64,000 bases of DNA from NCBI GenBank assembly GCA_963789825.1, contig CAWBME010000010.1:48788-112787 (forward strand), in the 5' to 3' direction. The translations under genes were made by a program, and so were the position numbers. Positions 1 through 64,000 of this stretch are shown here, one piece after another (the stretch's first letter is position 1; every line of letters begins with the position of its first letter). A model generated the notes under the pieces. That model worked only from the letters and a program-made list of their open reading frames with translations. It ran no database searches and was not told the origin of the DNA. This DNA comes from an uncultured Chloroflexia bacterium. Lineage in GTDB: Bacteria; Chloroflexota; Anaerolineae; Anaerolineales; E44-bin32.

Positions 1-687
1 TCGGAAGGCGACCCCAGCGCCAGCAGCCGGCCGCGCTGCATGATGCCGACCCGGTGACAGTACTCGGCCTCATCCATGTGGTGGGTGGTCACCACCGCTG
101 TCACCCCTTGATCGGCCAGGTCGTAGATGCGGTTCCAGAACAGCCGGCGGGCGATCGGGTCGACGCCGCTCGTCGGCTCGTCGAGGAAGACGAACACGGG
201 GTGATGGACCATCGCCACCGCCAGCGCCAACCGCTGGCGCCAACCGATCGGCAGCGCGCCGGCGCGCATCGAAGCCGCTGCCTGCAAGCCGAGCGATGTC
301 CAGCAGCTCTTCAATACGCCCGGCGGACTGCGCGCCATACACGCCGGAGTAGAAGCGCAGATTCTCCTCCGCCGTCAGCTCGTCGTACAGCGCAAAGCGC
401 TGCGACATGTAACCCACCTTGGCGCGGATGGCATCGGCCTCCGTGACGATATCGTGCCCCAGCAAGCGGGCGGTCCCGCCGCTCGGCTGCAACAGGCCGA
501 GCAGCATGCGGATGGTTGTCGTCTTGCCTGAGCCGTTCGGCCCCAGCAGGCCGATCACCTCGCCGGCATTGACCTCAAACGACAGATCGTCGACGGCGGT
601 GAACTCGCCGAAGCGCTTCGACAATCCCATCACCTGGAGCACTGGCTCGCCGGGCTGCGCCTTCGACCCCAGCGTGGGCTTACCCAT
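1..687 (-). CDS. ABC transporter ATP-binding protein (drug-export type), runs off the window and is frameshifted near 250-290
   Basis: Walker A GPNGSGKTT and YMSQRFALY in ORF 70..777; the FLDEPTSGVDP motif continues in another frame; ATG at 687 overlaps the stop of the upstream ATPase. Confidence 0.85.
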
Positions 688-1642
688 CGACCCGTCCGCG
701 GGCTGAGTCGGCAACGGGATCCGACTGGAGCAGATAGACGTAGACGTCCTCCAGGCTTGCCTGCGTCGGCCGCACACTACTCACGTCGCAGCCGGCTTCG
801 GCCAGCGAGCGCTCAAGGCGAGCCTGCGCTTGCGCCAGGGCGCCTGGAGCGAGGCGCAGGTGGAAACGGTCGCCCATCGCCTGGACATCCTCCACCGCCG
901 GGTCGGCGGCCGCGATCTGGCCGGCTGTCCGCAGCGGCGCGGCGACAACTTCGAGCACGCGCGACTGCAGCGGCTGGCGCAGCGCCTGCGGCGAACCCTC
1001 CGCCAGCACCCGGCCGCGGTTGAGGAACACCACCCGCTGGGCGCGCGCCGCCTCGTCCATGTAGGGCGTGCTGACCAGCACACCGACGCCTTCTTCCAAC
1101 AGGCGGATCAGCAGCTGCCAGAAGCTTTGCCGAGTGACCGGGTCGACCCCGCCTGTCGGCTCATCCATCAGCAGCACCTTCGGACGATGCACCAGCGCCG
1201 CCGCCAGGCCCAGCTTCTGGCGCATGCCGCCCGACAACGCGCCGGCGCGCCGCTCGGCGAACTCGCCCAATCCGACGAAGTTGAGGATCTCCAGGGCTCT
1301 GGGCAGCCATTCGCTGGCCGGCACGCCGCGCACCTCGGCGAAGAAGCGCAGGTTTTCCAGCACGGTCAGTTCCGGGTACAGGCTGAAGTGCTGCGGCAGG
1401 TAGCCCAGGCTGGCGCGCGCCTGCTCGACTTGGCTGCGCAGGTCGAAGCCGCACAACCGGACTTGCCCCGCATCCAGCCGCAGTGCGCCGCACAGCAGGC
1501 GCATCAGCGACGTCTTTCCGGCGCCATCCGGCCCGAGCAGCGCCACGATCTCGCCCGCGCCCACCTGCACATCCACGCCATCGACGGCGGACACGGCGCC
1601 GAACGACCGCCGCAGGCCGCGCCCTTCGATCAGCCAGTCCAC
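680..1642 (-). CDS. ABC transporter ATP-binding protein (YbhF-like)
   Basis: GPDGAGKT, LSGGMRQKL and LMDEPTGGVDP motifs. Confidence 0.93.
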   Translation of the reverse strand: MDWLIEGRGLRRSFGAVSAVDGVDVQVGAGEIVALLGPDGAGKTSLMRLLCGALRLDAGQVRLCGFDLRSQVEQARASLGYLPQHFSLYPELTVLENLRFFAEVRGVPASEWLPRALEILNFVGLGEFAERRAGALSGGMRQKLGLAAALVHRPKVLLMDEPTGGVDPVTRQSFWQLLIRLLEEGVGVLVSTPYMDEAARAQRVVFLNRGRVLAEGSPQALRQPLQSRVLEVVAAPLRTAGQIAAADPAVEDVQAMGDRFHLRLAPGALAQAQARLERSLAEAGCDVSSVRPTQASLEDVYVYLLQSDPVADSARGRVDG

Positions 1643-1679
1643 GCCTACCCCTCGTCCACCGGTCGGCCGTTCCCCAGGC

Positions 1680-2935
1680 TCATGCGCCGAAGGTCACATC
1701 AGCCGGCATGCCCGGCTTCAGGCGCCCGCCCGGATCGGTCAGGCGAAGTTCGACGGCGAACACCATCAGGCGGCGGCCTTCCGCGGTCTGCACATTGCGC
1801 GGGGTGAACTCCGCCTGATCGGCGATACGCGAGACCTGCTGCCTCGAAGATCTCCCCGGGAAGGTGTCGACTTCGACCTGGGCGCGGTCGCCGACCGCGA
1901 CCTGGCCATAGCGATCCTCGGCGATGTACACCGTCAGCTTCAGCACGTCGCTTTGGCGAACGGCGATCGCCACCGCCCCGGGGGTCAACACTTCGCCGGG
2001 TTCGATCGAGCGAGCGATCACGGTCCCAGCCACGCTGGAGCGGACCTCGAACTTGCCGAACTGGAGATCGATGGTCGTCAGATCAGAGGCCGCCTTGGCC
2101 TGCGCCAGCTCGAGCTGTGCCTGGGCCTGAGCCAGCGCCATCTTGCGCAACGCCAGCTGATCAGGGTCCGGACCGTTCTTCCATTTGTTCCATTCGAGCT
2201 CCCTCTGGCCAGGCGGCCTTGGCCGCGGAGACGGCCGCGTCCAGGATCGCCTGGTCGATATCCGTCGGCTCGCCCTGATACCAGTTCAAGTTGGTCTGCA
2301 GCGCATCGCGTGCTTTGCGACGGTCCTCGTACAGCCACAGCTCTCCGCGGCGGCGTGCTCCGGGTCGCTCGATGGCTTGTCCTCCACCCGGTTGGAAGGC
2401 CTCGTTCGCTCTGCGCCACGGCCTCCTTGGCCAGCTCGAGTTGGGCTTCGACGCCCTCGACCGTTTCGTCCGTCGCCCGCCGGCCGCTTTGTTGGTAACT
2501 CCGGCGGCGTTCAGCGTCGTCGAGGGCATCGCGCGCGTTGGCCAGCTCGACCTCGGCCTGCGCCGGCCAGCACCGGGGCATCCTCATACAGCTGATCCAG
2601 CGCCTGCTCGGCCGTCAGCAGGTTCATGCGGGCCGAGACCACCGCCGCCTTGCCGGTGGCGGCGACCAGGTCACGCTGCCCACGCAGCAGCTCATCGTCC
2701 AGCCGGAATAGCGGATCGCCAGCATGCACCACCTGCCCTTCCTGCACCAGCACCTCGAGTCACTCGACCGCTGCTCTCGGGCCCGATGCAAGACCTCGGC
2801 CCCCTCGACCGTCCCGGAGGCGGTCAGCGGGCCGCCGCGGTCGCCGGACACCGACCACAGGTAGACCAGCGCCGCCAGGATCAGCAGCCCCAGCACGATC
2901 AGAGGGGCGAAGCGCCGAATGGAAGCCGTGTGCAT
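1680..2935 (-). CDS. HlyD-family periplasmic adaptor (YbhG-like), several frameshifts
   Basis: N-terminal TM plus ASGTVE (2624..2935), VQEGQVVHAGDPLFRLD, and C-terminal AEFTPRNVQT...LKPGMPADV (1680..2150). Confidence 0.85.
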
Positions 2936-2947
2936 GTCAGCCTTCCT

Positions 2948-4081
2948 TCAATCCAGACTCTTGCGGAAGCGCAGCGCTGCGATCGCCATCCAGACAAAGG
3001 CCAGGATGGTCAGCGCCACGACCTCCGGCCCCAGGCTGCTCAAGCCCACCCCCTTGAGCAGCACGGAGCGAATAATCACCAGGTAGTAGCGCAGCGGGAT
3101 CAGGTATGAGATCGCCTGCAGGAAAGGCGGCATGGCCGCCAGCGGGAAGAAGAAACCGGAGAGGAAGATCGTGGGCAGCAAGGTGAAGTAGGTGAGCATC
3201 ATGGCTTCCTGCTGCGTGTGGGCGACGGTGGAGATGAAGAGCCCGATGCCGAGCGACGAGAGCAGGAACAGGCAGGAGAGCCACAGCAGCAGCCCCAGGC
3301 CGCCGCGGATCGGGACGTCAAACCAAAGCGTGCCGACGACAAGGATTTCGAGTGTGTCGAACAGGGCCAGCAGCACATAGGGCAGGATCTTGCCCAGAAT
3401 CAGTTCCCACGAGCGGATCGGCGTGACGATCAGCTGCTCGATCGTGCCACGTTCGCGCTCGCGCACGATAGAGGTCGAAGTGAGCATGGTGGTCATCAGC
3501 TGCAGGATCATGCCGATCAGCGCCGGCACCATGAAGTAGGCGCTGACCAGGTCGGGGTTGTACCAGACACGCGCCCGCACCTGGATCAGCGGCTGCAGCC
3601 CGCCCGCGGGCACAACGCCGCCCAGGCGCTCGACCGCCAGGGTCGTGGCATGCGCCTGGCCGATCAACTGAGCCGCCGCCAGGCTGGTCGAAGCCACGTT
3701 GGGGTCGCTCCCATCGAGCACGAAGGCGACCACCGCCGGGCGTCCGGCGAGCAGGCTGCTGGCGTAGTCGGGCGGGATCACCAAGCCGGCGCGCGCCCGG
3801 CCGCCTTCGATCAGACCCCGCAACTCGGCCTCGGAGTCGACATCGAAGGCGAGGCGAAAGTAATCGGCGGCGCGGTAGGCGTCCAGCAGGCGGCGCGCCT
3901 CAGGGCTGCGGTCCTGGTCAAAGACCGCCAGCGGCACGTTGCGCACGTCGTTGGTGGCGGTGTAGCCCAGCAGGAACAGCTGCACGACGGGAATGGCGAA
4001 GGTGATGTAGAGCGTGCGCGGGTCGCGCCAGATCTGGATGAACTCCTTGCGGATGAGCGAGCGCAGCCGGGAATTGATCAT
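2948..4081 (-). CDS. ABC-2 type permease (YbhR/YbhS-like)
   Basis: KEFIQIWRD N-terminus, IVRERERGTIEQLIVTP, multiple TM helices. Confidence 0.93.
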   Translation of the reverse strand: MINSRLRSLIRKEFIQIWRDPRTLYITFAIPVVQLFLLGYTATNDVRNVPLAVFDQDRSPEARRLLDAYRAADYFRLAFDVDSEAELRGLIEGGRARAGLVIPPDYASSLLAGRPAVVAFVLDGSDPNVASTSLAAAQLIGQAHATTLAVERLGGVVPAGGLQPLIQVRARVWYNPDLVSAYFMVPALIGMILQLMTTMLTSTSIVRERERGTIEQLIVTPIRSWELILGKILPYVLLALFDTLEILVVGTLWFDVPIRGGLGLLLWLSCLFLLSSLGIGLFISTVAHTQQEAMMLTYFTLLPTIFLSGFFFPLAAMPPFLQAISYLIPLRYYLVIIRSVLLKGVGLSSLGPEVVALTILAFVWMAIAALRFRKSLD

Positions 4082-4741
4082 TGCGGGCCAATGCCGGCGG
4101 CCGGCAGCGGCCCTTGCCTGCCGTCCTCCACCACACCATGCAGGAAGATGTCGACAAAGCGCTCAAGCGTGTCGGGCGGGAAGGCGGCCAGCGTCTCCGG
4201 GCTGAGCATCTGCTCGGTGATCACGTAGGAGAAGAACATGCCGACGAAGGCACGCATGAACACCGGCGGCGGCAGATCGCGCAGCCCGCTGCCCGCCGCG
4301 GTCAGTCGCTGCATGGCAGTTGAGAGTTCGCGGCAGGATGACGGCGAAGAGCGCCGGCAGGTTCTCGCCGTGCATCTCGACGACCTCGATGAACATCAGG
4401 TTGATGAAGTCGGGGCGGCCGTGCATGGTCGCCAGCAGCCGCTCGGCGGCGTCGCGCACTGCGGCCTCCACGGTATCGCCGCCGGCGGCTTCGATGGCTG
4501 GGATCAGCTCGCGGTAGGGGTGGTACTCCAAGAACACGGCGGTGAACAGCTGGCGTTTGCCGGGGAAGTGGTTGTAGACGCCCCCCAGGGCGATGCCGGC
4601 TTCGGCAGCGATGCGGCGCATCGAGCTGCCGTGGTAGCCGTGAGCCACAAACAAGCGGTAGGCGGCGTTCAGGATACGCTGGGCGGCGTCCGCTTGCCGG
4701 GGGGGAGTGGATCGGGGCGGGACAGTTGGACGTCGGGCCAC
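4078..4741 (-). CDS. TetR/AcrR family regulator (frameshift near 4320)
   Basis: HTH ILNAAYRLFVAHGYHGSSMRRIAAEAGIALGGVYNHFPGK; C-terminus in ORF 4078..4314. Confidence 0.9.
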
Positions 4742-4773
4742 GGGTTCTGCCTTCCTGTCCGCTGGTTCGCTTC

Positions 4774-4826
4774 ATGAACGAACGTTCGTTCATAGAGAGT
4801 ATTGCACCAGGCGAGCCGGGCGTCAA
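4774..4826 (-). promoter_or_regulatory. Sigma70-type promoter (TTGACG-17-AATACT) with a perfect 20-bp palindromic operator ATGAACGAACGTTCGTTCAT (4774-4793)
   Basis: Read directly; the palindrome overlaps the predicted start site of the tetR operon. Confidence 0.8.
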
Positions 4827-4842
4827 GCCCCCAGAATCAAGA

Positions 4843-4869
4843 CGCCCCGCAGCCTTGGGCTGCGGGGCG
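4843..4869 (-). terminator. GC hairpin terminator after the small membrane-protein genes
   Basis: CGCCCCGCAGCC-TTG-GGCTGCGGGGCG, followed on the minus strand by TCTTGATTCT. Confidence 0.6.
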
Positions 4870-4894
4870 CACCTTCATCCACTCAGAGACGGGA

Positions 4895-5107
4895 TCAGCG
4901 ATCGTCTGGCTGCGGCAGCGTCGCTACCTCCCGCAGCAGGCCCATCGTCAGAACGCCCAGCCGAAGGCCCTCCCCGGTCGTCAGGCGCACGCTCCCCCCA
5001 CTGCGCTCAGCACGCTGTGCCAGGATCATGCCGATGGCAACGCCGAGCAGGCCCCCCACCAAGCCGCCCACCAGCGCCAGCTTAATCCGTCCGTCCATCT
5101 GCGACAT
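4895..5107 (-). CDS. Small membrane protein
   Basis: MSQMDGRIKLALVGGLVGGLLGVAIGMILA; GGGAGGGG SD-like sequence upstream. Confidence 0.65.
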   Translation of the reverse strand: MSQMDGRIKLALVGGLVGGLLGVAIGMILAQRAERSGGSVRLTTGEGLRLGVLTMGLLREVATLPQPDDR

Positions 5108-5565
5108 CTTCCCCTCCCGCCTTGCGCCGGAACAGCCGCCCCAACACCTGCATCCCGGCCCGGGCCGAAGCACCGGCCGAGCGCGTGGCCACGATCGGAA
5201 TCACACTCACATCGGCCGCGCGCAGCATCCCGCCGCGCAACTGGCTCATGGCGCGCTGTGCCCGGAAGGAATACGGCGGAAGCAGGACGGTCAGCCGCGC
5301 CACTCCCACCCCGGCCGCAACGCAGCGCAGCCAACAGGATCACGCCCAGCAGGCAGGCGGGCAGCGCCATCAACACCAGCGTCAGGTCGGCCCACAGGCT
5401 GGGGTCGCCCACTCCGCCACGGGCCAGCACCGCAACCAGCACGATCAGCGCCAGCAAGCCCAGCGCCAACGGCAGGTACACCTGCCAGCGCACCTGCCGC
5501 CGGAACGACTGCTGCGTTGCCGGGTTGACCGGTAGCGGCGCTTTTCGGATTTCGCCTTCGTCCAT
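5082..5565 (-). CDS. Hypothetical membrane protein (frameshift near 5320)
   Basis: Two TM segments (QVYLPLALGLLALIVLVAV...); TGCTACAAT extended -10 lies 7 nt before the ATG. Confidence 0.6.
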
Positions 5566-5685
5566 GGGTCGTATTGTAGCATCATCCCTCGCCGGCTCAC
5601 GGCTGGCGGCCCGCGGGCGGGTCGACGAGACCCCAAGCGCAAGGCGCTTCGTCACGCCAGGGCGCCTCCGTCCGCCGTTGGCATC

Positions 5686-5933
5686 CCGACGCGGTCCCCT
5701 GCCCACACTCCCGGGGCGAGTGCGCAGCCTCCTGGTGCAACGCGCACGGGATCGGGGGCCTCGCACACCCTTCCGGAATGGCAACCGATTTGCGAGCCTT
5801 CGCAGCCGAACTCCACCTGCCGAAGGATTGTCCGCGAAGGGGTAGTCTCCCAGCCCGAAGGCATGCGGGAACCAGCATCGGAGCCTCACGGCCCGGACGG
5901 GGGTTGCAGTTCAAATGGGTGCGCCGCGACCGG
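5686..5933. ncRNA. Candidate structured ncRNA, family not assigned
   Basis: Intergenic; closing stem plus several internal helices with UUCG/GUGA loops and G-U pairs on the minus strand. Confidence 0.4.
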
Positions 5934-6093
5934 CAAGAGAGAGGGGAGCCCTGAGCAGTGGCGCTACTCTGGCCTTCGTGGTGCATGTGTCCGAACAGGC
6001 GCAGCGGCGGACAGCGTTCCCGCTTCAGCCGGCCCGGCCCGCCCCTTCTCCTCCCTCCGGCGATGACGTACAATCATCGGCCGAGGAGAACCG

Positions 6094-7307
6094 ATGGCAG
6101 ACTTCTCAGGCAAGGGATTGGTGGCCGTGCTGAAGACGCGGCCGGAGTCCGTCCTGGAGGACACCGAACGGCTGATGCGCATGGCGCACGTGGAATCGGC
6201 GCTGCCGCGCGGCGTGCGCACCGGCCTCAAGATCAACATTTCCTGGCAGACCTGGTACCCGGCCTGCTCCTCCGCGCCGTGGCAGGTCGAGGGCGCCATC
6301 CGCGCCCTGCGCCACCTGGGCTACAACGACCTGGTCGGTGTGCACAATGACACCGTCGTCGTCGACACGCGCGATGCCGAGGTGAACAACAAGCACCGCT
6401 TCGTCACCGACCAATACGGCGTCCCCTGCATCTACCTGTACGAGCAGAAGTTCGAGTGGGCGGAGTACAAGCCGCGCCGCCCGTTCCTGGTGCTGGACAA
6501 GGTCTACCCCAAAGGCGTGTTCATCCCCAAGGAATTGATCGGGCTGAACATGGTCCACCTGCCGACGGTGAAGACCCATGTGTTCACCACCATCACCGGC
6601 GCCATGAAGAACGCCTTCGGCGGGCTGCTGCACCGCAACCGCCATTGGACGCACGCCGTCATCCACGATACGCTGGTCGACCTATTGATGATCCAACAGG
6701 AAATCCACCCCGGGCTGTTCGCCCTGATGGACGGCACCTTCGCCGGCGACGGGCCCGGGCCGCGGGCGATGCGCTGGCATCAGAAGGATATCCTGCTGGC
6801 CTCCGCCGACCAGGTGGCGATCGACGCCATCTCGGCCAAGCTGCAGGGCTTCGATCCGATGAAGATCCGCTTCATTCGCCGCGCCCATGAGATGGGACTG
6901 GGGGTCGGCGATCCCAGCCAGATCGAAATCGCCGGCTACGACATCGAACAGGAGCCGGCGTGGGGCTTCGTACAGGAGGACACCTTCGCCAGCCGCGGCC
7001 AGAAGCTGATCTATCATGGCCCGCTCAAGCCGCTGGAGAAGCCGTTGCTGCAGAGCCCGCTGGTCCCGTGGGCATACTTCGCCAGCAACTTCTATCACAA
7101 TGTCTACTGGTACCCGTTCGTCGGCCGACGCCGCGTGGCACAGGCGCTGAAGACCCCCTGGGGCAAGCTGTTCCGCTCGTATGGCGACGGGCAGGTGGTG
7201 ATGCCCGGCATGCAGCCCAAGACCGTGCTGCAGGCGCTCGCGGCGCTGGTGGCAGCCGTAGCAGCCTGCTGTACGGCGGCTTGCGTCTGCTGCAGCGTGG
7301 CGGCTGA
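6094..7307 (+). CDS. DUF362 domain-containing protein
   Basis: LKINISW, PTVKTHVFTTITGAMKNAFG, DGTFAGDGPGP and DQVAIDA motifs; GAGGAG SD; C-terminal TM probably frameshifted with the stop at 7305-7307. Confidence 0.82.
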
Positions 7308-7314
7308 GGCTCGC

Positions 7315-7992
7315 ATGACCGCACGCCTGGCGCTGGAAACTCATTGCCACACCTACTGGTCGACGGATTGCCTGATGCTGCCCGCGCAGCAGATCGCCGC
7401 CGCCCGCGCCGCCGGGCTGGACCGGCTGGCCATCACCGACCACAATCTCATCGGGGGCGCAGTGGAGCTCGCCCGGCTCGCCCCGGATCTGATCCTCATC
7501 GGTGAGGAGATCAAGACCAGCCAGGGTGAGCTGCTGGCCTACTACGTGAAGGAGCTCGTGCCGCCCGGCCTGTCCCCAGAGGAGACCATCCGCCGCCTGC
7601 GCGACCAGGGCGCGGCCATCTCGGTCGCCCATCCCTTCGACCACGAGCGCTCCGGCGCCTGGCGCGAGGAGAACCTGCGGCGCATCCTTCCGCTGGTCGA
7701 CGCCATCGAAGTCTTCAATGCCCGCTGCATCGTGCGCAATGCCAACGCATTGGCGGGTGAGTTTGCCGCCGCCATGGACAAGCCCGGCAGCGCCGGGTCG
7801 GATGCCCATTCCTATCGTGAAGTCGGCCGCACGCATATGCTGCTGCCACCCTTCGACGATGGCCCGTCGCTGGCGCGGGCCTTCGCACAGGCGGAGCTGG
7901 TCTGCCGGGCCTCGTCACTGGCAATCCATTTCGTCTCGAGCTATGCCACCTGGCGCAAGAAGCGCGGCTGGCATCCGCCACACTCGGCCTGA
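7315..7992 (+). CDS. PHP domain metal-dependent phosphoesterase
   Basis: HCHTYWS, AITDHN, AHPF and GSDAH motifs. Confidence 0.88.
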   Translation: MTARLALETHCHTYWSTDCLMLPAQQIAAARAAGLDRLAITDHNLIGGAVELARLAPDLILIGEEIKTSQGELLAYYVKELVPPGLSPEETIRRLRDQGAAISVAHPFDHERSGAWREENLRRILPLVDAIEVFNARCIVRNANALAGEFAAAMDKPGSAGSDAHSYREVGRTHMLLPPFDDGPSLARAFAQAELVCRASSLAIHFVSSYATWRKKRGWHPPHSA

Positions 7993-8170
7993 GTCTTCGG
8001 CCAACGTCCGGTGATCACTGGCCGGGGATAGGCCTGCGGCGGGCGCAGGTTCGAGCGGGCGCCCTGCAACCCGCAGCACGCGCCCGGCTGAAGAGTAGCC
8101 ATCACCATCGGGATCGGCGACGAGCGTGCGGCGCTGCCCGCCTGCAGCCAGACGCAATCGATTCGGGTGC

Positions 8171-9688
8171 TCAGGTGGGCGCGATCAGTTCGCGCGTGCG
8201 CAGGTGTGGGAAGAGGATCACCTCGCGGATGGTGGCTTTGCCGGTCAGCAGCATCGTCAGCCGGTCGATGCCCATTCCGAAACCGCCATTCGGCGGCATG
8301 CCATAGCGCATCGCCCGCAGGTAGTCCTCGTCAAGCGGGTGACGTTCTTCGCTGTCGGCGGCGTAGTCGCGACCCATCTCGAGGAAGCGCTGTTCCTGGT
8401 CGAAGGGGTCGTTCAGCTCGGTGAAGGCGTTGCACAGCTCCATGCCGGCGACGAATCCCTCGAACCGCTCGACGGTGCCCGGATCCTCCGGCGTGCTCTT
8501 GGCCAGCGGGGAGATGTCGCGCGGGTAGTCGTACAGGAAGGTCGGCTCGATCAGCGTCGGTTCGACGTAGTGCGTCAGCAGCGACTCGATCAGCTTGCCG
8601 CGCGTGGCATCGGGCGCCGGCTCGTGCCCGTGGGCTAGCATCTCGCGCCGCAGTCCCTCGGCCAGCGGATGGGCGGCGATGTCGATCCCGCTGCGCTCAA
8701 GGATCGACTGGCGCAGCGTCACCCGCTTCCAGGGCGGGGCGAGGTCGATGGTGTGGCCTTCATAGACCACGGTCGTCGATCCGGTAGCCTGCTGGGCGGC
8801 ATGCGCCACCATCTGCTCGGTCAGGTCCATCACCTGCAGGTAGTCGGCATAGGCCATGTAGAACTCGAGCTGGGTGAACTCCGGGTTGTGCTTGAAGGAG
8901 ACGCCCTCGTTGCGGAAGTCCCGGCCGATCTCATACACCCGCTCGAAGCCGCCCACCAGCAGACGCTTGAGATAGAGCTCGAACGAGATGCGCAGGTACA
9001 GGTCCTGATGCAGTTGATTGTGGTGGGTGACAAACGGCTGAGCCGCCGCGCCGCCGTAGAGCGGCTGCAGCATCGGCGTCTCGACCTCGACGAAGCCCCG
9101 GCCATCGAGGAACTCGCGCAGTGCCCGCACCACGCTCGCCCGCGTGAGGAAGATCTGCCGGACCTCGGGGTTGACCGCCAGGTCGGCATAGCGCTGCCGA
9201 TAGCGCGCTTCCGGATTGTCGAACGCCGAGTGCACCCGGCGTTCCCCGTCGACCACTTCTTCCTTGGACGCCGGAAGCGGGGAGATCGACTTGGCCAGCA
9301 TGCGGAAGTCGTTCACCTGCAGCGTGACCTCGCCGCTGCGCGTCCGGAACAGCGTCCCCGAGGCCTGTATGAAATCCCCCAGATCGAACAGGGTGTTGAC
9401 GGCCTCCAGTCGCTCCTGGCCGAGATCATCCAGACGGAAGTACAGCTGCAGACGGCCGTGGCCATCCTCGATGTGGCTGAAGGTGGTCTTGCCCATGACG
9501 CGCATGGAGCGCAGTCGGCCGGCGACGGTCACTGCGCCGAGGCTGTCGCCCTGAGCCTCAAAGGCCTGCACGGCCTGGGTGGTGGTGTGGCTGCGTTGGG
9601 CTCGCGCCGGGTAGGCGTCGAGCCCAGCCAGGCGCAGCGCCTCGATCTTCGCCGCCCGGATCCGCTCCAGCTCGCTGAGTTCTGCCAT
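8171..9688 (-). CDS. lysS: Lysine--tRNA ligase (class II)
   Basis: OB-fold anticodon domain, [13 protein letters not shown]...[22 protein letters not shown]. Confidence 0.98.
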
Positions 9689-9722
9689 CGTCCGCCGTCC
9701 CCTTCACCCGGCGCGGGCTATG

Positions 9723-9756
9723 AAAAAAGCCCCGCGCAGCCTGGCTGGCGCGGGGC
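9723..9756 (-). terminator. Intrinsic terminator between greA and lysS
   Basis: Minus strand GCCCCGCGC...GCGCGGGGC followed by TTTTTT. Confidence 0.8.
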
Positions 9757-9773
9757 CTGCCCACGACTGCCGT

Positions 9774-10241
9774 CTACTTGATGTCAAGGATCTTGTAGCG
9801 CAAGGTCCCGGCCGGTGCATGCACTTCGACCTCGTCGTCGGCGCGGTGATCCAACAAGGCCTGCCCGAGCGGGAACTCGTTCGAGATCAGCCCCTGTTTC
9901 GGGTTGGCCTCGGCCGACCCGACGATGGTGTAGGTCTCCGGGGACCCGGAACTTTCGCGGACCGTCACCGTGCTGCCAATGCGGATGGCCCCGGTCGACT
10001 CACCCGGTTCAATGACCTTCGCCTGTGCGAGCAGGTGCTCAAGCTCGAGAATGCGTCCTTCAACGAAGGCCTGCTCGTTCTTGGCCGCTTCATACTCGGC
10101 GTTCTCGATCAGCTCGCCGCCCTCCATCGCCTCATGCAACCGCTGGGCAACCTCAGCCCGCTTGACGGTGCGCAGATGCTCAAGCTCATCCTCCAGCTTC
10201 TTGAGCCCCTCGGCGGTGACATAGACTGCATGATTCCCCAT
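9774..10241 (-). CDS. greA: Transcription elongation factor GreA
   Basis: TAEGLKKLEDELEHL, ENAEYEAAKNEQAFVEGRI, IVGSAEANP. Confidence 0.96.
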   Translation of the reverse strand: MGNHAVYVTAEGLKKLEDELEHLRTVKRAEVAQRLHEAMEGGELIENAEYEAAKNEQAFVEGRILELEHLLAQAKVIEPGESTGAIRIGSTVTVRESSGSPETYTIVGSAEANPKQGLISNEFPLGQALLDHRADDEVEVHAPAGTLRYKILDIK

Positions 10242-10289
10242 CGTCAACTCTCTTGCCGGGATGGGCGGTCTGGCCCGGCCTCTGGCGAT

Positions 10290-10367
10290 AAAAATAGAAC
10301 TGAGAGATGACTCTCAGCCCACAACGGTGGTTTCGACCATCATAGCACAGCTCGCGGCACCTGTCTA
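10290..10367 (-). promoter_or_regulatory. greA promoter (TAGACA-17-TATGAT, extended TG) with a leader hairpin and U-tract
   Basis: -35 at 10362-67, -10 at 10339-44; CTGAGAG-TCAT-CTCTCAG-TTCTATTTTT in the leader. Confidence 0.7.
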
Positions 10368-11143
10368 CAAAGCCAGAGGGCCGAGCGCCTGGCCGTATGG
10401 GTGGCTCCCGTAGCGCCAACAGCAGCCGCGCACCGCCCCAGGCGTCGTGAAGTTCGATCAGCTCGCTCAGCAGATGGTCGGCATCTGACCAGAAACTGCC
10501 GATCTGCGAGCGATACTCGGCGGCGGCGCTGGCCCAGGCTTCGATCTCCTCTTGCGCCAGCGGCAGACTCACTACCTCGCCCGCCGGCATACTGAACCCC
10601 GCCGGCAGTCCACCACCCCGGCTGGCATAGGGAAGATCATAGTAGTACCAAAGGCCCAAGCCGAGGCGCTCAGCGGCGCCCCGTGTCAACTGGTGGTCGA
10701 CATGGCCACCGACGGCGAGCGGGCAAACGACCTGGGTGCTGAGCGTCGCACGCCTGCGAGAGCAGGTCCCCCAGGTACTCGACGATCCGGGAGTCCTCGG
10801 CATGCAAGGCGCCGAAGATGGCCGTCTCGTCGGGGTACAAGGGCGTCCCGTCTTCCGCCGTGCGGTAGATGGCATCGGGGATATCGAGATGTCGCGCCAG
10901 CGCGCCCAAGCGGCCTGCGGCGATGCGATCCTCCGTGCGGCGAACGGAGGCTGGGGCAACAGCCGTCCCCCAGCGCAGGTGCAGCTGTTCGGCGAAGGAG
11001 GAAAGCGGTCCGACCGGAGGGTCTCCAGCACAGATGGTGAGAACGCGCACTTCATCGCCGGCCGAGGCGCGCTGAGCCATCCAGCCGCCGCAGGAGAACA
11101 CTGCGTCGTCGAGGTGGGGCGAGAGCACAACCAGACCGCCCAT
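10365..11143 (-). CDS. PIG-L/LmbE family deacetylase (frameshifted, 3' end approximate)
   Basis: LSPHLDDAVFSCGG, RRTED, PLAVGGHVDH and YYDLPY motifs spread over two ORFs. Confidence 0.85.
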
Positions 11144-11311
11144 GGCCTGATTATAGTCGGGCAGGAAACCGACCCATTCCGGGCGCTCCGGCGCCTTCTG
11201 CCCACCCAATGGGGTCAAGCCGGGCTATACTCTCAACGCTGACCGTGTCTTCTGCCCGCGCTGGAGGCTGCGGCTGGCGATTCGGTTTCAACCCCCCAAC
11301 TTGGAGGCCCG

Positions 11312-11521
11312 ATGAGCGGACCGCTGATCACCTTGCTGGCTATTCTGGTGGGGATTGCCGTTGTGGGAGTCGCCATCTGGGCATTTGTGCGCATGCTTGG
11401 CCGTTCGAAGGAAATGACCTGCCCGACGTGCGGCGAGTCGCTGGGTGCCAAGTACTGGACGAAGGCCGATCCGGTCTGCCCCAACTGCGGCGCACGACTC
11501 GAGCCCCCGCCCGCCAGTTGA
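11312..11521 (+). CDS. Small membrane-anchored zinc-ribbon protein
   Basis: N-terminal TM, then CPTC...CPNC; GGAGG SD. Confidence 0.75.
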   Translation: MSGPLITLLAILVGIAVVGVAIWAFVRMLGRSKEMTCPTCGESLGAKYWTKADPVCPNCGARLEPPPAS

Positions 11522-11639
11522 CGCGGACGGTTGGCGGCACCTGGCACGCGATCCCGCCGATCGGGGTGACCAGCGTGCGCGGCCCGTACGGCGCGCCTGA
11601 TGGCGCTCCACCCGTCGTTCACATGTTAGAATGCGCTCA

Positions 11640-11711
11640 GGGCCGTTAGCTCAATGGCAGAGCAGGTGCCTTTTAAGCACAAGGTTGCAGGTTCGAGCCC
11701 TGCACGGCCCA
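11640..11711 (+). tRNA. tRNA-Lys(TTT), CCA not encoded
   Basis: GGGCCGT/ACGGCCC acceptor stem, TAGCTCAATGG D-arm, CTTTTAA anticodon loop, GGTTCGAGCCC T-arm; TGTTAGAAT -10 just upstream. Confidence 0.95.
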
Positions 11712-12130
11712 CTCCCGATCCACGCACAAACGCCCGCCGACCGGCGGGCAGTATTGCAGTGACAACCCGCTGGTTCGGCAGTATCAAGGGCTTGAGCAAC
11801 ACCCTCGCCTCTCAATACCTCAGGGTGCCCGTCAACACCCAACTTGCTCTCATCAAGCGCTCCCGTCACATGGCCCGGCGGGAATCCCGCATCGCTTCCG
11901 TCAGCATCATGCGGGCCTGCCGCACCCGTTCGCCGCGCGCCGCGCCAGCGCGCTCGCGTCTCCCTCGTCCTCATCCGACGTAGGCCGCGTTCGGTCACGC
12001 TTCAACCGACCCGCAAGTCGCTCCCCGATCCGCGCGTGATCCGTGGCAGAGTCGTGGACGCCAATCCGTCGGCTTGCGCTCACCATCCGCTCCGGGTAGC
12101 ATACCGGCCACCATCCTGACGGGAGGCCTC

Positions 12131-12949
12131 ATGCGCGCCCATCGTGCCCTGCTCGCAATCCTCGGCCTGCTGCTCGGCTCCATTGCCTGCGCACTCCAAG
12201 GCAGGGCCGGCGATACTCCGACCATCGCAGACACGCCTTCCCCAGAGCCACAAGTGGCCTCACCGGTCGGGCTCGACCTGTGCACGCTGTTGTCGGCTGC
12301 CGAGGTCTCCAACGCGCTCGGTGAGGCGGTCGAGGTCCAGCCGGGATTGCAGACGGGTGCCTGCAGCTTCGCCACGACGACCAGCACACAGCCCAAGTCG
12401 GTTGCCGTGTCTGCTGCACAAGGGAGCCAGGCGCGCGACATGGTACAGATGTCCGCCAGCCTTGGCCTGATGTTTGGGGGCAATGCCGACTCGCAGCGGA
12501 TCGCGGAGGACCTTCAGGCCAACGCAGCCAACATGAGCTTGCAGGATGTGGTCGAGAAAGCCAACACCCTCCTGGTTCCGCTCGGGTACGCATTCTCCCC
12601 CGCAGGGACGCAGGACCTGCCGGCCATCTGGGGCTGGAACCCGATGGGGGCAGGCTCGCTTCAAAGGGTCGACGGTGAGACGTATCTGGCAGTGAGCGTG
12701 GTCGGGCTTGATGAGGCAGCAGCCAAGTCGGTCACCACGAGCCTGCTGGCACTCGCAGGGGACCGACTGCCGGCGGCTTTCACCATTGAGCTCGCCGAGA
12801 GCCTGCGCGTGGAATTTACCGTACAGGCACCGACACTGGCGCCTGAACTCACACCAACAGTTGTCCCGCCAGCACTGGCGCCGGAATCCACACCAACAGT
12901 CGTCCCGCCGGCACCGGCGCCGGAATTCACGCCAACACTCGTCAAGTAG
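12131..12949 (+). CDS. Putative lipoprotein with a Pro/Thr-rich repeat tail
   Basis: GGAGG SD, signal peptide with lipobox GSIAC, DLCTLLSAAEV...GACSF cysteine pair. Confidence 0.75.
   Translation: MRAHRALLAILGLLLGSIACALQGRAGDTPTIADTPSPEPQVASPVGLDLCTLLSAAEVSNALGEAVEVQPGLQTGACSFATTTSTQPKSVAVSAAQGSQARDMVQMSASLGLMFGGNADSQRIAEDLQANAANMSLQDVVEKANTLLVPLGYAFSPAGTQDLPAIWGWNPMGAGSLQRVDGETYLAVSVVGLDEAAAKSVTTSLLALAGDRLPAAFTIELAESLRVEFTVQAPTLAPELTPTVVPPALAPESTPTVVPPAPAPEFTPTLVK
12834..12943 (+). repeat. About three copies of a 39-bp coding tandem repeat (LAPExTPTVVPPA)
   Basis: Units start at 12834, 12873 and 12912. Confidence 0.85.
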
Positions 12950-13268
12950 ACATGTCAAACGGCCTGGGTTGCGGATGGACTGTCCCACCGCGTGGCACCG
13001 ATCGGTGGACCAAACAGGCAGCATCCTGGCGGAGATCGCCGTGGGGGACGCCCTGGCTAGAACGCCCGTCAGAAGCGTCTTGTCCGGACACCCCCAGGCA
13101 GCCGCAACCCATGGTCTGACGGCCAACCGGCCGGCCCCTCGACTGGTAGGGCATTCCATTCACCGTCACAAGGTGGCGGGATCTCGGACAAGCAGCGGGG
13201 TGTTGTGCAAGATGCCCCATGCCCTCGTGCCGCCTCGTCCGCGTCGGGTACTGTGCCTGAATTTGGGG

Positions 13269-13313
13269 CTCTTAGGCACAAGGTTGCAGATTCGAGTCCT
13301 GCACGCCCCACTC
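13269..13313 (+). repeat. Degenerate copy of the tRNA-Lys 3' half (att-like)
   Basis: 40/45 identical to 11670-11714 by manual alignment. Confidence 0.85.
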
Positions 13314-13839
13314 GTCTCGACACGGTAGCCGGCCGCCACCCACCATCGACATGAGCGCCGCCTCCTCAGCGCAGGCTGCCTGCGCAGCCCGCCCGCGACC
13401 CCCGGGTACGCCGCACGCTCCCCGCTCCGGCATCGCCGCGAACGACAGAGGGTCGGATTGCCAGCCCCCGTCGCGCCCGCCGCATGCCGGGACGCCATCC
13501 TGGTGCAAGCCCCAAGCAGGACCGCCCCGCCCGTCTCGACCGTCGCCTCCTGGTCGACCAGCACCCCGGCCGTCAGCGGGAATGTGCACACGCATACGGC
13601 TGCTGACCCCTCTCCGATGGCGAGCCCGCAGCCTGGTCCAGGGAACCAAACCATTCGTCGGCGGACCATCGACACCGGCCTGTGCTGGAGAGCGTGGTCG
13701 TCGAGCCTTCCATGCTCCACAGCTCTTCATGGTGCTGTTCTGAAGTAGAATTGTCCTGCAGGGGGGAGCCTCCCTGCAAGAACGTTGTTCGCTTCTCGAC
13801 CCAACACACGCACTTCCAATCTCAGAAACGGAGTCTCCC

Positions 13840-15300
13840 ATGACCAAACACAAGAAACTGACCACCGCTGCCGGCGCACCGGTTCCCGACAACCAGAACG
13901 CCATGACCGCCGGGCCGCGCGGGCCCATGCTGCTACAGGATGTCTGGTATCTGGAGAAGCTCGCGCACTTCGACCGGGAGGTGATCCCGGAGCGCCGCAT
14001 GCATGCCAAGGGGTCAGGCGCATTCGGCAAGTTCACCGTCACCCACGACATCACCCAGTACACCAAGGCCAAGGTGTTCTCCAAGATCGGCAAGGAGACC
14101 GAGGTCTTCTTGCGCTTCTCCACCGTAGCCGGGGAGCGCGGCGCCGCTGATGCCGAACGCGACATCCGCGGCTTCGCCATGAGATTCTACACGGAAGAAG
14201 GAAACTGGGACCTGGTGGGCAACAACACCCCGGTCTTCTTCCTGCGCGACCCGCACAAGTTCCCCGATCTCAACCGGGCGGTCAAACGCGACCCGCAGAC
14301 CAACCTGCGCTCCGCTACCAACAACTGGGATTTCTGGACGTCGCTCCCCGAAGCCCTGCACCAGATCACCATCACCATGAGCGAACGCGGGATCCCGCAG
14401 TCCTATCGCCACATGCACGGCTTTGGCAGTCACACCTTCAGCATGATCAACGCCAAGAATGAGCGGGTGTGGGTCAAGTTCCACCTGCAAACCCAGCAAG
14501 GCATCAAGAACCTGACCGACCAGGAAGCGGAAGCGATCGTCGCCAAGGACCGCGAAAGCCATCAGCGCGACCTGTTCGACAGCATCGCCAAGAAGGACTT
14601 CCCGCGCTGGACGATGTCCATCCAGGTGATGACCGAAGAACAGGCCAAGCAGATGCCCTACAATCCCTTTGACCTGACCAAGGTCTGGTACCACAAGGAA
14701 TTCCCCGTGATCGAAGTGGGCGTGCTCGAGCTGAACCGCAACCCGGAGAACTACTTCCAGGATGTGGAACAGGCAGCCTTCAATCCGGCGGCCGTTGTGC
14801 CGGGGATCAGCTTCTCGCCGGACAAGATGCTGCAGGGCCGGCTCTTCTCCTACGGCGATGCCCAGCGCTACCGCTTGGGCGTCAACCATCACCAGATTCC
14901 GGTCAACAGCCCCAAGCACGCCCCGGCCAATCCATCCCATCGTGATGGCCTGATGCGTGTGGATGGCAACCACGGCGCCACCCTCGGCTACGAACCGAAC
15001 AGCTTCGGCGAGTGGCAGGAGCAGCCCGAATATCGGGATCCCTCGCTGGACTTGTCTGGCGCGGCGGACAACTGGAACTTCCGCGAGGACGATTCGGACT
15101 ACTACACCCAGCCGGGGAAGCTGTTCCGCCTGATGGACAAGAAGCAACAGCAGGTTCTGTTCGAGAATACCGCCCGGGCGATGGGCGACGCCCCCGAATT
15201 CATCAAGATCCGCCACATCGGCAACTGCCTCAAGGCCGATCCGGCCTACGGCAAGGGTGTGGCCGATGCACTCGGGATCGCGCTCGACAAGGTCAAGTAG
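13840..15300 (+). CDS. katA: Monofunctional heme catalase (small-subunit, clade 3 type)
   Basis: [32 protein letters not shown] and [14 protein letters not shown] motifs. Confidence 0.97.
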
Positions 15301-15310
15301 TTCAGCTCCA

Positions 15311-15346
15311 CGCGGACTGGGGCGGCGAGTGCCGCCCCAGTCCGCG
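15311..15346 (+). terminator. 16-bp perfect stem-loop after katA
   Basis: CGCGGACTGGGGCGGC-GAGT-GCCGCCCCAGTCCGCG. Confidence 0.65.
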
Positions 15347-15579
15347 GATTGCCCCAAGAGGCCCCGAAGAACAATGGCTGCCCTGCCGGCATCAAGGCAG
15401 GTCCAACCCCGACTCTGGTTCGCGGCTCTCCCTGCGCATGGTTGCCCGCCAGAATGCTGACCCCAGGGCCCTCTTCCCAGTCCCTCTCCGGTCCCGCATT
15501 TCCCCCATCACACTCACCTCCACTTCCCGGCCGAACCTCCCACTCGGAGGTTGTCTTCCCAAGCTTCGTCACATCCTGG

Positions 15580-15620
15580 CTCTTAGACACAAGGTTCAAG
15601 GTTCGCGTCCTGCGTGGCCC
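15580..15620 (+). repeat. Second, more decayed tRNA-Lys 3'-half copy
   Basis: 32/41 identical to the tRNA 3' half by manual alignment; shares GGCTCTTAG-CACAAGGTT with the copy at 13269. Confidence 0.7.
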
Positions 15621-15727
15621 GCGACCCAATTGCAGCAGAGCCTGCGGCTACGCTACAATCCTCTCCTGCTATCCAGTCGGAGGCGGAGCCCCAACGGGCC
15701 CGCGCTCTTCCGCAGAGGAGTTCCCCA

Positions 15728-16488
15728 ATGACCAATACCTGCCCGCCACTGACCTCCCCGAGCAGATGCCGCTCGGCCGCTCGATCCTGCTGCACCTGCT
15801 GCCGGGCGCCCTGATCACGGCGTTCTACCTCCTGGCAGGGCCGGCCGTGCTGCGCGCCGGCTATCCACCCCTGGCGGCGCTGCTGCTGGGGATCCTGCTC
15901 GTGCTCATCCCGTTCGAACTTGGCTGGTTGTTGGTGCTCGGGCGCAGGCGCAACCAGCGGTTCAGCCTGCAAGGCATCGTGCTCTACCGCCAGCCGCTCC
16001 CCTGGTGGAACTACGCGCTGCTTGTCCCGGCCTTCCTGATCTGGGGAGCGATCTGCTTCATCCTGCTCAACCCGATCGAAGGCCTGCAGGCATCGGCCTG
16101 GTTCTCCTGGATGCCCTCCTGGTCGCTGCCGACTTCACCCGAGGCCCTGTTCGAGGGGTATTCGCCTGCGGCGATGGTGGCAACGCTGCTTGCCGGGTTG
16201 GCCCTCAACGGCGTCGCCGCCCCGATCGTCGAGGAGCTGTACTTCCGCGGCTATCTACTGCCGCGTCTGGCTCGCTTCGGCGTGCTGGGCTCGGCGGCGA
16301 TCAACGTCGGGCTGTTCTCGCTTTACCACTTCTTCACGCCGTGGGGGAACCTCACCCGGATCGTCGCCCTCCTGCCTCTGGTCTACATGGTTGCCCGCAA
16401 ACGCAACCTGTACCTCAGCCTGTGGACTCACGTCTTGCTGAATACCCTGGGCATGCTGCTCACCTTTGCCCGCCTTGCGGCCCCGTGA
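15728..16488 (+). CDS. CPBP (CAAX/Abi) family intramembrane metalloprotease
   Basis: EELYFRG, FSLYH and HVLLN motifs; AGAGGAG SD before ATG 15728, with an apparent early frameshift. Confidence 0.88.
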
Positions 16489-16703
16489 ACTGACCGGCGC
16501 GGTCGCACCCGGCGCTCACTTGCCGAGGGTGGCCGGGAGAGATTGCCCTGCCCGGCGGGGGTCAGGCACGGCAGCCGCTGAATGCCCTCCGCCCCCGCGT
16601 TCGAGAGGCAACGGCGCCACGCCGAGGGGTCGTTTGAGCGAGGACCTGGCGCAGTCTGCACTTCGCCGTTGTTCAAATCCCCGCGCTGGGATACCATCGC
16701 CGG

Positions 16704-17609
16704 ATGCCCGCCTACATCGGCGAAGTCGCAGCGCTGGCAACCTCGGTTTGCTGGTCGGCAACAGCGACTTTCTTCGCCATTGCCAGCCGCAGACTAGGCA
16801 GCACGCACGTCAACCGCCTGCGCCTGCTGTTTGCTCTGGTGCTGCTGCTGGCGATCCACTGGCTGCTGGTCGGCCGCCCGCTGCCGTGGGACGCCCCACC
16901 ACAAGCCTGGTTGTGGTTCAGCCTGTCCGGCCTGGTCGGTTTCGTCATCGGGGACGCCTTCCTCTTCGCCTCCTACGTCGCGGTCGGGGCGCGGCTCGGC
17001 ATGCTCATGATGAGCCTGGCGCCAGTGATCAGCACCGTGCTGGCAGGCTGGGTGTTTGCCGAGCACCTGACACCCTTTCAACTGCTGGGGATCGCGGTCA
17101 CCATCGCCGGCGTCGGCTGGGTGGTGATGGACAGCCGCAGTTCCAACCAGGTGGCCGGCGGCCAACGGCGTTACCTCATCGGTATCCTGCTCGGTTTGGG
17201 CGCGGCGGCCGGCCAGGCGACCGGCCTGATCCTTTCCAAGCAGGGTCTGGCCACCGGGCTTCCAGCGCTTTCTGGCAACGTGATCCGGGTGACGGCTGCC
17301 TGCCTGGCCATCTGGCTGGTGGCGGGGCTGCAGCGCAGCGCACCGACGACGATCGCCAGGCTGCGCGCCGATCGTGCCACGCTGCGTCCGATCGCCCTCG
17401 GCAGCCTGCTCGGGCCCGTCCTGGGCGTCTGGTTATCCTTGATCGCCATCCAGTACACCGAGATCGGCGTCGCCAGCACGCTGATGGCCCTCCCGCCGGT
17501 GTTCATGGTGGCGATCGGACACTATGTTTTCGGCGAGAGGATCGGCTGGCCGTCGATCGCCGGCACCTTCGTTGCCATCCTGGGTGTGGCGCTGCTATTC
17601 CTGGCCTGA
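16704..17609 (+). CDS. DMT/EamA family transporter
   Basis: About 10 TM helices in two EamA-like repeats. Confidence 0.88.
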   Translation: MPAYIGEVAALATSVCWSATATFFAIASRRLGSTHVNRLRLLFALVLLLAIHWLLVGRPLPWDAPPQAWLWFSLSGLVGFVIGDAFLFASYVAVGARLGMLMMSLAPVISTVLAGWVFAEHLTPFQLLGIAVTIAGVGWVVMDSRSSNQVAGGQRRYLIGILLGLGAAAGQATGLILSKQGLATGLPALSGNVIRVTAACLAIWLVAGLQRSAPTTIARLRADRATLRPIALGSLLGPVLGVWLSLIAIQYTEIGVASTLMALPPVFMVAIGHYVFGERIGWPSIAGTFVAILGVALLFLA

Positions 17610-17723
17610 TCGGCGATGCGCCGAGCCGCCCGTCGGGCCACTCACCACCCTCGCCGTCAGCGCACCTTGCCCCCAGCTGTCTCCCAGGACCCCACCAACT
17701 GACCGACAGATGGGGTAAATAAC

Positions 17724-17752
17724 TTGACGTCTCGTTACCGGTATGCTAAACT
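17724..17752 (+). promoter_or_regulatory. Sigma70-type promoter TTGACG-17-TAAACT (extended TG)
   Basis: Read directly upstream of the ATP-grasp gene. Confidence 0.65.
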
Positions 17753-17867
17753 CCCGCCAACGAAGACTGAGGGAAAAGGATCGCCGCCCGGCTCCGGCCG
17801 GCCGGCACTGGGCATGTAGACCATCATAAATCGAGCACGTCGCAAGTCGACCCTGCTGGAACTCCCC

Positions 17868-19094
17868 GTGGTGCAGGGCGAGCTCGACAACGAAGCGGAA
17901 GAACCTCCGAGTCGCTCCCTCTCCGATCGACCCCGCTCACCGGCAGCCCGCAGAGTCCCGCTGAACCCGGTGGCCGCGCGCCTGCTCCCAACTCAGGAGG
18001 CGATCCGGATCTTGCTGCCTCCGGAGCCGGCGCTGCCGGTCACGGTCGAAACGCCGCAACGCGCGCGGCGGCGGCCAATTCGCTTCACCGACATGAGCCA
18101 GGTGCAGGTGATCGTGTTGCACAGCATGGCCCTCAGCCTGGATCGCGGTCGCGCCGAGGAGTTGATCGCCGATCAGGAGACCGCCGATGTCGCCCGCCGC
18201 GTGGCCGAGGCGCTCGAAGGCGAGGTCGGCGCGGTCCACCTCGTCCCGGTGTGGGACGATCTGCCCGCGGCCCTGGCGCCCTTCGATCCGCGCACCCACA
18301 TCGTCTTCAACCTCGTGGAGAGCTTGGGCGGCCGCGCCTTCACCGAGCCGGAAGCCATCCGCCAGATCCGCCGGCTGGGCTTCCGCTTCACCGGCGTTCC
18401 CTACCGGGCCATGCGCTGGAGCTCGAGCAAGCTGCGCACCAAGCAGCTGCTGCAACACGCCGGCATCCCCACCCCGCCCTACCAGCTGTTTGCTAACCTG
18501 CGCGAGCGCAACGTGCTCGTTCCCCTGCCGGCCATCGTCAAACCAGTGGCCGAGGGGGGCAGCATGGGGATCTCGCATGCCTCGGTGGTGACCGACAGCG
18601 AGACGCTGCTGGCTCAGGTGGAGGATTGCCTGGCGACCTATCGTCAGCCGGCGCTTGTTGAGAGTTTCATCGAGGGACGCGAGCTCAACGTCGCATTGTG
18701 GGGCAATGGCCGGCCGGAGATCCTGCCGATCTCCGAGATCCTGTTCACCTGGACCGACGATCCGCTCAAGCAGATCGTCAGCTTTGATGCCAAGTGGATC
18801 GCCGACTCGGTCGAGTATCACAACACGCCCGGTCAGTGCCCGGCCAGGCTCAGCGCCAAGGATCAGACCGCCGTCGAGGTCGTGGCACAGCGCGTCCACA
18901 AGCGGCTTGGGCTGAAGGGCTTCGTGCGCATCGACATGCGGCTGCGGCGCGGCATCCCGTACGTCCTGGAGGTCAACAGCAACCCTGACCTCGCCCCCGA
19001 TGCTGGCTTCTTCCGCTCCGCCTCGACCGCCGGGCACTCCTACCGCTCGATGGTGCTCTACATCCTGAAACTGGCGCTGGCCAGCCGTCCATGA
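17868..19094 (+). CDS. D-Ala-D-Ala-ligase-like ATP-grasp protein (start uncertain; TTG 18012 or ATG 18093 possible)
   Basis: VFNLVE, IVKPVAEGGSMGI, ESFIEGRE, RIDMR and LEVNSNP motifs. Confidence 0.85.
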   Translation: MVQGELDNEAEEPPSRSLSDRPRSPAARRVPLNPVAARLLPTQEAIRILLPPEPALPVTVETPQRARRRPIRFTDMSQVQVIVLHSMALSLDRGRAEELIADQETADVARRVAEALEGEVGAVHLVPVWDDLPAALAPFDPRTHIVFNLVESLGGRAFTEPEAIRQIRRLGFRFTGVPYRAMRWSSSKLRTKQLLQHAGIPTPPYQLFANLRERNVLVPLPAIVKPVAEGGSMGISHASVVTDSETLLAQVEDCLATYRQPALVESFIEGRELNVALWGNGRPEILPISEILFTWTDDPLKQIVSFDAKWIADSVEYHNTPGQCPARLSAKDQTAVEVVAQRVHKRLGLKGFVRIDMRLRRGIPYVLEVNSNPDLAPDAGFFRSASTAGHSYRSMVLYILKLALASRP

Positions 19095-19630
19095 TCACCA
19101 TCCGGCCCAGCGAAGCACAAGACCAGGAAGCCGTGCTGCAGATGGCACGTGCCGAGCCGCTGTTCTCGGCGCTCGAGGCCGACACCGTCGCCGAGCTGCT
19201 GCACGACTACCTGCAGCTCGCGGACCACAACGGGTACCTGTTCCTCTCCGCGGTCGACGGCCGCCGGCTGCTCGGCTTCGCCTGCTACGGCCCGACGCCG
19301 CTCACCGAAGGCACGTTCACGGTCTACTGGCTGTGTGTGGCTGCAGCGGGGCGCGGCCAGGGGATCGGCCGAGAGCTGATGCGCCAAGTCGAATTCGCTG
19401 CCCGCGCCGCCGGGGGCCGTTTGATCGTGCTCGACACCTCCGGCCGCTCGGCGTACGCCCCCACGCGCGCCTTCTACGAGCACATCGGCTACACGCGTGC
19501 CGCCACACTGCCTGACTTCTATGCGCCCGGAGATGATCTGGTGATCTACATGCTCCCCCTGGCGCCGGCGGCCTGGATCCCCCAGCCGGAAGTCTCCGTC
19601 GATCGCTCGCACCCTGCCGGCGTGGTCTGA
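19091..19630 (+). CDS. GNAT family N-acetyltransferase
   Basis: GFACYGPTP, RGQGIGRELM, YAPTRAFY; ATGA overlap with the ligase. Confidence 0.9.
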   Translation: MITIRPSEAQDQEAVLQMARAEPLFSALEADTVAELLHDYLQLADHNGYLFLSAVDGRRLLGFACYGPTPLTEGTFTVYWLCVAAAGRGQGIGRELMRQVEFAARAAGGRLIVLDTSGRSAYAPTRAFYEHIGYTRAATLPDFYAPGDDLVIYMLPLAPAAWIPQPEVSVDRSHPAGVV

Positions 19631-19657
19631 CTCCGCGCACGAATCCGCGCAACAGCC

Positions 19658-19685
19658 AAGGACCTGGGCGCGGCCCAGGTCCTTT
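19658..19685. terminator. Hairpin between the convergent GNAT and moaD genes
   Basis: AAGGACCTGGG...CCCAGGTCCTTT. Confidence 0.65.
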
Positions 19686-19738
19686 GATTCCCATGGCGTC
19701 TCGGGGCAGCCACGCCCGCTGGACTCGACTTCCGCCGT

Positions 19739-19984
19739 TCAGCCTCCCGACATGGCCGGCACCAGCCGAACCTGGTCGCCGGCGGCAAGCACGTGTTCGG
19801 GCTTGACGATGCGCCCATTCACGACCAGCAGGAGCGCATCCCCCGAGAGCGGGATGGCTGCGGCCTCGAGCAGGGTCTGCACGGTGGCCCCCTCGGGCAG
19901 GTCAACTTCCAGCCGGTCGACGATCCCCTCCGGCGTCTTGCGCCGCAGCACTGTATGCAGACGCACACTCACACGGATTGCCAC
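19739..19984 (-). CDS. MoaD/ThiS family sulfur carrier
   Basis: 81 aa, VNGR, C-terminal SGG. Confidence 0.9.
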   Translation of the reverse strand: MAIRVSVRLHTVLRRKTPEGIVDRLEVDLPEGATVQTLLEAAAIPLSGDALLLVVNGRIVKPEHVLAAGDQVRLVPAMSGG

Positions 19985-21683
19985 AGACCGTCCAGCTCGT
20001 CATCCGGGATGTCAAACACCGTGTCGTGCGGCGGGAGCGGCTCGGTGCGCATCCACTCCGGGATCCGATCATCGGCTGCCGTGAAGCCGGCAGCGTGGTT
20101 GAATTCGCGTTCCAGGCGCAGGGTCTGCCTGCCCAGGTCCTGCAGGATCTCCTCCCCGCCGTCCCAGCCGTAGCGCGCCTTGAGCAGCTCGCGGATCACC
20201 CCGGGCGCCTTGGCGAAGCCGAATCCGGCGAAGATGCAGGCGCCCAGGCAGTCGTAGCCTGCCATGTTGATCTGGACGCCGCGCGAAAGCTCCGCCTGTC
20301 CCTCCGGCTTGAGATGATCCACCTTGGCGCGCACTGTCAGGCCGGCGGTGTGGTCAGCGCCCTGGGGCGAGGTGGCGTAGGTGACACCCGTCCCCTTGAT
20401 CGCCCGCGGGTCGTAGGATGGCATCGACTGCCGCTTGACGACCGGAACGCGGCGGATGCCTAGCACTTGTCCGGCGGTCGCCGCTCCGCTCCCCAGCACA
20501 CGTCCCAGCGGCGTTCCGCGGCGGATCTCGTCGACCAGGCGCGAGGCGCCGGCGGCATCCCCGAACGCCATCAGCCCGGCCTCGGCGGCCACCCCCAGCG
20601 CGGCGCCGATCTCGATCGAGTCCAGCCCGAGGTCGTCGATGGCCGCATTGAGATGGGCGATCTGGTCGAGATCGCCGATCCCCAGGTTCGATCCGACCAG
20701 GCCGATCGTTTCGTATTCGAGCGGCGAGACGATCTTCTCGCCATCGGCGCTGCCGAAGACATTCGAGCTGCGAATGGTGCAGCCGGCCATGCAGGCGTGG
20801 CTGGTGTCGCTCGGCTTGCCGCGCTCGAGCAGCACATCGCGCATGTGCTCGCCGGTGATGCCCTCGATGCCCTCGAAGTGGCCGGTGGAGAAGTTACAGG
20901 TCGGCAGCGCGCCGAAGCCATCCACCATCGCCGCCAGCCCTGCCGTGCCGAAGTCACGGTAGATCGCCGTTTGCGGATGGGCCATGAGCTCCTGGGTGAA
21001 GCGCTTCTGGGCAGCCTTGAAGCCCTCGGCGTCATCCAGCGGCGGTTTCTCGCCCTGGCTGGCATCGATCACCACCGCCTTCAGCCGGCGCGCCCCATCA
21101 CCGCGCCCAAGCCGCCGCGGGCGTTGATGCGCGACGGCTCGTTGTCCTTGTCCAGATTCTGAATGCCGGCCGCTTGCAGGAGCCTCTCACCACCCGGGCC
21201 GATCAGCGCCAGGCCGACCTTCGGGCCGAAGCGCTCGAGCAGGTGATGTGCCGTCGCGTGGACGCCCAGCCCGGCAAGATCATCCGCCGGCTGCAGCTCC
21301 CCGCCCTGCGCCGTCAGGTGGAGCAGCCACCAGCCGCTCGAGAGAAGCGGGCCCTCCACGACCAGCGCCTTGACGCCCAGGTAGGCCAGCTTCAGTCCGG
21401 TCGATCCTCCGGCATTGCTCTCCTTGATGCCGCCGGTTAGCGGGCTTTTGCCTCCAACCGAGATCCGGTCGCAGGAGGACAGCATGTGGCCGACCAGCAG
21501 CCCCGAGGCCCACAGCAGCTTGTTGCCAGGACCCAGCGCATCACAGGCGGGATCGATCTCGTCGAGCAATGCCCGCGCGATCAACCCCCGCCCCCCGAGC
21601 CGCTCCCAACCCGCCGGCACAGGCTCGCGCCGGACGCTGCCCTCGGCCACATTGACTCGCCATACGCGCTCGTCCACGCTCAT
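19969..21683 (-). CDS. Aldehyde:ferredoxin oxidoreductase family protein 2 (frameshift near 21080)
   Basis: LGGRGL, KSPLTGGIKESNAGG, ARGGLGAVMG, EYET, GLDSIE, YDPR and GADH motifs. Confidence 0.92.
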
Positions 21684-21788
21684 TCCACCTCTCGCTACGC
21701 TTCACAAGGCGCTCAGCGCCGATCCCCCGCCCGCCGCACCCGGCTTGAGCCGGCCCCGGGCGCGTCATCGATCCGCGGTCAGGCTGGG

Positions 21789-23709
21789 CTAGCTCGGAAG
21801 CGAGGCGGATTCCTCGATCCACGACAGGCCCAGTCGCGACAGGGTCTCGCTCGTCGGGTTGCCGGTTTGCGAATCCCACTCTGCCTGCCGATAGTACTCT
21901 TCGAGCGCCGACTGGATCTCGTCGCGCGTCAGGCTGATCCCGGCCGTCGGTCCCTCGCCGCTGAGCGGCGTGTAGAACTTCTCGGGCAGCGTATCGGCGC
22001 GGCGATCGAGCCCCAGGCGGGCATTCATGGCGCGCATCATGTTGATGCGCCGCTCGCCGACCGCCATCAGTTCGTCCAGCGTGAAATCCTGCCAGCCCGT
22101 CGCCGCCCGGACGAAGTCGACCGTATCGGCCGGGCCATACAACGTCCACGCCGGCCCCCAGACAAACTGACACAAGCAGGCGCTGTCCAGGAACGAGTAG
22201 AACTGCTGCCCCTTGAGGGCAAAGCGCACCTTGTCCGGGCCCAGGGAGCGTGGCTCGATCGTCTTCTCGAAGCCCAGGTCCTTCAACCGTCCCATGTACA
22301 GGTCGGCCGCCCCGTCCTCGACCATCGGGTCATGCTCGGACGACTGATGATCGGCGCCGAACGGGTTGACGGCGTAGATCAGCCCCAGCGAGCGCTTGGA
22401 TTGCGGCATGTGAGCGGGAGCCTCGGCGCCCTTGACGGTGATCAAGTACTGCTGTCCCTTCCCGAGGATCTCCGCCGCCCTGCGCGAGCCATTGGCAAGC
22501 ACGTCACCGAACCCCTGCCGCTGGGCGATCATCTCGGTCAGACGCACCATTGCCTGCGCGTCGCCGAAGGGGGCGGCGAATCCAATGTCGGCTGCGGTCA
22601 AGACGCCGTTCGTGAAGCACTCCATTGCCCAGGCGACGGTGGCGCCGGTCCCGATGGTGTCCAGGCCGTAGACATTGCACAGCTGGTTGGCCAAGGCGAC
22701 GGCCTTCAGGTCCTTCACGCCGCAGTACGAGCCGAAGGTGGCGATGGTCTCATACTCCGGCCCGCCGAAGCGCTTCTCCACCGCCTGCTGCAGGAACTCG
22801 GCCTCGACCACCCGCTTGCAGCGCACGCGTGCAGGCATAGCAGGTGTCGTTCTCCTTCAAGAGGGTGTCGGCCAGTTTCTCGCCTGAGATGCTCTCGAAG
22901 TCCGCGAACTGGCCAGCGTTGTAGTTGAAGGTCGGCAGGCTGCCGATGTCGTTCTGGAAGACGACGACGCCGGCCGTGCCGTAGTCCCTCAGCCCCAGCA
23001 CATCGGCGTTGTTGGGCACCTCGGCCGCGCCCCACTTGGCCAGCTCGTTCAGCCTTGCCGGATCGCTCCAGGGCAGCTTCTTGCTCGACCCGCGCACGAC
23101 GACCGCCTTGAGGTTCTTCGATCCCATCACCGCGCCGAGGCCTGTGCGGCCGTTGGCCCGATTGTCCATGTTCATGATCGCGGCCAGGCGCACCAGCTTC
23201 TCGCCAGCCGGGCCGATCTGCGCGATCTCGATCTTGTCATCCTTCAGCTCAGCCTTGAGCAGGTCGGTCGCCTCGGCGGTGGTCTTGCCCCACAGATGAG
23301 TAGCCGGGCGCAGCTCGGCCTGACCGTCGTGCAGCCACAAGTACACCGGCTGGCTGGCCTTGCCGCGGATCACCAGCCCGTCGAACCCGGCGAAGCGCAT
23401 CTCGGCCGGGAAGAAACCGCCGCACTGGCTGTCGCCGATGCCGTCGGTGAGCGGAGAAATGGCATTGGCCGTCATGCGGCTCTGGCCGGAGATCGGTGCG
23501 CCGGTCAGCGCACTGACCATCATCGTCAGCACATTCTCCGGGCCCAGCGGGTCGACACGGCCCGGCAGGGCGCGCAGGATGTAGTACATCCCCATCGCCG
23601 AGCCGCCCAGGTACTTGCGGTAGAAGGCCTCCGTCGGCTGCTCGACCTCGAGCCGCCCCTCGGTCAGATCCACATGCAGGATTCGTCGTGCGAAACCCTC
23701 AGCCATCAC
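21789..23709 (-). CDS. Aldehyde:ferredoxin oxidoreductase family protein 1 (frameshift near 22830)
   Basis: YLGG, SPLT, GRTGLGAVMGSKNLKAV, CYAC...C, GPEYET, GLDTI and GADH motifs. Confidence 0.93.
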
Positions 23710-23718
23710 CCAGCCTCC

Positions 23719-25014
23719 TCAGGTCAATGCGGGAGCACGGACATCGGCCAGCGCCTCGTCCAATGCCGCAGCGAAGACACCCAGCCCATCGGCAATCTGC
23801 GCCCCGCTCACCATCAGCGGAGGGATGAAGCGGATCGCCTGATCATACGTCCCACAGGTCAAGAGCAGCAGATCCCGCTCGTACGCCCGTCGCATTGTGG
23901 CTTTGGCCAATTCGGTCCACGGCCGACCGTCCGGCGCGGTGAACTCGGCCGCCACCATCAGTCCGACGCCGCGCACGTCGCCGATCGCCGGCCGGGCAGT
24001 CTGCAGCTCGCGCAAGCCGTCGAGCAGCACCCCGCCCTGGGTAGCGGCGTTCTCCACCATCTTCTCCTGGCGGATCGCCTCGAGCGTCGCCACGGCCGCG
24101 GCGCAGGCGACGGCGTTGCCGCCAAAGGTGCCGCCGTGCGACCCCGGAATCCACTTCTCCATCAGCGAGCGGCGGGCGGCCAGCCCGGCCAGCGGCAGGC
24201 CGGAGGCAATGCCCTTGGCCATCACCAGGATGTCCGGAACCACGCCGGTGTGCTCGACGGCAAACCACTTCCCGGTGCGCCCGATGCCCGATTGGACTTC
24301 GTCGGCGATCAGCAGGATTCCGTGCGCATCGCACAGCTCACGCAGCGCCGGAAGGAAGTCGGGCGGTGGGACAACGTAGCCACCCTCTCCGAGGACAGGC
24401 TCGATCAGGATGGCTGCCGTCTCCTCGGGCGCCGTCTGCGACTTGAGCAGATGCTTCAGCTCATCCAGGCAGAAGCGAGAGGTGGTGGCAGCATCCCAGC
24501 CATAGCGGTAGGCGTAGGGATAAGGCGCCACGAACACCCCTCCCGTGAGCGGCTGGTAGCCGGCGCGATAGATGGTCTTGGAGGTGGTCATCGCCATGGT
24601 GGCATTGGTCCGGCCGTGGAACGACCCCTGAAAGACAATGATGTTCTGCCGCCGGGTGGCGTGGCGCGCCAGCTTGACCGCGCCTTCGATGACCTCCGCG
24701 CCCGAGTTGGTGAAGAAGAAGCTATCCAGCGGAGCAGGGACGACCTCCAGCAGCTCCTGCGCCAGGCGGAGCATCGGTTGATGGATGACGATGTTGGCCT
24801 GCCCGTGCAATAGCAGGGCCGCCTGCTCCTGGATGGCTTTCACCACGTGTGGGTGTGCGTGCCCGGTGCTGGTGACACCGATGCCGCAGGTGAAATCCAG
24901 GTAGCGGCGGCCATCCAGGTCGTACAGGTAGGCGCCTTCGCCGCGGGCGACGTGTAGCGTCCAGCTCCGGCTCCAGACGGGGGAGAGATGGTTGGTCGCG
25001 TCCGACACCGTCAT
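23719..25014 (-). CDS. Class III aminotransferase, GabT-like (4-aminobutyrate/5-aminovalerate)
   Basis: SGAEVIEGAVK, FHGRT, EPVLGEGG, DEVQSGIGRTG, MAKGIASG. Confidence 0.9.
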   Translation of the reverse strand: MTVSDATNHLSPVWSRSWTLHVARGEGAYLYDLDGRRYLDFTCGIGVTSTGHAHPHVVKAIQEQAALLLHGQANIVIHQPMLRLAQELLEVVPAPLDSFFFTNSGAEVIEGAVKLARHATRRQNIIVFQGSFHGRTNATMAMTTSKTIYRAGYQPLTGGVFVAPYPYAYRYGWDAATTSRFCLDELKHLLKSQTAPEETAAILIEPVLGEGGYVVPPPDFLPALRELCDAHGILLIADEVQSGIGRTGKWFAVEHTGVVPDILVMAKGIASGLPLAGLAARRSLMEKWIPGSHGGTFGGNAVACAAAVATLEAIRQEKMVENAATQGGVLLDGLRELQTARPAIGDVRGVGLMVAAEFTAPDGRPWTELAKATMRRAYERDLLLLTCGTYDQAIRFIPPLMVSGAQIADGLGVFAAALDEALADVRAPALT

Positions 25015-25144
25015 ACTTAACCTCCTGGACTACCCTGGGGCGCCCGCCGTCCCACGCCGGACGCTCGAACGGTCTGTGTTGGCAGCCGCCGGCTTCAGGT
25101 TCCCCCGTGCGGCGAGGAGAACGCCAGGGGGCATGCGCTACCCC

Positions 25145-25153
25145 ATGGTAGCA
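25145..25153 (-). promoter_or_regulatory. Possible internal extended -10 (TGCTACCAT) for gabT-aor-aor-moaD
   Basis: Lies in the 240-bp gap between mttB and the aminotransferase. Confidence 0.4.
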
Positions 25154-25256
25154 CGCCCCGCATCCTCCTTGAAGGAGGTTCGGCCTCATCCCGGCCTGTC
25201 CTGGTTCCCGCTCTCGGCCCTCCGGTATTCACCCGAGGCGCGGCGCACGGGCGCGG

Positions 25257-26699
25257 CTACATTTCTTCGGGAATCTCCAGATCTGCCCGCCGCAGGATGG
25301 CATGCAACTCACTGGCCACATCTTCGGGTATCGGATCGATGGGAGGTCCTTCCAGCACCTCCCTCACCCGCTCCCGAGCCTTCGAGTAGATCGATGGCCG
25401 CCCGGCGTCCACCCAGGCTTGGTATGGGCGGCGCTCCAGCAGGCGGGACAGGTAGAACTCGCCGCCGCGCGGCGCCTGGCGCGTGCTGCGCCGCTTGAGG
25501 AAGTGCCCGCCGGGGCCGACCTCGGCGATGTCGGCCAACAGATCGTGCTCCTGGTCGACCTCCACGCCCTGGCACAGCCGCCGGCACACCCGGCCGAGCT
25601 CCTCGTCGACGATCATCTGTTCGAGCGCCAATGCCTGGCTGCACTCGACCAGGCCGATGCCGATCACCATGTCGGAGCCGGCCAGGAACGGCGGGAGCAT
25701 CGAGGTCATCTTCTCCAGAACCGCCTGAGCCCCCGGCTCTTTGGCATCCGCCGAGCAGCCGGTCGAGGTCGAGGGCAGGTTGTAGTAGCGGCCCATGCGC
25801 GTCAGCGCCCCGGCCTGCAAGCCGGTCTCAGCGCCTCCGGCCAGGAAGCCACCGGTGCTGAAGTCGAGCACGCCGATGGCATTGGCGTAGACCATCGGTC
25901 GACCCGGATTCGCCAGCTGGAAGATCACGAATGCCGACAGCGCCTCGGCGTTCGCCAGGCAGATATTGGAGAACAGGCTGGCAGGTCCCGTGGTCCCCAC
26001 CACCGGCATCGGCATCACCATCACCGGCAGGTCGAACTCGCCCAACTCCAGGTAGGCGTCCAGCATCTGCCCGTCGTGCACCAGCGGCGCCACCGGGCAG
26101 TAGATCAGCGAGCAGATCTTGTGCGCGCGGATGGCATCTTCGCTTCCCTGGATCGCGCGCAGTCCCTCCACCAGGTAGGGCACTTGGTCGACCCGGTGGA
26201 GCTCGTGCTCGCCGTGCTTGGAGCAGAATTCGAGCATGGTGAAGAACTCATGCAGCGGCCGGGACTGGGCCGGCGCGTCGGAGGCGCAGGTCGGCGCCCA
26301 GGCCATCACTCCCATCTCCAGCGATTGGAGCACGCGCATGGCGTCGCGGATGTCGGCGGTCGTGCCATAGCGCCGCTCCCCGGTGGTGAAGTCGAGCGTG
26401 AACGCCGCGGTGCCGTCCATGCCGAAGTGGGTCGAGGGCGAGGGCAAGGGGTAGCTCAGGGTGGGATTGCGCGCCTCGAGCACGACTTGCGAGGGCGCCG
26501 TGCGCAGCGCCTGCTCGATCAACTCGCGCGGCAGTCTGGCGACACCGTCGTCGTCCGACACGGTCACGCCATGCGCCTGCAGAATCCCCGGTGCCCTCTG
26601 GCCGAGATAGCGCACGCCCACTTCGGAAAGGATCCGCAAGCTCACCTCATGGATGCGTTCCTGCTCTTCGGGTGACACCGGGCTTGCGGTCCATCTCAT
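25257..26699 (-). CDS. MttB-superfamily corrinoid methyltransferase (non-pyrrolysine)
   Basis: IHEVSLRILSEVGV, GTTGPASL, NAEAL, DAKEPGAQ, VGPGGHFL. Confidence 0.9.
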   Translation of the reverse strand: MRWTASPVSPEEQERIHEVSLRILSEVGVRYLGQRAPGILQAHGVTVSDDDGVARLPRELIEQALRTAPSQVVLEARNPTLSYPLPSPSTHFGMDGTAAFTLDFTTGERRYGTTADIRDAMRVLQSLEMGVMAWAPTCASDAPAQSRPLHEFFTMLEFCSKHGEHELHRVDQVPYLVEGLRAIQGSEDAIRAHKICSLIYCPVAPLVHDGQMLDAYLELGEFDLPVMVMPMPVVGTTGPASLFSNICLANAEALSAFVIFQLANPGRPMVYANAIGVLDFSTGGFLAGGAETGLQAGALTRMGRYYNLPSTSTGCSADAKEPGAQAVLEKMTSMLPPFLAGSDMVIGIGLVECSQALALEQMIVDEELGRVCRRLCQGVEVDQEHDLLADIAEVGPGGHFLKRRSTRQAPRGGEFYLSRLLERRPYQAWVDAGRPSIYSKARERVREVLEGPPIDPIPEDVASELHAILRRADLEIPEEM

Positions 26700-26727
26700 G
26701 CCAGGCCTCGCAGTCTTGCCAGGATGC

Positions 26728-28150
26728 CTAGGGGGTCGCCGCCTCGATCCGATCCAGCTCGCGCTCCACGCGTTCGTCGAGCGGCAGGGGCTGATGCTTC
26801 GCCAGAATCGTCCGGACGCGCTCGGTCAGTTGCCGCTCAAGGCTCGGGCGGTCCTGCTGCAACCAAGCCTCATACGTGCCATGGGTTCCCAGATCACTGA
26901 GGTACCACTCGCCGCGCCGAATGGAATCGCGCGTGCTGGGTTCCTTGAGGAAGTTGCTGCCCGGCTTAACGCCTTGCAGGACCTCGTCCAGCCAGTCCTC
27001 CGGCCTGCTGCCGATTCCCTGATGCAGGCGTCGGCAGCGGGAGAAGATCTCGATGTCCACCAGGATCTGCTCGAGGCAGAGCACGGTCGATCCCTCGAGC
27101 AGGCCGGGGCCGATCAGGATATCCGGCCAGGCCAGTCCCGGCAGGCTCCAGTTGAGTGCGCGCTCAACTCCGAGCTGCAGCCCGGGAATGTGCGCATCCG
27201 ATGCTCCCGCAGAGGCCTCGATGGGGAGCTGGTAGAACCGGCCCATCTCCGCCACCGCCGCCCCGAGCAAGGCATGCTCCACCTGCCCTCCCGTGTAGCG
27301 CCAGGTGCGGGGATTGACGGCCGCCGGAACCGGCGCGTACAGGCAGGGCGTGCCCGGCGCCGCTGCCTGGATCAGGCAGATCATGGCCAGCGTCTCGCTG
27401 TTGGCCACCACCAGCGTCGAGATCAGGCTGGCGGGCGCGCTGGCTCCCATCAGGGGCATCGGCATCACCGCCACCGGAATCTTCCACTCCGCCATCTCCA
27501 TCCAGCCATCGATCAATTCCCTGCCCAGCACCAGCGGCGAGAGCGGACACACCAGCAAGGAGAACGGATTGGCGCGCTGGATGGCCTCCCGGCTGCCGAA
27601 GACCACTTGCAGGATCTCGAGCAGAGTGCGTGCGGAGGCGGCGTCCAGCGCCAAGTCCTGGATGTGTTTCGAAAACGAGGCGAAGGCACGCCGCCAGTGG
27701 CGGACGGCGCTCATCGGCTCATTCTCCGGACCGGTCGGTTCGACCATGCACCAGTAGACGCCGACCGGGTCGAGAGCATCGATGAGCGTGGTGGCGGCTT
27801 GCCAATCCTCCCAGGTGCCGGGACGCCGCCGGCCGGTGGCCAGATCGAGCACCTGGGTCGCCCCCCCGTCGGCGCAGAGCGTGCACGCGCTGCCATCGAG
27901 CGTCAGCGTCCAGCCCGCGCGCCGCCCGCCCAGCGTGACGGTGCGCGGGGCCGTGCGCAGACTCGCCTCGATCAGCCCCCGGGGGAGATGCGCGCATCCG
28001 GAGGAGTCGAGCCGCGCCCCGGCCTCACGCCAGAAGCCGACGGGCCTGCTCATGGTCCACCCGCACGCCGGTCGTCTCGAGCAGGCGCAACGTCCGCTCG
28101 TGGACCTCCTCGCGTTCCTTCGCCGAGAGCACCGACAGCATCGGCTGCAT
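26728..28150 (-). CDS. MttB-superfamily methyltransferase (frameshift near the N-terminus)
   Basis: SPLVL, MGASAPASL, NSETLA, SDAH, KPGSNFL. Confidence 0.88.
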
Positions 28151-29122
28151 CTACGCCTCACCCACCTTGCGCAGCAGTTTGTGTGGATCGAGCGCGTCGC
28201 GCAAGCCATCGCCGATGTAGTTCACGGAGATGATCGTCAGGAAGATCATGATCCCCGGGAAGATCGCCAGCCACGGGTGGCGGGTCAGATGGTTCTGGGC
28301 GTCGCTCAGCAGGTTGCCCCAGCTCGGGATCGGCGGCTGGATGCCGAATCCGAGGAAGCTCAGGCCGGACTCCTCCATGATGGCATAGCCCACCACCAGC
28401 GTCGCCTCGACGATGATCGGTCCGACGGCATTGGGCAGGATGTGGCGGACCATCAACCGGGTGTTCGACGCCCCCAGGCAGCGCGAGGCGATGACGAAAT
28501 CCATATCGCGGATCGTCAGGTAGCTGGCGCGCACCAGGCGCGCAACCGTCATCCACGAGAGCACGCCGATCACCAGCGACACGGTCAGCACGCTGTTCGC
28601 GCTGAGCAGTGGGATCTGCACCTCGGTGAGCAAGGCGCTGAGCAGAATCAGGATCAAGAGCGACGGCAACGACAGGGCGGCATCGGTGAGCCGCATCAGC
28701 ACGCTCTCCACCCTGCCGCCGAAGTACCCGGCGGAAGCGCCGATCGGGATCCCGATCACCAGCGTGATCAGCATCACCAGCAAGCCCACCCGCAGGGAGA
28801 CCCGGCCGCCATACAGGATGCGCGTGAGCAGATCGCGCCCGAGCGAGTCGGTGCCCATCGGATGCTGCAGCGAGGGCGGCTCCAGCCGCGCCGACATGTC
28901 CGACGCCACCGGGCTGTACGGCGAGAGGGGAGCCAGCATCGCACTCAGGGTGATCAGAGACAGGACAATCACCCCCCAGCGTGCACCGGGGTGGTTGCGG
29001 AATCTCCGCCAGACCATCTGGCCCATGCTCTCCCCGGCGTCGCTTGCCGCCGGGCGAGCCAGCGCGCCGCGGCCGCTCCATGGGCTGTCGGCTTCCGGCT
29101 CACGCCCATCCCCGTCACTCAT
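28151..29122 (-). CDS. Opp/Dpp-type ABC permease (DppC-like)
   Basis: HPMGTDSLGRD, LSFLGFG, GDGLRDALDP. Confidence 0.93.
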   Translation of the reverse strand: MSDGDGREPEADSPWSGRGALARPAASDAGESMGQMVWRRFRNHPGARWGVIVLSLITLSAMLAPLSPYSPVASDMSARLEPPSLQHPMGTDSLGRDLLTRILYGGRVSLRVGLLVMLITLVIGIPIGASAGYFGGRVESVLMRLTDAALSLPSLLILILLSALLTEVQIPLLSANSVLTVSLVIGVLSWMTVARLVRASYLTIRDMDFVIASRCLGASNTRLMVRHILPNAVGPIIVEATLVVGYAIMEESGLSFLGFGIQPPIPSWGNLLSDAQNHLTRHPWLAIFPGIMIFLTIISVNYIGDGLRDALDPHKLLRKVGEA

Positions 29123-30159
29123 AACGAATCCTCGGGTCCAGGACGGAGTAGCCGAGGTCGGCCAGCAGGTTGCAGACGGCGGTGGTGGCGGCGGTGATGA
29201 TCAGGATCGCCATCAGCAGGGGGTAGTCGCGCTGCATCGCGGCATCGTAGTACAGCCGGCCCATCCCGGGCCACGAGAAGATCAGCTCGACGTACAGCGA
29301 TCCGGCGATGATGTACGGGATGTCGAGAGCGAAGATCGTCAGCAGCGGGATCAGCGCATTGCGCAGGGCATGCCGGTAGATCACCCGTCGCTCTGGAACG
29401 CCCTTTGGCTCTGGCCGTTCTCAGGTAGTCCTGGTGCATCACGTCCAGCATCCCTGAGCGCAGGAAGCGGGAGTACCAGGCGACCCACCCCACGGCGCCC
29501 ATCGTCACCGGCAGGATCAGATGCCTCACCCAGTCCAACACCGAGAATCGGGGCGCCGAGCGTGTGCATCCCTCCCGGCCGGAAGCAACGGCTCACCGGT
29601 GAAGGGATTGTTCAGCCAACCGTAGAAGACCAGAATCAAGATCAGCCCCAGCCAGAACTCGGGGATGGCCTGCCCGGCGAAGGCGAGGGTCGTCGCCGTC
29701 AGGTCGAATTTCGAGTACTGCTGGACCGCGGACAGCACGCCGATGGGAATGGCGATCAGGGCGACCACGACCAGGGTCACGCTCATCAGGTAGATCGTGT
29801 TGGGCAGCCGCAGCGCGATCTCGTCATGACCGGCTGCGCGCGTGCGATAGGAGAACCCGAAGTCGCCGCGCAACACGCCCCGGCGCTCGCCGCGGCTCTC
29901 GGCCAGCGCCATCGCCATCGGCATCGACCTTCATCCAGTCGTTCCCGACCAACCAGATCACGTACTGCAGCGGGATCGGCTGATCCAGCCCGAGCTGCCG
30001 GCGCAGTTGCTCCGCCCGCTGCGGGTTGACGTGACGCGAGCCGCCATGTGCGGCCAGCGGGCCCCCCGGCGTGGCGTTCATCAAGGCAAACAGCCCGATG
30101 CTCACCAGGAATAGCAGCGGGATGAACTGCAGCAAGCGGCGGATGACGTACTTCGACAT
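29115..30159 (-). CDS. Opp/Dpp-type ABC permease (DppB-like), several frameshifts
   Basis: MSKYVIRRLL, GDFGFSY, DYLRTARAKG, HALRNA and DPRIRY in successive frames. Confidence 0.88.
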
Positions 30160-30226
30160 GCTCGCCCTCAGGGAGAGAGGCCGTTCGTGATCGACCCCCC
30201 TCCCCTGGTTCGCCTGCGACGGTCGA

Positions 30227-31945
30227 CTACTCGGCCAGCGTCCATGCGGCGACGTTCCAGGTCACCATGTCGTTGGCGGTTGACTGGATTCCCTGGAGCC
30301 GGTCGGCGTGCACCTCGGCGTTGACCGCCGAGAACAGCAGGATCTGCGGCAGCTCGGCGTCGAGGATCTCGGCCATCTGGCAGAACAGCTCCCTGCGGGT
30401 GTCCTCATCCAGCGTGTAGGCCTCATCCAGCAGGGCATCGAAGTCCGGATTGATCCAGCGGCCGACGTTGAAGCCGTTGTCCGGCTCGGCGGAGTAGGAG
30501 TGATAGTAGAAGTACAGGTGATCGGTGGGATCGACACCCGGATAGCCGTCGTCATACATGTCCAGGTCGAACTCCCCGTTCTGCTCCGTGCCGCCGCTGG
30601 CGGCATCGGCCCACATCACGGTGCCCTGGACGATGCGCAGCGACGGCTGCATGCCGATCGCGCCCAGCATCTCCCCGACCAGTTGGTGGGCTTGCTCGAG
30701 TTCGGGGCCGTACTCGCCGTAGGTCGCCAGCTCGAAGGCCATCGGCGTTCCGTCCTCGGCCGTGCCACAGCCGCGGCACTCGCGAACACCGTCGCCGTCG
30801 CTGTCGACCCAGCCCGCCTCCTCCAGCAGCGCGGCGGCCGCCGCAGGATCGTAGGCCGGTCGCGCAACCTCGCACACGTCATACGGCGGGCGGAAGAACT
30901 CGGTCCACACCGGTTTGCCGTAACCGAAGAAGACCTGCTGATTGATGGTGTCGACGTCGATGGCCATGCGCATCGCCTGACGCACGCGCACGTCCGCAAA
31001 GACCGGATGTGGAGGTCCGGCCGGGTCGGTGGTGCCGCGGGCGACAAGGTTCGGGAACAGGCGGAAGACCCAACGCGAGGTCGGCGCCAGGCTGGTGGTC
31101 AGCCCCTCGGCCTCCTTGAGTTCCTCCAGGCCGCTCTCGGTGACCCATACATCCAGATCGGCGTCGCCGCGGCGTGAGCATCGTCCTGCGCACCGCCGGC
31201 TCCGGCACCACCCGAACGATGATCTGGTCGATGGAGGGCGTCACGGCGCCGGTGTACTCCGGATTGCGGGCAAAGGTCAGATGGTCGCCGGTGACCCATT
31301 CCGTCAGCACGTACGGGCCGCTGCTCAGCGGCTGGCGGTTGCAGTCCCAGGCGACAAAGCCCTGCGCGGCGTCGCAGTAGTGCGCCGGCCAGATCACCAC
31401 CTGGTCGCCGCCGAACTGCGTGAGGTAGCCCGGGAAGACCGAGGTGTAGTGCACGACGAACGTGGTGTCATCGATCTGCTCGACGCTGTCGATGTAGTCC
31501 GAACCCTGGAGCCAGATCCCGCCCTCCGGATCCGAGATCGCCTCCCAGGTGAAGAGCACATCCGCGGCGGTGAGCGGCTCGCCGTCCGCCCAGCGCACGT
31601 CGTCCCTCAGCGTCCAGGTGACGTCCATGGCGCCGGTGTCCTCATCGATCACCACCCCGCCGTTCTCCAGGGTCGGCAGCCCGGCGGCCAGCTCGGGGAA
31701 GATGTTCCCCTGCGGATCGATGTCGGTGACGCTCTGCAGGACCAGCTCCATCACCAGCGAGTCGAAGCCGGCGTCGGTCACCAGGCCGTTGAAGCTTGGC
31801 GGATCCTCGGGAATGGTGATGACGATGCTGGACTTACCTCCGCTCGGCGCGCGCGCCTCCGATTGGCATCCGGCGGCGACCAGTGCACAGAGTGCAACGA
31901 CCAGGATCGGAATGGTATACGGGCGGAGATGCAGGTTCCTCGCAT
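30227..31945 (-). CDS. Family-5 ABC substrate-binding lipoprotein (frameshifted)
   Basis: Lipobox AAGC, LRDDVRWADGEPLTAADVLFTW, SSGPY, VRQAMRMAID; AAAGGAGG SD. Confidence 0.9.
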
Positions 31946-31986
31946 GGCTCCTCCTCCTTTGCGTGTCGGCAGCCGCCCGTCGGTAC

Positions 31987-33456
31987 TCAGCGTCTCGTGG
32001 GCGGCGAGGCGAACTCGGCATCGGCGGCTTTCAGGATGCGCTCGAATTCCTTCTTCTGCGCCTCATCCAGAGGCTGTGGCTGATGGTTTCGCAGGATGGT
32101 CTCGACCTTGTCGCGGGCGACCTGCAGCGGATCCTGCATCCCGCCCGCCGGAGCGGGCTGGGAGGTCAGGTCCGAGAACCGCAGGCGGCGCATGCTGTCG
32201 CGGGCGTGCTTGTGGCGCAAGAACACGCCCCGCGGGCCGACCTGCCGCACGACGTCGACCGCCAGCGCCTGCTCGCTCACGTCGAGCCGCTCGGCCAGCA
32301 CCCGCACCCGGTGATAGATGTCGGAGTCCAGGATCAAGCTCCTCCGGGTAGAGTAGCGTGCAGGCCTCCAGCAGCCCCATGCCGCTCCCGGTCTCGGCGC
32401 CGCACAGGGCACACAGCATCAGGGAAGCTGGCGCTTCGGCCGCCGACTGCCAACCCGGAACCAGGGCATCCGTCCCGAAGCAGCCGGCCAGCGTGGGCAC
32501 GCCCCAGTGGTGGGCGATCTCGACGCCGAGCGGGTAGAACGGGTCGCCCTCCCAGGCGGTGGCGAGGTAGGCGCCGGTGCGCGGGTGCATGATGCCGGGC
32601 ATCATCGAGTGGAAGACCGCGCGCCCGGGAAGCGCCAGCTGGATGAGGACCAGCGCGGCAACGATCTCGGCGTCGGCGGCCGCCAGCGTTCCGGCGATCG
32701 TGCCCGGCCCGGTCGAGCCGGTGTTGGCCATCGACATGAAGCCCACCGGCAGGCCGGCCTCGGCCAAGACCAGCGCCGCCTCCATGCCGCCTTCGTCCTG
32801 CGCCAGCGGGGCGATCGTACACACCAGCGACGAGAGCGGCGGCCGGGCGCGCAGGGTGGCCTCGTCGCCGGCGACGACGTGCGCCAGCTCGACGGCGTAG
32901 CGCGCCATGCGCTCGTCCATGACCGTCTCGGTCTGCACATGCTTGACGGTATTGCGGAACGAGGCATCGAGCTCGTGGAGCGGCGCCGTGCGCGGATGGT
33001 CCTGCGCGCTGACGATCGGCCAGTAGAAGCCGACGGAGGACAGGGCGTCGGCCACCCGGGCCATGCGGGCGATGTCCTCCTTCTGCGACGGCCGTCGCTG
33101 GCGGGTCTCGAAGTCGATCGTCTCGACTCCGCAGCCATCCGTCGCCACGAACATCGCCGTCCCGTCGAGCACGGCATCGTGCGCCGGGCTGCGGGCCCCC
33201 AGCGCGTAGTGCCGCGGCGCCGCGCCATCGCCTGCAGCACCAGGTCCGGCGGCAGGCGCACGATTTCGGTCGCCTCGTCAATCTCGGCGCCGTGCTGGCG
33301 GTAGATCGCGCGCGCCTTGCTCGACGGACAATGCACGCCGACCGAATGCAGGATCTCGAGCGAGGCGAGGCGCAGAGCCTCCAACTGGTCCTCTGCCAGG
33401 ATGCGCATCCGATATCCCGGCCGGATCGGTTCAAGCGTGGGCGTCACGCTGGGCAA
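31987..33456 (-). CDS. MttB-superfamily methyltransferase (frameshifted)
   Basis: CTIAPLAQD, GSTGPGTIAG, VGPRGVFL, NHQPQPL. Confidence 0.88.
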
Positions 33457-33494
33457 GACGGCACCTCCTGCGAACCGGCGAGCAGGTCATCCGC

Positions 33495-34959
33495 TCAGTC
33501 GGCCGCTCCACCAATCTCCTTGTCGGCGGCGGCCAGGATGCGCTGCAGCTCGCGCTGTGCAGCGGCCTCGAGCGGCTGCGGATGGTGGTTCTCCAGAATC
33601 CAGTGCAGGCGCTCGCGGGCGACCTCGGTCGGATCGCGGTAGGCGCCGCTCGGGCCGGCGTGGTGGGTCAGCGCAGGACGCAGCGCTTCGCGCATGAACT
33701 TGCGCGTGTGCTTCTGCGCCAGGAAGTGTCCCCCGGGACCAACCGAACGCACGACATCCAGCGCCAGAGTCTCTTCGCTGACGTCCAAGTCCATCAATGC
33801 AAAGCGCCCGCGGTGGTAGGTGTCGTCGTCGAGGATGATCGCTTCAGGGTAGAGCAGCGTGTAGGTATTGACCAGGCCGATGCCGGTCACGAACTCGGCG
33901 CCGGTCAGCGCCACCCAGAATGCGTCCAGGGCGACCTCAACTCCCGATTGCCACATCCCTGGCCGATCGCAATCGGTGCCATACGCACCGCCCAGGCTGG
34001 GCATGCCCCAGTGATGCGCCAGCTCGACGGGCGCGAAGCGACCGCGCGAGTCCAGCGGATAGCTGACGTAGTTCCCGGAGCGTGGATCGGCCCAGGCGTG
34101 CATTTCCGAGTGGAAGACCGGCGCGCCAGGGTGTGCCAGCTGGAGCAGCACGGTGGCGCTGATGATCTCGGCGTCGGCCAGCGCCAGCGCACCGGCGAGC
34201 GTCGCCGGCGCGGTCGTGCCCAGCGTCGGCATGGCCAGGAACCCGACCGGCACGCCGGCTTCGGCCAACACCAGCGCGCCCTCGATGCCCTCGGTGTCCT
34301 GTGTCAGCGGGGCAATCGTGCACACGACCAGCGAGAACGGCGGCCGCCGACGCAGTTGCTCCTTCGACCCGGCGATCACCGTCGCCATCTCGACGGCGTA
34401 GCGCGCCGGCGCGGCACCCATGATCGTCTCGCTCTGGACATGCTTGATGCTGTTGTTGAAGCAGGCATCGATCTCGTGCAGCGGGGCGGTCTTGCCATGG
34501 TCCTGGGCGCTGACGATCGGCCACACGAACGAGATCGACGAGAGGTAGTCAGCGACCCTGCGCCATACGCGCCACGTCGTCCTTGCGCGACGGTCGGCGC
34601 TCCCCCGTCTCGAAATCGATCGTCTCCACACCGCAGCCATCGTTGGTGAAGTAGGTGACGTTCTCCTGGAGCTGCAGGTCGAACGCCGGATCGCGCGCCC
34701 CCAGCGGGAAGTAGCGCGGCACGGTCTTCATGGCCTGGAAGACCAGGTCGCGTGGGAAGCGCACAATCTGGGTGGAGGGATCGACCTGGGCGCCGTGCTC
34801 GGCCAGGATGCGCAGCGCGGTCTCCGACGGAAAGCGAACGCCGACCTCCTCCAGCATCCGCAGCGTCGTCTCCTGCAGGTCGTCGAGCTGGTCATCGCTC
34901 AGGCAGCGCAGTCGCTGCGTGGTGCGCAGCGGCTCGATGCCGGGTCGCTCGGTTGTCAT
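33495..34959 (-). CDS. MttB-superfamily methyltransferase (frameshift near 34555)
   Basis: CTIAPLTQD, GTTAPATLAG, VGPGGHFL; close paralog of the adjacent gene. Confidence 0.9.
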
Positions 34960-35070
34960 GGCGTCAAGGCTCCTTGGCAGCAGGCGTCGGGCGGACGCGG
35001 CCGGCCCGACAGAATCGACGCGGACGGCTCCGGTCCTCCGAGGACCGAGGGTCGCCTCGGATGGAGGCGG

Positions 35071-35729
<659 letters not shown>

Positions 35730-35841
35730 GCCTCCTTGGCAAGCGATTGGACCGCTGGGGCCGGCGGCGCAGCGCGGTGCTTCCGGGGCCCTCCCCATGG
35801 GCCATGGATCGAGATCGCAATGGCGAAGCGGCGCCTCCCGA

Positions 35842-37152
35842 CTACAGCTTCTTCACGACCTCCGCCAGCTCGGTCAACGTCCGATCGATGTCCGCCGGCG
35901 AATGCGCCTCGCACAAGAACCACGGTTCCTTGCCGTCGATCTCGTACTCGATCCCCCGGGCGCGGATGCCGGCGTGGATCTTCTCGTACAGTCCCATGTC
36001 GGCGGCCGCCAGGTCGCGGTACTCGACCGGCGGCTTCTCCAGCCCGAGCACGAAGGAGAACATCGCCGGGACCCCGGTGAGCGTGTGGGGAATCCCCTTC
36101 TCGGTCAGGATCAGGTGAATGCCCTGCATCAGGCGCTTGCCCTGGGCGGCGATCGTCTTCAGCGCCGGGGTGGTCTGGAGCACTTCCAGCGTGGCCAGGG
36201 CTGCGGCCACGCCGGGCACATTGCTGCAGTAGGTTCCCCCGTGGGCCATGCGGCCGGGTTCGATCACGCTCATCACCGCCCGCGATCCGCCGACGGCCGC
36301 CAGCGGATAGCCGTTGGCCAGCGACTTGGCATACGTCATCAGGTCGCCGCGCACCTTGAAGTACTCGGTGGCGCCGCCGCGGGCGATGCGGAATCCGGTC
36401 TTGACTTCGTCCATGATCATCACGATGCCGAATTCGTCGCACAGCCGGCGGATGTGCCCCAGCCAGCCGCGCCTCGGCATGACGGTCGTCATATTGGCGG
36501 CGATCGGCTCGACCAGGATGGCGGCGATTTCCCCGTAGCGCGCCCGCACGGTCGCTTCGAGCATCTCGAAGTCGTTGTACGGCAGCATGATCACCAGGTC
36601 CTTGAGGCAGGCCGGCATGCCCGACGAGTTGGCGACCGGCGTCGGGCTGCGCCGCGAGCCCAGCGACCCGTAGGCGGTGTAGGCCGTCGACCACAGGGCG
36701 TAGTCGTAGAAGCCGTGGTAGGTCCCTTCGAACTTGACGATCTTCTCGCGGTTGGTGTGCGCCCGGGCGATGCGCAGCGCATGCATCGTCGCCTCGGTGC
36801 CGGAGTTGACGAAGCGCACCATCTCCACCCCGGGGCACATCGCCACCACTTTCTCGGCCAGCTCGACTTCCAGCAGATGACTGTGGGCGAACAAGGTTCC
36901 CTGGTCAATCGCCTCGTGCACTCGGGCATTCACCCGGGGGTCGGCGTGGCCGAGAATGATCGGGCCAAAGGCCATGCGGTAGTCGAGATAGCGATTGCCG
37001 TCGGCATCCCAGACATAGGCGCCCTCGCCGCGGGCGATCACCGGGGTTTCGTCTCCCCAGTAGCGGAAGTTGGAGCTCACCCCCCACGGCATGACTTTCT
37101 TGGCGCGGGCAAAGACCGCGCGCGTCTTGGATAGGTTCAATCCATCTGCCAT
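35842..37152 (-). CDS. Glutamate-1-semialdehyde-aminomutase-like class III PLP enzyme
   Basis: GVSSNFR, VRFVNSGTEATM, DEVKTGFR, YAKSLANGYP. Confidence 0.88.
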   Translation of the reverse strand: MADGLNLSKTRAVFARAKKVMPWGVSSNFRYWGDETPVIARGEGAYVWDADGNRYLDYRMAFGPIILGHADPRVNARVHEAIDQGTLFAHSHLLEVELAEKVVAMCPGVEMVRFVNSGTEATMHALRIARAHTNREKIVKFEGTYHGFYDYALWSTAYTAYGSLGSRRSPTPVANSSGMPACLKDLVIMLPYNDFEMLEATVRARYGEIAAILVEPIAANMTTVMPRRGWLGHIRRLCDEFGIVMIMDEVKTGFRIARGGATEYFKVRGDLMTYAKSLANGYPLAAVGGSRAVMSVIEPGRMAHGGTYCSNVPGVAAALATLEVLQTTPALKTIAAQGKRLMQGIHLILTEKGIPHTLTGVPAMFSFVLGLEKPPVEYRDLAAADMGLYEKIHAGIRARGIEYEIDGKEPWFLCEAHSPADIDRTLTELAEVVKKL

Positions 37153-37162
37153 GCCTTCCTCC

Positions 37163-38505
37163 TCAGCCGCAGCTGCCTATCCGGCGGTCGCCGCCCGAAT
37201 CGCGTTCTCGATGATCTTCAGCCCGTGCAACAACTCGTCGCGAGTGATACACAGCGGCGGGCAGGCAAAGACCAGGTTCTTGTTGACAAACGTCGACAGG
37301 CCGTCCTGGAGAAGCCGCGTCTTGATCTTCCCCATCGTCGGAGCGTCCAGCGGCGCGCGGGTCGTCCGATCCGATGACGAGCTCGAGCACGGAGAACAGC
37401 CCGATCCCGCGCACGTCGCCCACCACCGGCAGACGCGGCTTGGATCGCCCGCAGTTCCTCCAGCAGCACCTCGCCCATGCGGCGGCTGTTCTCGATCAGG
37501 TTCTCCTGCTCATACACCTCGAGCGTCGCCAGGCCGGCGGCGCACGACATCGGGTGGCCGTAGTAGGTCAGGCCCAGGTAGAGCACCCGCTCGTCGAAGT
37601 GGCGGGCGATGGCCTCCGAGACCACCACGCCGCCCAAGCGGCAGGTAGCCGGAGGTCACGCCCTTGGCGATGGTCATGATGTCGGGCACGACGTCCCAGT
37701 GATCGACGGCGAACCACTTGCCGGTGCGCCCGAAGCCGCTCATCACCTCGTCCGAGATCAGCAGCACGCCGTACTTGCGGGTGATCTCGCGCAGGCGCGG
37801 CCAGTAGTCATCCGGCGGCACCAGGATGCCGTTCGAGCCGGTGACGCCTTCCATGATCAGGGCGGCGACGGTCTCGGGCCCTTCGTACTGGATCATCTGC
37901 TCGATGTGGGTGATGCACTCCCGATGACAGGTCTGCGGGGTGTAGCCGAACACGCAGCGATAGCAGTACGGATCGAAGCAATGCACGACGCCGGGGATGC
38001 CAGGCTCGACCGGCGGCCGGCGGTAGTCGCCGCTCAAGGTGATGGCGCCATAGGTCGCGCCGTGATACGAGACGTAGCGCGCCAGGATCTTGTGCCGTCC
38101 GGTAAACAACCGGGCGAACTTGATGGCGTTCTCGTTGGCCTCGGCGCCGCCCAGGGTGAAGAAGACCTTGTTCAGGTCGCCGGGCGCAAGCTGGGCAATC
38201 CGCTCGGCCAGGCGCGCCTTGGGCTCATGCGCCGCGCTGGGATGGGCGGCGCACAGCCTCGCCGCCTGCTCCTGGATCGCCGCCACGACCTTCGGGTGCT
38301 GGTAGCCGATGTTGAGATTCATCAGCTGGGACGAGAAATCCAGATAGCGCTTGCCGTCGGCGTCCCAGAAGGTGATGCCCTCACCGCCGACGACGGGGAT
38401 CGGATCGACGGCATTCTGGGCCGACCACGAGAAGAAGGCGTACTGCTTGTTGAGCCGTACGATCTCCTGCGCGCTCAGGCCTGACGGCGTGATGGTTTGG
38501 GACAT
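37163..38505 (-). CDS. Class III omega-aminotransferase (frameshifted C-terminus)
   Basis: DFSSQLMN, GAEANENAIK, SYHGAT, DEVMSGFGRTG, IAKGVTSGY. Confidence 0.9.
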
Positions 38506-38630
38506 GCGATCCTCCTGAGCCTACTGCCGGCCAGCGCCGGTCCGACCCCAACCCGAGGCCCCCCGGCAAACGGCGTGCTTCCTGGCTGAGCCCGGTTCTC
38601 CGTCCCTCCACCGGCGGCAAGGGCCTCGGG

Positions 38631-40014
38631 TCATAGACTTTGTTGAACCGAAGCCAATGTGTCGGTCAGCCGGTTAAGCACCTCGTCGAGCAGGTCATAT
38701 TCGATGACCAACGGGGGCTCAATGCGCACGGTGTGCGCGCTGGTGAGCGTACCGGCCACCAGCACACCGCGCTTGAATAGCCCGGCAGCCACCTTGTAGC
38801 CGATCTCAGGATCCTGGAAGTGCATGCCGATCAGCAGGCCCTTGCCGGTGATGCCGTTGGCGCCGTAGTGCGGATCGTAGATCTGCGGGTACTTGCCCGC
38901 CAGCTCAATCAGCTTGGGCATCAGATAGTCGCCCTTGGCGGCGGCCTGCTCCCACAGCCGATCGCGCAGCAAGACATTGATCGAAGCGATGGCCGCGCTG
39001 CACGCCAGCGGATTCCCACCCGTGGTTGTGGTGTGGATGAACGGGTTGGGATACATCATCACTTGCCAGATTTCCTCGGTCGAGCAGAAGGCGCTCACCG
39101 GCATCACCCCGCCGCCCAGCGCCTTGGCCACGCCCAGGATGTCGGGCACCACGCCCCAGTGGTCCAACCCCCACAGCTTGCCGGTGCGGCCCATGCCGGT
39201 CTGGACTTCGTCGGCGATCAGCAGCACGCCATAGTGCTTGGTCAGCTCGCGCACGCGTGGCCAGAAGTCGTCCGGCGGGACGATCCCGCCGGCCTCGCCC
39301 TGGATCGGCTCCATCAGCACCGCGGCGATGTCGATGCCGACCTTCTGGCAGATATCCAGCTGCTGCTCGACCGCGTCGGCGTCGCCGAAGGGGACGTGGT
39401 AGACCGGGCCGCCGTAGAGCACGCCGGGCGGCTGAGCGGTAGTCCGCCTTGCCCATCATGCTCAGCGAGCCCATCGTCTTGCCGTGGAAGGCCTTGAGGG
39501 CGACGATGAAGCCGGCCTTGCGGGTGTACATCTTGGCGAGCTTGATCGTGCCTTCCATGGCCTCGGTGCCGCTGGCGCAAAAGAAGGAGTAGCGGATGTC
39601 GCCGGGGGTGATCTCGGCCATCAGGCGTGCCAGCACGCCCGCGCAGCGGGTCGATCAGCTCCTGGCTCGGCATCGGCGTGCGCAGGGTGAGCTGCGCCTT
39701 GACGGCGTCCACGACGTCGGGATGCGACCAGCCGTGGGCCAGCAGGCCGTAGCCGCCCAGGCAGTCGATGTACTTCGCGGCCGAGGACGTCCTCGAACAT
39801 GGCGCCCGGAACCGGTCCACTCGGTGGCCGCCCAGTCTCCGGCCTCGGTCACCGACTTGCGGTACTCCAGCCAGCCCTTGTTGAAGTAGTCGGCGAAGTT
39901 GGCCTTGGACTCTTCGATGATCGCCTTGCCTTCCGTCTCCGAGAGGCCTAGGCTTGTGCAGGATCTCAATCCAGCGCGACGAGTACTCAGGGCCTTGTCG
40001 AGGGACTGAGGCAT
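38631..40014 (-). CDS. Putrescine aminotransferase-like protein (PatA/YgjG type), frameshifted
   Basis: LEYRKSVT, IDCLGGYG, FHGKTMGSLS, VPFGD, NPFIHTTT, VLVAGTL...RIEPPL, all recognisably PatA-like. Confidence 0.85.
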
Positions 40015-40101
40015 GGCAGCTCTCCTTGCTTGCTGAGGGAGAGCCATGCCCGGCGCCTGGCGGGCCTCCGGGCATGGTTCCAACCCTCGTGCTACGGCAG
40101 A

Positions 40102-41310
40102 TTACATCTCCCGGATGCCGTACGGGAAGTCGTACTTCGGCATGCGTTCCAGGAAGGGATCCGGGTCGAAGGCTTCCGGCCCGAGCACACCCTTGCCTGT
40201 CCAGATGCCGTGCTGCAGCAGATCCCAGGCGATCACCGGATTGACCGCCGTCTGCCAGACCACCGCCTGCACACCGTACTTCTTCATGCAGGTCTCGTTG
40301 TCGGCCACCTGATAGAGATACACCTGGCGCGGCTTGCCGTTCTTCTTGCCCTTGACCCAGGTGCCGGCGCAGGTCTTGCCAAACATCCGGTCGCCGAGAT
40401 GCGCCGGATCGGGCAGGCAGGCCGCCACGACATCGCGCGGGGCAACCTTGACCGCCCTCACCTGGATCGGGTTCTTGTTGTCCAGGCCGAGCATCTTGAG
40501 CGTCTTGAGCACACGGATGAAGTCTTCGCCCGAGCCCGTACTTGAACGTCACGCGCTTGCACTTCACCCAGCGCGGCACCAGCAGCACCTCTTCGTGCTC
40601 GACGTTGACGCACTCCTGCTTGCCCGATGCCCTCGGGGAACTCGAAGATCTCCGGTTCGGAGAACGGCTGCGGTGGTGTACCAGCCGCGGTCTTTCTCCC
40701 AGATGACCGGCGGGTTGAGGCACTCTTCGATCGTCGTCCAGATCGAGAAGTTGGGGGCGAACTCGTAGCCGCGCACTTCCAGGTTGGCGCCGTCGCGAAC
40801 GCCGATCTCGTCGATCTCGTCGAAGAGGTGCTTCTCGGCATACTTGGCAAAGACGTCGGCCATGCCGGGCTCGACGCCCATCCCCAGCAACGCCAGCCGC
40901 CCCTTCTTCTCCCACTTCTCGGCGCGCTCGAACTGGTAGTCGCCCAGCTTGACGCCGCGCTTCTCGAACGGCTTCTGCGGATGCGGCGTCGAGAGCGTCA
41001 TCGCCATATCCATGTAGGTGCAGCCGTAGCGGAAGGCGGCGTCGAAGATCTGTTCGTTGAACAACGGCTCGACGGCGTTCATGATCAGGTCGACCTTGTG
41101 CTTCTTGGCCAGCTCGACGATCTGGCTGCGGGTTCTGGCGTCGATCTGCTCCACCGGGAACTTCTTCGGCTGGCGCAGCTTGGCCTTGACCTCTCGGCAG
41201 CGCTTGGGATTGATGTCGCACAACACGATCTTCTCGACCCAGGGCTTGTCCTGGGCGATCACGGCGATCGACTCGCCGACGCCCCCCACCCCGACCAACA
41301 GGACTCGCAT
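40102..41310 (-). CDS. Saccharopine dehydrogenase / carboxy(nor)spermidine dehydrogenase-like oxidoreductase (frameshifted)
   Basis: GVGGVG Rossmann fold, YMDMA, GMGVEPG, HEEV, GVLGPEAFDPDPFL. Confidence 0.85.
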
Positions 41311-41331
41311 GCTAGCCTCCTTCCACTCTGC

Positions 41332-42920
41332 TTAGAGCGGTTCTGCCCCTTCGGATTCGTAGGGATTGATGTCCGGCACACCGCGCTTGAGATAGCGTTT
41401 GATCGGGAAGTACAGAATGGCGCCCAGCAGAATCGCCACCAGCGCCAGCCACAAAGACGTCAACCCTTCCTCGACCACCTGTGAGTAGATCGCCAGCAGG
41501 ATGATGAACGTCGGCCCCAAGGTGATCAGGAACAGGCCGAAGTAGCCACCGGGGACCTTCATGCGCGGCACATCCGGCTTGGTGAAGCGCAGCTTCCACA
41601 GCGCAGCGAACTCGGCCAGGATCACCAGCGTCTGCAGGAACACGTCCACCACGACCAGGACGGCGAAGGCACTCAAGGCGAAGACACTGAAGATCACTCC
41701 GCAGAAGATGATCGCCACCCAGGGTGTGCCGTAGCGCGGATGGACGTGCACCAACCAGCGCGGCATCATGCCGTCCTCGGCCAGGGCGAAGGGGACGCGC
41801 GTGCCTCCCAGGCTGTTCCCGATGAACAGCCCGATCATGCTGAGCACCGCCGCCAGGGTGATCGTGACGCCCAGCGCCCTCGGCCAGGGGCTCTCCGGTC
41901 CGGCCAGGACCTCGCCCAGCCGTTGGCCGATATCCGGGAATTCCCATCCGACGGGGCTGCCTGGATCGACTCCCCAGGCTTCCATCTGCTCGGCCGTGAC
42001 CCCGTACTCCTCCAGCACGACCCCGATCCCTTCCCCGTCTTCGTATTCCTCGATGCCCCAGAGATGATGACGGCCGTCCTCCCCTGCACCCCCGTACAGT
42101 CCGGCCACGGTTGGGCCGGCATAGGTCAGGATCGCCGCCACCAGGACGAGCGCCATCGCCCGCGGATAGGTCTTGCGCGGATTGACGATCTCATCGCCGG
42201 CCGCCGCCGGCAGCTCCCAGCCCATGTAGTTCCACATCACGACGAACAGCCCCACGCTGAAGGCGCCAATCATCAACTCGCCCTCGGGGAGCATGGGGAG
42301 CGAGATCGTGACCCCGCCGCGGATCCAGTTGTAGAAGCCCACGATGGTCATCAACACCAGGGGCGCCATCATGACGACCGACATCCAGGCGGTGGTCAGC
42401 CCGGCCAGGCGCGCCCCGCGCACTTGCAGCCAGGTGATCAACCAGATCAGGACGGCTGCCACCAACCACGAAAGGAAGTTGGCCGAGAGCTCGGTCCCGC
42501 CGATCGTCGTCCCCTCGCGCAGCGCAGGAATGAAGAACCCCAGGTAGTAGGCGGCCAGCACGGGATAGATGGCCACATCCACCCAGGACACGACCCAGTT
42601 CATCCAACCGGCCAGGAATCCGCAAAGCCGCCGAAAGCCTGCTTGATCCAGTGGTAGTAGCCGCCTTCGACGGGCATCATCGAGTTCAGCTCACGCACCA
42701 TCAGCATGTTGGGAAGGCTGAAGATGAGCGGCGTGATCACGATCAGCACCAGGGCCAGCCCCGGCCCCGACCAGCCGACCAGCGGCTCGATCCCGAACGA
42801 ACCGCCGCACACGGTGAAGTAGATCAGACCGAAGAGCGGAAGAAGGGTGAGCTCACGCTTCAATCGCTTGCGTTCTTGCTTGATCTCGACTGCTGCGGAC
42901 GATTCCGGTGTCGTCGACAT
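41332..42920 (-). CDS. APC-superfamily permease, polyamine-transporter-like (one frameshift near 42620)
   Basis: GGSFGIE, GGYYHWI, WNYMGWE, YPRA, HPRYGTPW. Confidence 0.9.
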
Positions 42921-43015
42921 CGGACTTCTCCTCCTCGGATGGATGGAATGCCCCCGGAATGGGTGAGCGGAATCAAGCGACAGCTGCCGAGCGGGTCAAT
43001 CGCCTGCTGCCTCCT

Positions 43016-43606
43016 TCACTCCCTTGCCCGCCCTCGAGGGGACATGGGCAGGCCCGTGGCGGGATGATGCCTACCGCCGGACACGTGCCAGCGCCGGGTG
43101 CACGGTCCAGTTCCTCCCTCAGGGCTCGGCTCGGCATTGCCCCAGGACGCCCTGGGCACGCGCCACTGATAGACGTCCTTCAGGATCACCGGAACGATGA
43201 CCGTCGTCGTCTTGCGCACTCCCGGCAACCGACCGATCACGTCCGTGACGAACGCATACACCTCGCGATTGTCGTGGCCGACGACCTGCACGCTGATATC
43301 GCTTTCGCCCATCGAGCAGCCGACATAGGTCACGCTCTCGAAGGTCGCCAGTCGCTCGGCGACCGAGGAGATGCTTCCCGGCTCGACCTGAATGAACACG
43401 TCGGCGACGACGGTGTACCCCAGCCGAGACGGAATGGGCATGGCGACGACGCGGATCAAGCCCTGTTCGAGCAGACGCTGCAAGCGGTAGCGCGCGGTAC
43501 GCTCGGAGACGCCCAGTGCGCGCGCCAACGCCGCCGACGACAATCGGCCATCCTGCATCAGGTGTTCGATCAGTTGGACGTCGAGGCTGTCAAGGGGAGA
43601 CGGCAT
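43016..43606 (-). CDS. Lrp/AsnC family regulator
   Basis: LDSLDVQLIEHLMQDGRLS...GVSERTARYRLQRL plus a RAM-like domain. Confidence 0.92.
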   Translation of the reverse strand: MPSPLDSLDVQLIEHLMQDGRLSSAALARALGVSERTARYRLQRLLEQGLIRVVAMPIPSRLGYTVVADVFIQVEPGSISSVAERLATFESVTYVGCSMGESDISVQVVGHDNREVYAFVTDVIGRLPGVRKTTTVIVPVILKDVYQWRVPRASWGNAEPSPEGGTGPCTRRWHVSGGRHHPATGLPMSPRGRARE

Positions 43607-43633
43607 CCGGTGGTCCGCTTGCCGACTGTTACC

Positions 43634-43757
43634 AATCTAGTGGGGAAACCGTCCCGAGTCAACCATCCTGTGGTACTTCATGTCGCTTTGCCCCGTTCTG
43701 CGGGGCCGGCATGCCGTTATCGGCAACTTGCTCTTCAGGAGTGGATTTGGCCAAATC
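43634..43757 (-). promoter_or_regulatory. Cluster promoter TTGACT-17-TAGATT with upstream palindromes
   Basis: -10 at 43634-39, -35 at 43657-62; TGCCG-N4-CGGCA at 43712-25; GATTTGGCCAAATC at 43744-57. Confidence 0.6.
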
Positions 43758-43926
43758 GGATCGTGGGGCCAGACGGAGACCAGACCGCCGGTCCAGCGCC
43801 GAGCAGGGACCATGCCCGCCGGCGCGGCCCGGGAGCCCCTGCCTCACGGCGAGCTGATGCCGGGCGGTGTGTTATGCTGGCCGGCAAGCCCGCCAGCAGG
43901 ACCCGCCGGCGCAGGCGCACTATCCT

Positions 43927-44496
43927 ATGCCCAGCTTCGACCACTTCGACTTCCTGGCCCCCTGGTACGATCGCTTCATCTACAGCCCGCCGGACGACCT
44001 GTTCCTGTCCCTGGTCGGTGCGGGCGTGCGCCGGGTGCTCGATGCCGGCGGGGGCACCGGACGCGTCAGCCGCCAGCTTCAGGCCGACGGCCGCTGGATC
44101 GTGCTCGCCGACTCCTCCCTCAAGATGCTGCGGCATGCCACCCTGGCTGGCCACTTCGGGCGGGTGGGTTCCCTGACCGAGCAGCTCCCCTTCGCCAGCG
44201 GCAAGTTCGACTGCGTCTTGATCGTGGACGCGCTGCACCACGTCCAAGACCAGCGCCAAACCCTGCTCGACCTGTGGCGCGTCGTCGCCCCCGGAGGCCG
44301 GCTGATCATCGAGGAGCCGGATATCCGGCGGCTGCCCGTCAAGCTGATCGCTGTCGGGGAGAAGTTGGCCCTGATGCGCAGCCACTTCCTGACCGGCGAG
44401 CAGATCGCCGGCTTGCTTCGCGGTTTGGGCGCCGAGCCTGTCATCCAGCACAAAGAGCACACGCTGTGGGTGCTGGCCGACAAGCCGCCGGCCTGA
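43927..44496 (+). CDS. Class I SAM-dependent methyltransferase
   Basis: VLDAGGGTG, LPF...FD, DALHH, PGGRL. Confidence 0.88.
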   Translation: MPSFDHFDFLAPWYDRFIYSPPDDLFLSLVGAGVRRVLDAGGGTGRVSRQLQADGRWIVLADSSLKMLRHATLAGHFGRVGSLTEQLPFASGKFDCVLIVDALHHVQDQRQTLLDLWRVVAPGGRLIIEEPDIRRLPVKLIAVGEKLALMRSHFLTGEQIAGLLRGLGAEPVIQHKEHTLWVLADKPPA

Positions 44497-46123
44497 TCAA
44501 TCCCACCCTCCTCCGCGGCACCAGTATGTGTTCTCGCCCCGACACCCACCACATACGGACCCGTCTGCCAGCTTCCCCATAGCGTCGGATGGACGACGTA
44601 GGGCTCGAGCTCGGAGGCGCATCGCCTCGAGGGTCTGCAGCGCCCTCAGCCGGGAGACGTGGGCGGACGACCAGGGCTCCGTCGCCTGCCAGCGACGCAG
44701 GCGGAAGTACCGGCACGAGAGTTCCGACAGGAGCATGTCGCGGTCGTCGGGCGGGACGACCTGGCTCAAGGCGGCAAGCCCAGGCACGGCGTCGTCGGTC
44801 AGCTGCAGCAGGTAGGACACATCGATCTTCTCCGTCTCGGCGTAGCGCTGGCTGTTGCGCTCGACGATGAAGGCATCGACATTGACCAGCGCCAGCGTGA
44901 GCGCAAACCCAATCGCCCCCAGAAGCGCCGCCGGCGCAATCCGCCGCAAGCGATCCGACAGCAGCAGCACGACGAACACGACCAGCGCCACCCCGATCCA
45001 CCCGATCGCCACGTGGGTGTAGGTCCGCAGGCGCGTGAACCCGTAGGCCGCCTCATATAGCACGAGGCGGCGCAAGGCCGAGACGAGCACCACACCCAGC
45101 AGACCCACCTGGATCGCCGACAGGACGTTGAAGCTCCGCACCTGCCGCGAGGATTGGCGGCGGGTGACCTGGGCCAGGAGGTAGATCAGGCCGAGGCTCA
45201 GCGCGGCGGTGAAGACCAGCTCGCTGAAGCCTCGTCGGGCATACTCGGCGTAGGTGTAGCCACGCAGGCTGATGTTGGCTTCGCCGCCGAACAGGTAGGC
45301 GAATTGGATCGCCACGAAGGCGGCGAAGAGCAGGTCCATCAGCACCAGGACCACCATCGTCTCCGTGTACCCCAGGAACGGAGAGATCAGCGGGCGGTCC
45401 TCGCCGGACCGGCGACGATCGCGCCGGGTCTGCAGATCCGACGGCCAGCGCTCCCAGGCAGACGATCGCTCGCGAACAGGACCACCACCGCCCGAGAGAG
45501 CAGATCGACCAGAAGCTCGAGATTCAACCAGGCCAGCACGCCTTCGACGTAGTCGCCGAAGACGACGTCGGCGGAGGCCAACAGCGCCGTGAACACGGCC
45601 AGGATCGGCAGCGCCAACAGCAAGCCGCGCAGGACCGAGAACGTCGGCCGGCGCCAGCCGTCCTCGCGCACGCTCCGGCGCCAGGCATCGCCCAGCACGG
45701 CCCACGGGCGGACGAGCATGAGCAGCGGCGTGACCAGCGTGCTGCGCAGCAGGTCCACCCACCCGAAGCGCAGCAGATCGCCCGGCAGCAGCGTGTCGAC
45801 CCAGATCGTCAGCGCGATCAGACCCAGCACCACGGCCAATCCGATCGTGAGCGGCTCGAGCCGGAAGGGGAAGACCAGAGCCAGGGCCGATCACGACCGC
45901 CGGCCAGATGGCGCCCTTGCAGGCTGAGATGGGCACGCTCGAAGCGGGCCGCGAGCAGCAACCCCGCCACGCACAGCCCGACCCACAGCGGGATCGAGAT
46001 TCCGGGCACATGCCCATCGAAGAGCAGCTCGAAGGCCAGGCCGAGGCCGAAGGCGATCCCGACCGCCCATCTGGCCGCCCGCACACGGGGGAACTGGGTT
46101 GAGCTTGGCTCTTCGGTCTGCAT
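44497..46123 (-). CDS. DUF4153/DUF4173-like membrane protein (frameshifted)
   Basis: ASADVVF, QFAYLFGG, YAEYARRGFSEL, YEAAYGFTRLR, IDVSYL. Confidence 0.8.
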
Positions 46124-46835
46124 ACCGCCTCCTGGGACTCCCTGCCGGAGGCTGCCTTGCGGCCTGCCACGCAGGGGTTGTGCCTAAGGTTACCCCGGGA
46201 GGGCCCTCCATTTTCCGGCCCGACTTCTCGCAGTTGCCTCCAATCCCTCTCACACCGGCCGGGAGGCTCCGCACCTGGACGCCGATGGGCAATCCACCGG
46301 GGCCGCGGCCTGAGCCGTCAGCCGGGTCGCACCCTGACCGGTCCCCGGCATGGACTCCAGGGCCTCCTCCTGGGCGGTCGGTCCGGCGGCGACCCACCGC
46401 CCACCCCAGGTCCGGGCCGGGCATGACCCGGAGGACCAGGCAGACGGGGGCCACTCTCCCCGACAGGATGGAAGCGGTCCCGGTGCGATCCGGTGACCTC
46501 CGGGCCCTGGCCAGTTCGTCAGGGCCCTGCGGCTGGGCGGGATCGATCGCAAGCCCGGGGTGCGACGCCTGCACCTCCGCTCGCCGGGGCGCCCCTGCTC
46601 GGCGGCGAGGGAGCCTCAGCTCCACCTCTCCGGCCCGGGTTCCTGCCGGCTCGGCGAGCCGAGACCTCCTGCAACCGGGTCGACGTGCCTCGGCGGGCGG
46701 GGCCAGCGAGTCCTCGATCCTGCCCCAGATCGTGACCCGGCGCAGGGCAGCCTCCACTCGCGGCGGCCTCCAGGACCCACGCCGAATCTGGACACTCCCC
46801 CACAGCGCATGGTAAGATGCGGTCGGAGATCAAGC

Positions 46836-46961
46836 GTGGCCAAGAAGGCAACAGCGAACCGGAGCGGACGAGGGCGCCGAAGAATGCGGGTCCAGAGCCT
46901 GGTGTTCACCTTGCTGGGGCTGCTCGTCGTCGCCTCGTTCGTGCTCAGCCTGATCCAGTAA
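46836..46961 (+). CDS. 41-aa basic single-TM peptide
   Basis: GTG start after GGAG; AKKATANRSGRGRRR followed by a hydrophobic helix; TGGTAAGAT -10 upstream. Confidence 0.55.
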   Translation: MAKKATANRSGRGRRRMRVQSLVFTLLGLLVVASFVLSLIQ

Positions 46962-47078
46962 CAACCCTTCCCGGATTCCCTTTCTACCCCATCTCGCAAG
47001 GCTCGCGGCGTGCGCTTGGCGACCGGCATGGACGGCGCAGCCACGGGAGGACCCAAGTACTGGCGCGGAGGCGCAAGA

Positions 47079-47600
47079 ATGACCATCGAACGCAAGGGCA
47101 TCGTCACGTTCAAGGATCAGGCGCAGACTCTGGTCGGGCCGGACCTCAAGCTGGGCGACCTGGCGCCCGACTTCGCCGCCACCACCCTGGCGTGGAAGAC
47201 CAGTCACCCGTTGCAGGAGACCGCCGGCAAGGTGCGTATCCTGGCGGCGGTGCTCTCCTTGGAGACCTCGGTGTGCGATCGCGAAACCCGCCGCTTCAAC
47301 CAGGAGGCGTCGGCGCTCGGGCCGGAGGTGCACACCTTCGTGCTGAGCACCGATCTGCCGTTCACCCAAGAGCGCTGGTGCGGCGCAGCGGGGATCGAGC
47401 GGGTGACCACTCTCTCCGATCATGCGCTGGTGGACTTCGGCACCCAGTACGGCTGCCTTCTCAAGGAAGCTCGCATCTTGCGCCGGGCGGCGTTCGTCGT
47501 CGGCCGGGACAACCGGCTGGTCTACGCCGCCTACCTGCCAGCCCTCGGCGATGAACCGAACTATGCCGAAGTACTGGCCGCAGCGCGCCAGGCTCTATAG
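47079..47600 (+). CDS. tpx: Thiol peroxidase (Tpx-type peroxiredoxin)
   Basis: GDLAPDF, SLETSVCDRETRRFN, STDLPFTQERWC. Confidence 0.92.
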   Translation: MTIERKGIVTFKDQAQTLVGPDLKLGDLAPDFAATTLAWKTSHPLQETAGKVRILAAVLSLETSVCDRETRRFNQEASALGPEVHTFVLSTDLPFTQERWCGAAGIERVTTLSDHALVDFGTQYGCLLKEARILRRAAFVVGRDNRLVYAAYLPALGDEPNYAEVLAAARQAL

Positions 47601-47762
47601 CCCGCGCGGTGTAGATCTTGCATCCCATGGTACAGATATCCTGCGCGTTTGAAAGCCTGTCGTAAGGCGCGCGCCGGTCAAACTATGCTACTCTAGCAAC
47701 GCATCGAGAAAGCAACCCGGCGCATCTGACGCCAACCAAAAAACAGAAAGGTGGTGATTGCA

Positions 47763-47909
47763 ATGTTGTTCGCTCCGAAAGAGAAGGGCCAGGGTCTTGT
47801 CGAGTACGCGCTCATCCTTGTTCTGGTCGCAGTTGTCGTGATTGTCATCCTGGCGCTGCTCGGCCCGGCCATCGGCAACGTATTCAGCAACATCGTTTCC
47901 AACATCTAG
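47763..47909 (+). CDS. flp: Flp family type IVb pilin (missing from the ORF track)
   Basis: MLFAPKEKG|QGLVEYALILVLVAVVVIVILALLGPAIGNVFSNIVSNI; G|xxxxEY prepilin motif; GAAAGGTGGT SD. Confidence 0.93.
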   Translation: MLFAPKEKGQGLVEYALILVLVAVVVIVILALLGPAIGNVFSNIVSNI

Positions 47910-47953
47910 TCCACGTGTCCGTGCGGGAGGGCGGCCCGCCCTCCCTTAGCAGC

Positions 47954-47982
47954 AAGCCCCGCGTAAGCGGGGCTTCTTCTTT
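47954..47982 (+). terminator. Intrinsic terminator after flp
   Basis: AAGCCCCGC-GTAA-GCGGGGCTT-CTTCTTT. Confidence 0.75.
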
Positions 47983-48029
47983 GGTTCTGGTTCCCGGTTC
48001 GGATTCCCGGGGCGTCGGCGAGCCTGACC

Positions 48030-51000
48030 TCAGCGAGGGAAGCGCGAGAGCACCGTCGCCGCGGTGGGCACCGGCGCGCGCTGGCCGAGGCGCAGCGATG
48101 CGGGCGCCACCTCCGGCTCGCGAGCTGCGCTCTGGAAGATCCCGATCGAAGTGCTCTCAACGGTCGACTTGAGTTGGAGATAGGCCTGTCCGGTCAGGTA
48201 TCCCTGGGCATCGACGGCGCAGGAGGTCACCACACCGATCACCTTGCCGCGGCGATCGACGACGGGGTCGTGCAGGTGGGCCATGCGCACGCCCTTCTCG
48301 TCGAAGCGGAAGCGAACCACCTCGCCCGTGCGCTGGGCCTCCTGCTCCAGGTAGGCGCTGCGCCCGATGAACCACGGCTTGTGGAGCTTGACATACGAGG
48401 CGAAGCCCGCCTGACCGACTCCCAGGTCCAGCTCGCCACCCATCTCATGCCCATACAGCGGCAGCCCGGCTTCGGTGCGCAGGGAGTTGCGCGCCCCCAG
48501 GCCGATCGGCTTCATCCCGAGCGGCGTGCCAACGGCGATCAGCTGCTGCCAAAGCTCCGCCGCACGATCGGGGTGCACGAAGAGCTCGAAGGCCACCCGC
48601 TCGCCGGTGTAGCCGGTTCGGCTGACGATCAGGTCGAACTCGCCGAACACACCCTGCATCACCCCCGCCCAGGGGAGCGCCTTCATGCGGGCGGCGTCGG
48701 CCGGGCTGCAGCCCAGCGCCAGCACGATCTCGCGGCTGCGCGGGCCTTGCAGGGCGATGTCGACGCGCATGGCGCCGCCTTGCTGGGGATCGCGGAAGTC
48801 GCGCAGTTCGCAGCCGGTGCCGAAGGCGCGTGCCGCCTGCCGCACGTCATCCACGCGCACGCTCCCGGCTCGGACCGCGTTCAGCCAGGCCCAATCCTTC
48901 TCGTCATTGGCGGCGTTGACCACGACCAGATACGCCTGTTGGTCGATGCGGTAGACCATCGTGTCATCGATGACATGCGCCGCCGGGTCGAGGAACTGGG
49001 TGTACAGCGACTCGCCCACCGCCAGCCCGGCGACGTCATTGCCCACGACACTGTCCAGGAAGGCGCAGGCCTGGGGCCCATCGGCCTGATAGACGCCCAT
49101 GTGGCTGACGTCGAATAGGCCAGCTGCATTGCGCGTCGCCAGGTGTTCTTCGACGACCGAGGAGTACCACACCGGCATTTCCCAACCGGCGAAATCGACC
49201 AGCTTGGCGCCCAGCGCCTTGTGCGCAGCATGCAGCGCGGTCTTGCGTACCGGTCCAGCTTCTGGCGCCGTCCAGCTGAAGGCCGGCAGTGGCTTGTCCG
49301 CGCTCGGGGCCAGCACCGACAAACCACGGCTTGTGCGCGCCGTCCTGGCGGGCGGCGCTCTTCGGCGGCCGCTCTGCGCCCTCGGCCACCTCGACCGCCA
49401 GCGGGCCGGGAATGCGCCGCTGAGCATCGACCGGATCGATCAACACGAATCCGTCGGAGATGGCGCGCAGCCAGGCCAGCACGCGCGGCGCCTCGGCCGC
49501 CTCCAGGCTGAGCAGCCAGTGATCCTTGCCGCGCCGCAGGGCGACGGGCACCGCCTTGCCCGCCGCGTGCAGGTCGGCGTGAACCCAGGTTCCTTCGGGC
49601 AGTCCATCGACCTCGGCCGTGGTCGTCCAGCGCACGACAGCCTCGGCCGACTCCCCGCGCAACTTCAGCGCCACGGGTCCCGACCCTGGCACCGGGTCAT
49701 CGAGGTAATAGAAGTGCGGATACCCGTGGCGGGTGGTCTCGACGTCGATCCCATGCGCCATGGCCATATCGCGCACGCGCATGCGCGCTTGCTCCAGCAG
49801 GTCGAACTCGATCCGAGCGCGCAGGCCTGTGCCGCGCCGGGTTCGCTGCTTGTAGGGCTTGCAGCCGTGCAGGATCTCGGCGATCAGGTCCGCCAGGCTT
49901 TCGGTCTCCCGCTCGGTGAACCCGCGCTGGGTGATCCAGGGGGTCCCCAGGCGGATTCCGCTCGGATTGGCGGCGGAGGTGTCGCCGGGGATCGTGTTGC
50001 GATTGACGACGATGCCGGTCAGATCGAGAATGCGAGCCGCCATGTCGCCCGACAGCGGCGCGCCATCCGCGGCGCGCACCGAACGGCAGTCGACATTCGT
50101 CAGGTGGGTGTTGGTGCCGCCAAAGGGAATGCGGAACCCGGCACGCTGCAGTGCGCCGGTGAGCGCCACGCAGTTGGCGACGATCTGGTGCTGCAGCGCG
50201 CGGAAGGCGTCGCTGCGGGCCAGCTTGAAGGCCACCGCCTGGGCGGCGATGGTGTTGATGTGTGGGCCGCCCTGTTCGCCCGGGAACACCGCCCGATCGA
50301 TCTGCCGGCCGAGGTCCTTGCGGTGGGTGACAATGGCCGCGCCCCGCGGGCCGCACAGCGACTTGTGGGTGGTGAAGGTGACCACATCGGCAATGCCGAT
50401 CGGTGAGGGGCATGCCCCGGCGACCACCAGCCCGGCCACGTGGGCGATATCGGCCATCAGGTACGCGCCGACCGCATCGGCGATCTTGCGGAAGCGCAGC
50501 CAGTCTACCGTCCAGGGGTAGGACGAGTAGCCGGCGATCAGGATCTTGGGTTTGGCTTCCTTGGCCAGCGCCTCGACCGCGTCGTAATCGATCTGCTCCG
50601 TGGTCGGATCGACGGAATACGCCACGGCGTGATACAGCTTGCCCGAGCGGCTGGCAGGCGAGCCGTGCGTAAGGTGGCCGCCGTGCAGCAGGTTCATTCC
50701 CATCAATGTGTCGCCGGGCTGCAGCAGAGCGTGGAACACGGCGTTGTTGGCCGGCGCACCGGAGAGCGCCTGCAGATTGACGTACAGACCGTCCGCCGTC
50801 ACCCCATTGGTGGCGAAGGCCTCGGCGCAGCGCCGGCGCGCCAGCGCCTCGACCGTGTCGGCATACTCGACGCCCTTGTAGTAGCGCGGGTCGGAGTTGC
50901 GGCGATACTCCCCCAGACGCAGCGCGTAGTCCAGCAGCTGCGCTTCGGACATGCGGCGCGTGGCTTCGTCCGGATAGCCCTCGGCATAGATGTTCTGGAA

Positions 51001-51156
51001 CGGCGAGGCCAGCGCCTGACGAACGGCGAGGGGCGCCGTGCTCTCCGACGGGATCAGGATCAGCCGCCGGAATTGGCGCTCCCCCTCCAGATCGCTGAGT
51101 TGCTGAACATCGGGATCGACCTCGGCCAGATCGCCGCGAAACAGGAAGTCGGACAT
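48030..51156 (-). CDS. glyA-gcvT: Serine hydroxymethyltransferase fused to glycine cleavage T protein (frameshift near 49310)
   Basis: SHMT motifs YAEGYP, HGGHLTHG and TTHKSLCGPRG, then a linker and GcvT motifs LVDFAGWEMP, FDVSHMG, SRTGYTGE and EAGLPLYGHE. Confidence 0.88.
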
Positions 51157-51398
51157 GAGGGGACTCCGTCGCACGGGTGTGCGCCATGGCGCCCGGGGCT
51201 CGCAGGCTCGCGGGCGGTCGGTTGTCAGACAAGATGATTCTACGACTCTGGCTGGCAGCCGGTCAAGCCGCGGCAGCCAGGACATGCCGTTCGACCCGCT
51301 CCGGCGTGCACTCTCTCCGGACGGCGGAGAACCACTTGTCTGGTCAGGCAGAGCGGGGCCGGGCAAGCACAACGGGGCGCCGCCAACGGCGCCCCACA

Positions 51399-51473
51399 TG
51401 GGCGGAACAGGACTTCGAACCTGCGACCCCTTCTGTGTAAGAGAAGTGCTCTAACCAGCTGAGCTATCCGCCC
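51399..51473 (-). tRNA. tRNA-Val(TAC), CCA not encoded
   Basis: GGGCGGA/TCCGCCC acceptor stem, CTTCT-CTTACAC-AGAAG anticodon arm; promoter TTGACC-17-TATAAT at 51482-51510; hairpin at 51374-95 downstream. Confidence 0.93.
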
Positions 51474-51595
51474 GCACCGGCATTATAGCCAGGCGCCTGG
51501 GGACGGTCAACGCGCTGGCCAGCCTGGCACGCTCCCCCGTTTTGCGCTGCCGCATGCGTGTGCTATAGTCGGCCACCGTACGGCGGACCGGCGCG

Positions 51596-52438
51596 ATGGC
51601 CACGTTTCAGGAGCGCATCCGGGGAGTTCGCAGTGGGCTGTCCCCCAGCTACACCCGGCTGGCGGACTTCCTGCTGGACTCGTACGTCGAGGCCGTCTTC
51701 CTCACCGCCACCGAGCTGGCCCACACCCTCGACATCGATCCGGCCACGGTGGTGCGCTTCGCGCAGAAGATCGGCTATCCCGGATACCCCGAGCTGCAGC
51801 GCGAGATCCGACAGCGGGTGACGGACGAGTGGTTGCGCGCGCCGCCGCTGGAGGCCGCCGAGGCGGACTCTCCCGGCCAGGCAGCCCTGGCCGAGCTGGC
51901 GCACGCACTCGACCTGACGCGGCGCAGCTTCCCTCTGCGGCAAGTCGAGCAGCTGATCGAAGCGCTCGACCAATCTGAACGGGTGCTGCTGCTCGCCGAC
52001 GGGCCGGCGCGCTACTGCGCCTTCGCCCTGGCGGCGCGCCTGGAGGCCAGCGGGTACGCGGTGCGGGTCGCCGACGGCTCGGTCGCCGAGCTGGCCGGAG
52101 CCGTCGCCTCCGGCAGGCGCAAGGAGCTGGCCCTGGCCCTGGAGGCCACAGCGGATACGCCCTACATCGAGCGTGCCCTGCAGCAGGCCAAGCGGCGCGG
52201 GATGCGCACCGCCGCCCTGGTTGCCGCTCCCTCCTGCCCGGCGGCGCGCCCGGCTGACATCGTGCTCTCGGCTCACGCCAGCCCGGCGGTGGATATCCGG
52301 CAAGCGTCGCTGGAGGCGTTGGTGTTCGCCGTATTGCGTGCGCTCAAGGCCGCCCGTCCCGGGCGGTACGACGCCGCCCCCGAACGGGTTGCCCAACTGA
52401 TCCAGCAGCTGGCGGGCGAACCTCTCGGACGGGCCTAG
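51596..52438 (+). CDS. MurR/RpiR family regulator
   Basis: LSPSYTRLADFL...ATVVRFAQKIGYPGYPELQ plus a SIS-like domain. Confidence 0.9.
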   Translation: MATFQERIRGVRSGLSPSYTRLADFLLDSYVEAVFLTATELAHTLDIDPATVVRFAQKIGYPGYPELQREIRQRVTDEWLRAPPLEAAEADSPGQAALAELAHALDLTRRSFPLRQVEQLIEALDQSERVLLLADGPARYCAFALAARLEASGYAVRVADGSVAELAGAVASGRRKELALALEATADTPYIERALQQAKRRGMRTAALVAAPSCPAARPADIVLSAHASPAVDIRQASLEALVFAVLRALKAARPGRYDAAPERVAQLIQQLAGEPLGRA

Positions 52439-52448
52439 CCCCCGCAGC

Positions 52449-53147
52449 ATGTCCTGGGCTCTGGCGTTGATCGCCGTGCTCCTGGTCGCCCTGGCGATCT
52501 GGGAGCTGGTCCTGTGCGAAGGCGCCCACCTCGGCCCGCGCGTGGTCATCCCGCTCTACGATCTCACGGCGCAGCGCTATGACTCGATCAAGCACTTCGA
52601 CTGGGAGTGGGAGGGCCGCTTCCTGGGCGAGCCGCTGCAGGCGATCACCGGCGAACTGCTCGATCCGCTGATCCTCGACGTCGGGGCCGGAACGGGACGC
52701 ACGGCGCGCGCCCTCGCCCACGGCCTGGGATTCTCCGGCCAGATGATCTGCCTCGAGCCAAGCCGGCGGATGCTGGCGCTCGGCCAGCGCTCCGCTCCGT
52801 ATCCCTGGACGAGTTGGCTGCGCGGCCTCGCCGCCCCACTTCCGTTCGCGGCAGATGCTTTCGACGTCGTGGTGATGCTTGAGCTGCTGGAGTTCACGCC
52901 CTCGGCCAGCGAGAGCCTGCAGGAGCTGCAGCGCGTCCTGCGTCCCGGAAGCTGGATGCTGATCAGCAATCGCGTCGGCCGGCATGGGCGGTGGATCCGG
53001 GGCCGCATGCGTTCGCCGCAGGCTTTTTCCCGGCTGCTCGGGGAGCTGGGTTGGTTGGACGTCGAGACCTATCCCTGGCAGGTCGAGTATGATCTGGTCT
53101 GGGCGCGCAAGCCGTGGCGGGATGAAGCGCGCGCCGGAGGAAGCTGA
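52449..53147 (+). CDS. Class I SAM-dependent methyltransferase with an N-terminal TM
   Basis: ILDVGAGTGR, LPF, RVLRPG. Confidence 0.85.
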   Translation: MSWALALIAVLLVALAIWELVLCEGAHLGPRVVIPLYDLTAQRYDSIKHFDWEWEGRFLGEPLQAITGELLDPLILDVGAGTGRTARALAHGLGFSGQMICLEPSRRMLALGQRSAPYPWTSWLRGLAAPLPFAADAFDVVVMLELLEFTPSASESLQELQRVLRPGSWMLISNRVGRHGRWIRGRMRSPQAFSRLLGELGWLDVETYPWQVEYDLVWARKPWRDEARAGGS

Positions 53148-53942
53148 GTGCGAATCGTGCGTTGGCAGCCCGATGAGGGCCAAGCGCCTGCCTGGGGATG
53201 GGTCGACGGCGACCGCATCGGCCGGCTGGAGGGTTCGCCTTTCGGTGAGTACCGCCGTAAGGCAGGCAGCCTGCCGTTGGAGCGGGCTCGCTTGCTGGCC
53301 CCGCTGCGGCCGGGCAAGATCATCTGTGTCGGGCGCAACTATCCGCTGCACGCCGCCGAGCATGACACCGAGGTCCCGACCTGGCCGCTGCTGTTCTTCA
53401 AGCCCCCCACTGCCGTGATCGGCCCCGGGGAGGCCATCCGCCTGCCGCCGCAGTCGCGCCAGGTCGAACATGAGGGCGAGCTGGCGGTGGTGATCGGCGA
53501 GGCCGGCCGCTGGATCGCGCCGCAGCAAGCCTCACGCCACATCCTGGGATACTGCGCCGCCAACGACGTCACCGCGCGTGACCTGCAGCAGCGCGACGGA
53601 CAGTGGACACGCAGCAAGGGCTTCGATACTTTCTGCCCCCTCGGTCCGTGGATCGAAACCGAGCTCGACCCGGCGGATACGCTGATCACCTGCTCGGTCA
53701 ACGGGCAGATGCGCCAGATGGGTTCGACGCGCGACATGGTGTTCTCGATCCCTCAGCTGCTGGCCTTCATCTCTTCGGTCATGACCCTCGAGGCAGGGGA
53801 TCTGATCCTGACCGGGACACCCGCCGGCGTCGGTGGGCTCCAGCCGGGCGACGAGGTGGTGGTCGAGATCGAGGGCATCGGGCGGCTGGTCAACCCCGTG
53901 CTCCCTGACGAGCACGGCGGCCAGGCCGCTGACCGGACCTAG
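53148..53942 (+). CDS. Fumarylacetoacetate hydrolase family protein
   Basis: [38 protein letters not shown]. Confidence 0.93.
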
Positions 53943-54091
53943 GCCGCGGGGCCTGCACAACGAAGGCGGGCGCCCACGCTGGCGAGGGACCGCACGCCAG
54001 CTCGATGACCGACGGAGCACGCCGCGGCGAACAGGCGCTCCCAACACCAAATCCGCCCCGGGCGCATGGGGGCAATCCACGAGGCTGTTGC

Positions 54092-54646
54092 ATGGGACTC
54101 AAGCCCGACCACTGGATCCGCAGGATGGTTGCCGAGACACGCATGATCGAACCGTTCGTCGATGGCCAGGTTCGAGAGGGAGTGATCTCGTACGGCCTCT
54201 CGTCCTACGGCTATGACATCCGCGTCGCCGGCGAGTTCAAGATCTTCACCAACATCTATTCTGCCGTTGTCGACCCCAAGCACTTCGACCCGCGCTCGAT
54301 GATCGATTTCGAGGGCGAGGTGTGCGTGATCCCGCCCAACTCCTTCGCGCTGGCGCGGACGGTGGAGTACTTCCGCATCCCTCGCGATGTGCTGACGGTG
54401 TGCCTCGGCAAATCGACCTACGCCCGCTGCGGCATCATCGTCAACGTCACGCCCTTCGAGCCCGAGTGGGAAGGCTTCGTCACGCTCGAGATCTCGAACA
54501 CCACCCCGCTTCCGGCGCGGATCTACGCCCACGAGGGCATCGCTCAGGTGCTGTTCTTCCAGGCCGACGAGGTGTGCGAGGTCTCGTACGCCGACAAGAA
54601 GGGCAAGTACCAGCGCCAGCAGACGATCGCCCTGCCCCGGCTTTGA
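54092..54646 (+). CDS. dcd: dCTP deaminase
   Basis: [28 protein letters not shown]. Confidence 0.95.
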
Positions 54647-54709
54647 CCCCGGCGTCTGCCCGCCCTCCGTCACGCCCCGCGCCCGCCGGGCAGCGGGTCA
54701 GGACCATCG

Positions 54710-55657
54710 ATGGCGGCTGACCCGACCGGGCAGGCCGGCCGCCGGCGCAGATCCATCCTGTTGATCTCCCAGGATGTGTTCTTCCTGCCCAGGCTGCAGG
54801 ATGCCGCAGCCGCGCTGAACTTCAACCTGGTCGTGTTGCAGGGGATCGAGCCGGCCGTTGAGGCCGGGGCTCCGGCTGACGACGAGCGCATGTTGACCGA
54901 ACCGCTGAGCGGCCCGGACGCCTGGATGGTGCGGCAGGTTGCCGAGCTGCAGCCCAGCCTGATCCTGCTCGACCTGGGGGACCCGGCCCTGCCGGCGATG
55001 CGCTGGCTGCAGCGGCTGAAGACCTCGGCCGCAACCCGCCGCCTGCCGGTCGTCGCCTTCGGCCCGCACGTCGAGAAGGAACACCTGATCCAAGCGCGGC
55101 AGCATGGGGCGGAACTCGTCGTGGCCCGCAGTCGCCTGCAGAGTGGGCTGGCCGAGATCCTGCAGACCTACGCGCTGCCGGACCTGACCGAGGCACTGCG
55201 CGCGGGCTGTGAGCGACCGCTGAGCGAGCGTGCGGCAGAAGGCCTTGCCCTGATGTCCCGAGGCGAGTACTTCGAGGCGCATGAAGTCCTGGAGCGGGCC
55301 TGGCTGGAGTCGGATGCACCCCAGCGATCGCTGTACCGCGCCCTGGTCCAGACCTGCGTGATCTACCTGCACCTTGAGCGAGGCAATCGGCCTGGCGCAG
55401 CCAAGCTTCTGCTGCGCATCCATCAGTGGCTGGATCCGCTGCCCGATCGCTGCTCCGGATTGGATGTAGCCGCCTGGAAAGCCAACCTGCAGGCACTGCG
55501 CCGGGCGATGGACGATCCCGGCAGGCATCCTCACCGATCGATCCCGCTCTTCCGCCCGATCCCGAACCGAGGCGTAAGCGCCCGCGCACTGGGGGCCCCT
55601 ATCGTCGCCCGATCTCCTCGGGCATCCACCCGATCGTCCTTCCCTGGAGCTTGCTGA
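54710..55657 (+). CDS. Receiver-like domain fused to DUF309 (3' end uncertain)
   Basis: N-terminal LILLDL...PVVAFGPHV; C-terminal GEYFEAHEVLERAW. Confidence 0.75.
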   Translation: MAADPTGQAGRRRRSILLISQDVFFLPRLQDAAAALNFNLVVLQGIEPAVEAGAPADDERMLTEPLSGPDAWMVRQVAELQPSLILLDLGDPALPAMRWLQRLKTSAATRRLPVVAFGPHVEKEHLIQARQHGAELVVARSRLQSGLAEILQTYALPDLTEALRAGCERPLSERAAEGLALMSRGEYFEAHEVLERAWLESDAPQRSLYRALVQTCVIYLHLERGNRPGAAKLLLRIHQWLDPLPDRCSGLDVAAWKANLQALRRAMDDPGRHPHRSIPLFRPIPNRGVSARALGAPIVARSPRASTRSSFPGAC

Positions 55658-55882
55658 AGAACGCGTTCGACCTCACCCCGACCCCCTCTCCGCGGATGGC
55701 GCACGGGTAACCCATGAACCGTGGCGGAGAGGGGGAACAGATCTGGGGGGTGGGGAAGCTGCTCCCCCCACCCCCAGGAATCCGCGCCTTCGCGGGACTT
55801 GTCTGCCTCGCGGAAGTCGGCTGATGCAGGGGAGCGGCTAGGGGAGAGGTTCGGACGATCACACGGAGTCTTCTGCAGCCTG
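55647..55882. mobile_element. MITE-like element, copy 1
   Basis: Homologous to 58792-59034; ends GAGCTTGCTGAAG ... TTCTGCAGCCTG followed by CTAG; internal CCCCCTCTCC/GGAGAGGGGG palindrome. Confidence 0.7.
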
Positions 55883-55929
55883 CTAGAGCAGGTCGATCGA
55901 CCAGGGCGCATGCAGGCGTCGGACGCGCC

Positions 55930-57057
55930 CTACTCGATCAGGCAGCGGCCCTGGCGCAGGATGCATTCGCCGTCCACCACGATCTCTCCCGCCTGGCGCA
56001 GGTCGCAGATCATGTCCCAATGCAATCCGCTCTTGTTCTGTGAGCCGGTTTCCGGATAGCCGCTGCCCAGGGCAAGATGGAACGACCCACCGATCTTCTC
56101 GTCGAACAGCACCTCGCCCATGAAGCGGTCGATCCGGTCGTTCAGCCCGATCGCCCACTCTCCGACATAGCGCGCACCGGGATCGGTCTCCAGCATCTGC
56201 TCGAGGTAGGCTTGATCGCGCTCGGCGCGCGCCTCGACGACACGGCCGCGCTCGAAGCGCAGCTCGACCCCCTCCACTCGGCGATTCACATACACCGCAG
56301 GAAAGCTGAACCGAACCCTGCCCTCCATCGAGTCCTCGACCGGCCCGGTGAACACCTCGCCGGCGGGCATGTTCCGATGACCGTCGTCGTTGATGAACGT
56401 GCGCCCGGCGATCGAGAAGCGCAGATCGACATCCGGTCCCTTGACTTCGACGTGCGACCGCCCGGCGAGCCAGTCGACCAACCGCTGCTGGCGGGCGGAG
56501 ACCTCCCGCCAGCGCGCTGAGGGATCGTCGACGTCGGAGAAACTCGCCGAGAGCACAAAGTCCTCCAGCGCGGTCAGGCTCATCTCCGCTTCCTGAGCGT
56601 GGGCAGGCGTCGGGTAGAGGGTAACCACCCAGCGCAGGTCTCCAGTCGCACTCCGGCGCAGGAAGGTCTCGTTCAGCGGGGCGCTGGCGGCCGTCCGCCG
56701 CCGACGGCGATCGGGATCAACGCCGCTCAAGGCGCGCGTGTTGGAACCGCCCCGCACGACGATCAGGCCCTGAAACTGGCCCCGCACCAACTCCTCGGTC
56801 CGGAACATGTGATCGAGCTGATCGTTGCTGGCCTGCTCGAAGAAGATTTCGCTCAGGCCCTCCATCCCGACATAGGCCTCCAGCCCCATGAAGACGTAGG
56901 GGTAGGCGCCTGCCTTCAGCAGCTCTCGGTAGACCTCGCGGATCAGCGGCGCGGCCGCGGGCGGGCCGTAGATGGCGATCTCTTGCTTCGGCTGGGCTTC
57001 AATCGAGTAGGTGACCAGCGTGTCGGCGAGTCGGGTCAGGCGCGGGTCGGTGGACAT
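55930..57057 (-). CDS. M29 family aminopeptidase (AmpS/PepS-like)
   Basis: NMPAGEVFT, GEWAIG, LFDEKIGGSFHLALG, SGLHWDMI. Confidence 0.93.
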   Translation of the reverse strand: MSTDPRLTRLADTLVTYSIEAQPKQEIAIYGPPAAAPLIREVYRELLKAGAYPYVFMGLEAYVGMEGLSEIFFEQASNDQLDHMFRTEELVRGQFQGLIVVRGGSNTRALSGVDPDRRRRRTAASAPLNETFLRRSATGDLRWVVTLYPTPAHAQEAEMSLTALEDFVLSASFSDVDDPSARWREVSARQQRLVDWLAGRSHVEVKGPDVDLRFSIAGRTFINDDGHRNMPAGEVFTGPVEDSMEGRVRFSFPAVYVNRRVEGVELRFERGRVVEARAERDQAYLEQMLETDPGARYVGEWAIGLNDRIDRFMGEVLFDEKIGGSFHLALGSGYPETGSQNKSGLHWDMICDLRQAGEIVVDGECILRQGRCLIE

Positions 57058-57213
57058 GCGGCCTCCTTGGGCAGCGGGGACGCCCGCATGCAGCGTGGCT
57101 CGGCTGAAACGGCAACCCCCAGGGGCTGGCGTGGGAGACGGTAGTCGGCAGACCGGTCGGGTGTAGGGATCAACGACCGCCGCGCCCGGCGGTCGGCGCG
57201 CCTCGCGTGCTGG

Positions 57214-58676
57214 TCACCAGCTCGTGGAGAGCGCGCAGCTAGAGTCAAAGCCCAGGTCGAGGCCGTAGCCCGGCTGATCGTCCGGCCAGGCAAACACCAG
57301 GCGCAGCGTGGCCACCGTCCCGGGCTCGATCACCGACCGGGCATCACCGGGGAGATCGCCGGTCTCGGGCGCCGGGCCGTCCGCTGGCCGCTCCCACAGC
57401 AACTGCCCACCCAGCCAGATCGCCAGGAGTTCGTTGTCATCAGGAAACGTGGGGTTCGAGATCCTGTCAGCCGGATCGCGCTCTCGCCTGCGTTGTCGAT
57501 CGGCCACGAGACTTCCGATCCGGTGCGGGCAAAGGGAAGCATGGTCACGCCGGGGCAGCTGGCGGAAGTGACCGGCGTGGCGGTCGGTGTGGGCAGGGAC
57601 GGAGCAGGGCTGGACAGCCCCGCCGGAATCAGCGCGCCGACCTGGGTCGCGGCCAGCGTCGCCGACGGCTCCGGCGCGGTCGACGGCGTGCGCGGCCAGA
57701 GGAGCGCAGCACCGATGGCCAGCAGCGCCACGGCAGCGGCTGCACCCAGGGCGATGCCCGGCCAGGGGCGGCGCGCGGGTTGCGCCATGATCGGGGGCGC
57801 CGGACGTGCCGCGGGCACGGGCCGGGCCAGGGGCACCGTGACCTCGGGCAGCGGGTCGCCACGCAGTGCGCGCTGGTAGGCGTCGTTGAGGGCGGCCACC
57901 GACAGGAAGCGGTCCTCGGGGGCCTTGGCCAGGCTCTTCAGGATGACACGCTCAACTTGCGGCGCCAGGTTGGGATTGAACTGCCGGGGCGGCGGCGGGG
58001 GATCCTGCATGTGCATCAGCACCGTCCCCATCGCCGTGTCGGACTCGAACGGGAGCCGACCCGTGGTGAGCTGGTACAGGATCACCCCGAAGGAGTATTG
58101 ATCGGACCGCGGATCGACCTCTCCACCCCGGCCCTGCTCGGGTGAGACATAGGCCGGCGTGCCCAGGATCATCGAGCCGGTCAGGCTGGTCGAGCTTTCG
58201 GTCATACGCGCCAGGCCGAAGTCGGTCAGCTGAGCGGTGCCGTTCTGCGTGACCATGATGTTCGACGGCTTGATGTCGCGATGGATCACCCCGCGGTCAT
58301 GGGCGAACTGAAGGGCGGCGGCGGTGTGGGCGACCCAGCGGGCGGCTTCGGCTTGCGTCACGCCACGCCGGGTCATGCGGTCGTAGAGGGTGTCGCCCGC
58401 GACGAACGGCATCACCAGGTAGACATAGCCCAGCTGCTCGCCGTAGTCGGTGACCGGGACGATGTTCGGATGCTTCAATCGGGAGACGAGCTGGGCTTCT
58501 CGCCGGAAGCGGCGCACAAATCGCTTGTCGCCGCCTAACGTCGGCGAGAGCACCTTGATGGCCACTTCGACCAGCTTGCGGGTGTCCATGGCCCGGTAGA
58601 CCGTGGCCATGCCACCCTGGCCGATCTGCTCGACCAGCTTGTAGTGGTCGAGCATTTGGCCGACCAAACCAGCCAT
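57214..58676 (-). CDS. Membrane Hanks-type Ser/Thr protein kinase (frameshift in the extracellular part)
   Basis: GQGGMA, VAIK, HRDIKPSN, DFGLA and SPEQ motifs; TM followed by a Pro/Thr linker. Confidence 0.93.
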
Positions 58677-58791
58677 CTCGGGCGCCTCATCGCGGAGTCT
58701 GGCAACTGGGGCCGGCCGCTCACCGGCCGGCGTGCCTGGCGCCTATTCTACCGAATATCCTGAACCGTGGGCGCCGCTCTCGCCGGACTAG

Positions 58792-59034
58792 GAGCCTGCT
58801 GAAAGACGTGCTTTCGACCTCACTCCCTGACCCCCTCTCCACGAACGGCACACGGGTAGGCCATGAACCGTGGCGGAGAGGGGGAACAAGATCTGGGGGT
58901 GGGGGAGCGCTCCCACCCCCAGAAGGTCCACCCCTTCCCCTGCGGGACTCGTGTGAGTCGCGGATATCGGCTCATGCAGGGGGAGGGGCTAGGGGAGAGG
59001 GTTGGACGGTGACACGGCGCTTTTCAGCAGCCTG
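58792..59034. mobile_element. MITE-like element, copy 2, flanked by CTAG direct repeats
   Basis: CTAG(58788-91) GAGCCTGCTGAAA ... TTTTCAGCAGCCTG CTAG(59035-38). Confidence 0.8.
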
Positions 59035-59481
59035 CTAGAGTTCGATCTCCCCTACGCCTTCCCCGTTCAAGTAGACGGTGTAGCTGCCGGATTCGAACGC
59101 GCCCAGCGGGATGGAAGTCTCAAATGGCTCCAGCACCTGGATGCACGCCAGCTCAGGGTCGGCCAGGCTGTAGAGCACCACCTCGATCCTGCCTTCGGGA
59201 TCCGGGTCAACGACCTCCCATTTCAAGGCATGGCACGGTGTGGGGAGCATCCCGCTGACCTGAAGCCGCACCTGTACCGGGAAGCTCTCGAGCATCAGGA
59301 GATCGGTCGAATCCACGTACACCGGCCCCCGAACTCCCCCCGGCTCGGTTTCACTGGGCATGGTGACCTCGTTGTCGGAGGAGACCGGCGCCTCGGGCGG
59401 CGGAGTCGGCTCCAGGGTCCGGGCGCAGCCTGTGATCCAGATGCTGGCCGCCAGGATCAGGATTGCAGACAGACGAATCAT
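59035..59481 (-). CDS. Small lipoprotein
   Basis: AAGGAGG SD, lipobox ITGC, MLESFPVQV...PTPC...CIQVL...GSYTVYLNG. Confidence 0.8.
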   Translation of the reverse strand: MIRLSAILILAASIWITGCARTLEPTPPPEAPVSSDNEVTMPSETEPGGVRGPVYVDSTDLLMLESFPVQVRLQVSGMLPTPCHALKWEVVDPDPEGRIEVVLYSLADPELACIQVLEPFETSIPLGAFESGSYTVYLNGEGVGEIEL

Positions 59482-59598
59482 CGGGGACCTCCTTGCGGAA
59501 ACCATGCTATCACCATTGACGTACACCGGCCTCAATCGGTTCCCGACTGAGCGCTGCCCGGTTATCATTGCTGCCTGCCCGCGGCGATACTGCCGGCC

Positions 59599-60378
59599 GT
59601 GGCCCAAACGGATGTCATGGCTCAGGCCGACGAACCTTCCGCTGCTCCCCAAGCGACGCCCCCGGCTGATGCCGGATCGGCTGCGCGCCAGTTCCTGGCG
59701 GGCGGACGCGACCAGCTTCCGCTGCTGCTGGGCGTCGTCCCCTTCGGGCTGATCTTCGGCGCGCTGGCGCTGCAGGCCGGTTTGCCGCCGGTTGCGGCGC
59801 AGGCCTTTTCTGTGCTGATCTTCGCCGGCAGCGCGCAATTCATCGCCGTCGGCATGCTTTCCAGCGCACCGGCCGGCCTGATCGTCGCCACGATCTTCGT
59901 GGTCAACCTGCGGCACGCGCTCTACAGCGCCTCGCTCTCCCCTCACCTGAGCCGCCTCCCCATGCACTGGAAGGTGCCTTTGGCCTGGCTGCTGACCGAC
60001 GAGGCCTTTGCGGTGGCCGCGCTGCGCTACCGCCAGGCTGATATCCGCCTGGCCCACTGGTACACGCTGGGGACCGGATTGACGTTGTGGGCCGCCTGGC
60101 AGGCCAGCACCGCGCTGGGTATTCTGCTGGGGGCGCGTGTTCCCGAGGCGTGGGGGCTGGAGGTGGCGCTGCCGTTGACCTTCATCGCCCTGCTGATCCT
60201 GAGCATCAGCGATTCGCCCGGCGTCGCCGCCGCCTTGTGTGCCGGCGCAGCGGCGGTTGGGCTGTACGGTCTCCCCTTCCGGCTGGGGCTGGTCTTGGCT
60301 GCGATGCTGGGAGTCGGTGTCGGCGTCGTCCTGGATGCACGGCGGACACGAGCCGCAAACGCGAGGCATGGCGCATGA
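59599..60378 (+). CDS. azlC: AzlC family amino acid exporter
   Basis: PFGLIFG, FAGSAQF, VNLRHALYS, LTDEAFA. Confidence 0.92.
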   Translation: MAQTDVMAQADEPSAAPQATPPADAGSAARQFLAGGRDQLPLLLGVVPFGLIFGALALQAGLPPVAAQAFSVLIFAGSAQFIAVGMLSSAPAGLIVATIFVVNLRHALYSASLSPHLSRLPMHWKVPLAWLLTDEAFAVAALRYRQADIRLAHWYTLGTGLTLWAAWQASTALGILLGARVPEAWGLEVALPLTFIALLILSISDSPGVAAALCAGAAAVGLYGLPFRLGLVLAAMLGVGVGVVLDARRTRAANARHGA

Positions 60379-60701
60379 GCGCGGGCGGCGTGTGGCTGGT
60401 GATCCTGGGTGGGATGCTGGTCACCTTCTTGACGCGCTTCTCGTTCATCGGCCTGCTGCCGGCCGAGCGCCTGCCGCCGCTGCTGCGCAGCGGCCTGCGC
60501 TTTGTCGCGCCGGCCGTGCTGGCGGCGATCATTGCGCCGGCGCTGCTGCTGCCGGAGGGCGTTCTCGATCTGAGCCTGCGCAACTACCAGTTGCTGGCCG
60601 GCCTGGCTGCCCTGGCGGTCGCCGTGCGATTCCGGAGCCTGTGGCTGACGATCGCCGTCGGCCTGGCGGCGTTCTGGATCCTGAGCGCCTTGGGCGCCTG
60701 A
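60375..60701 (+). CDS. azlD: AzlD family protein
   Basis: VTFLTRFSF, LRFVAPAVLAAII; ATGA overlap with azlC. Confidence 0.88.
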   Translation: MSAGGVWLVILGGMLVTFLTRFSFIGLLPAERLPPLLRSGLRFVAPAVLAAIIAPALLLPEGVLDLSLRNYQLLAGLAALAVAVRFRSLWLTIAVGLAAFWILSALGA

Positions 60702-60751
60702 CAGCAAATCGCCCCAAGGCGATGCGCGCCGAGAGGTACAATACGCCACCG

Positions 60752-61705
60752 ATGAACTTCGCCTCGAATCCCCGCCGCATGGCATGGATGGCCATCGCCG
60801 CTGCGGTACTCACGATCAGCCTGAAGGGCGCGGCGGCGGCCCTCACCGGCTCGGTCAGCCTGCTCTCCGACGCCCTCGAATCGACCATCAACCTGACCAC
60901 GGCGATCATGACGCTGATCGTGCTGTTCTTCGTCGCCCGGCCGGCGGACGATGATCACACCTACGGGCACGGCAAGGCCGAGTACCTCTCCAGCGGCGCC
61001 GAAGGCGGCCTGATCCTGGCAGCTGCGGCCGGGATCATCTTCATCGCCGTCCGCCGCTTGATCAACCCTCAACCCGTGGGCAACCTCGACATCGGACTGA
61101 TCGCCATCGGTCTGGCCACCGTGATCAACTTGGTCGTGGCCCGGGGAATGATTCGCGTCGGCAAGCGCCAGCGCTCCATCGCTCTAGAGGCCGATGGTCG
61201 CCACCTGATGACCGATGTCCTGACTTCGATCGGGGTGATCCTGGGCGTGCTGCTCGTCAAGCTGACCGGCATCCTGTGGCTCGATCCGGTCATCGCTATC
61301 GTCTTCGCCGCCAACATCGCCATAACCGGGGTCCGGATGATCCTGCGCTCCGCGCGCGGCCTGATGGATTCGTCCCTCCCGAGCGAAGAGATCCGGGCGA
61401 TCACAGCGGTCCTCGACCGGCTGGCTGAAGAAGGGGTTCAGTACCACGCACTGCGCACACGCCAATCTGGAGCGCGCAACTTCGTCTCGGTCCACATCCA
61501 GGTTCCTGGAGGCTGGACCGTGCTGCAGGGGCATGACGTATTGGAGCGGATCGATCTGGAGCTGCGCAAGGCAGTTCCCGGCCTGACGGTATTCTCCCAC
61601 CTCGAACCGATGGAAGACCCCCGCTCGTGGAACGACGTCCACCTTGACCGTCCTGATATCGAAGAGTTGATCCGGCAGGAGCGCCGGCCGGCCGCGTCGG
61701 GCTAG
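60752..61705 (+). CDS. Cation diffusion facilitator (FieF-like)
   Basis: SLLSDALES, HTYGHGKAEY, HLMTD, HLEP. Confidence 0.93.
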   Translation: MNFASNPRRMAWMAIAAAVLTISLKGAAAALTGSVSLLSDALESTINLTTAIMTLIVLFFVARPADDDHTYGHGKAEYLSSGAEGGLILAAAAGIIFIAVRRLINPQPVGNLDIGLIAIGLATVINLVVARGMIRVGKRQRSIALEADGRHLMTDVLTSIGVILGVLLVKLTGILWLDPVIAIVFAANIAITGVRMILRSARGLMDSSLPSEEIRAITAVLDRLAEEGVQYHALRTRQSGARNFVSVHIQVPGGWTVLQGHDVLERIDLELRKAVPGLTVFSHLEPMEDPRSWNDVHLDRPDIEELIRQERRPAASG

Positions 61706-61845
61706 GGGACCAGCGCCAGCGAGCTGCTCAAGACCAGCAACGGGTCGCAACTCAACCGCCGAAGCATGGCCGCAGCCCTCGGGCTGCGGTGTCATGCCGG
61801 TCCGGATGCGAGTGGGCGGCGCGGCGGTTGGCTTGAGGGGAAGGG

Positions 61846-63568
61846 CTACTTGCCGTTGGCAGGATGCCAGGGATCGAAGCGCTCGAGGATCGAGCCTCCG
61901 ATGAACTCGCGCAAGATGGAGTTGTCGGGGATCAGCTCGGTGTCCAACGGAAGGAACCACTCCAGGAACGACAACAGGCGCTTCGCCTCGACATGCTCGG
62001 GAGTCCCAAAGGTAACCTGGCGCAGCAACGGCTCGGCCAGCGGCGCCAGCGCCGAGGCTTCGTACACCAGCGCCGTGTTGAACATGACGTCGGCGTTCTC
62101 CTGAAAGGGAAAGATGTAGCGCTTCTCCCCGCGGCGGACCGATTCCCAGCGGCGGATGGTGTCGGAGGCGTTGTAGCCGCGCTGCCGGGCGTCACGCACG
62201 ATGCGACGGATCATGCGCGTGTCCGTCGTCGACACCCGGTTGTAGCGGTCCAGGTTGAGCTGAGTCAGGGCGGAGGCATAGATGCGGAAGGTGGAAGCCG
62301 GTGGAAGCTCGGGCACCAGCTTGGGGTTCAGCCCATGGATGCCTTCCAGGATGATCAGCTGGCCCGGCTGCAGCTGCACCTCTTCGCCGGCCTGCTGCTT
62401 TCCCATCTTGAAGTCATACCGGGGAAGCCGCACCCGGTCGCCGTTGATCAACAGCTGCAGATCGTGGTTCAGGCGGCCGATGTCGACCGCACCCAGCGCC
62501 TCGAAATCGAATTCGCCCTTCTCGTCACGGGGCGTATGCTCGCGATCGACGAAGTAGCTATCGATCTCGACCGGAAAGGGAGCGCTGCCGCGCGCCAAGA
62601 GCTGGATGGCCAGACGCTTGGAGAAGGTGGTCTTGCCCGAGGAGGAGGGACCGGCGATCAGCACCACCCGCACCGCGGGCTTGCGTTCGGTGATCAATGC
62701 GGCGATCTCGGCGATGCGGCCCTCGTGCAGCGCCTCGGAGACCAGGATCAGCTCGCGGGCGCGGCCGGCGGCGATGGCGTCGTTCAGGCTGCCGGCACTC
62801 GAGATCCCCAGGCGGTCCAGCCAGTCGCCATACTGGCGGAACGTCGCCAGCAGCTTGGGATAGTCGGGCAGCGGCAGCAGTTCGGTCGGGCGGTGGCGCC
62901 GCGGGAAGCGCAGGGTGAAGCCGTTGTCGATCAGCGACAGCCCGAACGTCTGCAGGTAGCCAGTGCTCGGGACCATGTAACCGTGGTGGTAGTCGCGGAA
63001 ACCCAGGAGCTCATAGAAGACCAGCGTCGGTTTGCGGCGATGAGAGAGCAGGCGGGCCTTGTCGGCGTAGCCCTTGTGCTCGAAGGTGCGAATGGCCTCG
63101 TCCAGCGGGACCTGGACCTTGACGAATGGCAGGTCGGCCTGGACGATCTCGCGCATCCGTCCTTCCAAGCGGGCCAGCTCCAACGCCGAGAGCGGCTCGC
63201 GCCCAGACACCTGACAGTAGTACCCGCCGGAGGACACGGAGTGGTCCACGGTCAGGTTGAGGCCGGGGAACAGTTCTTCGAAGGCCGCCGCCAGCAAGAA
63301 GGTCAGGGAGCGGCGGTAGATGCGCATGCCATCGGCCTCGCTCATGCGCACCGGGCGCACGCGCGAAGTCGAGTTCAATCGGGAAGGTGAGCTCGCGCAG
63401 CTCGCCGTTGACCACCGCCCCGACCGCCGGCGCCAGCTCAGGATCGGCCGGGGCGAGGAACTCGGCCAGCGGCGTACCGCGCGCACCCTCCAGGACCCGT
63501 CCATCCGGCAGGGTAATCTGCACCGTGCTGCGGGCTTCCGACCAGCGGACGGCGCGCTCTTCGGACAT
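61846..63568 (-). CDS. Uridine-kinase/PRK-family P-loop kinase with a ThrRS-like N-terminal region (frameshift near 63365)
   Basis: TGS-like start, GMRIYRRSL...DHSV, AGPSSSGKTT, EGIHGLNP, RWESVRRGE. Confidence 0.88.
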
Positions 63569-63827
63569 GTCAGTCAACCTCTGTCGGAAGGGATTCTACC
63601 TCTCCCAGGCTGGTCGATCCGCTTCGGTCGCCCATTCGCCTGCGTCCAGGCGGAATCGCCGAGGCCCGGTCGGAACCGGGCCCCGGCGAAAAGGAGCGAA
63701 GGATGCCGTCTTGCACCCCGTTCGGGCCGAGAGCCCCAGCCCGCCGGGGCGGGACGGCCGGCGTGCCGCCGGGCTTCGCGGCACCAGCGGCGCTTCGCCC
63801 TTACCTGGTCACCAGCGGCGCGCGGGG

Positions 63828-64000
63828 TCAGCCGGGCGTCGCCATGTCCACCGGCCGACAGCATAGCACCAGGTCCTTGGCGGCCCGGATCTCATCCAGG
63901 CGGCCGAAGGGCGTGTTGTGCGGCGCCGTCTGCAGCAGCTCGGGGTCGGAGTGCGCCTCGTCGGCGATCTTGCGCATCACCTCGATGAAGGCGTCCAGCG
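63828..64000 (-). CDS. gcvPB: Glycine dehydrogenase subunit 2, C-terminus (partial)
   Basis: Manual translation LDAFIEVMRKIADEAHSDPELLQTAPHNTPFGRLDEIRAAKDL. Confidence 0.85.
   Translation of the reverse strand, partial: LDAFIEVMRKIADEAHSDPELLQTAPHNTPFGRLDEIRAAKDLVLCCRPVDMATPG

Follow-up and report, generated by a model that had tools for sequence, protein, structure and literature searches.

RESULTS

The window analyzed here is a stretch of 64,000 nucleotides from an uncultured Chloroflexia bacterium of the order Anaerolineales (genome G000), and it carries a gene cluster that spans positions 19739 to 43636 on the minus strand. The initial annotation had described 18 co-oriented genes, and Pfam searches recovered all 18 in that order and on that strand, with E values from 1e-11 to 1e-127. 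The cluster begins with an Lrp/AsnC regulator, an APC permease, an enzyme with Sacchrp_dh_NADP and Sacchrp_dh_C domains, and three class-III aminotransferases; it continues with a B12-binding protein, two MTTB proteins, an SBP_bac_5 protein with two BPD_transp_1 permeases, and two more MTTB proteins; and it ends with a fourth class-III aminotransferase, two AFOR_N plus AFOR_C enzymes, and a ThiS/MoaD protein. This order is not due to chance, since it is syntenic in three genomes of the same genus. Two modules make up the cluster: Module A, for polyamine/diamine catabolism, comprises the regulator, the APC permease, a carboxyspermidine-dehydrogenase-like enzyme, the four aminotransferases, two aldehyde:ferredoxin oxidoreductases (AORs), and MoaD, and Module B, the corrinoid/MttB module, comprises one corrinoid protein, four MttB paralogs, and a Dpp-type ABC importer. 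Module B has been inserted into the Module A operon, between the third aminotransferase gene (AT3) and the GabT-like gene, and contigs from other public runs span the insert junctions.

The first gene of Module A (43016 to 43636; AsnC_trans_reg, 1.5e-12; HTH_AsnC-type, 3.4e-12) encodes the Lrp/AsnC-family regulator, with 78 to 85% alignment to the intact orthologs of G001 to G003. It is followed by the gene for an APC-superfamily amino acid/polyamine permease (41332 to 42995), which a 1-base deletion near 42622 divides into two frames (42600 to 42995 and 41332 to 42690), both with AA_permease_2 matches. In the gene for the NAD(P) dehydrogenase, designated class I (40102 to 41331), three 1-base insertions (near 40530, 40623, and 40670) scramble some 47 codons, two of them TGA; the product is 83% identical over 408 aa to the intact ortholog of G001. 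Its best solved relatives are 4ina, 4rl6, and the carboxyspermidine dehydrogenase 8deb; four solved chains match at E values of <0.001, one named carboxyspermidine dehydrogenase and the other three deposited as "saccharopine dehydrogenase." The enzyme formerly labeled "saccharopine-DH-like" is thus closest to carboxyspermidine dehydrogenases rather than to lysine-pathway enzymes; on NF043000 it scores 218 bits, below the cut-off of 800.

Four class-III aminotransferases carry the Aminotran_3 domain. The PatA-like AT1 (38631 to 40060; profile positions 182 to 403) has an open C-terminal half (38631 to 39455) and an N-terminal half with five 1-base insertions and one deletion, and its ortholog in G002 scores 568.6 bits on the putrescine aminotransferase model PRK11522 (cut-off, 612). 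AT2 (37195 to 38553; 3.3e-67), an omega-aminotransferase of the PRK06062 subfamily, was mapped in four frames with 1-base insertions near 37375, 37436, and 37634; its G002 ortholog reaches 549 bits on NF004718 (cut-off, 472). Both AT3, which is GSA-aminomutase/GntE-like (35842 to 37152; 2.5e-65; 571.7 bits on NF041362; cut-off, 525), and the GabT-like enzyme (23719 to 25014; 1.6e-127; 534 bits on PRK08117, cut-off 574, and 403 bits on GABAtrnsam) are open. Two AOR genes follow, each matched in two pieces: AOR-1 (21789 to 23718; AFOR_N, 5.4e-74; AFOR_C, 1.4e-96) is split by a 1-base insertion at 22828 and AOR-2 (19969 to 21689; AFOR_N, 1.1e-46; AFOR_C, 1.6e-64) by a 1-base deletion at 21094. 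The last gene encodes the small ThiS/MoaD-like protein (19739 to 19984; ThiS, 1.1e-11), a homolog of which also comes after AOR-2 in G286 and G154.

Module B starts with the methyltransferase-cognate corrinoid protein (35071 to 35730, the start being approximate; B12-binding, 3.1e-12), which lies in three frames (35612 to 35439, 35440 to 35321, and 35322 to 35074) with an 84 to 88% match to the G001 ortholog; a homolog in G008 has B12-binding and B12-binding_2 domains and scores 230 bits on TIGR02370 (cut-off, 215). MttB-1 (33495 to 35070; type b) occupies two frames (MTTB profile positions 23 to 141 and 160 to 499). MttB-2 (31987 to 33460; type a) occupies at least three (91 to 366 and 385 to 490, a further piece covering 26 to 91) and is 70% identical over 293 aa to a type-a protein of G008. 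The importer consists of a Dpp/Opp-type SBP_bac_5 solute-binding protein in two frames (30227 to 32030; profile positions 11 to 166 and 167 to 365), a DppB-like permease in three frames (29115 to 30261; BPD_transp_1_N and BPD_transp_1 in three pieces), and an open DppC-like permease (28151 to 29122; OppC_N; BPD_transp_1, 7e-32). MttB-3 (26728 to 28209; type 3; MTTB, 9.9e-57) and MttB-4 (25257 to 26699; type 4; MTTB, 2.9e-78), the latter directly upstream of the GabT-like gene, are both open and non-pyrrolysine, and their scores on TIGR02369, 269 and 344 bits, fall short of its cut-off (525). A pterin-binding methyltransferase and RamA are encoded on contig C4 of the genome, adjoining another MttB and corrinoid protein.

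Frameshifts or in-frame stops interrupt 11 of the 18 genes in the assembly (those for the APC permease, the dehydrogenase, AT1, AT2, the corrinoid protein, MttB-1, MttB-2, the binding protein, permease 1, AOR-1, and AOR-2), while the other 7 are open. Taken alone, this could indicate a decaying cluster of pseudogenes that no longer has a function. The breaks are, however, insertions or deletions of one base when compared with every close relative, and the same genes are open in all three relatives of the same genus; rpoB and rpoC of this genome show breaks of the same kind; and contigs of three other public runs lack these indels at the 12 places listed, including 39433 and 39638 in the AT1 gene, 31944 to 31985 in the binding protein gene, and 29400, 29548, and 29573 in the permease 1 gene. 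Third-position GC is also maintained at 0.77 to 0.89 in all gene pieces. Decay is hardly credible in the light of these data, and because the breaks are of single bases, recur in rpoB and rpoC, and are missing from the other runs, we read them as indel errors of the assembly and take the organism's own genes to be functional.

Module A is a polyamine/diamine catabolic operon that is conserved and widespread across the Anaerolineales. Of 401 genomes sampled from the order, 110 have the class-I dehydrogenase, and at 12 of its loci, chosen on long contigs, it is accompanied by a PatA-like gene (9 loci), a GabT-like gene (8), an AOR (7), or a Pot-type importer (5). At locus L090, PotA passes the TIGR01187 cut-off of 356 with 382 bits, and the other importer genes have PotB, PotC, and PotD as their best matches. 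Module A of G017 and G286 further includes agmatine deiminase (TIGR03380; 584 bits; cut-off, 382), putrescine carbamoyltransferase (TIGR04384; 522 bits; cut-off, 500), and a CoA-acylating malonate-semialdehyde-type dehydrogenase, also above its cut-off. The amine half of the pathway first proposed for this cluster, which drew on the aminotransferase, AOR, and dehydrogenase genes, is borne out by these deiminase, carbamoyltransferase, and PotABCD genes of relatives. No MttB is present in the operon of two of the three same-genus genomes (G002 and G003) or in G017.

Module B is likewise conserved on its own. MttB-4 orthologs mark 34 further loci. Multi-MttB arrays make up 22 of these, 14 with all four types, and no class-III aminotransferase or AOR lies within about 11 kb in any of the 22. 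Another 12 MttB-4 orthologs stand without a second MttB type; no corrinoid protein or amine gene was in view at 10 of them, and neighbors were unrelated at the three loci checked. Only two loci (G001 and G286, from the window's own family) place MttB-4 among aminotransferases inside Module A, and just 2 of the 48 other genomes of that family have MttB-4 orthologs. The proposed linkage of MttB proteins to aminotransferases is therefore rare and limited to this family, with no counterpart in the arrays or in the two MttB-less genomes of the genus.

This distribution suits the reading that the modules are merely adjacent: Module A would handle ordinary polyamines, and Module B, acquired independently, would act on some unrelated quaternary amine, such as tetramethylammonium, a choline-like compound, or a different non-acidic onium compound, its product staying outside Module A. 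MttB-4 orthologs occur patchily, in 26 of 401 genomes, mostly in another family, f16 (17 of 48); the type-b and type-3 proteins of G000 have their nearest relatives in other lineages, a hint of transfer; and about 230 bases separate the insert from its neighbors at either end. Against it, the genes for the corrinoid protein and MttB-4 hold the same operon slot, directly upstream of the GabT-like gene, which an AOR follows, in G000, G001, and G286, which represent two genera, with spacers of 50 to 180 bases at this slot in G286 and 66 to 85% identity among the three MttB-4 proteins; neither insert junction has a terminator-like site; and genes of polyamine type recur beside arrays. Pot-type importers, whose binding protein best matches PotD (164 bits, below the cut-off), adjoin 6 arrays from one or two lineages, and a class-II dehydrogenase, 54 to 62% identical to the Module A enzyme and thus a paralog rather than that enzyme itself, is the first gene of 8 arrays, all from one genus. 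On balance we consider mere adjacency possible though rather doubtful.

The tree gives 100% local support to every one of the four MttB clades (a, b, 3, and 4); in it, MttB-1 falls into clade b, MttB-3 into clade 3, and MttB-4 with the G001 and G286 proteins. R312 of MtgB is reported to be conserved in all characterized members, whose substrates are all acidic (PMC13080624). This carboxylate-binding Arg of the characterized betaine, carnitine, and phosphocholine enzymes is kept in none of the four clades, as judged from clade columns and pairwise checks. Its column, in a residue mapping that rests on alignments of about 25 to 30% identity, holds T/S/G in type 4, E/Q/T in type 3 (Glu in 16 of 24 rows and in the window's MttB-3), and L/M in types a and b. 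At the F356 column, 31 of 34 type-4 rows have Asp; the window's MttB-4 has T, T, G, and S at the columns of Y97, R312, H348, and F356 and S at the pyrrolysine column. With the Arg gone, the MttBs do not look like the characterized acidic-substrate group, and they may act on methylated, positively charged amines.

The loss also bears on a third reading. In this one, a methylated basic amino acid of zwitterionic character, such as N-trimethyl-lysine or N-trimethyl-ornithine, or a peptide that contains it, would be imported by the Dpp-type system, demethylated by the MttBs, and degraded by the dehydrogenase and aminotransferases via 5-aminovalerate or GABA. The peptide/opine family of the binding protein, two AlaDh_PNT_N proteins near one array (L023), the ornithine and lysine enzymes among class-III aminotransferases, and the saccharopine-dehydrogenase domains would all fit. 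We nevertheless regard it as improbable, given that the Arg that binds acidic groups is missing from all four clades, that a named carboxyspermidine dehydrogenase is among the four solved relatives of the dehydrogenase (the other three being the "saccharopine dehydrogenase" entries), and that the 6 arrays mentioned above are served by Pot-type importers.

DISCUSSION

Our results are best explained by a two-module amine-catabolic operon in which a cationic methylated amine would be demethylated by Module B and the product would pass into Module A, a reading that we judge could equally well prove right or wrong. Amines would be imported by the APC permease here and by a PotABCD importer or SSF transporter elsewhere. 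The dehydrogenase would cleave a spermidine-type polyamine at its secondary amine, yielding a diamine plus an amino-aldehyde. Primary amino groups would be removed by the PatA-like, omega-type, GSA/GntE-like, and GabT-like aminotransferases, and the two AORs would oxidize the aldehydes, passing the electrons to ferredoxin and forming omega-amino acids and dicarboxylates; Lrp would regulate the operon and MoaD would serve the pterin cofactor. In Module B, the four anciently diverged non-pyrrolysine MttB paralogs would take N-methyl groups off a methylated amine that is cationic and non-acidic and load them onto the corrinoid protein, from which the pterin-binding methyltransferase of contig C4 would pass them to tetrahydrofolate, with RamA keeping the corrinoid reduced. 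Entry of the demethylated amine into Module A, as we read it, would make the substrate a di- or polyamine that carries methyl groups, or something closely analogous. The gene content, the separate conservation of the modules, the insertion, and the Arg loss are observed, and from there we infer every chemical step and the coupling of the modules. To our knowledge, methylated positively charged amines are a substrate class not yet described for the MttB family.

The Pot-type importers, the dehydrogenase paralog, and the Arg loss are hints that tie Module B to polyamine-like cations; together with the shared operon slot, they lend indirect support to the link between MttBs and polyamines in the corrinoid-dependent pathway of the initial annotation, of which the amine part stands and a broad linkage to aminotransferases does not. 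Counting against the coupling, the known ligands in the SBP_bac_5 family are peptides, opines, and nickel complexes rather than polyamines. Known non-pyrrolysine MttBs take one methyl group from a quaternary amine, and we know of no precedent for full demethylation to a primary amine by such enzymes.

Among known systems, the glycine betaine:tetrahydrofolate methyl transfer system MtgB-MtgC-MtgA of Desulfitobacterium hafniense and MtcB, MtpB, MtyB, and MthB of Eubacterium limosum likewise have a non-pyrrolysine MttB beside its cognate corrinoid protein and a pterin-binding methyltransferase and RamA-type activator in the genome. Here, in contrast, four distinct paralog clades are kept as a set, the methyltransferase and RamA lie outside the cluster, and the importers are of Dpp or Pot type, with no betaine-type binding protein seen at the annotated loci. 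The cluster MttBs score just 130 to 173 bits against solved MtgB, and most other glycine-betaine contacts are replaced along with R312. Among solved relatives, the pyrrolysine-containing trimethylamine methyltransferase MttB of Methanosarcina barkeri (7xcl/7xcm) gives the highest scores for types 4, 3, and b (133 to 203 bits) and, like them, has no Arg at the R312 column; unlike it, the cluster proteins have T/V/S/A or G at the pyrrolysine column and remain below the TIGR02369 cut-off.

In Escherichia coli, PatA-PatD followed by GabT-GabD forms the aminotransferase pathway of putrescine catabolism. PatA-like and GabT-like aminotransferases are similarly clustered here with aldehyde-oxidizing enzymes and a polyamine importer, but aldehydes would be handled by ferredoxin-dependent AORs, with a CoA-acylating semialdehyde dehydrogenase added in some relatives, and the carboxyspermidine-dehydrogenase-like enzyme and two further aminotransferases are core members. 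That enzyme shares the two-domain architecture of carboxy(nor)spermidine dehydrogenase, with 8deb among its closest solved relatives. Unlike the biosynthetic enzyme, it misses the NF043000 cut-off and sits among importers, aminotransferases, and AORs, and the gene annotations of the annotated loci include no carboxyspermidine decarboxylase; this setting points to operation in the cleavage direction. The AORs resemble the tungsten enzymes of Pyrococcus furiosus (1aor) and Aromatoleum (8c0z) in their AFOR_N and AFOR_C domains, the intact AOR-1 ortholog of G002 scoring 365 bits against 1aor, and differ from them in their setting, an amine operon that holds two tandem paralogs together with a MoaD-like gene.

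Cluster content and assembly integrity

Pfam matches, which were used together with third-position GC to locate the genes of the window (67% G+C), reproduced exactly the 18-gene list of the initial annotation, in the same order, from 43636 to 19739 on the minus strand. The cluster begins with genes for an Lrp/AsnC regulator, an APC permease, a carboxyspermidine-dehydrogenase-like enzyme (Sacchrp_dh_NADP plus Sacchrp_dh_C), and three class III aminotransferases (AT1 to AT3); it continues with a B12-binding corrinoid protein, two MTTB proteins, an SBP_bac_5 protein with two permeases, and two more MTTB proteins, and it ends with a fourth class III aminotransferase (GabT-like), two AORs, and a ThiS/MoaD protein. 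The corrinoid, MttB, and Dpp-type importer genes between AT3 and the GabT-like gene are referred to here as Module B, and the genes on both sides of them are referred to as Module A.

Frame splits or in-frame stops interrupt 11 of the 18 cluster genes and at face value would suggest pseudogenes. Full-length open orthologs are present in three genomes of the same genus (G001 to G003); tblastn with these placed each frame change in the window, and nucleotide alignment revealed insertions or deletions of 1 base at positions where all relatives agree. Examples lie at 39433, 39638, 39775, 39806, 39949, 39988, 40530, 40623, and 40670 in the region of AT1 and the dehydrogenase and elsewhere at 42622, 37375, 37436, 37634, 22828, and 21094. 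Two housekeeping genes on separate contigs of the window's own genome (3.35 Mb, 13 contigs) are also frame-split, namely, rpoB (C7:159980-163757; open frames of 864 and 542 aa) and rpoC (C6:74380-78518; 1048, 174, and 692 aa), which shows that indel errors run throughout the assembly and that every gene call in the window is to be read accordingly. When contigs of three other public runs were compared over 19700-39699, the extra or missing bases were absent from them at at least 12 places, including 39433 and 39638. On all of these grounds we attribute the breaks to assembly errors and conclude that the cluster genes are intact in the organism; a cluster of pseudogenes is highly improbable, given the open genes of the relatives, the broken rpoB and rpoC, and the indel-free contigs from other runs. 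Those contigs also run across the AT3-corrinoid junction and across the junctions inside the Module B insert, so the order of the genes does not stem from a chimeric join in this assembly.

Contigs of an RNA library (X19), which show neither transcription nor strand and may derive from relatives, match stretches of each module with 90-99% likeness, and one of them crosses the MttB-3/MttB-4 junction. Scans of 19500-39400 returned no promoter-like site and one terminator-like site, inside MttB-3; both counts fall below the shuffle mean and are hence uninformative. Over MttB-2/MttB-1 (32373-34373), the summed contig depth of X1 and X2 was far lower than over other parts of the cluster, which could reflect strain variants without both genes or a filtering effect.

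Divergent from the Lrp gene lies a gene for a SAM-dependent methyltransferase (43858-44496, plus strand; Methyltransf_11, 3.2e-17), a neighbor that is also kept in G001, G002, and G017, the last being a genome of the same family. Immediately past the MoaD end of the cluster, the plus strand encodes an ATP-grasp D-Ala-D-Ala-ligase-like protein together with a GNAT acetyltransferase (17820-19630); adjoining a polyamine operon, the GNAT enzyme could be a candidate polyamine acetyltransferase. Rfam models matched nothing in the window but two tRNA genes (11640-11711, plus strand; 51399-51473, minus strand).

Module A

Scores against NCBIfam models were taken on open genes or intact orthologs. AT1, represented by its G002 ortholog, scored 568.6 bits on PRK11522, the putrescine aminotransferase PatA, just under the cut-off of 612; AT2 scored 549 bits on PRK06062 (cut-off 472), the GntE/GSA-like AT3 scored 571.7 bits (cut-off 525), and the GabT-like protein scored 534 bits on PRK08117 (cut-off 574). 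The intact G001 ortholog of the dehydrogenase, with 218 bits on the carboxynorspermidine synthase model NF043000, did not reach the cut-off of 800; its domains and nearest structures fit the carboxy(nor)spermidine dehydrogenase fold family, with 4ina, 4rl6, 8deb (carboxyspermidine dehydrogenase), and 8h4z as solved relatives at E < 0.001. Both AORs carry AFOR_N and AFOR_C and so belong to the aldehyde:ferredoxin oxidoreductase family, and the nearest structure to the AOR-1 ortholog is the Pyrococcus AOR 1aor (365 bits).

In G017, which represents a different genus of the family, Module A genes surround additional ones encoding a putrescine carbamoyltransferase (521.7 bits, cut-off 500), an agmatine deiminase (584 bits, cut-off 382), a CoA-acylating (methyl)malonate-semialdehyde dehydrogenase (523.6 bits, cut-off 448.5), and an SSF transporter. 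A dehydrogenase match (E <= 1e-90) was found in 110 of the 401 sampled genomes of the order, from which we take Module A to be present in about a quarter of sampled Anaerolineales; by family, the matches were distributed as 42/48 in f14, 29/48 in f16, 20/23 in f9, and 8/48 in f1. They form two identity classes, class I at 66-91% and class II at 54-62%. Among 12 class I loci, picked for long contigs and not at random, 9 had a PatA-like gene, 8 a GabT-like gene, 7 an AOR, and 5 a Pot-type importer, and 2 had none of these labels. At one locus (L090) the importer's PotA scored 382 bits on TIGR01187 (cut-off 356), and its remaining best matches were PotB, PotC, and PotD. Within the window itself no homologs of PotA, PotB, PotC, or PotD were found, and an APC permease is encoded there instead.

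The family scores, the additional genes of G017, the class I loci, and the PotABCD importer of L090 together identify Module A as a polyamine/agmatine/putrescine utilization operon. Judging from family chemistry and the malonate-semialdehyde-type enzyme, the dehydrogenase would cleave a C-N bond and the AORs would oxidize aldehydes. In genus g82, two loci (L100, G236:C10; L101, G278:C23) hold a trio of Lrp, APC permease, and class II dehydrogenase genes without MttBs, and the MttB-4 ortholog is solitary, elsewhere in the genome from this trio.

Module B and its MttB proteins

The window's own genome encodes seven MTTB proteins, four of them in the cluster; these four match Pfam PF06253 in pieces of 33-263 bits (cut-off 25). 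The corrinoid protein (35071-35730, minus strand) is encoded beside them, and its homolog in a same-family genome (G008) scored 230 bits on TIGR02370 (cut-off 215). A pterin-binding methyltransferase and RamA are absent from the cluster itself. Candidate partners for methyl transfer and reactivation, which may serve this cluster, exist elsewhere in the genome: contig C4 groups a pterin-binding methyltransferase (Pterin_bind, 13878-14549), a corrinoid protein, RamA (RACo_C_ter, 18081-18908), and another MttB; a second RamA lies on contig C1.

A FastTree phylogeny of 110 MttB rows resolved four clades, each with 100% support (local values only): type 4 with 34 rows, type 3 with 24 plus 5 from Actinomycetota, type a with 14, and type b with 23. 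Types a and b are sister clades, as are types 3 and 4. MttB-1 of the window falls in type b, MttB-2 in type a, and MttB-3 and MttB-4 in types 3 and 4; the other three MttBs of the genome lie outside the four clades on long branches. MttB-4 orthologs (E <= 1e-120) were found in 26 of 401 genomes of the order, the window's own included, with 2/48 in its family and 17/48 in family f16.

Against solved structures the four types scored 130-203 bits, the pyrrolysine-containing MttB of Methanosarcina barkeri being the first match and MtgB the second. In PMC13080624, Y97 and F356 of MtgB are described as cation-pi contacts and H348 and R312 as carboxylate contacts, and R312 is said to be conserved in all MttB members of known function, the substrates of which are all acidic. 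The HMMER chain index equals the numbering of that source minus 2, as verified on all four residues. Pairwise HMMER alignments, obtained for types 4, 3, and b at about 25-30% identity and anchored by conserved motifs, place T, T, G, and S of MttB-4 at the Y97, R312, H348, and F356 columns and Glu of MttB-3 at the R312 column; for type b they show Leu in the R312 position and an aromatic residue, Y, retained where MtgB has F356. In the multiple alignment, the sole source for type a, the R312 column holds T/S/G/A in type 4, E/Q/T/I in type 3 (Glu in 16/24 rows), and L/M in both type a and type b, with Arg in none of the four clades. The Y97 column holds T in type 4, G/E/A/S in type 3, and C in types a and b, and the F356 column holds D/S in type 4 (Asp in 31/34 rows), S/A in type 3, C in type a, and Y in type b; the aromatic pair is thus absent from all four types, and type b alone keeps one aromatic residue.

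At the column of the MttB pyrrolysine (Pyl334), MttB-4 has Ser, type 4 has T/V/S/A, and types 3, a, and b have G; no UAG or pyrrolysine occurs there in the four clades, which places them in the non-pyrrolysine branch. None reached the cut-off of 525 on TIGR02369, the pyrrolysine trimethylamine methyltransferase model: type 4 scored 344 bits, type 3 269 bits, type a 323 bits, and type b 339 bits. An in-frame stop in a Bacillota homolog (L035) was considered as a possible pyrrolysine codon and proved to reflect a shift of frame rather than a lone UAG.

We read these alignments as evidence that the substrates of the four MttB types would be without the acidic group that all known substrates share, which would fit a cationic amine. 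That the substrate is a methylated basic amino acid is unlikely. The Dpp-type binding protein belongs to a family not known for polyamines, a point that we count against a coupling of the two modules.

Linkage of the two modules

Two sets of 16 and 20 loci, less 2 duplicates, gave 34 distinct other MttB-4 loci, which were labeled by tblastn, the reference proteins being taken from the window and from relatives. Of these loci, 22 were arrays that combined two or more MttB types; 14 had all four types, 6 had three, and 2 had two. A Dpp-type importer accompanied 14 arrays and a Pot-type importer 6, a corrinoid gene was in view in 7, and a class II dehydrogenase paralog headed 8. MttB-4 was the sole MttB type at the remaining 12 loci, two of which, both in the window's family (G001 and G286), show the order corrinoid protein-MttB-4-GabT-AOR; in G286, where the locus shows the operon in full, the spacers around the corrinoid-MttB-4 pair measure 50-180 bases. 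The operon occurs without any MttB in G002 and G003, of the same genus, and in G017. The conserved linkage to aminotransferases expected from the initial annotation therefore holds for G001 and G286 but not for the arrays, in none of which (0/22) was a class III aminotransferase or an AOR found.

At three solitary MttB-4 loci (L073, L074, and L079), ten neighboring genes were annotated and proved unrelated, namely, YchF GTPase, GntR, Band 7, GGDEF, TrkA, and DAO oxidase genes. A locus in same-family genome G008 (L014; G008:C22:44000-63900) holds at least nine MttB homologs in 20 kb, together with a corrinoid protein, a Dpp-type importer, and a ferredoxin and AOR between MttB genes, so that an AOR is tied to MttBs there without any aminotransferase. 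A Pot-linked MttB array (L023) has as neighbors (14865-18482 and 490-1704, both on the minus strand) a 1205-aa protein fusing Aminotran_1_2 and PEPcase_2, two AlaDh_PNT_N proteins, and one DUF1638 protein.

Whether the product of Module B feeds Module A is, in our assessment, evenly balanced. Coupling is favored by the conservation in two genera of the corrinoid-MttB-4 slot inside the operon, by the Pot-type importers and dehydrogenase paralog beside arrays in other lineages, by the changes in the MttB pocket, and by the lack of terminator-like sites at the junctions, the scan itself being uninformative. Against it, linkage to aminotransferases is seen in a single family, the lineages that favor coupling are few in number and related to one another, and non-pyrrolysine MttBs are known to take just one methyl from a quaternary nitrogen; the modules might then be merely juxtaposed, which we regard as possible but somewhat doubtful. 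For a coupled pathway, we tentatively propose that the Arg-less MttBs may demethylate cationic methylated di- or polyamines, with N-methylated or N-trimethylated putrescine-, cadaverine-, or spermidine-type compounds as candidate substrates, and that the product might enter an undescribed anaerobic route of polyamine degradation through the carboxyspermidine-dehydrogenase-like C-N cleaving enzyme, the four aminotransferases, and the ferredoxin-dependent AORs.

Comparison with known systems

At the level of titles and abstracts, we found no literature linking MttB enzymes to polyamines or placing a carboxyspermidine dehydrogenase homolog or AORs in polyamine breakdown; publications on carboxyspermidine dehydrogenase and spermidine catabolism were, by title, on biosynthesis or reviews. 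Module A suggests a way in which fermenters that are abundant in sediments and soils may break down polyamines in the absence of O2, by means of a carboxyspermidine dehydrogenase homolog working in the cleavage direction and of ferredoxin-dependent AORs. To our knowledge, thousands of MttB-family genes of anaerobes have no known substrate, and every characterized non-pyrrolysine MttB, with MtgB, MtcB, MtyB, MtpB, and MthB among them, acts on an acidic quaternary amine. That a conserved, Arg-less set of four paralogs travels with polyamine-type importers and a dehydrogenase names a testable new substrate class, which, if real, would be the first nonacidic one for non-pyrrolysine MttB enzymes and would link B12-dependent methylotrophy to polyamine catabolism for the first time. 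All component families are already known; what is new is the gene arrangement, the four-paralog MttB set, and the altered pocket.
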